Of a DNA stretch of 64,000 nucleotides, positions 1 through 64,000 are shown in pieces. Each line of letters opens with the position of its first letter. The first letter of the stretch is position 1. This DNA is from Protoeuglena noctilucae (taxonomy: Eukaryota), in assembly GCA_958009085.1 (NCBI GenBank), contig OY253668.1:1302001-1366000 (forward strand). Direction: 5' to 3'. Made by a program: the position numbers and the translations under genes. The notes below the pieces were generated by a model. The model was not told the DNA's origin. It saw nothing but the letters and a program-made list of their open reading frames with translations, and ran no database searches.

Positions 1-2
1 GC

Positions 3-519
3 GGGTTCGCGGCCGAGCTCGGGCCGGCCCTCATCGTCGTCATCGGCTCCAAGCTGAGCCTGCCCCTCTCGACCACCCATTGCGTCACGGGGTCCGTGGT
101 GGGCATCGGCATGACTGAGCGCAGCCGCGGCGTCAACTACTACGTGCTCCCCCGGATCATCGCGGGGTGGGTGCTCACGCTCGTGGTCGCGGGGGGGGGT
201 CTCGGCGGTGCTGTTCTCGCTGGGCTACTTCGCCCCCGGCGCGTTCGGCATCCGGGACCGCAACTTCTACCAGGCGCAGCTGCAGCAGTTCGCCGAAAGC
301 GTCGCGTCGGCTGTGGAGAGCACCGCGTCCCTGCGCACGTCGGCCCACTACGCCCCCACCTGGTCGGCCACGGCCACGAGCCTCAACCGTACCGCGCACG
401 CCCTGGCCAAGACCCAGGTCGTCAACCGGTTCGAGGAGGCGGGGATGCTCGAGACGGTGCTGGCCCTGCTGACGGACGAGCGGACGGGCGTGTTCCACAG
501 CTGCCGGCAGTGGGAGTAG
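3..519 (+). CDS. PiT/PHO4-family inorganic phosphate transporter, 3' part (truncated by the window edge; apparent +1 frameshift in the G9 run at 191-199)
   Basis: Frame 3 reads GFAAELGPALIVVIGSKLSLPLSTTHCVTGSVVGIG...IIAGWVLTL, the PHO4 C-terminal signature (P-x-STTH...W..T). It continues as VSAVLFSLGYFAP in frame 1 after the poly-G and stops at TAG 517-519. Confidence 0.88.
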
Positions 520-705
520 TAGTGGCAGGACTCGAACCCACCCAGGGCTTTGCATCTGGTGCCTGCAGCACAGCCGCTTTTGTCGAGCTCCCTGAAAGCT
601 CGCCAGCGCATTAGAGCTGCACCCTGTTTCAAGGATGGACGTTGACGAAGACTCTCTGTAAGCAGAGGCCGCATTGTTGCTAACTGAGCAGGGCACGGAC
701 CATCT

Positions 706-1686
706 GTGGCAGAACCTGCAGTCTCGGCGCGGACCCAAGCTGAGCGCCGGCTGGCAGAGATAGAGAAAAGCGTTCCCAATCATCAGGAGATTGCGCTTCG
801 GTCCCTCCAGGCGAGTGCTGCGCACTTGCTGTGCGTTGCTGGCCTGGACGAGGGCGGTCACGTGGAGATGCGCGACGCGGAGGTCGCCGATTGCAAGGAG
901 TCGGGCGTGTTCACTTACGGCGAGGGCAGCACGGTGCTCATTGTGGGGGGCGGCATCTCTAGGTCGAAGCAGTTTCACGACGTGGACTGCCAGCAGGGCG
1001 GGACGACGACGTTGCAGGAGGTCAAGATCGCCGACTGCCGGGAGACTGGCGTGATGAGCCGGGACCCGGGCAGTAAGGTGGTCTTGCAGGGCGGGAGCGT
1101 TTCCGAAGCGAAGGACTTCTATGGAGTGTGCTGCCAGGGTGGGGGGGGAGCCGAGGTGCGGGGGGCGAAGATCGCAAGGAGCAAGAAGTCCGGTGTGCTC
1201 AGCCGGGATGCAGGGAGCCAGGTGGTCGTGCAGGGCGGGAGCATCACGGACAGCGGGGAAGACGGAGTGCGCTGTGAGCTGGGCGGGCAGGCGGAGGTGC
1301 AGGGCGTGGCCATTGGCATGTGCCGCGAGGCAGGTATGCTCAGCCGGGACTTGGGGAGTAAGGTGGTGGTGCAGGGCGGGAGCATCACAGAGGTCCGGCA
1401 CCCCGGAGTGTGCTGTGAGCTGGGCGGGCAGGCGGACATTCAAGGCGTGGAGATCAACCCGGTCAAATCATCCGGGGTGTTCTGCAAGGGTCAAGGCAGC
1501 AAGGTCGTGGTGCAGGGGGGCAGCATTCGGAACGCTGGTCGTGGATGCTCCGTCGAGCAGGGCGGGCAGGCAGAGGTGCACGGCATGGTCATTGACAATT
1601 GCTATTTTTCCGCCTTTTACTGCTGGCGTGGCACGTTGTCACACAGTGGGTGCACCATTACGAACTGTAGTCTTTGCGCACGCTGA
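706..1686 (+). CDS. Right-handed parallel beta-helix (pectin-lyase-fold) repeat protein; start uncertain
   Basis: About 5-6 tandem 47-48 aa repeats (GV.SRD.GSKVVVQGGSI....GV.CE.GGQAEVQG..I). The repeats are visible in DNA as agccgggac...gtgcagggcgggagc at about 1057, 1201 and 1342. No introns in the repeat region. Confidence 0.75.
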   Translation: MAEPAVSARTQAERRLAEIEKSVPNHQEIALRSLQASAAHLLCVAGLDEGGHVEMRDAEVADCKESGVFTYGEGSTVLIVGGGISRSKQFHDVDCQQGGTTTLQEVKIADCRETGVMSRDPGSKVVLQGGSVSEAKDFYGVCCQGGGGAEVRGAKIARSKKSGVLSRDAGSQVVVQGGSITDSGEDGVRCELGGQAEVQGVAIGMCREAGMLSRDLGSKVVVQGGSITEVRHPGVCCELGGQADIQGVEINPVKSSGVFCKGQGSKVVVQGGSIRNAGRGCSVEQGGQAEVHGMVIDNCYFSAFYCWRGTLSHSGCTITNCSLCAR

Positions 1687-2063
1687 GAAGGTCTTAACTG
1701 TGTACTACGCTGGCAATTGATCTGACTTAGGGTTTTAAAAGGTGCCCCAGCTGCCCATAAGCGTTGCAAAACCAGGAGCTGCAACCTGAAGCTCCGTGAC
1801 GGCGGCTCCTGCTAGCGCCTGGAGGCGCGGCGAGGCCATCATGACCCAGCCCGCCGCAGCGGGTCCCGCGCCGGGCGCAGGGTCGGGTGGGGGCGGGAAG
1901 CAGGCAGGACAGCGGTCCCCATGTGAGCGGGCAGATGAAGATGTCGCAACTCCATCGCGTGGCTGCGGACCCGACCATCACGGCTCGCTGTGCGGGCGCC
2001 CAGTGCATGCGGGCGGGACTCTGCGGCCCCGATGGCCTGATTTCCGCCACATTCGGCCACCCA

Positions 2064-5000
2064 ATGCGTTTGAAATGATCATGTCTTGGTCATAACATGC
2101 AACTTCGGCCCTATCGCGCCTCTTGCGTCGCAGGTGTGTACGCGCAATTGCATGCTCCGACTGCGGTCGATATGGCCGCGAGCGCCTTCTTCACCACGCC
2201 CCAGCTGGAGCCAGGGCAGTTGGCGGACCTCATACTTGTCAGGGGAACGAAGGTGCGGAGCTCTCAGCCCCACGCGGTGCTTCCACGGAACGCAACGTGG
2301 GGCGTGCCGTCGGGGGCCGGCCCGCGCCGCCCTCGAAGAGCACGCGCGGCTCTGATGATGCCGATTGACGGAAAACGCTACATGCTCCAGTCACGCAAAC
2401 CTCATAGCGCGAGAACGCCCCCCGGCCGCCGCAGCTGGAGGTCTGCAGCATCGCCTTGTCTTCGGGGGACGATCCCGCGACGATGCTGCGGACGGTGGAC
2501 AGTTGGCAGCTGTGGGGCGTTCCCGAGTCCATCGCTGTTCTCAAGTCGCGCGTCATCGGGCAGCGCGACGCGGTGCTCCTGAGCTTTCGGGACGCCCGCG
2601 TGGCGACGATCACATGGAACACACACGCGCACACCATCCACACCTCGGCGCTCCACAGCTTCGAGAAAGGTGACGCGCATGCGCACGCAAGCGAGCAGGG
2701 GCGTCGCATCTCCCCGGCCCGCGCTGAGAGCCCGCCCTGACGCCTGCGACCGCAGATGGGGCCCTCTGTGGCGGCTTCCGCTCGCACCCGCGCCCCCCTC
2801 TCGTCTGCGCGGACCCGGACGGACGATGTGCCGCCCTCCTCGTCCGTCGCAACCGCCTCTGCGTCCTCCCAGCCGCCGACGCAGCCACCGCACGGGCCCT
2901 GGGGGCGGGGCCAGATCCCCTGGGGTCGCGTGCTGCCAGCATCTTCCTCCCAGCGGACGCTGCGGATGCGACGGATCGGCCGCTGAGCCTGGCTGCGCCC
3001 CTTGGGCCAACCAGCGCCCCGAGCCTGGAGGACTGGCCCTGGCGGGAGGGCCGCGACTTGGGGATGGAGTTGGGCATTTACTATGTTCGGGACGCCGTCT
3101 TCCTTCACGGCTACGCAGAGCCGCTGCTGCTGGTGAGTGACTCGCGGAGGGCCAGGGTGGGATGCGCGCAGCAGCTGGGCAGTCAGGTGCAGTCGCGTGA
3201 CGCATCAGCATCATGTCAAGTGAGCTCTGCCATGTGCGTTATGAGAGGACTCCAGGCCGGCGCCGCGGCGTCCCACGGTCCTTCCGATGCTGTCAAGCGC
3301 CCCATGCACGGGGTGCAAAGGGCACTCTGACGCATGGTGCTATGCGTTATGTGCATTCAGGTGTTGCACGAGGTCCCACCGACGGCCCCGGGCCTCCAGG
3401 CGCGGCGCAAGGACACGTGCGCGCTGAGCGGCATCAGCGTCGGCATCGACACGGGCAAGCTGGTCGTCGTGTGGAGTGCCCAGGGGGTGCCCTCAGGTGC
3501 ATAGAATTTCTTATTAGAATGCGATGCTTGTGACACATGCGCAGGCTCCACTGACACCGCGCGCCGCTTCAGATCTTGCAACAGAGCAAACTTGCGGTAT
3601 CTGCGTTTTCTGACCCTCCCCCAGATTCGTTCAAGCTGGTCCCGACACCCAAGGGGGGGGCGCTGGTCCTCACCAACCACGCCATCGTGCACTTTGCCCA
3701 GGGGCAGCAGCCCAGCGGGGTCACCGTCAGCGACCTCGCGCACGCTGGCAAGCCCCCGCCCCATGTCGAGAAGGGTGAGCCGTCTGCAAGCTGCGCTACA
3801 GGCGCTGTTGGTGGCATGCGGGTGCCGCTCGCACCGCTGCCTGCGCTGGTCGTTGCTACTGTCACGACGCGGCATGCGTGTTTGCAAAAGCGCACGCGAC
3901 GTCGCTCACGTGTTATCGGCATCCCTCACTCGCAGCCGTGGCCCCAGAGATTCAGTACCTGAGCGCCGGGGTGCTCGCCAGTGCGACGGCCACCGAGCTG
4001 GACGCCGCTGCCGAGTCCCGCATCGTGGCCGCGTGCCGACGCGCGCAGGGGATCGACGCGAGCCTGCACGGCTGCGGCGCGGCGTGGCTGGGCCCCACCG
4101 CCTGCGCGCTCGGACTGCGCGACGGCCGCCTGCTGACCGTCACCCTCGACCTGTCCGCGGGAGGCACCTGCACGGGCGTCCACATCCGGCACTGCCCGGG
4201 CCCGGCCGCCGCCCGGTGCCTGGTGGCGCTCCCCTGGCAGGCCGCACCGGACCCCGACGCCACCCCTGGGCTCGGGGCTGAAAACGCATCCGCGGCGCCT
4301 GCCAGCGGGCTGTGCTTCCTGGGCAGTCGCACGGGGGACTCGTTCCTGCTCAAGTACCGCCCCGCGGAGGAGGCGGGGGGCGAGGATGGCGACGGGGACG
4401 GCCAGGGCCGCACCAAGCGAGCGCGTGTGGATGGCGGGGGCGGCGCGGAAGACATGCCCGAGACGGAGGTGGTGGGCGGCGATCTGGACGTCGTGCGGAT
4501 GATCTGGGGCGACCAAGGCGAGGACTGGGGTGCGGGGAGCTCCTGTGTTGTACGCCTGTGTTGTGCCGCTGACACCAAGCAGTTGCACCAATCCCTGCCG
4601 TTCCTTCCATCGACACGACGCTCAGCGCAAGTCGACAAGAGTTCATGCCGGTAAGCGAGCGCGTGCTTCGGATGTCTGCAGGGGCGCCGGACCTGTCGGC
4701 GGGCGCGCGTGTGCGCCAGTCGGGCCTTGTACGCGCGTTTGCGTTTGAGGCGGTGGACCAGACCCAGGGCCTGGCCCCGATCCGAGACGCGGCGCTCGGC
4801 GATCAGGCGGAGACGAGGGTGGCGGGGGCGCGGGCGGACCAGAGGCTGCATCGCCCCAAGCAACTGGTGTGCTGCGTCGGGGACGGGAGGGCCAGTGGGG
4901 CGCTGGCCATCCTCCGGCAAAGCCTGTCCATGGACAGCGTGCTCGACATGCCGCTGACGGGGGTGACAGGTAGGGGGCATGGCATGGGCCTTTGCGCAGA

Positions 5001-8000
5001 GATGGATGCGCGTGGTACAGGCTGCATGTGGTGCAAGCAGCGAGCGCCTGTCTCTGCGTGTCCCTGCAGGCGTGTGGGCCATTCATCTCTCGGACGACAA
5101 GCTGAGCATGCCAGTGGACGCCCGCGCAGCGTTGCGTGGGTACGCTGAGGGCGATCACCCACCGACGTCCGTGGCTAGCGGGGCTGCGGAGGGCGAAGGG
5201 GCGGGCACGGGTGATGTGGAGATGCAAGAGGGCGGGCCGGGTGCAGAGACAGGGAAGGGTGCGGCGGGAGCAGTGCCGGGCGAGGGGGCTGTCACAGGAA
5301 AGCAGGGCAGAGCACAGGCCACCAGGGCCGTGATGTGGGAGGGCGGGGAGGGCGACGGGGGCGGTCCGGGTGCTGCCGAGCAGCTTCGCGTCGGTTGCGC
5401 CCCCGACCACCACGGCTTGCTCCTGGCTTCGACGTTCGGCGAGACGCGGGTGTTCCAGACGGGGACGAGGCTGCGGGAGGCCACGGAGGAGCTATCGGCG
5501 CAGCTGCCAGGCGAGTCGAATCTTGCTACTAAGAAGCAGCGAGGACGGCGTTGTGGGCAAGAGCGTCTCTACCTGTCCATCTGTCGCCATGCAAGCATCG
5601 CTGCGCTCTTGCCACCTCCACACAGGCTCGCTCCTCCTGGTTGCCTCCGTCTGCCAAGGCGACCTCGTCCTGGCAGCCCACCCGGGCGGGCTCATTCTCC
5701 TGGAGCCCTGCCGCAACGTGCTTCGGACAGTCGCGGAGGTCACCGTGGAGGACCTGGCGTCGCACGCGGCAGCAGACGGGGCAGGTGCGGAGCCATCACG
5801 ACCCGAGGCGTGTCCACAGCATGAGGCGTGCTCACGGCCCATGGCATGTGCATGCTGCCCTAACCTGCCCTGCGTCGACACGGCCGGCGCATTCAGCTGT
5901 CTCATTTCAGAACATCTTCAGTGCCCACGTGCATCCGTTTCCATGCATGGCAGGGGGCTTGAAGGAGGACGAGGATGTGGAGGTTTTGGCCGCGTCACAG
6001 GAGGGCAACTCTGTGGCGGCCGTGCTGTCGAATGGCGTCGCGTGCGTGGTGCATGCGGTGGCGGGGGCAGGGAGGGTCGGGGGGGCGCTGGTGGTAGACG
6101 TGTCGCCGGCCATGCGGGCCGTGCTGGGGAGGACGGGTGAGGGGCGGCAGGGAGCGGGGGGCGGGGTTACGGATGGGTGGGTGCATGAGGGATGCGAGGG
6201 ATTGCGACCGAGGGGCGCAGCTGCTGTGGTCCCTGTCTCGCGATGTCCCTCTTGCTCACATGCCCTTCCCTCGCAGTTGCCTCTGACTCCATGCATTCGT
6301 CCCTGTCACCCGCAGCTGACCATGTATCGGCTGCGTGCCTTTATGAGGACAGCACCGGGTGGCTGGCCCGGTGTCTGCGGGGGCCCCACCCGCGCGTCCG
6401 CATGCCCGAATACGAGGACGCATTCGAGAACATCTACGGCAAGGAAGGTGAGCGGTTGTGGGCATAGTCATATGTGGAATGAGGAGAGGGGCGGCTGGTG
6501 GTCTCGAGTGCCGCCCTTCTGAACTGCCCTGTGCGTGCGTGCGTGATGATGTGCGTCGTCTGTTGTCTTGGAGTGGACTTGGCGCGGAGTGGACGAGGTG
6601 CATCCGCGGTGTGGCACGATGGCCGACACCCCATGCGCCGTGCCCTGACCGTATCTGGCAGAGGAGGCGAAGGAGGATTCGAATCCCACGTGCGGGACGG
6701 TGCTGGTCGTGGCGCGGGAGTCGGGGGCGCTGGAGATGCTGGAAGTGACGGAGCAGACGCCCGCCCACGCATGGCTGCGCGACAAGACCGACCAGGCTGA
6801 CGGTAAGCAGCGCGCGGCATGGCACATGGCTGAGGGGAGACGGATGATGCGACTGCAAGCTTGCTCTGAAGGGTTGTAGAGACGCCGTGTCATGGCACGC
6901 GCCTCGGGACGCCCGCAGCCGTGCATCGTCGCATTGCGTGCTTGACAGGCTATGTCTAGAGGACTACATGTCAGCCCCGCTCTGTGCCGACGCAGGGACT
7001 GGTGCTCGCGTCCACTTCAGCGACCTGGGCACGGCCCTCCGCGACGTCCTGCTTTGCTCGTCAGTGGGGGACGGCCCCTGGGTCCTTGCACACGAGCAGG
7101 GGCAGAGCAGGGCCGTGGCTAAGCAGGCCGCGGAGGAGGAGGCCGCGGGTGCCGGGCCGCGCGGCGGGAGCGGGGCGGCGGACGGGCGGGCGCGGCACGT
7201 GGTGCAGGTCGTCATGGGGTCGTTTGGGCCGTGCGCGCGCCTGCACGTGGGCACATCGGCAGCCCGCGGAGGGAGCGGCCCGAGTGACGGCGCGGCTGCG
7301 AGACCGCCGGCGGGGCCGTGGCCGGGCGCATCTCCGACAACCAGCAGTGGGGCTGCTGCGGGTGCGGGTGTTGGTGGCGTCGGGCGCAGTCGGGGGACCC
7401 CCTCGGCCCCCTGGACGGAGATCCCTCGCAGCGACGCCCCGATCCTCGCGCTCGTCACGTCAGACGGGGCCGTGCAAGTGCTGCGCGCCTTCCACCCCTC
7501 CGGCACGCACGAACTTCGGTTCAGGCGGCTGCAAGTCCGGGTGCCCTGGCAGCGGCCGTGGGTCGCGGAGGGAGGGCAGCCCGCGCAGGTGACACGTGGC
7601 GTTCGTCTGTCACCTGCGTACTCATACTATGAGCACAAAGCCCTCGTCTTGCAAGAGCTGCCTCACACCGCGCATCAACACCTCATCCCACGCCGAGCTC
7701 CCAAGCCCCTTCGACCTTCCCCGCAGCTGCGTCGGTGTTTGGTGCGGTTCGACGACTTGGGCCCCTCGGAGGGCGCCTGCGGGTTTCTCGTGTGCGGCCC
7801 CGCTCCCTGCTGGGTCGTCGTGCATCGGGGAACGGCCCTCGTGCACCCGTGTGGGGCGGCCGGCGGGGGCGTCCTGTGCGCCACCCCGCTGCACATCCCC
7901 GACTGCGCCCACGGCGTGGTCCTGGGCATGGGGGAGGCGGGGGTCGTGCTGGGCGAGGTGCCAAGGGGGTTCCGGTGAGGGTTCTGAGCTTGCCAGAATA

Positions 8001-9823
8001 GGGAACTATACTGTCTCGGTCGGTGTGCGTGATCTACATGTGCATCGTTGCAAGCGCATCGTGTGCTCTGTCCCTTCGTTCGGCATGTAGCCGCTGCTAG
8101 CCAAATTGCACTCGCTCACCTTGCCGTCGCTCACGCTGTGCTAGCTCACACTGTGCTCGCTCACCCTGTGTGCCTTCCACCCCGCCCCCCGCAGGATCAC
8201 GTCGCCGTGGGTGAGCAAGAAGGTCATGCTGAGGAGCACGCCCCTGCGTGCCTGCTTCTACGCGCCTGCCCGCCTCTTCGCCATTGCTCTGGAGGACCGG
8301 GTGCCCTATGACCCCAACTCGGACACGCCCGTGGGTGTCAAGGGGGCGCGGTACAAGCCCCTGGAGAGGGCGGACGGCACCGACCCGGCCGCAGGCGAGT
8401 GGGCATGAGTTGGGTGCCAGGACTGCCGATGCGCTCTGCATGGCACCTGGCACCGGTGCGCCAGGCCGACCCTGCCGCCCCTCTTGCCGCCCGCAGCCGC
8501 CGCGTACGAGACTGCGGCCGCCGCCGCCCGCCGCGCCGGCGAGGTGTCCCTGCAGCGCGTGCGCCTGTTCGACCCCACCACGTGGGCGCCCCTGTGCCAG
8601 TTCAGCACCGCGCCGGGCGAGGCTGTGATGGCGCTGCGGGCCGTGGCGGTGAAGGCCACGGAGGGCGAGGGCCGCACGGACGCCTTCCTGGCCGTCGCCA
8701 CGGCCATGAGCCACGGGGAGGACTTCCCGGTCTACGGCAGGATTGTGCTGCTGTCGGTCCTGCGCAAGAAGAGCGTAACGGCGGAGGAGCAGACGCTCGG
8801 CAAAGTGTGGGAGGTGCCCGTGCAATTCAGGTGAGAGGGGCCTGGAGAGGAGTGTTTCATAGCTTTGGAACGTGCCGGTGCTTACGGCGGCTCTGCGGCG
8901 GCGTTTCATTCATTGCCCCTGGCCCCGCGCCTCCTGTCCTCCGCAGTCAGCAGTTCCTGGGTGCCGTGACCGATCTGGAGCAGATGGACGGGCGCATCGT
9001 GGCGGCCATCGGCCATCGCATCGAGGTGCTGGACTGGACGGGGCGCCGGCTGCAGGCCCGCCACAAATTCGACGGGCAGGACATGATCCCAGCGAGCCTC
9101 CGGGCCCGGGGGAAGCACCTGGCGGCCTCGGACTTCATCCACGGCGTGAGGCTCCTGCACGTGGTGCCCGAGAGGGTCGTGCAGGACCGACTGTTCCCCG
9201 AGTCCCTGGCGCAGGCCGGGCTGCACACGGGGTGCATGGTGCCGCACGCAATCGAGTTTCTGCCGGGGCCGGAGGACGCGGGCATCACCCTGGTGGCGTC
9301 GGACGCGCTGGGATGCCTGCACCTGTTCCGGCAGCCGCCCCAGGCCGCTGGGCTGTTCGCCCAGCGCATGCAGCACGTGGGGCGGTTCCACCTCGGCGCG
9401 GCCGTCGAGCGGCTCCTGTCCGTGCCCGTGCCGGCCACTACGGCCGCGCTCCACCCGGCCGCGCTGCTCTGCGCCGCGCTCGATGGCTCGGTCGGGGTGC
9501 TCTCGACGCTGTCGGCCCCAGCCGCCGACCTCCTCCGGGAGCTCCAGCGCGCGTCCACCCCGCGCATGGTGCACGCGGCGGGCCTGCACCCGTCCTCGCA
9601 CCGGGGCAGCGAGGGGCGGGGGCCCGCGCCCCCGACCCACGGCACGTTCACGGAAGCGCCCCCGCCCGCGCACGACTCGGTGGTGGACGGGGACCTGCTG
9701 GGCCGGTTCCTGTCTCTGCCGGCCTCGAGGCGCCTGGCCATCTGCGCGCGCGCGGGCGTCGATGCCCAGGAGGCCGTCTCATTGCTGGAAGAGATCCAGC
9801 GCGCCTGGTGGGCAATGCTCTGA
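2064..9823 (+). CDS. CPSF1: Cleavage and polyadenylation specificity factor subunit 1 (CPSF160), multi-exon
   Basis: Spliced exons give VYAQLHAPTAVD, LWGVPESIAVL..RDAVLLSFRDARVA..HTIHTSALHSFE, VRDAVFLHGYAEPLLLVLHE, CFLGSRTGDSFLLKY, GLAPIRD, AFLAVATAMSHGEDFPVYGRIVL, HVGRFHLG, AGLHPSSHR and VVDGDLLGRF, all colinear with CPSF160. TGA at 9821-9823. The start codon is inferred. Confidence 0.93.
8112..8172. repeat. Imperfect 15-bp tandem repeat (gctcacnctgtgctc, about 4 copies) inside a CPSF160 intron
   Basis: ctcgctcaccttgccgtcgctcacgctgtgctagctcacactgtgctcgctcaccctgtg is directly visible. Confidence 0.8.
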
Positions 9824-9977
9824 GAGGCCGCGGAGCGAATCACGGTGCTTCTACCAATCGAGATCATAGTGGGTGGCGTAAGAGTATATGCTGCATGGGT
9901 TTGGATTTCAAGGACGTCGTCTCCTAGATCGGTCGAGCGCAGCATGGAGTGTTGTTGGAGTGCGGCACGCGTCCACC

Positions 9978-10721
9978 CTACGTGCTGCTAGCCAGCCCGC
10001 GGGCGGAGGCTTCCCGGCGAGGGATGGCATCGAAGAGAGGGTCGCGCTGCTCTGCCTCGCACGCCTGCGGGAGTGGCACCCCGCCGTAAAGGACGCGGGA
10101 GACGAGCGTGGCCGGCAGGTCCTCCATCGCAGGCAGCGGCTCGCTCGAGGCAGCGGCCGAGGGGCGGTCGTGGGGCTCAGATGCAGCGGGGAGGCACGCG
10201 TACTGACTGGGCACGAGGGTGTGACGGTCCACTAGGTTGTTGATGGAGTCGGGGTCGTTGGCTGCAGGCGGGCAAAGCGTGGGGTAGCTGGTAGGCAGCC
10301 GGGGTCGGCAACAGACAGACGAATTGTAATTGAATGCTGCTGGAGACGATCTCATCACAGTATGTCGCGCTGCATGTCGACGCTGCCGGCGCACTCGCCT
10401 TGGAGGAAGTTGGCGGCGTGGTACCCAGCGAGGTAGACAATCATTCCTATCGACAGCCAGACGGGCACAGCGATGACCCAGTACCGAGATGGGTAGTACG
10501 TGATGCCCAGGGCGTCCAGGACGCTGCTCGGGACGCAAGCCCAGGCCACGTACAGGCCTGCGCACAAACCGTCGTCACAGCAGCAGCTCAAGGGGCGTCG
10601 GTGCAGCGGCGAGCACAGCATCAAAGCGGAAGTAACCACCGTACTCGCCTAAGACGGCAGAGCTGGAAATCCACCCCACGAAGCCGTACACTTCGAGCGA
10701 AGACACGCGGTCCTTCGCCAT
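9978..10721 (-). CDS. PIGP: GPI-GlcNAc transferase complex subunit PIG-P, 3 exons
   Basis: MAKDRVSSLEVYGFVGWISSSAVL|GLYVAWACVPSSVLDALGITYYPSRYWVIAVPVW...|..PLPAMEDLPATLVSRVLY matches the PIG-P motifs EVYGFV, LGITYYPSRYW and P..D.P...V...LY. Confidence 0.92.
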
Positions 10722-11342
10722 TCGTGCTTCCTAGGCGTTCTGAAATCTCCCAGACGTTTCTGACGCATTCACATGGACGGAATAAACATGCACACGCTGC
10801 GAAAGGGCGCCAAACCTTTTGGTAGGGGCACAGCGGTCGTGCGAGCCAGCAGCGTCCCTTGGCCTCCGCGTGGGGCGCGAGGGCGCCCCAATGCGCGGGG
10901 CAGGCGACACGAGGACGCGAACAGGGTCGTCAAACACGAGCGCAGCTGACAAGTGCGCGCAGATCCCAAAACCACGCTCTGACAAGGCGCCAGCGGCCCA
11001 GTTGAGGCCCTGGGACCAGCATCTCAGCACCAGTGCCTGCGAGCGGACCCATCCTTGCACCCGCGACTAAGCGCAGCAGTTCGCGCCGTCCACGCGCGTC
11101 GCTGAGGCAGAAGCGAGGGCAGGGGATCGAGAGCAGGAGAGGAACGGGCCACTGCATTCGCAAGTGCCTTAATTTGTACCGAGGATGCCCTGACGGGCGC
11201 GGGGGACAAGGTGAGGTCGCGGCCGCACCGAGCGCCGGTGTCGGTGGCCAGGCCATGCGGATCCGGGCTCAGCTGGGGCTCCGATGGGTGACGGGACTGA
11301 CACTGAAGGCAGTGGGAGTGCCTCCCCCGCAGGTACTTCACG

Positions 11343-13428
11343 ATGTCGCTCTACGCCATGCCCTTCGTGATCGTCAACCTGGGTGCCGAGATGGTGTTCA
11401 TCCTGGACCAGAGGCTCGGGGCGCAGAAGGTCGCGAAGGTGCGTGTCATGCGCCGGATGCGCCGGATGGCCGGACGGCGCCCCCGCGGGCGCTGGCGAGC
11501 CACAGCAATGCGTCCTGCCCTGACGTCAGCACCGGCCGTCGGCCCGCCGCAGGAGCGCGCGCAACAGGTCATTGACGACTTACTGCTCAACATGTTCCAA
11601 GTGGACTTTGTCAACGAGCTCTTCCGGCCCCAACGCGTGTACTCCATCCCATCCACGCGGGCCGTGTTCCAAAAGATCGCCCACTCCTCCATCATGAAGC
11701 TTTCGGAGGAGTCCATGGAGAAGCTCTACGACCTCATGCTCATGGGCCTTAAGTACCAGGCGAGCCTCGCCCCGCTCCCGGCGCGCAGCCCAGGGGCTGG
11801 CACCGCCGGCGGTGGCGCGAGCAGGCGCGCACCCCTCGCCCCCGGTCCCGCAGGTCCTCTGCATCGAGCGACCGGAGCAGGTTGTGGAAGTCACGTTGCG
11901 CCACCTGGACATCATGTCTGCCATGGGCCAGGCCCCCGCCGTGAAGGAGTTGTTGGGGTCAGCACGAGCACGCGTGCTGCACTTCCAGACCGACAAGTCG
12001 GCCGGGGACTGGCTGCTGGTACGCCGCACGATCTGCCAGTTCCTCCAGGACAAGCGCATCAAGGTCTCGCTGTTCCTACAGGCGAGGCGACACCCGACTT
12101 CCTAGCGACGCTTGCGCCACCACTCAACGGGACGCTGACTGCCCCGCCTGCCTCTGATGGCGCAGGAGGGCATCCAGTCGGGGGATGCCAAGATGTTTTT
12201 GAGGGCCCCGCAGCGTGAGGCTGGGCTGCCGCCCCCCGGCACCTGGCGCGTCTTAGAGCCCAAGAGCAAGGAGGTCGCAGCAGAGGGGTTCCAGCAGCTC
12301 TCCAAGCGCGCCAAGATGTGAGGAATCGCGCTCGAGAGGCGCGCAAGCGGGGCACGCCCGGGCCGGGCTCATCGGCCCCCGCCACCTCTGAATGCGACTG
12401 CCTACCTTCCTGTCGCAGGGCGGACCTGTGGTACAAGCATCCGGACCCGATCGGCACCAATCTGTACGCCGTCCTGCACACCAAGTGCGTCGACTTGCCC
12501 ACCTACCTGGAGCCCGTGCCGGCCTCGTCGTCTGCCAGGACGCAGACGGGCTCGGATTCGGGCACCCTGCCTCCCAAGGCCGAGCCGGGGCCGAGCGCGC
12601 CTCCCCCGCCGCAGGCGGGGTGGCCGGGGGGGCTCGCGACCGGGCCGCGTGGACCGGGGTCGGCTGGCCCAGAGCGGGTGCCGGAGTGGAAAGGCCACGT
12701 GCCCGAGTCGCCACAGAAGGTGCGCGGGCAAGGCGTTGCTCGGAAGAGGGTGCGCCGGCGCACGGGCCTGGACAGTTTGCCTGGCCGCGCAGGGCTTGAG
12801 CTTTATTGCTGGCCCGCTTGCAGGCGGACGTGAGCGCCATGTTCGGGATGGCACGGGGCGGGGCGGCGCAGCCGTCGCCGCAGTCGGATTTGGACGCGGC
12901 TCTGAAGGACATGGGCCGGGCGACGGAAGGGGAGACGCTGGTACGGAGCCGCGCAATTGCCACCTCGCTGCGGCGCGCTATGGCTCCCCTTGGTGTGGGC
13001 CAGACCGTGCGCTCTCTGACGACCTTTCCACCGCCCGACTTCGCAGAGCAAGCTCATTGGCGTGGGGGCCTCCAGGTCTGGCACCGATTTCAAGCTCAAG
13101 CTCGACAACCTGTTCGTGGGCAAGGGTGCCGATCGCTTCGACATGGAGGACCACAGCGGGCTGCACGTGCGGCGGCAAGAGACCGAAGGCGGCGTGGCAC
13201 GCAAGCCCGACCTGGTCGTCGATGGGGGCGCACAGGTGACGTGGACGGCTATGCTGGCGTTTGCTTACAGAGGGGAGCGTGTTTGTGACACCTGTCAGCG
13301 TGCTGTGTCTGCAGCGTGAGGACTACATGAAGCGGATCGGGCGCCTGGACTTGAACGCTGGGCCAGCAGAGCCAGCGGGGCAGGGGGCCAAGGGCGACGA
13401 CCTGTTGGATCTCATGGATGGCTTGTGA
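11343..13428 (+). CDS. OSCP1: Organic solute carrier partner 1 (OSCP1/NOR1), multi-exon
   Basis: MSLYAMPFVIVNLGAEMVFILDQRL...ELFRPQ...IAHSSIMKLSEESMEKLYDLMLMGLKYQ|VL...KVSLFL..., GTNLY, and C-terminal DDLLDLMDGL*. Probable 5'UTR intron at 11211-11332. Confidence 0.92.
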
Positions 13429-13734
13429 TTCGCGCTTATTGAAACAGTGATGGGGTCGCGCAATACCCTGCGCCAGTTGACGGAACCCGCGCCTTGTCTG
13501 GCACATGCCGCTTGCTTCTGTCCAGTCGCCGAGTTCTCCACCGTATGCATTGTCTCGCGTGGGTGGGTCCTGGCCGCGCTACGCGTTGCTGTGTGCCAAC
13601 CGGTGCCAACCTGCGTGCATAGTGTGCCCTATTGGCCGCTGTGTTTTCAGGTTGCCTCCAGTAGCTCTCCCGTGATCGCGTTCGACCTTCGACTGGCTTG
13701 CTGAACCGCTTGGGAGAGTTGCCGAGCGCCAGCC

Positions 13735-16089
<2,355 letters not shown>

Positions 16090-16289
16090 GAGGGACTACC
16101 TTTGAAAGCAAGCGCCCTGCGTACGCTCGGGGCACTGTGAACTATGCTGATTGCGCTGCTACCGCAAAGAAGAGTGTGATGAGGTTAAGAGCGAGTCTGC
16201 CGCTGAGAAAGACCTAGGAAACGACAGCATACGACCTGACAACCAGAAAAAAGAAAAGGATCCATGCACCCTGACTGCGCGAGGGCCCG

Positions 16290-17381
16290 TCAATTCATCA
16301 CGGGGGTCCTGTCCTTGACCCCGACGTGGAAGTCGAGGACCTGGCGCACGAGTTTGGCGTCCGTGCGCAGGAAGGTCTGCGTGCCACGGTCACCGCCCAC
16401 CACTCGCACGGCGGGGCCCTCCTTGCAGTGGCCCAAACACTTGCACGTCCTGACGTCGACCCCGGCGTCCGCCGCGACGCCCTTGGCCGCTTCCAACGTG
16501 GCGGCGGCGCCGTGGCGCATGCAGGACTTGCCCTGGCACACCATGACCACAGCCCGGCTGTGTGGGGACTCCACCACGGGCGTGGAGCAGCCGCACTGGG
16601 CGGCAGTCGAGTTCCCGGTAGTCGCCCGCTCGTCTTCCGGAATGGCACAGCACAGGTCCGAAGCGGACGAGGCGCGGCCGCGCTCCGGCAGGACCGCTCG
16701 CTCCGCCACGGCCACGGACGCGGCCACCATGCAGTCGCCCTCGTCCTCGGACTCGGAAGAAGATGACGACGACGAGTCGTCATCCATCTCAGACATCTGC
16801 GGGGAGCACGCGGGCCACGCTCGTGGCGCCAGGCGGCAGCTGGCTGAGCATACGCGCACCAACGCTGGCCGCGGCCCACCTCCGTCACGAGCTGCCGCAA
16901 CCGCGCAGTCAGCGACATGGCCTCCGCCTCCACTTCTCGAAGACTGGCGAGGCGCTCCCCGGAAACCGGCGCGCAGGCCGTCGCCTGCGGGATTTGCAGG
17001 GCGCTGGTGCGGTTCATCGCCCCCGAACAGCGGGGAGGCATCTGGGACCCAAATGCCTCCGCGTGCCCGACCAGGCATTCCAACAGCCCCTCGGGCAGCG
17101 CGGACGACGCGTGGAACGCTTTCACGGGGCGGGTGACGGGGCAGGTAGGTTTGCCTTCGTCCTGGGCCCAGGGGCTCCAGCGACGGCAGCGGCCTCCGTG
17201 CTACTGCCGCGCAATTCACCTCACAAAGGTCCTCGAGAGCTTTCCGAGCCTTCTTCGCCTTCTTCAGCACCTTCTCCGTCCGCTTGGCGCTCGCGACGAC
17301 ATCCCGCGTGGTGCGAGCAGCCGCAGTAGGTCGTGAGGCTCTAGACAGGGCTGCAGGCCTCAAGAACGCCGCGCTCGCCAT
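16290..17381 (-). CDS. DGAT3-like soluble protein with C-terminal thioredoxin-like [2Fe-2S] ferredoxin domain and predicted plastid transit peptide
   Basis: Ala/Arg/Ser-rich N-terminus, Lys-rich helix, MSEMDDDSSSSSSSESEDEGDC poly-Ser/acidic tract, then VMVCQGKSC...TCKCLGHCKEGPAVRV (four Fe-S Cys). This is the same architecture as plant DGAT3. Confidence 0.75.
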   Translation of the reverse strand: MASAAFLRPAALSRASRPTAAARTTRDVVASAKRTEKVLKKAKKARKALEDLCEVNCAAVARRPLPSLEPLGPGRRQTYLPRHPPRESVPRVVRAARGAVGMPGRARGGIWVPDASPLFGGDEPHQRPANPAGDGLRAGFRGAPRQSSRSGGGGHVADCAVAAARDGGGPRPALVRVCSASCRLAPRAWPACSPQMSEMDDDSSSSSSSESEDEGDCMVAASVAVAERAVLPERGRASSASDLCCAIPEDERATTGNSTAAQCGCSTPVVESPHSRAVVMVCQGKSCMRHGAAATLEAAKGVAADAGVDVRTCKCLGHCKEGPAVRVVGGDRGTQTFLRTDAKLVRQVLDFHVGVKDRTPVMN

Positions 17382-17592
17382 GGCGGGCAGCCTGGGCAGG
17401 GCGCCTGCGCGGCCCTCCAAGAAACACGTCAAGCTCTCCCTGCTGCGCGATGGAGACGGTCGCAGGGATGATTGGCTTCAATGTTGTCAGAAACGGTGGG
17501 CTCTGCCGGGCGAGAGACGCGCAGGATGCGCTAAACTGGCACCGCTCTGCTGACGCCAGGGCTAACCCCGAGCAAAGGGCCCCTCGAAAACG

Positions 17593-18832
17593 CTACAGTT
17601 TCCTCACTCGGAGCATCGAGCGCGCCCGGAAGTAAGCATGTCTCTGCATGGGAGGGGCAAGGGATGCCACCGTCAGGGACCTGCATCCTCGCCCAACGTG
17701 CGGAACCCACATGGAGGCTGGGCCGTCACGCAAGCCCCCTCTTCCTGCGTCCCAGCCAGCCGGGACTAGCTCCCTCACCTTGGTCGCCTTGCCGAACAGC
17801 CCGCTCATGCCGACGCTCTCGTCCTCGTCCGCCTCCCACGACACCTTCGCCGCCCTGCGTGGGGCCCGGTGGCAGTGGCATAAGCATCGCGGCCATGCCG
17901 TTGCGCCCGACGCAGCCACGCACGGCGCCGTGCGCCCTCACCCGTCCTTCAGCGCGCGCTCGCACGTCTCCCAGGAGAAGCGGACGAAGGACGGGAAGCC
18001 AAACACGGGGTCCACACTGCCCGCCATCCATGCCTTGGTGACAGGGTCGGAGGGGTAGCCCGACCCGAAGGACGTGCTGGGCGCCGCGCCGTCCTCGAAC
18101 CGCTCCTTCCACGCAAAGGCCTCGGTCTCCCGGTCCCTGGTGACCTTGGCGGCGATGGACGCGGCGCCGACGATGGGATACGTCGCGTCCGCCTTGGACT
18201 CGACCGTGAAGCGGATGCCCGGGAACTTGTCCGACAGGATTTGCGCGTACCTGTCCGCGGCGCCCACCGTGTCGACGTACGCCTCGACCACGTTGACCCC
18301 GGCGTCGAGGACGGCCTGGACGAGGCCGACCGTCGACTGCGTGGCTATCTGGTTGAGCGTGACGCGCCCGAGCGACAGCATCTGCGGCCACGGAACGTCA
18401 TGCCGCGGGTCCCGCACCGCTCCTTTCGTGCAAGATGCCTTGCTGGCACCACCTGCGCGTCCAGGGGGCTCGCCTGGCTGGAGATGCGCTCGGCGGAGAT
18501 CACGTCCACCGCGAAGGCGACGCGGTCGTCGTCGATGAGCTTGGAGAAGAGCGCGTCGCGGCGCTGGGCTGTCAGCTGCTTGGAGTCGTGGAAGCCGGAC
18601 GAGGCCAGGTGCTCGGTGGAGGTGGTACTGGCGACGGCGATGCCGCAGACCATCGGCCCCAGGACGGGGCCCCGTCCCGCCTCATCTGCGGCGGCCGTAC
18701 GCAGCGCGTGGGCTGGGCGCCCCCGCCGCCGCCCCCGTGGCTGCCCCGCGACCCGGGGCGCCGCTCACCGATCCCGATCAAACAAGGTTCCCGAATCCAG
18801 ACGGGGGAGCTGTTGAGGTCCTCGAGGCGCAT
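17593..18832 (-). CDS. RNASEH2A: Ribonuclease H2 catalytic subunit A, multi-exon
   Basis: [70 protein letters not shown]. Confidence 0.96.
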
Positions 18833-19263
18833 GGCAGCTTTGAACGCGTGCGTCGCCACGCTGGGGCCCGTCTGGGCCGCCGGGGTTCGCGTCCGGACCC
18901 GTCGGGCCGGCGGCGCGTCACACGAGCGCACCGCAGCCGCGGGGCGAAGGCGACGGGGCTCCGGCGAGGGGGCTCGCTGCCCAGGCCGGGGGTGCTGGGT
19001 GGCCCGGGGACGGCGTCGGGACGGCGCCTCGGGCTCTGGTTCAGCTGCCGCGGCGCAGAAAGCGCGAGTCTGGTCGCGCGGGGGGCCGCTCGTCCCCGGA
19101 GCGTCGGCCGGGGGCGCAAAACGCCGCGACTGGCATGTCCCAGGGCATGGTCCCCGGGTAGGGCGCGGGGCTGGAGAGGGGCGCGCGCGATCGGTCAGGG
19201 TCCAGTTCCCGGTCCCTTCCCGAGGCGCGCGGGTCCGCACCGTATCGTCGAGGGCTTCCAAAG

Positions 19264-20938
19264 ATGGAGGGCTCCGCCAGCCGCGAGGAGGCCGTCTACA
19301 TGGCCAAGCTCGCCGAGCAAGCCGAGAGGTGCGCGAGCGGTCTCCCGCGCGCCCCCTGCGGCCTCCACGCTTAAATTCCGGCGCACGGGCGTCGCTCTCG
19401 CGCGCGGGCGGCCCCGCGTCGGCCCGGGGCGGGCCTCGTTGGCCCTCTGGCCCGTTTTTCGCGCCCCCGCGCCCCCCGGGGCCCCAGCGCCCCCCCCCCG
19501 GCGCGCCTGCAGGTACGATGAGATGGTGGAGTCCATGAAGACCGTGGCGAAGATGGTGGAGGAGGGCACGGAGCTGTCGGTCGAGGAGCGCAACCTGCTC
19601 TCGGTCGCGTACAAGAACGTGATCGGGGCTCGCCGCGCGTCGTGGCGAATCATCTCTTCAATCGAGGCGAAGGAGGAGTCCAAGGGGAACCAGGACCACG
19701 TCTCGCGGATCCGCAAGTACAGGGCAACGGTGGAGGAGGAGCTGCAGAAGATCTGCAATTCCATCCTGGAGCTTCTGGACACGTACCTGATCCCCACGGC
19801 GGCGACGGGGGAGTCGAAGGTGTTCTACCTCAAGATGAAGGGGGACTACCACCGCTACCTGGCCGAGTTCAAGACGGGGCAGGACCGGGAGGAGGCCGCC
19901 GAGGCCACCATGCTGGCGTACAAGGCCGCGCAGGTGCGTCGCGCGATCTCTCGGAACGGCACGGCGCGCGGGCGGGACGCCCGGCCCCCCGGGCCGCCCG
20001 GGATCTGCGCTTCCGTTGGCAGGGCAGTCAAAGCCGACTTGCCGCCGCCCGGCGCCCCCGCAGGACATTGCGCTGTGCGACCTGGCTCCTACGCACCCTA
20101 TTCGACTGGGTCTCGCGCTTAACTTCTCGGTGTTCTTCTACGAGATCGTCAACTCGCCCGAGCGCGCTTGCTACCTGGCCAAGCAGGTGCGGGGGCGCGT
20201 CCGGGGGCCCGCGCGCGCCGCTGCCGCCGTTTTGGCCCCCCTCGCGTCCCGCGGCGCGCGGGACGGGGCGCGGGAGGGACGCCGGGGACCGCATGGCGGG
20301 GCGGGCCTTTTTCGAACGCTCGGGACCGGGCGGGGGCCCGGCGGGGCGCGCGGCCGCTCTCCACGGGCTCCGGGGCATCGAAAGCGCGCGGAGCCGCCGC
20401 GGGAGCGGGGGGAAAGGGCGGGAGGGGCCCGCGCGACCGTTACCCCGCGCCCACGCCCGCAGGCCTTCGACGAGGCCATCGCCGAGCTCGACACGCTGGG
20501 CGAGGAGTCGTACAAGGACTCCACGCTCATCATGCAGCTTCTCCGGGATAACTTGACCCTCTGGACTTCGGACATGCAGGTGGGCGTCCGCGCGCGCCTC
20601 CCGGGGGATCCCGGCCCCCTCCGCGACCCGTGCGGGCTCATCGGAGCGGCTTGCTCGCGCTGGCGTGCTGGCAACGGTTGCGCCTGGACGGGGCGGGGCG
20701 GGGAGGCCCCCCGAAGCATCGCCGGCCTCCCCGCCCCGTGCGACGCGCCCGGGCCCCCGCGGTGGCTTTCCGCGATTGCGTCCGCTGCGATCGGCGACGG
20801 GGAGCCCCCGCGCGCGCTCGCGGGGCACCCCCTCACGCGAGGCAGGCGGAGGCTCGCGCCACACCCCGTTCGGCCCCGCCCCGCCCGCAGGAGTCGGACC
20901 AGGCGGGGGACATGAAGCTCGAGGACGCCGACGCCTGA
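19264..20938 (+). CDS. 14-3-3 protein, 5 exons
   Basis: [17 protein letters not shown]...[27 protein letters not shown]...[13 protein letters not shown]...|[59 protein letters not shown]. Confidence 0.98.
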
Positions 20939-21839
20939 GGGCATGGCCCGGGAGCTCGCGATGGCGCTCGCATTCCCAACAGTTGGCGCGCGGCCCCGGC
21001 CCGCCCTCGCTCGCGAGTCCCTTGCGCCCGTGTGTTTGCTGTGTGCTCGCCGGCTGCCCGCCCGTGGCCGCCGGGGCTACCCGCACGCGTTCCGTTTGTC
21101 GTCCCCGGCTTTGTCTGCCTCCGGCCTGCGCAGACCCCGGGCCCAGAGAGGTGACTCGAGTGCTCTGCCGCACCCCATCGGCAGCTTCATGCATGAGAGG
21201 TAGTGTTAGCACCATGTACGTGCGCTGCAGCGTCCGCGTCCCGCCCTGGGCTGCGGCGAGGCCTTGAACCAACCTCTCGACGAGGGTGCGGGGGGTCGAC
21301 GAGCAACAGGAGAGGGGTCCTCGGCGACGTGCTCCTTGGTAGACATGGACACCTGCCAGCGTCCTCTGCTGGCGGCGCTCATCATCGCGCACCTGGCGTC
21401 CGCATCACGCCGCACAGGCCAGCGGTGGGGGTGGCTGATAACATGACGGTGGTGCCTGTGATCTCGGCAAAGGGTGCATCTGCGACGCCCACGCGCGATC
21501 CCCGTGCGCGCCATACCCGGCAGGTCGGCCGGCGGCACTCAGGCCTGCCTGCCAGGGCCACGCTGGGACGCTGCCGTTTCAAGCGTGGCAACCCTCACTC
21601 GTGGACCGCCACTGAAACCGGGCTCTCGTGTCCGCCGGTCTCCCAGTCGACAGAAGCGTGCGGCACTGTCCGGAGAACTGCCAAGCAATAGCTGTGTGTG
21701 CTAGCCCTGCGCACAAGCCATTTCCGACCTCTCGCTAGGCCCTGCCGCCCTCTCGCTGGGTCAGATCTCACCGAGTTCGTCGTCTGTGAAAGAGGCTGTT
21801 GTCAACAGAGCGGGGCCCCGCTGAGATCGAGAAGCAGGC

Positions 21840-22516
21840 ATGATGGCGGCGGTGGCAGCGATGGTCCCCCCCAAGAAGGCCCAGCCGGGGAATACCAGCC
21901 GCTTGATGCCCTCCGAGTTGATGGATAAGTGTGTCGGGCAGCGAATGTGGGTGAGCGCCTCGACGATGCACGGCGCGAAGGGCCGGGCGGCTCCCGACGG
22001 AGACACCGCTTTGGCACGGCCCTGACGCCGCCCCGGGACGCTCGCGGAGCGGTTGGACTGCATGATAACATGCCTTTCCTCTCGCAGGTACTCATGAAGG
22101 GCGACAGGGAGTTCGTGGGCAAGCTGGTGGGCTTCGACATCTACGTCAATATGGTGCTCCAGGTGCGCGAGCTTTTGCCGCGCGGATCCGCCGAAAAGCC
22201 AGCTGTTCGAGCTGTGGCATGCATGAACATGTGGTCGGTTGACTGCTGGAGTCGCTCTGGACGCTGCTTCGCGCAGGACGTCACGGAGATCGAGCGGACA
22301 CCCGAAGGCGTCGCCCTCAGCAAGGCGAGCCAGCGCCCGTGCCGTGCCACCACGCACCAGCGCGTGCTCCAACAATCCTGCAAGCATTTCTGCTTAGGAT
22401 TGCTGGTTGATGGCACGCGCCTTGCTCCCTGTTCGCAGCTGGACCAGATTCTGCTGAATGGCAACAGCGTCGCGATGATGGTGCCGGGTGGGAAGCCAGA
22501 CGACGTCGACATTTGA
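21840..22516 (+). CDS. LSM5: U6 snRNA-associated Sm-like protein LSm5, 4 exons
   Basis: LMPSELMDKCVGQRMW|VLMKGDREFVGKLVGFDIYVNMVLQ|DVTE...K|LDQILLNGNSVAMMVPGG. Introns at 21951-22087, 22163-22276 and 22325-22438. Confidence 0.95.
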
Positions 22517-22694
22517 CGGCCCAGGCGTGCTTTGGTGACGCTCGTGCGTGGGACATGTGCAACTGGCCCGTGGCATTGAAAGGGCGACGTTTCACGGGTC
22601 GGGTGGGGGGCCTGCTGCTAGCAATCGATGCGAGACACGTCATGGTCCCGGTCGTCTGCGCACGACGCACGACGCTCTAACTCAGACACGCGCG

Positions 22695-25600
22695 TCACCC
22701 ACGCGCCCGCTGACCCTTGCGTGCACGCTTGGCCTGCGGCGGGTGAGCCTCCTCCGCCTTCTTGGGCGTTTCGTCGCCCGTCGTCTGCGGACACGTGAGC
22801 GGCAGGTGTTGGTGCAGTAACGATTGCGGGCTCTTGCGGCCATGCCCGGCACGGTGCTCGCTGCTGCAGAGGCGCCGGATTGTCATACGTGCACGGCAGT
22901 CACCTCCGCTGCGGGCTTCCCGCCCCGGGTCAGCAGGCGCTCCTCGCGGTTGAGCCGCGAGGTCGGGGCCAGCGCCCCGTTGCCGACGGCCACCGACGGC
23001 GCACGGTAGTCCCCGAAGTGCTCTGACCTGTCCTCACGGGAGAGCAGGACCAGCGAGAGGTCGCCAGCTGCGCACAGCACGCCGCCGACGCCGTCCGAGG
23101 CCCCCGCCACCCGCAGCGCCACGTTGCCGGCGTTCACCAGCTGCAGCAGCGCCGCGAACCCACGGCTGGCCTGCCAGGGCGCGGAGGCTTGCAGAGCAAC
23201 CTCGAGTGGGACCTGCGGGCAGCAGACGTTTGCAAAACATCGGCACGCGGAACGGTGTGTGCGGACGACAGCACGAGACGCGAAGGTCGGGTGCTGTGGG
23301 TCGAACTTGATCTGTCTGGCTAAGTCAGCGGCTGATGGTTCCACCCAAAGATGGGTCCAAAGGGCCACCTGACCTTGCAGCAAACTCCGCGACGACTTCA
23401 TGGCACATTCCGCGCCCCGCTCACCTCCCGTGGCCGCTCCATCTGCCGCAGCGCTTGCACCACGGCCGCCTCCCTCCCCGGCTGGTCTGCGGCGATGCCC
23501 AGCTCGTCCTCCGCAACCGTCAGCTGCGCCAGGTGCCCCACGAGGGTCTTGCCGTCCTCGTACATGTCGAAAGGGCCCCGGCGATCCTGGTCCTCGAGCA
23601 GCGGCTCCACGCGGGCGCGCCACGTAGACACTGCGTTGGCGATTGAGCCAGTACGGCGCATCATGTGTGACCATGCACCCTGACCCTCCTGGAGTACCGG
23701 TCTTGCGAATCAACAGTGTTGCCCTCCACTCACCGGAGCGCTCCACCTGGCTCTGCACGTGCTCCGCTGCCGCCTGCGCCTGCAGCTGCTGGATGTAGCG
23801 CTCCACGAGGCGGCCATAGGGCGTGGGGCCAGGCGTCTTCTGCAGGCGCGCAAGGTGTCACCATCGCGCCAAGCACCAGCACCAGCGCCGGGAAACCTGA
23901 CGCCAACAACGAATGCGCCAGTTCCAAACACCGAATGCAATTCCACCCGGTGCCTGAGTCCTGATCCCGCTGCACACGCAACCCCTCACCGGCTCCACGC
24001 CGCTCCCGGTGCCGTCGTCCGGCGGTCCCGGCGTTGCAGGGTCCAGCCACGGCATGCGAACGTCGTCCATGCTGCCGTCCGCTCCGTCGCCCGCAAACGT
24101 CACGGGCAAAGGGAACGGATCCTCCGCCCCACCAAACTCAACGTCGTCCGCGCCCCCGCCGACATCGAACCCGGCCCAGCCGTCCCCATCCCCTGCATCC
24201 CCGGCATCCAGCTCATCGCCGGCCCCGTTTGCCTCCTCCTCGGCCCCGACGGCGTCCGTTGACCGGCCACGGCCACCCCGCGCCCCGCGCGCCGCCAGCC
24301 CCGCAGCAAACTCCGGGAAGAGAGGGCCCTTGGACGGCACGTGGGGCGGCAGGACGAGCGCCGCCAACGCGGCGAGAGCGGGACTAGCGCCGCGCCCGAT
24401 CCACGCGGCGCCTTGCGTGGCGGCCGACGCGGCCACGGCCCCGGGACGGCTGCGCTTGGCCCACATGCTGGCGCGGCCCTTGCGCCAGGGCTTGGCCGGC
24501 GCCGCCGAGGCGTCGCGAGGGTCCAGGGGCGCCCACGAGTCGTCTTGCTCCTCGTCGGAGGGGTGCACGTGGCCCACAGCGGGGCCGTCCCCTGCCCTGG
24601 CGTCAGCTGCCCCTTCCACGCCACCGTCTGCGGTGGCGATGGCTAAGCGCAGCTGAGCCATTTCTTCTGAGGTAGACTATGCTTTGTGCATGCGTTCCAC
24701 AAACGTCGTGACACATCGTGGCGTCGCCTCAGCAGCATCGCGCACCTGCGCCGTCCGCCCCATGCGGACCGCCGATGGCGAGGCCATGGATGGGAGACTC
24801 GGGCACGCCGGGACCGTCCGGCCCGTCGTCGTGCCAGAAGGAATCCATACCGCCGCCGTCGTCGTATACGCCCTCGTCTGCGGGCATGCCTGATGCGTCG
24901 CACGGCGGGCCGATGTCAACAGGGCGCGCCTCGCCCGCAGCGTCGCAGGGTTGCCCGTCGGCCCCGGCCGCGGAGGGCCGATCTGCCAGCGCCCCCAAGC
25001 GCATGCCATCCGTGGTGGAGGGCATCCCTGGCAAGGGCTCAAGGTTTCCGTCCAGGCGCAAGGTGTCAAGCTCATCGATGAGGAGCGCGCCGGACGCACT
25101 GCGGGTGCGGGAAACGGCGGGTCACGTCGCCGCTGCAGCGCAGCGGTCCACGCCACTCCTTGCCGCGGCGCTCCCATCTTCAGTGCCCGCGTGCTTGGAG
25201 AGTGGCCCCTGCCCTCGCCTGTGCACCCACAACGTCGACATCTTGGGCGGCTGGTCGGCGCCCTCGTCCAGCCCCGCCCCCACCATCTGCAGAATGCTGG
25301 GCGGCTCCCGCATGCGGTGCCGCTCCACGCCCGGCGCCTCCTGCCCATCGAGCGGGTCCTCCACGAGGTCCACGTCTGCCGCCTCCTCCACCACATCGTC
25401 CAGCGTCAGAAACGCCTCCTCCGTGTCCCACAGCTGCGAGTCGAGGAAGGACGCGGTCGGCCGGCCACCGACATGAGGCGGGCGCGACGTGTGCGCTGCC
25501 ACTAGCATCGCACAACGTGCCCCACCTCGTCGTCCGCGGCAGCCGCGGGCGTGGCGCCGCCCTTCTTTCCATGGCGTGTTTTGCGGTCGCTGAGGAAGTC

Positions 25601-26123
25601 CTTGGCCTCATGCACGAGGGTGTAGAGGTACTCCACCTTGCGGCTGTAGACGTGCACCGATCCCTGCAGGTGGCAGCCGCGCGGGACGTCGATGGGGCGC
25701 GCGACGGTTGCCCAGCTATTCGCAAGACCTTCGACAGAGCTGTGGGCAACGCGCCTGGATGACGAGGGCCGCCTCCGCGAAGTTGAGCTTCTTCCCGTTG
25801 CCGAAGTCAAATGCGAGGCCGCCCAGCTCCTCCAGATAGCCCTCCAAGTCCGCTGCGGAGGCGCAAAGAAACTTGTCAGCGACGTTCCCGGGCTCTAGAG
25901 GGACGGCGCGGACCGTGCGAGTCGCACGGACCCTCAGGCCGGGGAACGTCGTCAAGTCGCCGTGGCTCATCGCGCTGGGCATGCGGGAGGCCTGCGCGGC
26001 CAGGGATGCTCTCTCACCCGCTAGATCAATATTCCAATTCGCTGCCAGATCGCGGATGGGCTGGAGGAGGTTGGAGAACCGGCTCCACTCCCCGTCAGCG
26101 CCTCGCGTGGGCTGGCTGGCCAT
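22695..26123 (-). CDS. NCAPH2: Condensin II kleisin subunit H2 (CAP-H2), multi-exon
   Basis: RFSNLLQPIRDLAANWNIDLA|ADLEGYLEEL...LNFAEAALVIQ|GSVHVYSRKVEYLY; WAPLDP...KPWRKG; WRARVEPLLEDQDRRGPFDMYEDG; SRGFAALLQLVNAGNV. The last exon is less certain (alternative stop at 22883). Confidence 0.93.
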
Positions 26124-26544
26124 GGCAGCGCGGTCTCCGGGCTAGCCGGCGCGCAGCGCCATGGGCGGGGTGGAGACTCGGGCGGCTTGCGATAATCCGG
26201 TGATCCAGGGCGCGAGGCGGGATGCCCAGACCAGCCGAGTCGACGGGGTTGTAAAAAGTTCAAAACCCCCGGACCGCCCTGCGCGTGCGCGTTGCTCGCT
26301 CTCTCTGCAACAGCCGCCAGCTTTGATTCGTGCTTGTGGCCGGCGCATCCGCTCACGGCGGACTCGGTTCGCCCCTGACGCGCGCCAGTGCACGGCCTGG
26401 CTTAGCCCAGAGGCGTTGCGATGACCAGGGCGACAAGGGCAGCCTCCGGCAAGCTACCCTGTTCAACACTGAGAGCATCAGCTAAGCTCGCCTCGTGGTC
26501 TGTTCCCTCTGGGCTCTGCTCTCTCATTTCACACGTGCGACGCG

Positions 26545-27887
26545 ATGTCCCGGGTCCGGGAGGGGGACCCGGGGCCATCGCGCGGCCGAGTCCCGAAGAG
26601 AGAAGAGCCTGCGGGGGACGGGGGACGCCGCGCTGCGGGGGGGCGCCGGCCACGCGCAGAGGGTGGGGATGCGGGTCCTCCAGAGGAAAATCAGGACTCT
26701 CCGGGGCCCACACTGAGCTCAAAGGTGGCGTACTACCGCAAGAAAGGGTGAGGGATGTGACTGGCCTAAAGGAAGCTGGCCGCTGGGTGGCACGGACTGC
26801 GCAAGGACTGCGCTGGGCATGCTGGGCCCCGCCCCGCTCGCGATGCCGCGGTCTGAGGCGTCGGTGAGCATCGGATGCGAGAGCTATCGCAGGGATGAGG
26901 CGCCTGCGAAGCTGATGGCGAAGGGTCTCTCAGTAGAGGTCGTGAAGCACATGGTGAACCAAGTCCAGCGGCAGGTGCTCTTCCTGCACGCCAGCAAGCC
27001 CGGCGAGCCAATAACCATGGCTATGCTGAAGGACTGCGTCCGGGAAGGCACCAACATGGGCCCGGCGAAGGTCCTCCGCCAGGTTATCGAGAGGGTGCAG
27101 GTGCGAGAGGGCGCGTGCGGTGTTCCAGGGATGGGTGCGGTGTCCCGGGGGTGTCCCGTCCTGAGCGCGAGACCGTTGCCGACGCAGTTTCTGCTGGTCA
27201 AGGACTTTGGGCTGGAGCTGCGGGAGGTGAACGGAGCAAGGGGGCTGGCGTACCGCGTCCTCTCTGTCATCGACGAGAGGCGCGTGGACGAGCTGGTGGG
27301 GCCTCGGGACTCGGCCAATGCGGGCCTCGAGGAGGAGTGGCAGTTGCGGGTGAGGGCCGGGCCTCGGCAAGCACAGGGCCGGCCGCGACCAGGCGTGGGC
27401 GACACCGGCACCTCGTAGACTCTCGCAGACGTTTGCGGTGCTGGTCATGTCCCTGATCTCCACGGCGGGAGGTCAGATTGCGGAGGAAGCGCTGTGGAAG
27501 CACCTGCAGCGCCTGGGCATTCGGGAGATCAAGACGGGGGCGCGGAGGGAGCCGCTGGACGTGCACACGCACAGCGGGGAGGCGCTTGCAATGCTGAAGA
27601 AGCGGGGGTTCGTGAAGGTCGTGACCGGGCCAGACGACGCGCCTGTGTTGGAAATCGGCCCGGTGCGTGCAGCCTGCGGCTGCTCGGCGGGCAGACGGTA
27701 GCGCCGGCTGCGAGCGCTGGATTCGCGACGCCGCGCCTTCCTGCACGTGCAGGGTGCGCGCGAGGAGATGGGTGGGATGGAGTCTTTGACGCGATGGCAC
27801 GACAAGAAGATGGACGAGTTCGGGCTGGCGGGCCCGGTCGCTGTCGACAACGATTCGGATGATTCTTCCATTGAGATCTTGGGCTGA
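26545..27887 (+). CDS. MAGE-family protein, probable SMC5/6 subunit NSE3
   Basis: VKHMVNQVQRQVLFLHASKPGEPITMAML...VIERVQ|FLLVKDFGLELREV...|TFAVLVMSLISTAGGQIAEEALWKHLQRLGI...EIGP|GAREE follows the MAGE homology-domain pattern (FG.ELREV; I.EE.LW..L..LG). Confidence 0.8.
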
Positions 27888-28150
27888 GCCGGTTCCAGGT
27901 CGTCGCTAGCGCAAGGATGAGTGTATACCGTTGGCCTGCGCTGGTCCAGCGTGGGAGCTTGGACTTGGATTTTTAAAACACTGCGCCAGTGGGCGTCAGC
28001 ACCTGTGTTTGGCTGACATAGATCTAAGGATTATTACTGTCATTCTTTCAAGACACGAACCATATCAGACTCTTTGCCGACGGCGGATAGTCCGGCGGTC
28101 GCCCTAGCGGGCCGCGAGAGGCGCGTCGCGGCCCTGCATCTGCAGTTGCG

Positions 28151-30527
28151 ATGCTGCTCCTGCGCCAGCGATTGGTCGAAGAGGCTGGCGGATACCTACC
28201 GCATCGCCCGCAAGCATTTACGGTCACCAAATCCCAGCGGAGGCAGCCCGCGCACGATGCGGGGCCCGGGAGGGAGGAAAATGCGGCGTTGTTGGCGCGT
28301 CGGGAGCAGCTGGCGAGAGCCCTCTTGAGCATTCTCAACCAGCACAGGCCTGACAGGACCGACGCGTCGTCTCCGTCCCCTAGCGACGACGGCGGCGCCT
28401 CCGATGCGTCTGAGCCCTCCGCTTCCGGCGCCTCCGAGCCCCCTGCACCAAGCTCTGCTCACTGGGTGCGCGTCGCGGTTGAGACCTTGTCCTCCCGCCG
28501 TCGCCGACCGAGGCGGACGGCGCAGACGCAGACCGTGGCTTCAGGGGAGGACGCCGACAGCGACAGCGACCCCGGCAGCGTCCATGAGCCCCCCCATGTC
28601 AGGGACACCGACACCCAGGCGAGCACGTCGGGCGTTTAGCAGCTGGCAAACGCATGCACGTGCCCTCGGCCATGCACGTGGCGATACCACCCACCCCTCT
28701 CCGCAGACGGCGTCGTGGCAGGGGAAGAAGCGGGCCCAGCACACAGGGGGCACCAAGGGCGTCGACGAGCTCAAGGAGTGGTCGGAGGCGTCGGAGAGCT
28801 GGCTGGGCGCGGACGACGACCCGCGCCGGCGCGAGGAGGACGAGGCGGTGGCGAGGCTGCACCCGGAGGGCGTGAGGTACCGCAGGCAACAGCGGGCGAC
28901 GCCAGGCGTGGAGAAAGCGGGAGAGGAGGGAGGGCGGTTACCTTCCACGGGGCTGGACGCCGCCACTCCTGAGAGGCGCTCCATCGGCGGGTCGGGGTGG
29001 CAACGGGGCCCTTCCGCGAGCCCGCTTGCGGCAGACGCGAGTGCCAGCACCCTTCCACCGGTGCGGACGCGGAGCCGCAACAGCTCGGTGCGCGCCTTGT
29101 CCCGCCAGGACACGCGGGGGTCCGTGGGCATGTGGGAGCCGCACGACCCTCCCACCTCGCCCACCTTTCGCCGGCGGCCCTTCTCGCGGAGTGAGAGCCT
29201 GTCGCCGGGCCCAAGAGACCGGCCGCAGCCGCCGCTTGTAAGGCGGTCCCAGACCCAAACCCACATCCGGCACGTCTCGCCGTGGGGCTCCGCCGCGCGC
29301 GCTGACGGGGCTCGGGCACGGCACTCGCACGGGAGCGACAGCGATGGGAGCTCAAGCGCTGCCGGGCGTCGGAGCTCCGAGTACGACGATACCTTTGAGC
29401 CCTACGAGTCCCCGCATCGAATCTCGGCAGCGCACCGGACCTCGGCTGTGCGTGAGTCGTCCCAGGCGCCCGCCGGGCAGGCAGCCGGTGCGTGGGCAGG
29501 GCGCGAGGAGCAATAATTTTGACGCAGGGCTTTGCGGCTCACTGCTGCGAACCTCGGCATCTCATTCCCGCTGCAGAAGTCACCTCGCCGCCGGTGCCAG
29601 CGAGGCAGGACTCCATAGGGCGGGCGGGCTTGGAGCACGTCCACCTGCCGCCCCTGGCACACCGAGACGGGCAAGCGCAGGCAAATGATCAGAGAAGCGA
29701 GGTCCAGAATGCGGCGGTAGGAGGCGCGGAGTCCTTCGTTGAGTGTGCGCCGATGATGCTGTCGAGCGGCAAGGTGACTCTCGGGACGCATTGCTCGCCA
29801 ACAGCGCGCCTCGCTCCATGAGCAGCCATCTGCGGTATCGATCAATCCAGCCGCGCTCATGCATACGCAGCTGTCGCAGCTCGCGCCTCTGCCGGAGGTC
29901 CCGAGCGAGGAGTCGGCGGTGGCGTCAATCAACGCGTCCCCACAAGACACCTCTGTGAGCGAGAGCAGGCACGCCACGAGCCCGGAGGCCCCGCCGCTGC
30001 CATCGGTGCGCAGCAGCCAGCTGCCGGGCCTCAGCGACGTCGTGCAAGACACGCCCACGGTGCCCGTCGCATGGCAGACACCCGTCGCGTCATTGGCAGC
30101 CACGGACACGGCGACCACGGCCACGGCGTCCTGGAGCCACAGAGTCTCTTCCGTGCCGCAACGGTGCCCGGCCGCCTCGCAGTCCATGCGCGTCATCCCC
30201 ATGGGCGCCAGTGAGTGCAGGACTGGCGCTGGGCACAGCAGCGCAAAAAACTGACATCGTATAGATTAGCGCAGTGCTGGGTGTCGGCACATGAGTATGG
30301 TCCCATGCGTCGACTATAAGATCGCACTCCCCACCTCGGCCCCCGCAGACCTCAACGCCACGGCGCCTGCCGCAGTCCCCGCCATCCCTGCCATGACGGT
30401 GCCCCAGCACTCCCACGCCACCATCGAGCCTGCCACCGCGCCTCTCCGGCGCACCGTGAGCCTCGCTCAAGGCCGAGGCTCCATGGCCGCCGCGTTTGGC
30501 TTCCAACGCAAGCAGAAGCCGAGTTAG
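28151..30527 (+). CDS. Hypothetical low-complexity Ser/Pro/Ala/Arg-rich protein, multi-exon
   Basis: A chain of long plus-strand ORFs (28151, 28707-29487, 29576-, 29871-, 30349-30527) joined by plausible splice sites. No family recognised. Confidence 0.45.
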
Positions 30528-30618
30528 CAGTCGAATGCGCCTCCGCTCCTCAGCTATAGAATGCGTGATGCTTCAAAGCCACCATGACATTTCACAATTA
30601 CTAGTTCACGAGTCACCG

Positions 30619-33600
30619 TCACGGCCCCCTGTCCATCTCGCCCAAGCTACCGTCCCGCGTCACCACCAGCACCCTCCCATGTCTTACTGGTGCCACCACC
30701 CCCCCCGTCGCTGCCGCGCCCGACCCGCCGTTGCTCTCTACCGCTGTGGTCATCGTCAGGCGCGCGACGCGGGGAGCCTGGCCAGCACCGCGCCTTGACC
30801 CTGACACGAGCCCTGACAGCGCTGCCAGTCCCTCCGGCCCCGTGTCCTCCATGAGCACCGGCAGCATCCCTGACTCAGCTGCGTCTGACATGAAGGCCAG
30901 GGCGTCAGAAACAGCGGATGACCCAGGGCCTGGGTCCACCGATGCCGCCCACACACTGTCCGCCCCGCACACGACCCACGACCACGGCCCGGCGCCCGCA
31001 CAGCTCCCCGCGCCCGCCGCATCTATGTGCTGAGGCGCTCCGGCCCCGTTCCTTGTGCTTTGCGCGCCGGCTGGCCCAAGATCGCCGTTGCTTGTCGCAG
31101 GACCCAGGTCTGCCACGGCGATCCCGGCATCCGCTGCAGCCTCGGGCACGCACGCCGCCATGGCCAGGATGGGACGAGCGCCGAGGTCCCGGCACTCCAC
31201 CACGAAGGGCGGCTGGAAAGGGCCGCTGCAACAGACACGGTGGGGCGTGCCAGCAGCCGCGGCCAAGCTCGTAACGGCGCCACCGCCCGGGGCGCGCAGG
31301 CAGCACGTTGCCTCCGCCACCACCCGCTGATGGAGCGGGGCTGACGCAACTCCAGCGGCCACGACGGGCGGAGCCGTGGCTGCATGCGGTACCTGGCCGC
31401 TACCGCCGTCACCCTCGGCTGTGCCCTGCATCGCCTCCTGCAGCGCGGCGTCTAACGACGACGGGTCCCCGGCGCCCTCCGCGGTCGCTGCCAGCGCCTC
31501 TGTCGCGGCCTGCACCGCGGCAGATGCCCTGCGACCCTCAGCGTCCACCCTGAGTGCGACAAGGTGCACGTCGGGACCGCAGGCGACCAGCAGCGTCGCG
31601 TCGGCAGGGGTCGCTTCGTCTCTCCCACGCGTGGCGCTCGGATGCGCCGAGGAGGCTGCCGGGGCCGCGCCGCCTCTCCCGCGCGCTGGGGCGCCCGGCG
31701 GCACCCCTAGGCCCTGCCGTGTTTCTGACGTGACGCCAACCCCCGTGACCCCTGCGGCGTCCCCGGGCACTTCCACCCGAGAATCCTCCGACGCGATCTC
31801 CACCGCCAGCACCGCCGTGGGTGGGGCCGGCAGGGGCAGGCTCGCGTGCAGGAGGAGCGTCATGGAGTCGCGTGGCTGACCCCGGATGGCCTCCCTCCGA
31901 GCCTCAATGATGGACAGGACTCCCAGGTCGTGGGGGAGCTGGCGGTGGTCCTGCGCACAGCACGGGCCCGGCCTTGTCCTTGCAGCCCTCTCATGCCATG
32001 CGTGCATGAGACCAGGCAGGGAAGCGCGTGAGGCGATAAAGGGCTGCCAGTCGCCCACCTGGACGCTGAACGTGCCGTTGCCGGGACTCTCGACGCAAGA
32101 GCACAGGGCGAGCATCTCCCGGCCATTGCCCAAGGTGCCGTCACTGGAAGTCGCCTCCTGTCCAGCTCCGTTGTCGTCGCGTGAACGCGATCGGAACGCG
32201 CACAGGGCCACGGCGTGGTGCTCGGGGGACAGGTGCAACCGCGCCGCGACAAACAGCGAGGCGGGGTCCAGCAACACCAGATCCTGGCAGCCTGACGCGG
32301 GGTCCCTGGCAATCACGGCCAGCATGCCTGTGGAACCCAGGTCCACCATCGCCGTCACCTCGTCCCCCTGCATGCGCAAACAGCGCCAGCGCCACTTTCA
32401 AACATCGATCCGACGCCTCAGAACGTCTCACAACGCCAGTCATCGGCATTGGATCCCCCGGCCTCACCGGCAGACATCGGTGCAGGCGGGGCGCCACGGT
32501 GCCCCGGACCCAGCCATCGCGGATGACTCCGTCCCTGTCGCCAAACAGGCACCGCCAGGAAGGCCCCACTCCGGCATCTGCCTCCGCCCACGTCCCCAGG
32601 GCGCTGGCCACTCCAGTGTCGCCCCGCTCGCTCCCGCCCCCGCTTGCCCCGCCATGGCAAGCAGCGACGGGCAGCACGAACGCTAACCCGAGGCCGTCCC
32701 GTGGTGCCTCGGCTACCACGGGCGTGGCATCGATGTGAGTGGGACCGATGCAGAGACGCACGACGCGGTCGCCGACTGCCAGCAGCGAAGGCGAGGCATC
32801 CGGGGCGTCCGGCAGTAACGTAACCGACACGGACGTGTCACCGAGGCGTAGCCGTTCCCATGACAAGGTCTCTTGCGCCACTGACGCGTGGGCCCCACTC
32901 CGCCCCGCACCCCTCGCCGCCTTTGCCCCCCTCAACCCCACACCGTGAGCCCCCGATACATCAGTGACCCTGGCAGCCGCCAACGTACCATCCGCCATCC
33001 CCAAGACGCACCACGTCGCCCCTTCGCCTTTTTGGGTCGCACCGGCCAGTACCAGGGAACGGGCGGGGCACGCGTGGCCCAGTGCAATGCTTATGAAAGG
33101 CTGGCTGGAGCCCCACTGCCCCAGGAGAAGCTCCGGTGCCTCACTGGCACCCCACGTGCACAGAGCCACGAGGGGGGCTGCCTGGGCGCTGCCTCCCGTC
33201 CCGCATGTGCAGCACGCCACCTGGGTGCCCGCCATGCGCCACGTGCTGACGGGCGCAAAAACCGAGGCGCCCGGCGAAGCGCGTCGCAGATCCAGCATGT
33301 GCAACGCATCGGCAGTCGCCAGCAGGACGCGCGACCCCACCGCAAAGGCCGTGACCACGCGTCCCGTGTTGGGAGGGCGCCATCTGCCGATGCTCTCGGC
33401 GTCCACCTGGGCTCCGTCGGGCCGCCCTCGCAGGCGGAAGACGGCGGCTCCGTCGGCGGTGACCTGCACAGCCGCCTCGTCGTGAACCGGGCCGGCAAAG
33501 ATCGTCTCTGCGTCATGATAGAAGGCGCCTCGGCATGCCGCCGTGACGTCCTGCCAAGACCCTGCCCTGCCAGAGAGGAGCGCCAGGGAGGTGGCGTTCG

Positions 33601-35838
33601 ACACGGCGTCGCTGATGAGGCACGCGCACTGCGGAGGCGTGACGATGCAGGCAGATGTAACGCAGTGGCTTGCCACCAGGCATTGCCTCAGCACAGCTGC
33701 AGCTCGGCCATCACAGCGGCTCATGACGTTGCGACATGCGCGGGGCCGAGTCATGAGCACGCACCGCTCCCTCCGTGCCATGCACCGGCACCGCAAAGGC
33801 GCCCGACACACGCCGCCCCGTGTCCAGAGCCTGCGACCCTGCCTCCTCCTGCATCGCAACTCCAACAGACCCGACCCACACGCCCGCATCCTCCTCGGAC
33901 CCACCCGCCACCGCGACTCTGCCCCCGGCCAGCGTCCCCGCCGCCCACCGCATCGCACCCGCGCCCTCCGCTGGGCCCTCGCAGGGCAGGAAACGCAAGC
34001 AGCGTGGCCAGGCCCGCAGTTGGTGGTCCAGCGGAACCACGCAAGCGTGCGCGACGATCGCGGAACCCGACCGGAGAGCCTCGGTTGATAAGAGCGACAG
34101 GCGCAGGACGCCTGACGGAGACAGCACCGCCAGCCACGCATTGCCGGGCGCCGTGGTCCTCGCCGCCGCAGCCCCGGCAGCCATCTTGGATCCCTGCCAA
34201 AGCACGGATGCCCGGGACCCCAGCGGCGCACACAATGCCTCCTCGCGTGGCCCACCCTGCGCTGCAGCACGTTCGCTGGCCACGGCTGAGGGGCCTGGGC
34301 CGGACCGCCCCTCCCGCGGCGTCTTCTCCTTCCCCGTGGGATCTGCCTGTGCTGTGACTTTGCCAGTAACTTTGCCGGTGGCGACGTCCAGGATCAGGGC
34401 ATGCCCCGGTGAGGGCGTCAGAGCCACCAGGGCAGCTGACGAGGGAGCCACGCCCGGGGCAGCCAAGGTGGACAAGGGCGGGAAGCCGTCCGGCACCGTC
34501 GCACGCCACTTCGGCCCCTCCTGTGCCAGAAACGTCACCCCGGTGGGGTCCAGGACGGCGACGCCCGAGAGGGCCGCGTCGCCCGCGTCCACCCGGACGA
34601 GCTGGCACGCCATGGGGTGCAGGTTCTTGACGGACCACGGCCCCTTCTGCGGTATTGGGACAGCTAGGCGGAGATGAGGGCGGCGCACAGGGTGCTGCTG
34701 CCAACTCGACTGGGGCCTGCTGAGGATACCGTCGCAATTAGCGAGACGGAGACGAAGCCTAGCACTCGCACGTGCATATGCACCGTCATGGAATTGCAGG
34801 GCAGCATCCCCGAGGGACTTGCCTCGAGTCGGGCATCGCTGCCGTCGAGGCGAAAGGCGACGCAGGACAGGTGCACCACGCGGGCATTGGCCGCGGGGAT
34901 GTGGTCCCGATGGAGCGCGCAGAGCAGCGCATTGCCGAGGAGGTCGACGCCCCTGGGAGGGCAGTGAAGGCACGGAGCGTCAGGGGGAGGAAGTGAGACA
35001 GTCGCTAGCAATGGCTAACAACGAGGCGTGCTCATGGCGGCCGCGGGCACGCCGCCAGGCATGCTCGTGAGGTCAGCTGCGCACAAGGGCCAGGTGTGTC
35101 ATGACACGCACCCTGGGATGGGCAGGAATTCCAACGCAAGGACCTCGGTGACGACGTCGCCCCTCGCGCTGTGCTTGCCCACTGCGGTCGGCCACGGCAC
35201 GCTGCACAGGGCGGGTGCCGCGCGCAGCGCTGAAGGGGCGCGGTCGCTGCTGCTGGTCCCCTGCGCTTCGATGCTCACAGACACGCAGTCAATCCAGCCC
35301 GCCTTGGTGCAGGATGCCTGCAGGACCCCTTCCCCGGCCACGTGCGGGGCGGAGAAGCATTGTCCCTCCACTTGGTCAAGAGACGCTGGGGCCAGAGCGG
35401 AGGCCAGGGGCCCGAACGACACGGCAGGGGCCCCAGCATCCGGACTTTGCACCGACGCGACGCATGCGGCGCCCGAGTAGAAGCGGAAAAAGACAAGGGA
35501 TGATGACTGCGAGTCAGGCCTGACAGAGGAGAGGTGTGCGACCGCGCCAGCCTGCAGGGGAAGCGACAGATGCGTTCGGACTTCCAGCTCCGTTGCGCGC
35601 GGACAGCGCTGGCGAGCGTCACTGCCGCGCACGCTACGTGCTCTATTAGCCAACTTACGTCGATAGGAAGCTCTCCACCGTACGTGGCCACGGGGCAAAG
35701 CGCGGGCTGCGCGTCGGACTCGAGGCCCACTGCCCACGCCCCCGCGCTGTCGACAAGCAACAACACGCCCGCCCCGCCGTCGCAGGGCACTATCGCACAC
35801 GCGAAGATGGCGCGGGAGCGGTGCAGAGACGCCAGCAT
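30619..35838 (-). CDS. Divergent DDB1/SF3B3/CPSF160-family multi-beta-propeller protein, multi-exon
   Basis: About 5 kb of minus-strand ORFs rich in beta-strand patterns. N-terminal MLASLHRSRAIFACAIV; second-propeller-like WQDVT...FYHDAETIFAG....AVQVTADG, VACC...LVALCTW, ARSLVL...CVLGMADGTL, RLGDTSV; third-propeller-like LVLLDPASL...LSPEHHAVALC...MLALCS. Confidence 0.6.
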
Positions 35839-36182
35839 GCCCGCGATGGCGCAACCCCTGCAGCCATCCCAGGGCTAGGTTTGCAGCCTCTCAATGACAA
35901 TGGTTCTATGCCATGCGCGGCATGTTGACGTGCTTCACACACCAACTGCACCGAGGTCGCGAGAAAAGGCAACAGAGGTCGCTAATTGCTGATTGTGGGT
36001 ACCCTAGCGGTACCCTAGGCTGGCGGCGCCAGTGGGAAAGGGCATCGACGGAGAGGAACTCGACCTAGAGGAACAAAGCAGCGGGGCCTAGCAGCAAGAG
36101 CAAACAGCGGCGACACCCAGCAACTCAGGGAAGCCTGGACTCCACGCCCTGAAAACAAGAGCGAGCAGTGCTTGGTGGAACT

Positions 36183-37310
36183 TCACGGCCGACCGGCGAC
36201 GCCGTCCTGGCCCACCAGGAGCTCCAGGTCGCCAGGGGTCCTCCCGCCATGGTCCCGTGCCTCCGGATCAGCCCCCCGCCTCTGAAGGAAGGCCGCGACG
36301 TCCACGTTGCCCCGCTGCGCCGCGTAGTGCAGCGGCGTGTCCCCGACGCCGTCCCTCGCGTCCAGGTGCGCGCCCCATCCTAGCACCAGCGCCGCCGAGC
36401 AGACGTCCCCGCCCATGGCAGAGTAATGCAGGATTGTCTGCCCGAGGTAGTCGGAGTCAGCGGCGTCCGCCCCTCGCTTCAGCAAGGCCTCCACGGCCGC
36501 CCAGTGGCCCCACCTCGCCGCGTGCAGCAGGGGCGTCTGCCCGGTGCGGTCCGTCGCGGACGGGTCGGCCCCTCCCTCCAACAGCGCCACCAGCGCCTCC
36601 ATATGGCCGTTCTCCGCCGCGTAATGCAACGCAGTCTGGCCCATGGGATCGATGGCCCCCACCGAGGCCCCGCGGCTGAGGAGGAGGCGGATGGCGCCCA
36701 CGTGGCCGCCCAGCGCCGCGCAGTGCAGGACCGTGCCGTTGGTGCTCGTTGCGTTGACGTCCAGTCCGCTGTCCATGAGCACAGCCACGGCGTTTACGTG
36801 GCCCATCAGCGCCGCGCAATGGAGGGCCGTGCGCCCGTCTCCGTCCACGGCCGCCAGGTCCGCGCCGTGGTCAAAAAGCGCGGCCAGCGCCGCGCACTTG
36901 CCGAGCCTCGCAGCCAAGTGCAGAGGCGTCCCCTCATCCAAGCCAGCGCCGTCCGCCAGGGCCTCCATGCTCCTCGTGCCGGCCGCCCCGAGGACCCTGC
37001 CGATCGCCTACGGCAGCGCCTCGTCCGGGAGCGCCGTGATCAGGAGCCGAAGCACGCGCAAGTACGGCGCGCTCCCCGCGATGACCGCAGGCCAGACCAT
37101 GCCCTTGGCTGCCAGGTGCTCGTCCATCCTCGTCGCACTCTCGCGGACGCTGTTGTGGCACGCGTCCACCATCGCGCGCCAGTGCGTGGACACTGCTCGC
37201 GACACGCACGAATCCCTGCGGGGCAGCATGTCAATGACGAGCCTCTGCATGTCCGCCGGCAAGTCGTCCCAGCGCTTGACACCAACTGCCGGCTCCGAGT
37301 CGTTCGACTC
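36183..37310 (-). CDS. F-box-like plus ankyrin-repeat protein, interrupted by an in-frame TAG at 37008-37010 (possible pseudogene)
   Basis: About 7 ankyrin repeats (G.TPLH.AA..G...V..LL..GA) at 36183-36968. In the same frame upstream is WDDLPADMQRLVIDMLPRRDSCVSRAVSTHWR, an F-box-like motif. The start is unresolved. Confidence 0.8.
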
Positions 37311-37827
37311 CGCGTCAACCGGCCCGGGTTTCCCGGATTCTCCATGGCCAAGGCAGGGAGCACCTGCACCCAGCGACGGCCGTCACGTCACCGCTCCGCT
37401 GCCGACCCGGAGCTCGTGACGAGCAATACAAGACGGTCTGTCATCGATACGTCCCCAAGCGCGCTTCATCGAGCTTTCCGCTTCGCCACCTCACCCGCCA
37501 CCTCACCGCCACCCTCTCGCCGCGAGCCGCCCCGGCCTGCAGCCTCAGGCAAAGCAGCGTTGTTCATCTCGACGGACTGCTTGCTTCTCGCATTTTCATC
37601 CCAAGCGCCAATTGATGCGGCCAACTGAGCGTACGTTTTCAGCTTCCAACTGCGTCCCCGCCACCTTTCGCACGCCGTACGTCAGTGGGAGTGGCGTGAC
37701 TGGTTCATTGATTTCAACATGCAACGAATAAGAGGAAATTCTCACAACCCTCCCCGCCAGCACATGTGCTGGCGCAGGAAAGCTCCCGGACAAGGCATAC
37801 CAAAGAGGGTGTCACTATCAGGCCCGG

Positions 37828-38510
37828 CTATGGCAACGTGCTGAAGAGCTTCCGCTCGTGATCTTGCAGGGCCTGCTTGGCCTTCTCCTGACGCGCCCGC
37901 TTGATCGCGCGCCATCGATCCAGATGCCCCCGCAGCAGGTCCCTGTCAGCATCGTCCGTTGCCTGCGAAGCATGTGGCTTTGACTCCCGCACTGCCGTCT
38001 ACCGAGCAGCGGCATGCGGTAATGCATGCCGGCTCGCGCAGTCACCTTCTCCGCTGGTCCTTGCCCCGCTTCAGCCCCATTGGACGTTTCCCCCCCCGGC
38101 TCGGCCCCGTCTCCCTCCCTGGCCTTGGCCTCATCCGATGCCTCCCTCCTGGCCTCAGCCCCACCAGCAGCCTCCCGCCCCTGTCCCACACTCGTCGCTG
38201 CAGCTCTCCGAGGCCTGGGCGGTTGCGGGCCCAGCGTCGGCACGTCGGCGTCGTTCTGCGCGCATTCCGGCGACCGAGAGCGTTCTCCAAGCGCAGAGCA
38301 GCAGCTTCTTTCGCGCGAAGATGAACCGTGCGTAGCTACCTGCAACCACGCCCGGCAGAGCGCGTAGAGCGACGGCGGGTTCGACATCGAGTCCAGGAGC
38401 ACACGGCGGTCGTGGACCGTGATGGTCAGCGATCCTGACCCCCGCTCGTCGCCCACCGTCTCCTCATCGGCGCCTGAGTCCGATGTCCCGCTGAGGCTCA
38501 TGCTTGCCAT
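37828..38510 (-). CDS. LIN37: LIN37-like DREAM/MuvB complex subunit, 3 exons
   Basis: VHDRRVLLDSMSNPPSLYALCRAWLQ|NDAD matches LIN37 LY.(L/I)CRAW..N. The C-terminal exon reads DLLRGHLDRWRAIKRARQEKAKQALQDHERKL*. Confidence 0.75.
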
Positions 38511-38881
38511 GGTCTCGGAGCTCGTGAACGCGTTCCCTGCTGGCGGTCACGGGATAGGGCGATGCACCGCGGTTGTCCTGCGCATGAACTGACCGCGGGG
38601 ACCGCGCGGTGCCTTGATTTTTCCCGTCAGTCGAGGGTCAGACCAGCCATAGGGTATTTACTAAGCGAGCGCGAGACGCAGCCTTTCTATGCTAGAGTCC
38701 CCGCATCGACTTCAGTGCTCCCCTATTCGCTGCATGGCGTCCTCTGCGAAAGCTCCTCGTTCGTAGATTCGAAGCACGGCGCGCGGCCCCGAGCTTGCAG
38801 CGCGCCCGCCGAGCGAATTCGAGCTCGAGTGCTTTGTGCGGACGCTCGCACGCTGCCGGTCACCACCCACATGCTGCAGGC

Positions 38882-41800
38882 ATGCTGAGGAACCTGCGTG
38901 AACGCGTGGGCTCGCGGGGGAAGCTCCCCCACAGCGGGTGAGCGCTCCGAGGGGGCGCCCGCGTCCTCGCAGGCTTGTATTCACACGTTAATGCTGCTGG
39001 CCTCGCGAACGGCCTCCATGGAGTCCGTTACTGCGCGCTAAGGGAAGGGGGCCCTTGCGTTGCCCTCGCAGGTCGCGCAAGGCGCTCGGTCGCAGCAGTT
39101 TGTCCATCCAGGAGCCAGAGCTGACGGTGTTTAAGGCGAGCCTGCTGCGTGCGGGTCCCCGACTTTCGCCCTCCCCGCGCGACGGAGCGAGCTGTCCGAC
39201 GCAGTTCGCGCTCATTTCCCCGCCCGCCGCCGTGGCGGGTCCTGCGCGCTGCCCTCGGAACAACTGCGCACGAGGAAACGCATAGCCGCGTCCGAGGCCG
39301 CAGAAGTTCGCCAACGGGGACGTGTACAAGGGCCAGTGGCTGGACGGCAAGCCCCACGGGCAGGGGACGTACGAATGGGCGGACGGGAGCGTCTATGACG
39401 GCTCCTGGGATATGGGAGAGAAGCACGGGGTCGGGAAATACACATGGCCCAGGTGCGACCGTACGACGCGAGTGCTGGGGCGACAGCAGCCGCGACCCAG
39501 GCATGCATGGGAGCTCCCGGCGTGCCCCGCAGTGGCGCCAGCTACGAGGGCGACTGGAATCGGGGATTCATGCACGGCACCGGCACGCACGTGTCCCTGA
39601 ACGGGGGCCGGTACGAGGGCGGGTGGATGCGGGACGAGAAGCACGGCCTGGGGCGCAAGGTGTACCCCAACGGGGACTCGTACCATGGGCTGTGGCGGCA
39701 CGGGCAGCCGAGTGGGCCGGGGCGGTACAAGTGGAGCAACGGGAACGAGTACAACGGGGAGTGGGCGCAGGGGATGATGCATGGGCGCGGCACGTTTGTG
39801 TGGGGCACGGGGGAGCGGTACGACGGGGAATGGCAGTTCGGCAGGGAGCACGGGCGAGGGACGTTCACGTGGGCGGACGGCTCGACGTTCGACGGGTTCT
39901 GGCGGGAAGGGGTCAAGCACGGCGCGGGGGTGTGTCACCTCGCGGGGGCCGCGCCGGCGTCGGCGTTGGCGCGGTGGCACGCGCGGGGGTCGGCGGGGGC
40001 GCGGCGGCGGCTCAGCCAGGGCGGCGAGGTGGGGACGGACCTGGCGGCGCTGGAGGCGGAGGCCCACGGGGACGAGTCGGCGGCGGGTGCGCACGCGGGG
40101 CAGTGGGTGCTGCTGCGGGAGTACCACGCGGGCCAGATCGTGTTCGAGCGGCTGCTGCCCGTGAAGGGCCTCCCGAAGGCCAACGTGGTGGACAAGAAGG
40201 AGCGGGTCAAGGCCGGGAGGGACCAGCGGCCCACGGGCCCCGGGGAGGTGAGGGTCGCGAGTTGGGGGGTGTATTGCAAGGGGATGGATGGGAGAGGTAG
40301 TTATGAGTTAGATGAGGGGTGGCTGTGGTAAGTGGGAACCACTGGGAAGTGGGGCCAGGTCAGGCTCTTGAGGGGTGAGGAAAGGAGTGCGTCTGTACAG
40401 GCGGTGACCCCGGATGCGCCTGCTGTGATGTCTGCGCGTCCCTCGTTTGTATCCGCAGACCATCTTCAAGGGCCACCGTGCCTATGACCTCATGGTGGGA
40501 CTGAAGCTGGGAATCTTCTTCTCTGCAAGGTGAGAGACGCACGTGGCTGTGGCCGCTACTGTGCAAACATGGCTAGCCCTGTGCATGCCTACGCACGAGC
40601 TCGGGAGTGCCAGTGCGCAGCGATGCTAGCATGGGCCATCGACACACGTCGTGACGAGCCAGGCTGCCACCTCCACACCGCATCGCATCACCCCCGCTCA
40701 CACCGCACGTCCTCAGTGAGCCTGCCTTCTCCACTCCGCCTTTCCCGCAGCAGCTCCCAGGATGCTCAGCGCTCCCGCCCGTCCCCCACCACCGAGGACT
40801 TCGACCGCAAGACCAAAGTCGAGTTCCCCCGTCGCGGCAGCCACCAGACCCCGCCCCACGCGGGCTTCGATTTCAAATGGACCGACTACGCCTCGGGGAT
40901 CTTCAGTCGTCTCCGGGAACTGCACGGCATCAAGAGCTCCGATTACATGCTGTCGCTGTGCGGGGACTCGTCCCTGAGGGAGCTCAAGACTCCCGGCAAG
41001 TCCGGGGCCGTGTTCTACATCTCATACGACGACCACTTCCTGGTGAAGACCGTCCACAAGAGCGAGTACAAGCTGCTGCGGCAGATGCTGCCCCTCTACT
41101 TCCGGGTGAGCGGGCGTGGCGGGGGGTTTGCCATCAACCCACGCTGGCCCGTCGCCCTTCTCACTCTCCGCTCCGCCCTTGGCTCTCCAATGTGCCTGCC
41201 GCTTACCACTCTACGTGTCGCTCACCGATCTGCCCTTGGCTTACCGCTCTGCCCTCCTGCTTGCCCACCGCTCTCTGCCACCACCCCCCGTGCCCCTCCC
41301 CGCCCGCAGCACATGGATCAGCACCCGCACTCGCTCCTCTGCCGCTTTTTCGGCCTCCACTCGGTGACTCCCGAGGGCGGCAAGAAGGCCTGGTTCGTGG
41401 TGATGGGCAACCTCTTCAGCACCGACCTAACCATCCACCGCCGCTACGACCTCAAGGGATCCACGCTGGGCAGGTTCACCCTGAACCCCAAGCCGGGGAG
41501 TACCCTGAAGGACCTGGACCTGTCCGAGTCGTTCAAGCTCGAGTCCCACTGGCACGAGCAGCTCATGGAGCAGCTGGACGCCGACACGAGGTTTTTGGCA
41601 CAGATGAACATCATGGACTACTCGCTGCTGCTGGGGGTGCACCGCGTGGGGGGCCCGGGGGGCGCGGACGGCGCGGGGGTGGGGGGGCGGCCCGGGACGG
41701 GGAGCGTGGAGGGGCCGGATGGGACAGAGACGTTTGACGGGGGTGTGGGCGATCGGTTGACGGACGAGGGAGGGAGCCCGAGGGAGGCGGGCGCGGCGGC

Positions 41801-42790
41801 GCTGAGCAGCGCGGGCGGGGCGGAGGATCTGGGGCCCTGGGGGGCGGAGGATGGGGCGGGGGGTGCGGTTGCGGGCGGGGATAGGGCGCGCGGGGAGGGC
41901 GCGGTGGCGGGGCCCCGGTCGGCGCCCCCGTGGCCGTTGCTGGGGGGTCTGGGGGGCGGCGTGGGCGGCGGGGAGGTGCTCTTGTCGCAGATCGATCCGA
42001 CGGATGAGGAGCTCTTGCGGCGGCTGCAGATGCTGGGTGAGTTATTGGGGGTGATGAATGCGGATGAGTCGTGGAGGTGGGGTCGAGTGCGGTGCGGTGC
42101 TGGCGTTCAGAAGACTTTCGAGAGGAGCTTCGGCGAATGCTTTTGCGCCCGTTGCTGGCACGCACCTGCCAGTCACACTGTGAACTCTTGACTGGCTTGC
42201 CTTCCCCACCCTGTGCGCCGCATGTGCAACGCCCCTCTGCGCGCGCAGGGTTTCGCCGGGACCACCGGGGCCGCAAGGCGCTGCTGGGCAAGTCCAAGTA
42301 CACGGTGCGGGCGGAGGCGGGGGAGGGCCCGGAATCGCGGGGCGTGGACCGGTGGGGCGACCCGACGTTCAGCACCGACCAGCTGAATCTGAAGCTGGGG
42401 TACTCCAAGGTCCAGCTGGGGAAGAACATGGCGGCGATGGCGCTGGTGAGGGGGCCGGGGGTGCGAGCATTGGGCAGGTGTTGCCACTGCCGATGGCGCG
42501 CGTGTCGATCTCTCGCATTACTGGCTGGCTGCCCTCGCCGCCCACGGCGCCGGTCTGGCACCGGTCTGATCGCAACCCGCCCCGCGTGCCCTCAGACGAA
42601 GGACGGGAAGGAGGACGGGGAGGTGGTGCTGTACTTTGGCGTCATCGACATTCTGCAGACGTACCGCCCAAGGAAGAAAATGGAGCACTTCGTCAAGAGC
42701 CTGTTCAACGACGGCAACGCCGTGTCGGTGATTGAGCCCGGCAAGTACGCGCACAGGTTCCGGGAGTTCATGAGAGAGGTCTTCCTGTGA
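38882..42790 (+). CDS. Plant-type phosphatidylinositol-4-phosphate 5-kinase with N-terminal MORN repeats
   Basis: About 7-8 MORN repeats (YxGxW..G..HG.G...W); GPGE|TIFKGHRAYDLMVGLKLGI; FPRRGSHQTPPH..DFKWTDY; DYMLSLCGDSSLRELKTPGKSGAVFY; VVMGN...IHRRYDLKGS; LKDLD; IMDYSLLLGVH; LYFGVIDILQTY...KKMEH. Confidence 0.97.
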
Positions 42791-42999
42791 GGGGAGTGCA
42801 GGAACTTGCAAGCATGGGCGCCCTCACTACCCCCCGTTCTAGCAAGCAATGGCGGCTTGCTGCGTCTTTCGAAAGCGCCTTTTCGTTTCGTGCACTCCAG
42901 TCTAGGCTATGCTTGTCTAGCTCGGGACCCTCAGCCCTTACCTACGCCGCCCAGCCAAGTTTGGGCACGCCCCATGTGCGGCAATAGCAGCGACAGTCG

Positions 43000-45900
43000 G
43001 CGCCTCGCGCCTTGCCTAGCGAGTGAAAGCGGAGAGCTACGCTGGTGCAGAGCTGCCGAGTGCAACCGCCACTACTACTAGTGCGTGCAGTGGAGCATGC
43101 AGGAGCATGCACCCGTAACCAGCAAAGCGCCCTTGGGGCTTTGCCGAGGGGGTCACGCGGGTCCCCACCCGCGCGGCATCTCGTCGTCGCAGATGAGGAC
43201 CGCGCAGTGCACCGCCTGTCGCATGGCCGCAGCCATCCCCGCACAGGGCGGCCACACGGTCCCCAGCAGCACCGCCGCCTCCGCCAGGCGCTCGTGCAGG
43301 CCGGCCGTCGACGCGGTCGACACGGACCCGGCCGTCGGCACACCGGCGTCGCTCACCCTGCGTGGGTGGGGCGCGGGTGAGGCAACATGAGCAGCACCGC
43401 TCACCATCGCTCGCGCCGCTGCTGCTAGGTACCATCAGCCACCGGTGCTGCCCTGCCATCGCAGCCCAGTCACCGGTTGATGGTCTCCGCGATGACCATG
43501 TCCACCTTCCTCAGGAGCCGCACGAGCCTCTGCACCGTGCGCGCGTGCCCCCGTACCTCCCCGAAGTGCCCCGGCTCCCTCAGCGCGTCCGCCAGGGCCC
43601 CGCAGAGGCGCTCCTGGGCCGGACCCAGCGCCCCGAGGATCCCGGCCATCACTTTGAGGATGCCGGAGGTGATGACCTCGGCGGCGGTCTCTGGCACGGA
43701 CGACGCAGCAAACGACGACGCGCCCAGGGACCCCGGCGCAGCGGGGCCCGCAGGAGGCGACTGCCCCGCAACAGGCGACTGCCCCGCAACAGGCGACTGG
43801 GCCACGATCAAAGGCAGGGACCGTGGCGCGCTCGCCGCGTGCTCCCTCCTGTCGCGCGACTGCCCACGAGCCAGCTCCCTGTGCAGTGCCGAGCGGGGCG
43901 TTCCGTGAGGCCTGGCCCCGCCCCTGGCATCCCGGGAGTCGCCATCCCGACCACCCTGCGCCTGAGAGGCCCTTATTTCAGGCTGGGACTCCAGGGCAGC
44001 TCCACCATCGTGGCCTGACATCCCATGATCTCGGCCTGCCATCCCAGCCCGCCCCTGCTGCGCATGCGCCTCCCGCGGCCCCAACCCCGCATCGCCACCC
44101 GTGGCATCGGGGCCGTCCGCGCCCTCGCTGCTCACGCTCTCCACCTCGGTGTCAGCTCGGTAGCCTCCCTCAAACATGTCCCTCATGTCGAAAGAAGCCT
44201 CGCGTCCCTTGCGAGCACCGGTGCACGACGGAGCGTGGACGCGATCCCGGTCGTGCGCCCTCTTGGCCTCCAGGCACCAGAGCTTGCCGCCCTGCGCGGA
44301 CAGGCGCGCGCTGCCCGTGCGCAGCCACTCCTCGGGCGTCGCCACGGGGGGCCGCCCGGCTTGGATGTGGGGCGAGGGGTCGCGGATGAGTGCCCGTGCC
44401 GCCTGCCGATGAGGGGAGGCCGGGGACGAGGAAATGTCCGCATCAGCCCCTTCCAGCACATCTGCGATCGCACAAGAGATGAGTCAGGTGCCAGTCAGCA
44501 ATGAGTCAGACAACTGGCGGAGACAGCAAGAGCTCAGGGTCGAGTCAAATGCACGGCCGTTTCCTCCATGTGATTACCAAGGGTAACAAGTCGGGTCATG
44601 CATGCCACCCGCGCGGTGCTGCTCCGTCCCCCGCACCTTCCGTTGCCATGCGGAAGTCCTTGGGCCGAGACGGACCCACACGCGCCGACTTGGTCGCCCC
44701 CAAAGAGAAGCCCGAGGCGGTGGCGAGATGATGCAAGGTGTGGATGGAGTCGATCAAAGCCTTGACGGAGGTGGAAGGGAACGTGTGCCTCTTCCAGACC
44801 TTGCCCAGCCTGTCTCTCGCCTCCCGGTCATCCTCGTTGCTCACGTGCTCTCGCTCCCCAGAAGGCCTGGGGACGTCCTCCAGAAAGCCAAACACCGCCT
44901 TCACCCACCGCTTCCACGCGCCAACCCCGCCCTTCTCCCTCGCCCCATCGCCCTCGCCCTCGCCCTCGCCCCCGCTGCGCATCTCGACTTCCTCCGGGTG
45001 CAGGGCGGCCTCGATGTCGAGACCGCTCCCCACTGAATGCACCGGAGCCAAGCGCCCGCCCTGGCGCAGCCCTGTGCCTCCCTCGGGGCCCACGTGGTCC
45101 CCCGCCGCCCCGCTGCCCTCGCTGTCGCTCGCCCCGTCGTCCGACAAAAGCGGCTCGCTCGCGCTGTGGCCCACGCGGCCCTTGTCCCGCTTCCGCCGCT
45201 GGGCCTGTCCCCGCCGCCACCCCAGGGGCCACTGATGGATGGGCCCCTTGCCGGGACGCAGGAGCGACTGCGGGCCGCGCTTGGCCTGAGCAGCCGCCCA
45301 GTGCCTGGGCCGCAGGAACCACAAGCCCCACTCGCGCGTCGCAGGCTGCAAGTGGGTCTGGGCCTCCTGTAGCTCCGTCGTCACAGCCCCGTGCTCCTCT
45401 AGCCTGTCCCACAGCACCGACCCGGCCTGGGCCACCCGCTCCTCTGCCCCGGGCTCCCCGTGGGCGTGCAGGGCGAGCGCGGCGTAGCAGCACAGCACGG
45501 CGGACTGCAGCTGGGCCAACTGCGCCAAGGCGCGCTGGAGGCTCGAGGAGATCTGGCGCATGGAGGTGGAGGGAAGGGCGATCTTGACCGCCGTCACGAT
45601 CGCGTCCCCTGCAGCCACAACGGCGCAACGAGGGATGAGCAGCGACGATGGGCGATGCGCCATGTCAACGAGCGAGGGGCAGCTGCCCCTGCCGCCCTCG
45701 CCCGTCAGCACGGCGATGAGTCGCCAGGTGAGGCGCTCCAGCACGGTGTCCATGCGGCTCTTGCTCTCAAGCATGCGCCCGGCGGGCACGGCCAGCAGGG
45801 GCAGCGTGAAGTCGGCGACGTTGAAAGCGTACTGGAACCTGCAAGCACGAATGGGTGGTACGCTGCTCGGCCTTTGCGCAAGTCCCTCTGACCTGCTTCG

Positions 45901-46601
45901 CAAGAGGATAGGTCATGGTCAGCCACGACGGTTCGCGAGCGCAGGCGCCACTGACTGGGGCATGGTGATGCGGAAAATGTTGGAGAAGAAGCTCGCGGAT
46001 CCGATGAAGACGACGAAGGACGCCCCGAGGAGCGTGCTGCCGATGTCTGCGTTGGGAATGGACGTCAGGGGCTCTGTGCCCAAGACGAGGACCATCGCCA
46101 GGAAGGCGGCGAGGGCGGTGCCACCGAACCGGAGCGTGCCCCTGCCGATCGCGAGCCCTGCCGTCCTCTCAAGCACGGCCGCCACGGTCATCACAACCCA
46201 CATAGTCTCTCTGCACGCGAGGAGCGGCGGTGTTCGCACGTGCAGCTGCCGCTGGGTGCATGCCTCAGGTCCCTCTCGCACCCGTGAAACAACTTGTTGA
46301 TCTTCTCGCTGAAGTGCATGCCCACGGCGATGCCCATGGAAATGCCGCCCTGGACGCCGTTGCGAAATGCGCTTTCGGAAAGCCGCACGCCCAGGCCCAG
46401 GACCTTGTGCGACCTCTCGCCCGTCGTCTCCTCGATCATCGCCACGTCGTCCGGACCCCGCTGCGCCGCCGCGCCTAGCTCGTCGACCGCTTGCTCCAAC
46501 TCTCTGTAGATTTTGAGCAGCTGCTCGCACCCATCCCGCGGGGGCGCCCCCGAGTGGGATGCGCCCCGGAGCGCGTGGTCTCCCGGCGAGGCGCACGACA
46601 T
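43000..46601 (-). CDS. Aluminium-activated malate transporter (ALMT)/aromatic acid exporter family membrane protein, multi-exon; ends approximate
   Basis: MWVVMTVAAVLERTAGLAIGRGTLRFGGTALA (compare ALMT WAVMTVVVV.E...G....KG.NR..GT), FQYAFNVADFTLPLL, RLIAVLTG. About 6 TM helices followed by a long helical/disordered C-terminus. Confidence 0.75.
43755..43799. repeat. 18-bp tandem repeat, 2.5 copies (aggcgactgccccgcaac), encoding QSPVAG repeats in the ALMT tail
   Basis: Directly visible. Confidence 0.9.
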
Positions 46602-47917
46602 GGCCGTCGATGCGATGCCGGCAGGGTGGCGAAGGGTGACGAGCCCTCAGCGCCACGCACAACGCGGACTCAGCGCACCGTGCTCGGCCAGCTTTCCAAG
46701 GTCGGAGCGCGGCCAGCGCGTGCTCGTCGCCGCTCCTAGCTAGCGACGATGCGTCAATGCCTCGTATGCTCTGCAATCGGGGCTTGAGCCGCCTTCTATT
46801 GGGCCGAACCGGGAGACTGACGTGGGAGTGCAGCCCAGCCCGAGCCAGGCTACAGGGTGGGGCGTGGAGGCTGAATGTGGGTCCAGAGAGGCGACTACTT
46901 CTTTTCTGAAAAGAAGCTAGCACGAACCCGGTGACAGGGTGCACGCTCGCGCGACTATTTGCAAACGTCAGTTGTGCCGTCGGTGAGGCACCATTCCCGG
47001 GGTAAAAAGCACAGACGCGCCTCTCTTCGTCTCATGGTGCTTTCAAGTAGCGCACAGGAGGGGCCTTGCACTGAGTGACCGCTGCGCTGACGTTGACATT
47101 TGAGAATCGCGGCGGGAAGGGAGCAGTGGCCAAGCGGAAGCTCGCGAGCACGCGCTGCGCCGCAGGGTGCCAGACATGTCGAAGGATGAGGTGCGGGCCA
47201 CGCGGGACCACAGGCGCCTGCTCTCCAGGTGGCGTCGGCGCGCGCCAACGTAGCGTGCGCTTTCCCTGCATTCAGTTCCTCCCAGCGGGAAATGGGGCCT
47301 TCCGGAACGCGCTCGACGCCACGTCTCTGGGCCTGAGGTGGATCCCGAGCAGCGCGGGCAAGAATCACGTCCCAGGATGCTCGGACGCGGGCAAGGGGGC
47401 GATGTTCGGCGAGGGCCCCCTGGCAGACCCGGTGAGACCTGCTCTCTCTTGATGCGGGAACCTCTCCGTGACGTTTACTGCCTGAAAAAAAGCCTGGCCT
47501 GGTGCGCAATTCCAGGCAACATGCAAAACAATGTATGGGCGGACCAACGCGAACGTGCTGCGATATTGGCAGCAAAGGAGCAGGCCAGAGACTCCAAATA
47601 CCGCCACCACGCTTCCGGGCGTCCCCAACGACCAGGCGAGCGTGCATGGGGGATGGGGGACGCAAGGCTGCGCCGCGTGCATCCCAGTTGCATCCCAGGG
47701 ATGCATCGACTGTGGCCCCTGCAGATTCCGGGGGGGGAGCGTGCCTTCGCTGCAAAGGTGAAGAGCGGAAGCCTCCGCTCCAGCCTGGTGCTCGGGTTCG
47801 ATGAGTCTTTGCCTGACCGCCTTCGGCCGGACGAGCCAGTGCATCTGACGGAGCAGCGGGCGTACCGGGGGCGACCCAAGAGCGGGCGGCAGTGGTGATG
47901 GTGCGGCTTGATGCGGG

Positions 47918-50900
47918 TTGGCAGCGTTAGGGTTAGCTCAGTGCCCTCCGCCAGAAGTGCTCCAGCGTATCGCGTATCTTGCCCTGAGCACCGCATACGT
48001 CTATCCCGCCTTCCAAAACCACGTTAGCTGTGCCTCGCGGCTCGCGGGTCGACGCTGGGACATGGTCCATGGCCAGCCCGCCCTGCCCTCCTGGGGAGGC
48101 CGCAGCGCTGGAAGCCCCAGCGCTGGACCGATGTCACCATTTCCAGCTGCAGCCCGTTCTGAAGGTATTGTACGAACTGTACCGTGAGGAGAGCGCCGAG
48201 GAGATCGCTCGGCAGCGATGGCGCGAGGACGTGGAGGCCTTGGGTGCGTTTCTGCGCGCGGAATCGCCTCTGCGCAGCGCTTCGCAGCTGCCTACGTGAC
48301 ATTTGGACACCATAGTGTGCGCTCCGAGCTCTGGGCTGCGGCTAAGCGCGCGTGAGAGGAGCAAATATGGCGTTAAGGTACCGTGCTCGCCCGCAGCGCT
48401 CGCGTCCAAAGCGACCCTTGTTGCTGTCATTGGAGCGTGCGGCATGGACCTTCCCATGCGCGTCACGTCAAAGCTTGGTCTCGCGCTGCGCGTGAAGCTT
48501 CAGGCGGAGGCGGAGGGCGATGACCTAGCTGGGACCACGGAGCTGGTGGTGCCGCGCGACTCGCAGGACCCTGCCTTGTCCCAGGCCCCCATATCCGTGA
48601 GTATTTCGCCTTGCGCCAGTCGCGTTGTCCGTGAGTGTCGCCAGAGCACGAGCCCCGCTACCCTAACCTGCCTGCAGTGGTGGGAGCCAGGGTCGTATTT
48701 GTCACGGGCAGCCAAAACCGTGGCCCGCCTCGACTTCAGCCGGCTCCAGCTGGCCGCGTCGTTCAAGGACAGCACCCGCCTGCTCGCCGGGCAGCTGGTC
48801 GCGAGGGTGAGCGGCGGGGAGAGCGAAGGGGCATTGCGCCTTGCGATGCCAGAGGCTTCGCTCACGTTCCACTCCTCCGTCGCGGGCACGCAGGCCCCCC
48901 GCCTCTTTCCGTCCCTGACCTCCCTCACCCTCGACCCGACCCACGTGGGCCTCCTCTTCTCGAGAGGGGGGCCACTCCCGTCCGTCACTCACCTCCGCCT
49001 CTGCCGTGTCCCCTCGCACAAGAACCGGCACCACTCCTTGTCCGCGGCCATCGCCGCCCTCTTCCCCAACCTCTCCGTCCTCCAGTCGTCGTTCCACCTT
49101 CTCCCGGGCTCCCTCCTGCTCCTCAAAGGGCTGCCGCTCACCGAGGTCCCCGCCACCGCCACGCCCCTCCACAGCCCCCCCGACATCTCCTGCCCCGGGC
49201 TCGAGCACTTCGGCTCCTCCCTGACTCGCCTCTGCCTGGACGCCGTCGTCGACCGCCCGCCCGTGGGAATGCGCGGGGACGAGGCGGGGACGGGCGCCGC
49301 GTGGGAACCCCGCCTGTCCCTGCCGCCCCTCCCGGAGCTCCGCGACCTCCGAGTCACGTACTCCCAGAACTGCTACCTGAGCGGCGCGAGCGCGCTGCAG
49401 ATGACGCTGACGGCCCCGTGCCTGACGAGCCTCTCCCTCTCCTCGGGCGACGCCATCCACGGGGATTGCCTCCTGTCCATGCTGCGCCTGCCCGGCCTGC
49501 GCCGACTCTCGCTGTCGAACCTGACGTGCGCCGGGCACGACCGCGCTTTCCAGCCCGCCGTCGACGCCCTGCGGCCCATGCCGTGCCTGGAGCGCCTGCA
49601 CCTGTCCAGCGTGACGCTCGACGGCCCCGCGTGGCAGGCCGTGCGGGTGGCTGCGCTCGGGGCGCCGGGGCTGGTCGAGGCACGGCTGAGCTACGTGGGG
49701 ACGGACGACACCGTGCCAGGTGAGGGACATGGCAGTGTGCGGCGCGCGACGCGTGCGTGTCAGCTGCTCTGACGCGGCGTGTGACCCGGCCCTCGCAGAC
49801 CCGACGGGCCTGGAGGCCCTCCGCCCGAGCGCGTCGTCCCTCCGCTCCCTGACGCTCACGGGGTGGTCCCGGGGCTCCATGGAGAGTTGGGGCACCAACG
49901 TCGCGCGCTTCACGCGCCTCACGTCCCTCACCCTCGCCACCGCGCCCTGCATGCCAAACGAATGCTGGACCCTCCGCGCCCTGCGCAACCTCCGGGAGCT
50001 CGACCTCACGCTCGCGAGCCCCAAGGGCGCGGCTGAGCCGGCGTCGCCCTCCACGTCCAGTCCCCCGGCGCCCGTAGGCGCCCTCTCGCAGGCAGGGCTC
50101 TCAATGACCTTTGTGGACCTGGGTCGCCTGGCCCGGCTGCGACAGCTGCGACTGCGGGTCTCGGGGGTGCCCGTCACCACCGGGCTCCTCCTACAGCTCA
50201 CGCCGCTCCAGCGGCTGCAGACCCTGCGAGTGCACGCGCGCTCGTGGGAACTCGACGAGAACGTCCTGGCGCTGGTGCGGGACCCGGGGTCCTTGCCGCA
50301 GCTGCGGAGGGTCGACTTGCGGCGGCCCAACAAGGCGAGAGGGCGCCTGGGTGTGTCCGCTGGCAGCAGCCGGGCTCGCTTGCAGGCTCCCCTTGACGAC
50401 CCACGCGCGCTCCTCTCCGCGCTCGCAGCCCAGCAAGGTGGCCTACTGGGCGTCTCTGCTGAACGCGGCGCTGCTCTCCCGGCACCTGTCCGAGCCCATC
50501 GGTGAGCTGACGCTGCGACTGCTGCTTGCATGCGCGGGTCTCTCTGTTGCACTCGCGGGCCTGCACGGAGATCCCGCCCCAGCGGCCTTGACTGCAGAGC
50601 GCCGGGAGCTGGATTGGCGCGACCTGCACCGCCAGTTTGGCGGCGAGGGAGACACCGACTCGGAGGACATGCGGTCCGGGGCGAGCGCGGTGGTGGATGG
50701 GGAGGCGAGCGCGGATGACGGTTCGGGTGATGGCGAGGACGAGACTGACTCGGACTGGGAGGGCAGTGAGTCGGACGAGGGGTCGACGACGGACGACGAC
50801 GACGATGTGGACGTTGATGACGATGAGGAAGTGGAGGAGGAGGATGAGGAGGAAGAGCCTTTAGAGGACGAGGTCGACGAGGCAGAGCCGGAGGGTGGCG

Positions 50901-51157
50901 ATGGGGAGGGGGTGGAGGGTGGTCACGGGGACGGGGTGGAGGGTGGTGACGGGGAGGGTGGTAGTGGGGAGGGGGATGGGATGGATAGCCCGACGAGTGC
51001 GGGGGGAGGGGAGGGGGCTGAGGTGGGGCGGGGGCCGGAGGTGGGGGCCGCAGGGAGCCCATCACACCCCGTGGTGGGCATGGGGAGGGCCAGCCGCTCT
51101 TGGTACGTGGGCGTCTGGTCCGCTTTCCTCGGGCTACCTAACTTGGAATTCTCTTGA
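47918..51157 (+). CDS. F-box-like/RNI-type leucine-rich repeat protein with acidic C-terminal tail, multi-exon; 5' end unresolved
   Basis: PPEVLQRIAYLAL (F-box-like), followed by many LRRs (LFPSLTSLTL, LPSVTHLRL, FPNLSVL, LPELRDLRV, LPGLRRLSL, LERLHL, LRNLRELDL, LPQLRRVDL). D/E-rich tail at about 50650-50900. Confidence 0.7.
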
Positions 51158-51408
51158 GCTCAAAACCTGTGTACTGGCAACTGGTTCTGATGGTGATGCG
51201 GGTTGCTCCCTGAGTCACCGATCCACACCGCACCAGAGGGGCCAGCTTGTGCTGCAGCGCCAGACGGTAGGGTCCTGAACCGAATGGTTTTTGGCCCGCG
51301 GACACAGTGGAAACCATTGCTCGCGAATCTATCGGCTGTGCTGGGCCGCGCATCGCTCTGCAAGAGCACCTGCCGCGGTTTGCATTGGCAGGTCGAATGT
51401 CGTTGGCG

Positions 51409-53472
51409 ATGGTGGCCGCCCCTGTGGGGGCGGGGGCCGCGATCGTGGCCGTGGGGGTCGTGCTCGTACGCTACCTGTTATACACGCAATCGGGTCTTGA
51501 CATGACGAGTGAGGGGCGCGCAAGCGTGACGTTCCTACGCCCCGGCCACAACGACCCTTTCTCAGACCTCCTGACTCGCGCGCCCCGCAGTCGCGGTGCT
51601 CCAGAATCAAGTGGACTTGTTGGAGAAGCGGATGGCAGTTGTTTCCGCGGGCCTCGGGCTGGGACCAAAGGTGCGGCCCTGCGGCTGTCCTCGGCATGCT
51701 TTTCAAACGTTAACCGCCGCCCCTGATGGCCCAGCGCCCCCGCGATGCCGCGCAGGACATCCTCTACGCCTCCGCCGCGCTCGTCACGCTGTGGTACGGC
51801 TTCATCATCTTCTTCCTCGTCGTTCCCAACTCGCTCGTCTCGCTTGTGCTGCCCAAGTCCCGCGCCCTCGTCTTTGCGGACAGCCCGTCCCCCTTCCGCT
51901 TCTTTAGAAGCCCTCCTGGTGCGGGCACTCTCCCCGCCGCCGCGAGAGTGCGTCTGCTTTCTCCCGGGGGGCAGGACCGCAGCCTTTCGCAGGTGCAAGC
52001 GCTCCTGGACGATCCCGAGGGACCCCTCGTCGTGGACCTGCGCGACGGTCGCGTGGCTGGCCGCGGGCAGTTGGTGCTCTCTCGCCAGGGTGTCTCGCTG
52101 GTGTCGGGCACGGTGGCGTGCGAGGGCGGGCTGGCCTTGCGGGCCAAATCGTGCGAGGTGGTGGGAGTCACCGTGGAGGGCGTCGTGGGGGCGGACTCGG
52201 TGGCCGTGGATGTGTCCGGCGAGGAGTGCCGGCTGGCGCGGTGCAGGGTGGAGCGCAACGCGGGCTTTGGCGTCCAGGTGGCGCGCCTGCCAGTGCAGCC
52301 CGGGCGTCTGTGCAGGGCTTTACTAGGGCCTCTCTCAGTCCGGCAACTGCGCATGCAGATCGGGAGGGGCGCCCGCGCCACGCTGGCGGGGTGCGAGGCG
52401 TCCGACAACGGCGCCCACGGCGTCCACGTGTCCGAGGGTGCGGTGGTGGTCCTGGAGAACTGCCGCATCTCTGGGAACGTGGACCTGGGGGTGCTGGCGT
52501 CCGAGCGGGGCACGCGCCTGGACATGACGGGCTGCGAGATCCGGGGCAACCGGGGCACGGGTCTGCGGGCTGCGGAGGGGGCCCGCGTGTCGATAGCCAA
52601 AACAGTTGTGACGCGCAACGTCGGCCCCGTGGGCAACGGCGTCATGGCCGACGGTCCCGACACGGCCGTCACCATCACCGAGGTGCGGAGCTGCGACTGG
52701 CTTTTGCCCTGGCGAGCGCTGCCGAGGACCCCATGCATCGCGCGTCTCGGGCCAGCACGCCACCGAGCGCACGCCACCACTCGCCTGCAGGGCAAGGTGA
52801 CCAAGAACCAGGGTTGCGGAGTCATCGCCACGGAGGGCGCTACTGTCACGGCCAGTCAATGCGAGTCCGTGTCTTACAACGACTCGCACCAGGCAAGGGC
52901 TCGCGCTGCACCAGCACGTGGGCTCGCCAGGGTCCCAGGCATTGCCGCCTGTGACTGCGCAACGGCAGCATCCATCCGCTTCGCTCTGCAGGTGTGGGCC
53001 TCCGGGACCGGGACGACCGTGACGGTGGCGGGGGGAGCCAAGTGGCGCACGCAGATGGGCTCTAGCAGGGAGGTGCCGCTGTCGGCGCAGGCCGGCGCGC
53101 GCATCGACGTGTCCATGGGCATCGTGGGGGGTCCAGGGGCGTCGGTCGCTGACGTGGTCGGTCCCAGCACCCGGGTGGTGCTGACGGACTGCAAGGTGAG
53201 GATACATCCAGGGAACGCACTTCACCCCGTTCGCACCCTCCTTGGCTCGAACCCTTGAAGCACGCATTGCCATGGCACGCTCCACCACGGGGAGCTTCAT
53301 CCTTGCATTGTCGCAGCCGCCGCGTGTCTCAAGGTCATGCAGCGTTGGCAATCGTGTTCTGCCCTGCGCGTGCCCTCAGATCGCAGACACCTCCAAGAAC
53401 GAGGTCGTGGCGGCCGTGCTCGAGCCCACGACGTACGTGGACAAGTCGATGGCGCCCGCGGGCGGCATGTAA
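51409..53472 (+). CDS. Membrane-anchored right-handed beta-helix (pectin-lyase-fold) protein, multi-exon
   Basis: Two hydrophobic segments (AAIVAVGVVLV; AALVTLWYGFIIFFLVV) with a short coiled coil between them, then beta-helix repeats (CRVERNAGFGV, CEASDNGAHGVHV, CRISGNVDLGV, CEIRGNRGTGL). TAA at 53470-53472. Confidence 0.72.
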
Positions 53473-53629
53473 GCGGCAGTCCGTCTAACGTGTCTTGACA
53501 GCGAGCGACTACTCTCGAGTGGGACAGGCCGCTGCATCTAGAAGTCAATTGCATGTGACGAATCCACCACGGGCACTCCCAAAGCACAGTGCTCGCTCCC
53601 CGCAACTAGCCCCACACCACCGTGGCCTG

Positions 53630-54998
53630 TCAGCCTCTGCCATGCGCGCGCTCCGACGGCCCCCCTGCCCACGGGCCCCGCATCAAGGGCGCCGCCTCGG
53701 CGGCAAGCGACCCGCCCTTGGAAACGTCGGAAGGGAGCTTGCTCAGCGCACCTGCAGCGACGCATGGGCTCCATCGCTCACAGGCCTGCGACCCCCACCC
53801 TGGCGCAGCATCGCGTTTCACCCTGCTGCACCCTGCTGCGCCCTCACCATTCCCCGAAGTGGGCAGCGTGGGCTTTCCCGCAGCCGGCTGCCCCGCGTGG
53901 GAGTAGAGGAACATGCCGCCCGCCACCAGCGCCACGCCCAGGAGCTGGCGGCGGATGGGCCACTCCCCGAAGATGGGGCCCGAGAGCAAGAGGGTGATGG
54001 CGAGGGAGGCGCTGGTCGCGAAGTTCTTCAAGATGGCCCCGGAGCGAGCGTACTTGAGGATGAAGGCCACCAGGAACCCTGCTGCAACGTGGAGGAACAT
54101 GAGCGCCCAGGCCCATGCGTTAAATCCGGCGAAGATGCCCCGCGCGAGGACGGCGCGGCCGTCGGAGGCGATGACGCCTATCCACGCCGCCGCGGAGCCG
54201 GCCGCGGCCAGCTGCACGTTGCGCATCCAGATGCCGACCTCGGCCCGCTTGAGGAACTTCTCCGTGTAGACGCCCGCGAAGCCGGAGCAGATCGCGGCGG
54301 CCAGGGCGCATGCGAGGCCAGCAAACGTGCCCGTCAGCAGGGCGCCGCCGCCGGAGGCCGCGGCGCTCGCGTCGCCGGCGGAGGTCGGGGCAGAGACGAG
54401 CAGCACTCCGAACAGCAGCGTCAGGAGCGCGGCCCACTGGCCCGTCGGCAGCACATGTCCAAGCAGAATGACCGGGAAAATCCCCGCCGTAAGAATCTTG
54501 AGCTGCTGGACCGCCTGCAGCACGGCGGCGGAGAGGAAGCCGCCCGCCACGACGTTGAGCGTGTTTTGCACGCTGTAGACCACCGCGGGGACGAGCATCG
54601 GTCCGCTTGTGCGCGCTCCCTCGTAGATCGCGACCTGCAAGTCTTGCAGCAAGCCCTTCGAGCCGCCCGGTGCCGTATACCGCTGCCGCTCCTCGGACGT
54701 CATGACCAGCGTCTGGGGAGGGCCGCGGGGCGCTGTGGATGACTATGCAGAGAGATTTCGCTGCAGTCCGCAAGGATGTGCGACGAATCAATTGAAAATG
54801 CCATCACTGAATTCCCCGGCGCACCAAAGAGATGAAGCACTTGGCGAGCTCGCCGAGGGCGATCAGCACGGCCGAGTTGTAGGGCGTCCCCCCCGCGATC
54901 TTCGACAGCCGGATCACCAAGGTGATGGCCGTCCCCTGCGCGATGAGCGTGACCAGCGCCATCACGGCGATCCACGCCCCCGAATTGGCCGGTGCCAT
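53630..54998 (-). CDS. Nucleotide-sugar transporter (SLC35A, UDP-Gal/CMP-Sia type), 2 exons
   Basis: YNSAVLIALGELAKCFISL|...VPAVVYSVQN...QQLKILTAG...QWAALLTLLFGV...CSGFAGVYTEKFLK...IWMRNVQL...GFLVAFILKYA..ILKNFATS. Confidence 0.92.
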
Positions 54999-55407
54999 CT
55001 CAGGCCCCTGATCGGCGCCCTCTGCGCCCGGCGGGCCACCTCTCGCTGTGAGACCGATGTCCTCTGCCCGCCTTGCGCGGGGCGCGCGCGGCCGAGGCGT
55101 TCGACTCAACCTATGCACTGTGTCGATGCTCAGGAAGGCACGAAAATGTTTTCATCGTCACCCAATGCAAGAAGCACGACCTCTCAACTCTCTATCTAGT
55201 ACCATCATGGAGAGCTATGGACAGAGGATGAGGGAGGGGGGCCCTCTTGCTGGCGGTGCGCTGCAGCACAGGCTGTGTCAGCAACTTCAAGCCCCTGCCG
55301 ATGCCTGGCGGGGTGGTGGTTGGGGTACGGCCACTGCGGACCTGCTTGCCGAGTGTGTAAGAGTCCGAAGTCCGAGATGAGTGCGTGAAAGGGTGGCAGC
55401 GCAACAA

Positions 55408-58400
55408 CTAGAACCGCGATGCGTCCTCCTGGGCCCGGATCTCCCCTGACAGCTTCGTCTGCACGTTGTCGATCGTGGTGTCCGACAGATCCAACATCTC
55501 GGACGCCTGGCCCTGCTGCTTCTTCAGCATGCCCCAGTACACCCCTCTGCGAGGCGGCAAGACACGGCGCATCGCCACCCCTCAACAAGAGCGACGGGGT
55601 GGGGAACTGAGCCCGTGGTGGCCGCGCATGGCACTCACCGCCTGGCCACCAGCTCCACGTGCGTGCCCTGCTCCACGACCCGGCCCTCGCCCATGACGAC
55701 GATCAAGTCGGCGTTGCGCACGGTGGAGAGGCGGTGCGCGATGACCAGGACCGTGTGCTGCCGCTCGCGCATGGCGCGATCCAGGGCCTGCGCGCCAGGG
55801 CAACGGTCGATGCAAACGCCTCCGCGGCCCCGATCCAGTCATACCGTGCCTGACGCCCCTCACCTCCTGCACATGCGCCTCGCTTGTTGCGTCCAGGGAC
55901 GCCGTCGCCTCGTCCAGAAGCAACAGCTTGGGCTCTCGCACCAGCGCCCGCGCCAGGGAAAGGCGCTGGCGTTGGCCGCCCGACAGCAGCCGGTCCGTGA
56001 CGTGGGTGCTGCAGGGACACGAACCGTTGCCGTCTGGCGTGTGAGTCGTGCCGGCGGTCAAGGCCCCATGAATCGTGCTATCGAACCACGATGCAGACTC
56101 CCACCCGGTACCTAGTCTTGGGACTCGCCTGTACCCCTGCGGCAGCTCCCGGATGAAGTGATCGGCGGACGCCTGCTGGGCGGCGCGAGTTACGCGCTCC
56201 TGGATGGTGCGCTTGTCGGCCCTCTCTCCCGCGCCCTCCTCGTCCATGCCGTACACGATGTTGTCAGACACCCCCGCACTGAACAGCGGCGAGTCCTGCA
56301 CCACCGCCGCAACCCTCCCTCGGTACCATCGCATGTCCACCTCCCTCAGGTCCACCGCCGTCGACGACCCCGCGTGCGGGCCCGCCCCGCTGCCGTTGCC
56401 GTGGCCGTGGCCGTTGCGCGCGTCGTGGCCGTTCGCGCCAGAGGTCCCCGGCAGGAGCTCCACGGCACCCGAGTCGGGGTCGTACAGCCGCTGCAGGAGG
56501 GCCACCACCGTCGACTTGCCGGACCCCGACGCCCCGACCAGGGCCGTCATGCGGTTCGGGGCCACCTCGATCGTCACGCCGTCCAAGGCCTTCTTCCCCG
56601 GGCGGCCTGGATACTCGAACGTGACGTCCCGCAGCGCCACGCCGCCCTGCCAGTCGGCCACCGTGAGGCCCGCCGGCGGCGCAACTGCCCCCGCCGGGAC
56701 CGCCGGCGGCCCCAGCTGCTTGGAAGGCTGCGCGTCGAGGAAGCCAAGGACGCGCTCGCTGGCCCCGACGGCCTCCATGAAGGACGCAGCCTGCTCCGAG
56801 ACGGCCAGGGCAGCCCACAGCACGAACTCGACGTAGAAGACGAAGGTCGTCAGGCTATCCACCGACATGCGGTCGGTGACCACCAGGAACCCCCCCGCCG
56901 CGATCGCAGCGATCTTGGTAAGCCTGCGACGACGGGGCAGGCGAGTGGCTGACGGCGCGGCTGACTGCGCTGGCTGAGGGAGGGTCCGTCGCGAGTTCAT
57001 GTGAGAGTCACGCGGGGCTCACCTGGTGAGGGTGAGTTGGGAGAAGAGGTAGGACCCATAGGCAAAGGACGAGCGCTGGGACAGAGCGAACATGTGCAGG
57101 AGGCACTCTCGGTACCGCTTGCCCTCCAACGGCTCCGAATTAAAGGCTCGCACGAGTCGATTCAGCTTGAACGCCTCCTCCGCCACCTGGTTGGACGAGG
57201 CGAGTGCGTCCTGCTGGGCGCGTGACAGCACCCGGGAGTACGACCCGTACACAGCTGCGTGGAGGGTGGTTGCAAATGGTTAGTGTGGGCCATTGGCCAC
57301 CTGCGCAGGCAGTGCCACTGAGACGGGCATGTGCTCACCCGTGATGCCCAGCATCAGTAACACGATGGCGCCCGTGAGTGCGAGGAGCTTGGGGCTCATG
57401 ACTGCCAGGTACGCCGTCCCCGTCACCACCTGAAGACCGTTCCTCAGGGCCACGTTGAGGTTCGTGCTGACGGTCCTGGAGATGACCTGGGCGTCACTCG
57501 TCAGCCGTGATGTGAGCTCCCCGACCGGCTCCTTATCGAAGAAAGCCACGTCCTGGGAGAGGATCCGCAGGAAGAGGCGGCAACGAAGGCGGTAGGTCAG
57601 GCGCTGATTCAGGGCGGAGAAGATGATACCGCGGATGCTGGCCAACAGCGAAAAGGCCAGGCTGCAGGCGGTGAGGGCCACGATCGACGGCCGGAGGACC
57701 TCCCATGGCTGCGTGCGTGTAATCGCGAGGATGCACTGGGACGTGTAGTGCGGGATCCCCATCTCTGCCAGGGCCGCCACTGTCAGGAAGAAGAGGCCCC
57801 CTGCAGCTAGGCGCTTGTCCCTGGGGTTGTCCAAAAGCCGGGGCAGCTTCTTGAGGATCGAGCCCTGCGGGGAAAGGGGTCCCGACGAGGTGACCGGGTG
57901 AACGGGTGGGAGGGAACGAGTTGGGAAGATACCTGCCGGGGTGGGCGAGGCATGGTGGACAAGAGTGCTAGTTGTGGGCCGTCACCATGGACTCTGCCGC
58001 CTCCTTCTCCCGTTGCAGCTCCTTCTCCAGCATGCCGATCCACCAGCGCGGCCTCAGTAGCTCTCCCAGCGGTGGCATCGCAAGCCGCGGGTCGTCCGTC
58101 TCGTCCCCCTGCCCTGAAGCCTTTTCATCCCCTCGATAAGCTTCGAACGACGCGGTCGCCGAAGACGCTGCGCTGGTAAAAGCGCCTTTCCCTCCGCGCC
58201 GTAACCTCGCGCGCGAGCGCCACAAATTTGTGCTGGTCGTGCGGGCCCAATCCAGCCCGAAATCCCGATCCGTCTTGGACGGTGTTGATCCGGGAGGCAA
58301 CCACCTGGACCTAAAAGGCAGGCATGCGGCGCTCGCGCCTACAAGCGGCCGCACGGGGCGCACGCACGAGCAAAACGACGCGGCCTGCTCCTGGGCCCGC

Positions 58401-58474
58401 ATCCTCCGCCGCTGGAGAGAGGGGTTCCCGGGCCTCAGGCGCGCTTTGTTCACGGTGCCAATGGCTTGCTCCAA
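55408..58474 (-). CDS. ABC transporter B-family half transporter (TAP-like, similar in type to plastid ABCB26), multi-exon; start approximate
   Basis: [31 protein letters not shown]...VAEEAF...VRAFNSE. NBD: F.YPGRP, Walker [10 protein letters not shown], signature LSGGQRQR, Walker [22 protein letters not shown]. Last exon [10 protein letters not shown]...*. Confidence 0.93.
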
Positions 58475-58726
58475 AGCTTGTTCGGAGGAAAAATGCGTCG
58501 GCGTGGCAGCAGAACGAGCTCTGGTGTTTTACCGCCAGACCCCGTGTCAGCGCAACGGATCGAGACTCGTCCCGCCTCGCAGGAGGACATGGCCTACCCG
58601 CCGAGGCCATGGAGCACATTCTCGCGGACCCGGACCTCCTAGACGCAGCCTGGGCGCCGCAGGAGTGGGCAAACGACCAACTTCAAAACCCCGAGTTAGC
58701 GTAGCACAGGGACTACTAGGCTGAGC

Positions 58727-60781
58727 TTAGGCCCTGTTGGCCTTGGTGAAGGACTCGAGGTACTCGACCTCCTTCTTGGATCCGATGAAGAGGGGCACGC
58801 GCTGGTGCACCGCGTCAGGGCTCACGTCGAGCACGCGCTCCTGGCCTGTAGAGCCCGCGCCGCCCGCCTGCTCCGCGATGAAGGACATGGGAGCGCACTC
58901 GTAGAGGAGCCGGAGCTTGCCGTTCGGGCTCTTCTTGTCCCCCGGGTAGCCGTAGATGCCGCCGTAGAGCATCGTGCGGTGGAAGTCGCCCACCAGGGAC
59001 CCGATGTAGCGCGCCGAGTAGGGCTTGCCGCCCCAGTTCTCGGGCTTCTTCAGCGAGTCTGCGGTGAGCGCCGAGCGCGGGGTCAGTCGGGTCAGCCGCC
59101 TCGCCTCACCTGGTCGTGGCATCTCATCCCGCAGTAGTTACTCACCCATGTAGTTCTGCACGCTCTTGTCCCACAGCTGGTAGTTGCCCTCGTTGAACGA
59201 GTAGATCTTGCCCGCCTCGGGGATGCGGATGCGGTCGTGCGAGAGGATGAACTCGCCGACCAGGGGGTCGAGCGTGAAGCCGTACACGCCGTCACCGACC
59301 GTGAGCACCAGGACCGAGGCCGACGAGTAGAGGCAGTAGCCGGAGCACAGCAGGGAGCTCCCTGGCTGCTGCACCGAGGCCACGCACTTCTTCATCATCT
59401 CCTCCGCACCGTCCACCGACATGTCCACCTGGCACCTGCGGGTGTGCACCGGGCCAAGGGTTCAGTGCGCGGGCGCAGCTTGCATACGCCGTCACGTCCA
59501 GATCCGACGCATGCCGAGCGCGGTCTCGACCCGGCGAAGCGCGGCTCGGTCGGGCTCCCTCCGCCCACACGCCCCGCTGCTGCCCTCACCCCTCCGACTC
59601 CGAGTAGACGCCCCAGATGGAGCCCACCGAGATGCCGGCGTCGATGTTCGAGGACCCATCGAGGGGGTCGAAGACCACCACGTACTTGCCCGAGTACGTC
59701 TCCTCCACCAGCACCGGCACCGGGAGGTCCTCCTCCTCGGACGCCAGCACGCCGGTGCGGCCCGACGAGCGCAGGCAGTTCTTGAAGACCTCGTTTGAAA
59801 TCACGTCCAGCTTCTTCTGGTCCTCGCCCTGCACGTTGGCCGCCCCCGCCAGACCTGCAAGGGCGGCGCGGCGGCGCATCCATGGACATCCGCGGTCCAA
59901 GCCAGCGATGGCGCAGGTCGTCGCTTGCGGAGGAAGCACGGCAGCTGCGGGAGACTCGCCCGTGAGGTTGGAGATGCCGGAGCGGTTCACGAGCGTGGCA
60001 ATCTGCTTGCACGCCAGCGCGATGGAGGCAATCACGACGCCCAGCTCGTTGTCGATGTTGCCCTTGCGCTCCTGCTCGAGCAGCCACGTCGTCAGCGTCC
60101 GCACGGCGTACTGGGAGTCCATCGCGACCTTGGCGGAGTCCACCAGGGCGTTCATCTGCAGGCACCGCCGCGAGGATCACCCTCCAGGGCCGCCAGCAGC
60201 CACCCTGATGCAGCAAGCACAGCCCCCCAGGTCACGGGCCATCTTGCGCAACCCGGAGACAGAGGCTGGTCGCGGCGCGGCGAGAGGCGCGACGGATTAT
60301 CGACCCCAAAGTGCAGGGCCCCAGCGCCCAAAGCGCAGGGGAGCCCGCGTCGGCTTGCGAGTCCGTACTTGCAAAATCGCTTGATCAAAAGCAGCCAGCG
60401 CAATGTGCCGAGGTGCAGGCGTCGCGTTCCGTCACCTGGGCCTTCACCATCGTCCTGCTGCGGGGAAGCTCGCCCTGCCCGACAGAACGGGTCGCCTGCG
60501 CACAAATTCAATAGTGCGGTGGGATTCCAGCGCAGGTCGGGTCCAGGGGAGCGCGGCCGTAGCGCGCCACGGCTGCAAGGCCGACCCCACGTTGCGCCTG
60601 GCGTCGACAGGGGGGCGCCCGTCGCGGTGAGGATTGCGTTGCATCATATATGCGCGGAATCGCTGCGGGATGCCGCGCGCGCGCCCACCTGCGCCGTCAG
60701 GGGCACCGCCTGCTTGGAGGCCCCCTGCTTGCAGGCCCCCGAGGCCCGGAGGGCCACGCTGCTGCCCAGAGCGGCTGCCAT
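58727..60781 (-). CDS. Chloroplast fructose-1,6-bisphosphatase with transit peptide, multi-exon
   Basis: [14 protein letters not shown]...RTMVKAQ transit peptide; [92 protein letters not shown]. Confidence 0.97.
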
Positions 60782-60978
60782 TTCCGTGCTACCTTCACAG
60801 GGGACGGGGTGATGGACTGACCAGCGCCGCAGCTGTCCCCTGCTTGCAATCCTGCACCCCATGCTGCACGCGCCAGTAACACGCCTGGCTGGCCACAACG
60901 ATTTACCGTGACGACCCCGGTTGCTGTCTGTTGGCACATGAACGGCATCGAAGGGCCGGGCCCGCTAGCCATCCAGTC

Positions 60979-62351
60979 ATGCCGGAGCAGGAGTCCTCGA
61001 CCTCCACGTCCGGAGACGAGGGCCATTTAGCGGCTCTGAAAGCATGCGTGGTGGAAGCTTCGTCAATCGGCAAGCAGCCAGCGCCACGGACAGCACGGGG
61101 GACGACGCAGGGTGCCGATGATGGGCCCCCCAGACTGGAGTCGCCTGCTGCCGGGCCTACGCGCGCGGCGGGCCCGCGATGGGGGGCTGGCATCACCGAA
61201 ATGGCGAATGCCAGGTAAAAGGAAGAGACCATCGTTGGCTTCAGGCAATCTGAGGCTCCTCTGGCTTGCGCCGGAGCCCATTGTGTGTGCCTCTGCAGAA
61301 TTGGGAGCGTCACGGCATTCTACGGGAGCTTTGAGGACGGAGCGGGCAAGGCAGAGAAGGCATCCCCCGCCGTGTCGGCTCTCCTCTGCGCCAGGCTGGA
61401 CAGGGAGCTCGGGGAGGGTGCCACCGCAGATGGCAGGCGAGCTGTCGTTCATGCTTTCATGCCGGCTCAGGGCAGGGCTGGATGTCACTCAGTTGGGCCA
61501 GCGTCAGTGCCTATGCCCAGTGCAGGGCGACCAAAGCTGGCCTTCACATGCTGTCCTGCAGGGCTGGGGGAGAGGGGGCCGACGGAGGTGCCATGGCCGG
61601 TGGTGAGGGACGCGAGGGGGGCGCGAACCTCGGCACAGACTCAGTCTGGGACCCGCATTCACGGAAACGGCGGTACCCTTGGGACCCATACGACGCGGAC
61701 GGTGAGGGCCGGGCGTCTGCTAAGGGAATGCTGACTCTGGCAACTTCGTTGCAGAGCAGCTGCGAAAGATTTGACATGCTGCACTAGCGACGTGACGTCC
61801 TGCACAGGCCTGTTGTCGACGACGTCCGTACTCGCATGTGCACCCAGGGTCGGGATGTCGCCTGTACCGCAAGACGAGCCCGGGGGCGCCACTGTCCTAT
61901 CCACTGCACTCCTCCTTCGCGGGCGATGGTCTCAGCACAGGGCATGCTAAGGGAGGCCCTGGAAAGCCTTGGTCGCGGGGCTTCAGGTGCTATGCGGCGC
62001 AGCAGCGTCACGCAGGTTGTTGACCTCACACCCGCCATTCACAGGCCCGTTCCAGCAGGGGATACCTCGTCATCGATTCTCCGCAGGCAGTTGACACCGA
62101 AGCTTGGAAAGGGGGATGGCATCGATGAGGGCAAGCTGCGGGCGCAGTGCCAAGCGGTGGCTGTGTCGATGGGGCAGACAGGAGGCCCCGTTGCCAGCGT
62201 GGCTTCGCCGGCACCCGCTGCGACTCTGCCAGCCGCGGGGACGGTCGTCCGAGACGGCAGATCCGGCGACGTGGAATATGGCCCAAAGCGTCATGGCGTG
62301 ACGGATGGGGCGCGTGTGGCAGAGGTGCTGTGTGGCGGCCGCGTGACGTGA
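60979..62351 (+). CDS. Hypothetical protein, multi-exon, divergent from FBPase
   Basis: ORFs 60979-61214, 61299-about 61701 and about 61850-62351 are flanked by GT..AG sites. No family recognised. Confidence 0.35.
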
Positions 62352-62456
62352 CGCGGATCAGTCGATAGCTATTGACGTGCTGAGCAGCCGCATGGGGGAT
62401 AGACACTTTCAAAAAAGGAACCAGTGCGCGACCCATCTCACAGCCGTGCGTTCGCT

Positions 62457-63078
62457 CTATTTGGGGTTCCGCAGCACCAGGATGACCGAGTCGCCTCTCA
62501 AGAACATCTTAGAGATGAAGCGGTCCCGGTTGACGGGCTGAGACCCCTTCTTGCCCTTGCCCGTCTTCGGAATCTGCGATGCAGGTGCCGAGGGACCCGT
62601 CGTCACGCTCTGCCTCGTGAGCCCGCTCCCCCCGGAACCCCCCCGGGCGCGGCGCGCGTCGGCAGCAACGTACGGCGCGATTCTAACGCGCATTCACCTC
62701 CGTCCACATCTCCTTGACGTTCTCGAGGATCATGTTGCAGTGCCGGTCGAATGCCTTGACCCTCCCAAGCAGCTTGTGGTTGTTCCGGCAGCTCACCAGC
62801 ACCTGCGGATCAATCACATGCAAAGCGTTGCCAGGAGGGCTGGGAGGGACGCCCATCGTCCGCCGGCGTGGCGGATCGGCCCTAGCTGCCACCGCGCCCC
62901 CTTTCTTGAGTCTCCGGGAGCGAGCCCCGCCACGAGCGGGCCTCCGCGCCCCACGACGGCTGCTGCTTGCCTGCGAGTTGGTCTTGACGCTCGTGGTGAG
63001 CACGGAGAGAGGCCCCTTCTGGAACGAATCGATCTCCTCCTTCTCCAGGTCGTCGACCGTCTTCTGGGCCGTCGCCAT
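62457..63078 (-). CDS. SNRPD2: Small nuclear ribonucleoprotein Sm D2, 3 exons
   Basis: [67 protein letters not shown]...[22 protein letters not shown]. Confidence 0.98.
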
Positions 63079-63545
63079 CCCGCCTCCCTTTGCGCGGGGC
63101 ACTGGGGTCGCCCGAACGTACTACCAGGTACCTAGGCGCGCCTCAAGCACGGCCAGCGGGGCAAGGAATACTTTGGCCAGGGATGCGTGTGGGATGGCAG
63201 GTGGGAGGGCAAGGAGGCGACCACGGATTGACGAGGATGACGGAATGGTGTCTCAGAGGAAGGGGGGGCAGCTGTTCCGGCGCCCGTCTGTCAGACGGAC
63301 TCGTTTTGCACCGACGAAAGCCGCCTGCGTGCTGCTTTGGCGCTTATATTGCATGTCACCTGCTCAAACAAATCGTGAGGATCCGTTGCGCTTTCCTGGC
63401 CGTCCTGGGCTTTCTTAGGACGCCTCCTGCGCACCCAGGAATCTCTAGCACAGCGCGCGCATCGTCGTTTGTTAGACGGTCTTCTAACGCACCTGCCAGT
63501 GCCAATTCCCCCGACATCCGGGCAGCCAGGGCCAAGCTTACCAAA

Positions 63546-64000
63546 ATGGTGTGGCGCGCGCGGTGCCTCCGGCCACTGATCCACGAGCGCTCTGTCCCGC
63601 GTAGCGAACCGCACGCTGACTCTTTGTCATGCAAGGCACTGACAGGCTGAAGAAGTGATCGCCTGGATGCGGGGTTTGGGCGCGCGCTTCCCCAGATGCT
63701 GGGCCATGCTGAGCTGGGCCGCGGAACCCCTCCCCGCGCTCGCAGGAGCAGGAGACGGCGAAGTTCAAGTCGCATATGCACTCGCTAGCCTTCGGCGAGG
63801 CCATGCTTGCCGCAGCGCGCGACTACAAGACGGAAATGAAGGCCGCGGAGCATGCGCGGGCCGAGGCCGCCAAGGTCCGCACCCCGCGCACCAGGGCGGC
63901 CATTCGCGCCGTCAGGATGCCGAACCAGTACTTGACGTCAATACGCGCGTTCTCTTCGCAGGGCCACCGCGTGATGGACATGCAGGAGCTGGCCGACGAG
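63546..64000 (+). CDS. Phosducin-like thioredoxin-domain protein PLP3 (TXNDC9 family), 5' part
   Basis: M|EQETAKFKSHMHSLAFGEAMLAAARDYKTEMKA...K|GHRVMDMQELADE resembles the plant PLP3 N-terminus (LAFG...AAAARDYKKE...DLDEL). Runs off the window. Confidence 0.8.

Follow-up and report, generated by a model that had tools for sequence, protein, structure and literature searches.

GC-AG introns in a 64-kb stretch of a GC-rich chlorophyte genome

U2-type introns that begin with GC and end with AG are known from animals, plants and fungi, and make up about 1.2% of introns averaged over 121 plant genomes, according to a published survey (PMC6310983). The remaining consensus of GC 5′ splice sites is described as stronger, and the sites themselves as far commoner in GC-rich lower organisms (PMC3167603); a correlation of splice-site G+C with genomic G+C is also reported (PMC7072748). 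For Emiliania huxleyi, whose genome is 65% G+C, the reported share of GC donors is about 60% (about 55–65%) (PMC4028052; PMC7779022), and for the pelagophytes Aureococcus anophagefferens and Pelagomonas calceolata a preprint gives about 14–17% predicted GC-AG introns (bioRxiv 10.1101/2024.10.30.620910). The nearest named relative of the alga studied here, judged by RNase H2A (64% identity), is Pedinophyceae sp. YPF-701, with a nuclear genome described as 28 Mb, 70% G+C and 7,940 genes (bioRxiv 10.1101/2021.10.04.463119). By term search, the main text of that preprint does not contain the word "splice", and hence gives no donor statistics.

Donors in the window

The window is the whole stretch of DNA analysed, 64 kb in length. 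It comes from a marine chlorophyte whose genome has about 68% G+C. Our curated models of the window contain 24 genes with about 4–5 introns per gene, 106 in all, 89 of them GT-AG and 17 GC-AG; those of CAP-H2, 14-3-3, LSM5, RNASEH2A and PIG-P were corrected by hand. The GC-AG share is 16% (17/106; Wilson 95% CI 10–24%), or 11% (12/106; 7–19%) when verified sites only are counted, a share that applies to this one stretch and cannot stand for the genome-wide rate. Twelve donors are verified, two by transcript contigs and ten by colinearity with homologues; the remaining 5 of the 17 come from our own gene finder or the reading frame, and the 89 GT introns are likewise mostly model predictions. 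The original prediction had put the rate at about 10% among some 100 introns, which stands and was, if anything, low. At a true rate of 1.2%, the probability of at least 12 GC-AG introns among 106 is 7e-9; at 2% it is 1.6e-6.

At all 13 donors first proposed, the exon ends in AG and the intron opens with GCGAG, GCAAG or GCGCG on the strand given, that is, AG/GC[GAC][AC]G (the slash marks the exon–intron border). This motif alone is not beyond chance: counted over both strands of the window, AG/GC[GA]AG has 31 occurrences, AG/GG[GA]AG 23 and AG/GA[GA]AG 13. Each site was therefore tested by frame and homology. All 17 GC-AG structures in the curated models have protein-restoring junctions, with every coding sequence open. 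When the gene finder was allowed seven non-GT donor dinucleotides at equal penalty, it returned 88 GT, 12 GC, 1 GG and no others at a penalty of -5, and 84 GT, 16 GC, 4 GG, 3 CT and 1 CC at -2.3. GC donors that it placed at 20820, 19472 and 19313 are false and were discarded.

The GC-AG introns lie in 13 of the 22 intron-containing genes, without functional pattern, and their acceptors and polypyrimidine content are like those of the GT-AG introns of the window. U12-type introns are recognised by the donor [AG]TATCC(TT) together with a branch site resembling TCCTTAAC; none of the 106 curated introns begins with the donor motif [AG]TATCC. When the introns were compared all against all by blastn, only three reciprocal short matches (20–32 nt) and no repeated intron family emerged, and no snRNA was detected within the window at Rfam gathering scores.

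Evidence at the individual junctions

Transcript-level support covers 2 of the 17 GC junctions, both in OSCP1:

11760..11853, plus strand: GC-AG intron, OSCP1; cag/GCGAGC, 94 nt; crossed by transcript-derived P0175, P0179 and P0180; Oscp1 profile 17–85, then 87–162
12082..12165, plus strand: GC-AG intron, OSCP1; cag/GCGAGG, 84 nt; crossed by P0175, P0179 and P0180

The translation P0179 (467 aa) comes from Logan contigs no longer than 1609 nt and is identical to our eight-exon OSCP1 model, whose genomic span is 2086 nt; P0175 and P0180 are also continuous across both junctions, while a piece of genomic open reading frame (P0178) runs into the intron at 12082 and then stops. Thus, both introns are removed from the mature mRNA. 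One OSCP1 transcript contig keeps an intron, namely the GT intron 12941–13046; both GC introns are absent from all three spliced contigs.

Ten further junctions are supported by homology:

5511..5625, plus strand: GC-AG intron, CPSF160; cag/GCGAGT, 115 nt, phase 1; tblastn and gene finder
8395..8496, plus strand: GC-AG intron, CPSF160; cag/GCGAGT, 102 nt; alignment of P0123
10558..10648, minus strand: GC-AG intron 1, PIG-P; tag/GCGAGT, 91 nt; PF08510 profile 3–18, then 19–69
10262..10398, minus strand: GC-AG intron 2, PIG-P, newly found; aag/GCGAGT, 137 nt; PF08510 19–69, then 74–121; gene finder
18382..18473, minus strand: GC-AG intron, RNase H2 subunit A (RNASEH2A); cag/GCGAGC, 92 nt; homologues, HMM and tblastn
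22325..22438, plus strand: GC-AG intron, LSM5; aag/GCGAGC, 114 nt; colinear with human LSm5
25664..25754, minus strand: GC-AG intron, condensin II CAP-H2; cag/GCGCGT, 91 nt; human CAP-H2 (PDB 9f5w_H) residues 61 and 62 at the exon ends
56009..56128, minus strand: GC-AG intron, ABC transporter, newly found; cag/GCGAGT, 120 nt; ABC_tran profile and gene finder
59855..59959, minus strand: GC-AG intron, fructose-1,6-bisphosphatase, newly found; cgg/GCGAGT, 105 nt; FBPase profile
62803..62970, minus strand: GC-AG intron, SmD2; cag/GCAAGC, 168 nt; PDB 8xi2_d and human SmD2

The two CPSF160 donors had at first been placed mainly on restoration of the frame, and are now backed by tblastn with a 1600-aa relative (P0123): at query residue 709 (ELPG/SLL) the alignment passes from an HSP that ends at 5512 to one that begins at 5625, and a 34-codon gap coincides exactly with 8395–8496 (GTDPAA/AAAYE), where read-through meets a stop after 4 codons. 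The first exon of PIG-P matches PF08510 weakly (E = 0.14); across intron 1, six intron-free homologous loci (L001–L004, L007 and L008) align gap-free, and use of the in-frame GT at 10639, 9 nt away, would insert 3 aa. Across intron 2, with 4 residues between the profile segments, L003, L007 and L008 align without gaps. The GC isoform of RNASEH2A is gap-free against the best 14 of 120 homologues and scores 321.5 bits with the HMM; the isoform made with the in-frame GT at 18452 scores 309.7 bits. This GT donor, 21 nt downstream, was rejected, its 7 extra residues being present in none of the 14. The tblastn HSP of a Pedinophyceae protein (P0002) stops at 18474, the base preceding the GC donor.

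The flanking exons of LSM5 correspond to human LSm5 residues 27–52 and 69–89, and the exon between them encodes exactly 16 aa; searched alone, these 16 aa gave no match. The SmD2 exon ends correspond to residues 6–37 and 39–72 of PDB 8xi2_d and to 9–41 and 43–76 of the human protein. The FBPase profile is exactly colinear across 59959 (2–47 at residues 20–64 of 65, then 51–131 at residues 2–84), and colinearity across 56128 is approximate, since 14 residues lie between ABC_tran segments 1–97 and 107–137. All nine donors originally held to be firm are therefore borne out, 11760 and 12082 by transcripts and 5511, 8395, 10648, 18473, 22325, 25754 and 62970 because they are colinear to the exact residue with homologues, Pfam profiles or chains of PDB structures.

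The five model-based candidates are:

25099..25218, minus strand: candidate GC-AG intron, CAP-H2, newly found; cag/GCGAGG, 120 nt; gene finder and open frame
28619..28706, plus strand: candidate GC-AG intron, gene of unassigned function; cag/GCGAGC, 88 nt; reading frame
39136..39303, plus strand: candidate GC-AG intron, MORN-PIP5K; aag/GCGAGC, 168 nt; gene finder
50335..50428, plus strand: candidate GC-AG intron, LRR protein; aag/GCGAGA, 94 nt; gene finder
52893..52991, plus strand: candidate GC-AG intron, beta-helix protein; cag/GCAAGG, 99 nt; gene finder as sole source

The last four had been listed as likely. They have the motif and an open frame, and the gene finder took three of them, passing over 28619; their evidence is that of frame and gene model, and they stay candidates. 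At 28619, the phase-0 open reading frame 28151–28618 continues in frame with an exon from 28707, and read-through reaches a TAG at 28637–28639; the coding score is weak. The exon following 39136 opens with a MORN repeat, with an in-frame GT alternative at -9, and upstream of 50335 an LRR_14 match extends to residue 171 of the 178 in the exon. The stretch at 52893 may stay as coding sequence, because its 99 nt preserve the frame and contain no stop codon.

Pairing to U1 and the base at +2

The 5′ end of conventional U1 snRNA is of the ACUUACCUG type, and the standard U6 box is ACAGAGA. Verified GC donors match the U1-complementary flanks at 5.42 of 6 positions, versus 4.06 of 6 for GT donors (Mann-Whitney p = 1e-7), and perfect AG/GN[AG]AG flanks are found in 10 of 12 verified GC donors versus 11 of 89 GT donors (Fisher p = 1e-6). 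Among all 26 donors with perfect flanks, 15 are GC (0.58), close to the intron C/(C+T) of 0.648 (binomial p = 0.54), versus 2 of the 80 donors with imperfect flanks (Fisher p = 1.3e-9). GC is thus used almost only where the other U1-pairing positions fit (-2A, -1G, +3G/A, +4A, +5G); the apparent compensation would be inflated, since both detection routes would under-detect weak-flank GC donors (the gene finder scores donor flanks, and the earlier search was for GCGAG). PIG-P intron 1 recurs at the same position and phase in taxonomically unassigned metagenome contigs L012–L015 (G+C 0.34–0.42), where the donor is GT, which suggests that GT is ancestral at this one intron.

GC-AG introns are spliced, at two junctions at transcript level, and form about 11–16% of the window's introns. 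We think it quite likely that they are ordinary U2-type GC-AG introns in which T>C at +2 is tolerated with full U1 pairing, a change that probably accumulated under GC pressure, with no special factor. The C·A mismatch to U1 at +2 would be offset by complete pairing elsewhere, so that T and C would be nearly equivalent at such sites. Strong AT-to-GC substitution pressure would move +2 to the background C:T ratio at strong donors, and at weaker donors T would remain under selection. A special U1, U6 or protein factor would be unnecessary. Of the explanations offered at the outset, both stronger pairing and an erosion of donor sites by GC bias agree with these data: the flank matches, the +2 ratio of perfect-flank donors and the GT of the low-GC PIG-P orthologues.

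Could the spliceosome instead accept C at +2 per se, through a variant U1 snRNA, an altered U1-C, or U5, U6 or Prp8 contacts? The share in the window is about ten times the plant average, and C at +2 appears to cost little in perfect-flank donors because GC is as common as GT there. However, the near-restriction of GC to the strongest sites contradicts the relaxed recognition first suggested. Standard spliceosomes are reported to show this same compensation, and a U1 pairing with C would not need it; the need for it therefore counts against a U1, U6 or U1-C variant. GT is still in the majority (89/106), and equal or higher shares in other GC-rich algae have been ascribed to GC content (PMC4028052; bioRxiv 10.1101/2024.10.30.620910). 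We regard such a system as unlikely. Selection could also keep GC donors as regulated or weakened sites, for alternative 5′ choice or tunable intron retention. Two GC donors have an in-frame GT 9 or 21 nt downstream (10648/10639 and 18473/18452), as one would expect of alternative 5′ sites, a review describes GC enrichment among genes with alternative splicing in human, nematode and Arabidopsis (PMC3488318), and an OSCP1 contig does retain an intron. But the retained intron is of the GT type, the +2 C:T ratio of strong-flank donors is the neutral intron ratio, and the genes concerned show no functional pattern; we doubt that regulation is the reason.

It is very improbable that many of the GC donors are gene-modelling artefacts, with nearby GT sites used or the stretches coding, and that the true share is ordinary. 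The motif is indeed common by chance (31 versus 23 for its GG analogue), 12 of the 15 retained GC donors examined have an in-frame GT no more than 60 nt away and 10648 has one at 9 nt, the gene finder did give three false GC donors, and the 52893 intron is in frame and open. Against this, two junctions are proven by spliced transcript contigs and ten are colinear with homologues (56128 approximately), the GT alternatives insert or delete residues in a way absent from every homologue compared, and no in-frame GT lies closer than 60 nt to 11760 or 59959. The 12 verified sites by themselves already give 11%, with the probability of 1.6e-6 at a true rate of 2% noted above.

Comparison with known systems

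The introns of the window resemble the U2-type GC-AG class of animals, plants and fungi in having GC at +1/+2, an AG acceptor and no U12 signals, and in that the other donor positions are closer to the U1-complementary consensus, as described in PMC3167603. They differ in their share, 11–16% versus about 1.2% in the plant survey (PMC6310983), and in having G rather than A at +3 in 15 of 17 GC donors, as do the alga's own GT donors (82 of 89). The baseline of about 1% assumed in the original prediction agrees with that survey, but far higher shares are already published for GC-rich algae. Our literature search found no green alga or plant with a 10–16% share.

Emiliania huxleyi is likewise a marine alga of very high G+C; its acceptors are canonical AG, and its many GC donors have been ascribed to genomic GC (PMC4028052; PMC7779022). 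It is, however, a haptophyte, not a chlorophyte, and GC is the majority there, whereas in the window GT makes up 84–89% and GC is almost restricted to donors with perfect flanks. Aureococcus anophagefferens and Pelagomonas calceolata have a similar genome G+C and a GC-AG share of the same order, but are reported to have 0.2–0.9 introns per gene, part of them introner elements with GT or GC ends (bioRxiv 10.1101/2021.10.25.465678); unlike these and the Micromonas introners, the window has several introns per gene and no repeated intron family. Pedinophyceae sp. YPF-701 is similar in composition and gene density as described in its preprint, yet shares only 33% identity with the alga studied here over the last CPSF160 exon, and is a distinct organism.

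It is tempting to speculate, although we hold it rather improbable, that a chlorophyte lineage near YPF-701 carries 10–16% GC-AG introns genome-wide, its spliceosome having lost U/C discrimination at +2 when the U1 helix is otherwise complete, via U1, U1-C or catalytic-core contacts to +2 rather than by mutation pressure alone. If so, +2 would become a neutrally drifting position. The high GC-AG share itself fits the pattern already published for other GC-rich algae.

Gene content and host

The G+C content is 65-70% throughout, uniform over the 64 kb, and intron-rich eukaryotic genes are tightly packed. Predicted exons fall into the Pfam families of PHO4, CPSF160 (CPSF_A), OSCP1, GAR synthetase, RNase H2A, LSM5, condensin II CAP-H2, NSE3/MAGE, a second RSE1/DDB1-family gene, an ankyrin protein, LIN37, MORN-PIP5K, an ALMT-like protein, an LRR protein, two beta-helix proteins, a nucleotide-sugar transporter, an ABC transporter, FBPase and SmD2. 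A separate Pfam scan named PIG-P, and a gene at 19264-20938 (+) is one that we take, from its translation alone, to be 14-3-3. Two big RSE1/DDB1/CPSF1 beta-propeller genes share the window, at 2172-9823 (+) and 30619-35838 (-), the latter matching Beta-prop_RSE1_2nd (Pfam). No Rfam match in the window reached the gathering score.

Pedinophyceae sp. YPF-701 supplies the top homologue of RNase H2A (64% identity), with other green algae next. The host is therefore a chlorophyte distinct from YPF-701. Sampled words of 8300-18299 are present at 55-66% in marine metatranscriptome runs and at 100% in four "organism A" runs; the sharing with marine metatranscriptomes is consistent with an expressed marine alga.

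Evidence for individual GC donors

All 13 coordinates of the original prediction, nine firm and four likely, do read AG/ and then GCGAG, GCAAG or GCGCG, each on the strand that it gave (the slash marks the donor). Counted on both strands, AG/GC[GA]AG occurs 31 times, AG/GG[GA]AG 23 times and AG/GA[GA]AG 13 times. Since AG/GC[GA]AG is common at such a composition, independent support is required for each site. We used protein colinearity, transcript-derived proteins in protein collections and a purpose-written gene finder, a Viterbi model that scores codons by log-odds and splice sites by donor and acceptor weight matrices, keeps track of phase across introns and was self-trained on the window, with GT as the one donor allowed. 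In this form, it terminated CPSF160 at 8408 and joined what was left of the gene to OSCP1. As a control, seven further donor dinucleotides were permitted at a single common penalty.

Donors chosen by the gene finder at each common penalty
Penalty -5: GT 88, GC 12, GG 1, others 0
Penalty -3.5: GT 87, GC 12, GG 3, CT 2, CC 1
Penalty -2.3: GT 84, GC 16, GG 4, CT 3, CC 1

GG and GC are equally frequent in the window DNA, so the choice of GC is specific. The errors of the gene finder were corrected by hand: it missed the first LSM5 exon, picked GT at 18452 and 10639 in place of GC, and called three false GC donors. One of these, 20820 (+) in the presumed 14-3-3 gene, is an artefact, as a GT at 20580 comes after the conserved ..LWTSDMQ; the others, 19472 (-) and 19313 (-), lie antisense to that gene. 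GC donors within antisense shadow models were likewise dropped as artefacts, and 189 (+) in PHO4 was dropped as indistinguishable from a GT at 186. AG/GCGAG also stands outside the coding models at 811 (+), 26491 (-), 47636 (+) and 61437 (+), in some cases just 5' of gene starts; these may be introns in UTRs or may arise by chance.

GC donors of the curated models
5511 and 8395, CPSF160, protein colinearity
10648 (-), PIG-P intron 1, profile and homologous loci
10398 (-), PIG-P intron 2, beyond the original prediction, profile 19-69 / 74-121 and gap-free against metagenome loci L003, L007 and L008
11760 and 12082, OSCP1, transcript-derived proteins
18473 (-), RNase H2A, homologues
22325, LSM5, colinearity
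25754 (-), CAP-H2, colinearity
56128 (-), ABC transporter, beyond the original prediction, approximate colinearity
59959 (-), FBPase, beyond the original prediction, profile exactly colinear, in-frame GT absent within 60 nt
62970 (-), SmD2, colinearity
25218 (-), 28619, 39136, 50335 and 52893, candidates, reading frame and model only

The most direct evidence concerns OSCP1. A protein search with the exon lying between its two GC donors retrieved P0175, a protein of 466 aa encoded on a JGI contig no longer than 1719 nt. It is 100% identical and equals the spliced model over residues 1-367, crossing five junctions that include 11760 and 12082. The 90% cluster of P0175 contains two more spliced forms: P0179, whose 467 aa come from four Logan contigs none longer than 1609 nt, equals the complete 8-exon model, which spans 2086 nt of genomic sequence, and P0180 (381 aa) is a spliced fragment. 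Splicing at 11760 and 12082 is thus proven at the transcript level. The P0175 cluster also holds genomic ORF pieces, P0177 and P0178, the second of which enters the 12082 intron and then meets a stop. Two further cluster proteins, P0122 and P0174, are genomic ORFs in unspliced form and so uninformative on splicing. Beyond residue 367, P0175 runs into intron 6 (12941-13046 (+), GT-AG), which is removed in P0179, so both forms exist in public contigs. A Pfam scan of the exon 3' of 12082 gave no match.

For CPSF160, the nearest full-length relative is P0123 (1600 aa). Its tblastn matches end at 5512 and resume at 5625, both at residue 709, and a 34-codon gap exactly spans 8395-8496. With the last exon as query, a search for longer homologous proteins found none, and a metagenome scan gave no match. 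By eye, an intron of this gene holds, at 8080-8160 (+), several imperfect direct copies of a unit of about 10 nt resembling GCTCGCTCAC.

In LSM5, human LSm5 27-52 and 69-89 are matched by the exons on either side of the middle one, which itself supplies exactly the required 16 residues; searched alone, the middle exon had no PDB match. The exon ends at 25754 coincide with human CAP-H2 residues 61 and 62, and those at 62970 with residues 37 / 38-39 of 8xi2_d and 41 / 42-43 of the human SmD2 chain. CAP-H2 intron 1 (25853-26017 (-), GT-AG, 165 nt) is visible only as a 52-residue insert against the human chain; being in frame and open, it was read across by the gene finder.

Two genes offer an in-frame GT downstream of the GC donor, 9 nt away in PIG-P (10639 (-)) and 21 nt away in RNase H2A (18452 (-)). 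The RNase H2A GC isoform aligns without gaps to the best 14 of 120 homologues and scores 321.5 bits against the profile of the 120, vs 309.7 for the GT isoform, whose 7-residue insert is absent from all 14; the match to the Pedinophyceae protein P0002 terminates at 18474. In PIG-P, the PF08510 profile runs over positions 3-18 in exon 1, a match weak alone (E = 0.14), and 19-69 from residue 1 of exon 2. The GC-spliced model aligns gap-free to six intron-free homologous loci, and the GT at 10639 would insert three residues. Homology favours GC at both sites, although alternative use of the 10639 and 18452 sites may occur.

Among the candidates, PDB searches with the exons flanking 25218 gave chance-level matches only (E = 0.17 to 1.9), and the 99 nt at 52893, being in frame and open, may instead be a coding insertion.

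Frequency of GC-AG introns and their donor flanks

In the curated models there are 106 introns, 89 GT-AG and 17 GC-AG, in 24 genes whose CDS are all open. All GC donors amount to 17/106 (16%, Wilson 95% CI 10-24%) and those with homologue or transcript support to 12/106 (11%, CI 7-19%), on a denominator that is approximate because the 89 GT introns are for the most part model-predicted and a possible CPSF160 GT intron (7231-7431) was left unsplit. At least 12 of 106 would arise with a probability of 7e-9 if the true rate were 1.2% and 1.6e-6 if it were 2%. The frequent GC-AG introns originally predicted are confirmed and somewhat extended, with 10398, 59959 and 56128 added by homology.

What, then, permits so many GC donors? 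The original prediction had offered a relaxed or specialised recognition system, such as a U1 variant or stronger exonic pairing, or GC-biased erosion of donor sites. Over six U1-complementary positions, the verified GC donors have a mean of 5.42 matches vs 4.06 for GT donors (Mann-Whitney p = 1e-7), and the perfect flank AG/GN[AG]AG is found in 10/12 of them vs 11/89 GT donors (Fisher p = 1e-6). Among perfect-flank donors, the GC share is 15/26 (0.58), indistinguishable from the intron-interior C/(C+T) of 0.648 (binomial p = 0.54), and among the remaining donors it is 2/80 (Fisher p = 1.3e-9), a contrast that may be overstated, as the search behind the original prediction and the gene-finder matrix both favour strong-flank GC donors and weak ones could be missed. 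The +2 T/C position thus acts as neutral only with perfect flanks, of which this is a clean small example, and this ties genomic GC pressure to splice-site composition in the green lineage. Stronger pairing and GC-biased erosion fit the data; the more probable account is compensation together with GC pressure, a special recognition system being less likely. The frequency of GC-AG introns here gives no hint of a new splicing mechanism.

Acceptor and polypyrimidine content are alike in GT and GC introns, and intron lengths do not differ clearly (medians 124 vs 102 nt, p = 0.06). All 106 curated acceptors are CAG, a figure partly forced by the model matrix, and +3 is G in 82/89 GT donors (GTGAG type). 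Among the 106 introns, we found no U12-type donor and no repeat family.

PIG-P (9978-10721 (-)), a small gene, is GC-AG at both introns. A metagenome scan with its exon 2 gave 18 loci, the best at 68% identity over 25 residues and none from the host organism. Four of them, L012-L015 (L012:1150-1560, L015:2139-2552; G+C 0.34-0.42), have an intron at the position and phase of intron 1, with a GT donor (G/GTACTT, G/GTCCTT). This single case is compatible with a T>C substitution in a long-standing intron.

Comparison with other GC-rich genomes

A GT-only gene finder would split or fuse genes here. GC donors should be permitted when this alga and related species are annotated. In Emiliania huxleyi, passages of PMC4028052 report that GT-only prediction mis-models genes likewise. 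Our literature searches gave no report of a green alga with a comparable GC-AG share, and a term search of the main text of the YPF-701 genome preprint (bioRxiv 10.1101/2021.10.04.463119) did not find the word "splice". As far as the relevant part of PMC6310983 states, the mean for plants including some algae is 1.2%. In sections of PMC3167603, GC 5' splice sites are described as making up for the +2 mismatch to U1 by a stronger consensus at the other positions and as far commoner in some GC-rich lower organisms; a correlation of splice-site with genomic G+C is given in part of PMC7072748. Predicted GC-AG introns reach 14-17% in pelagophytes, in the portion of bioRxiv 10.1101/2024.10.30.620910 that treats them, and about 55-65% of Emiliania donors are GC according to excerpts of PMC4028052 and PMC7779022. 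The GC-AG introns of this window add one more case to this known trend.
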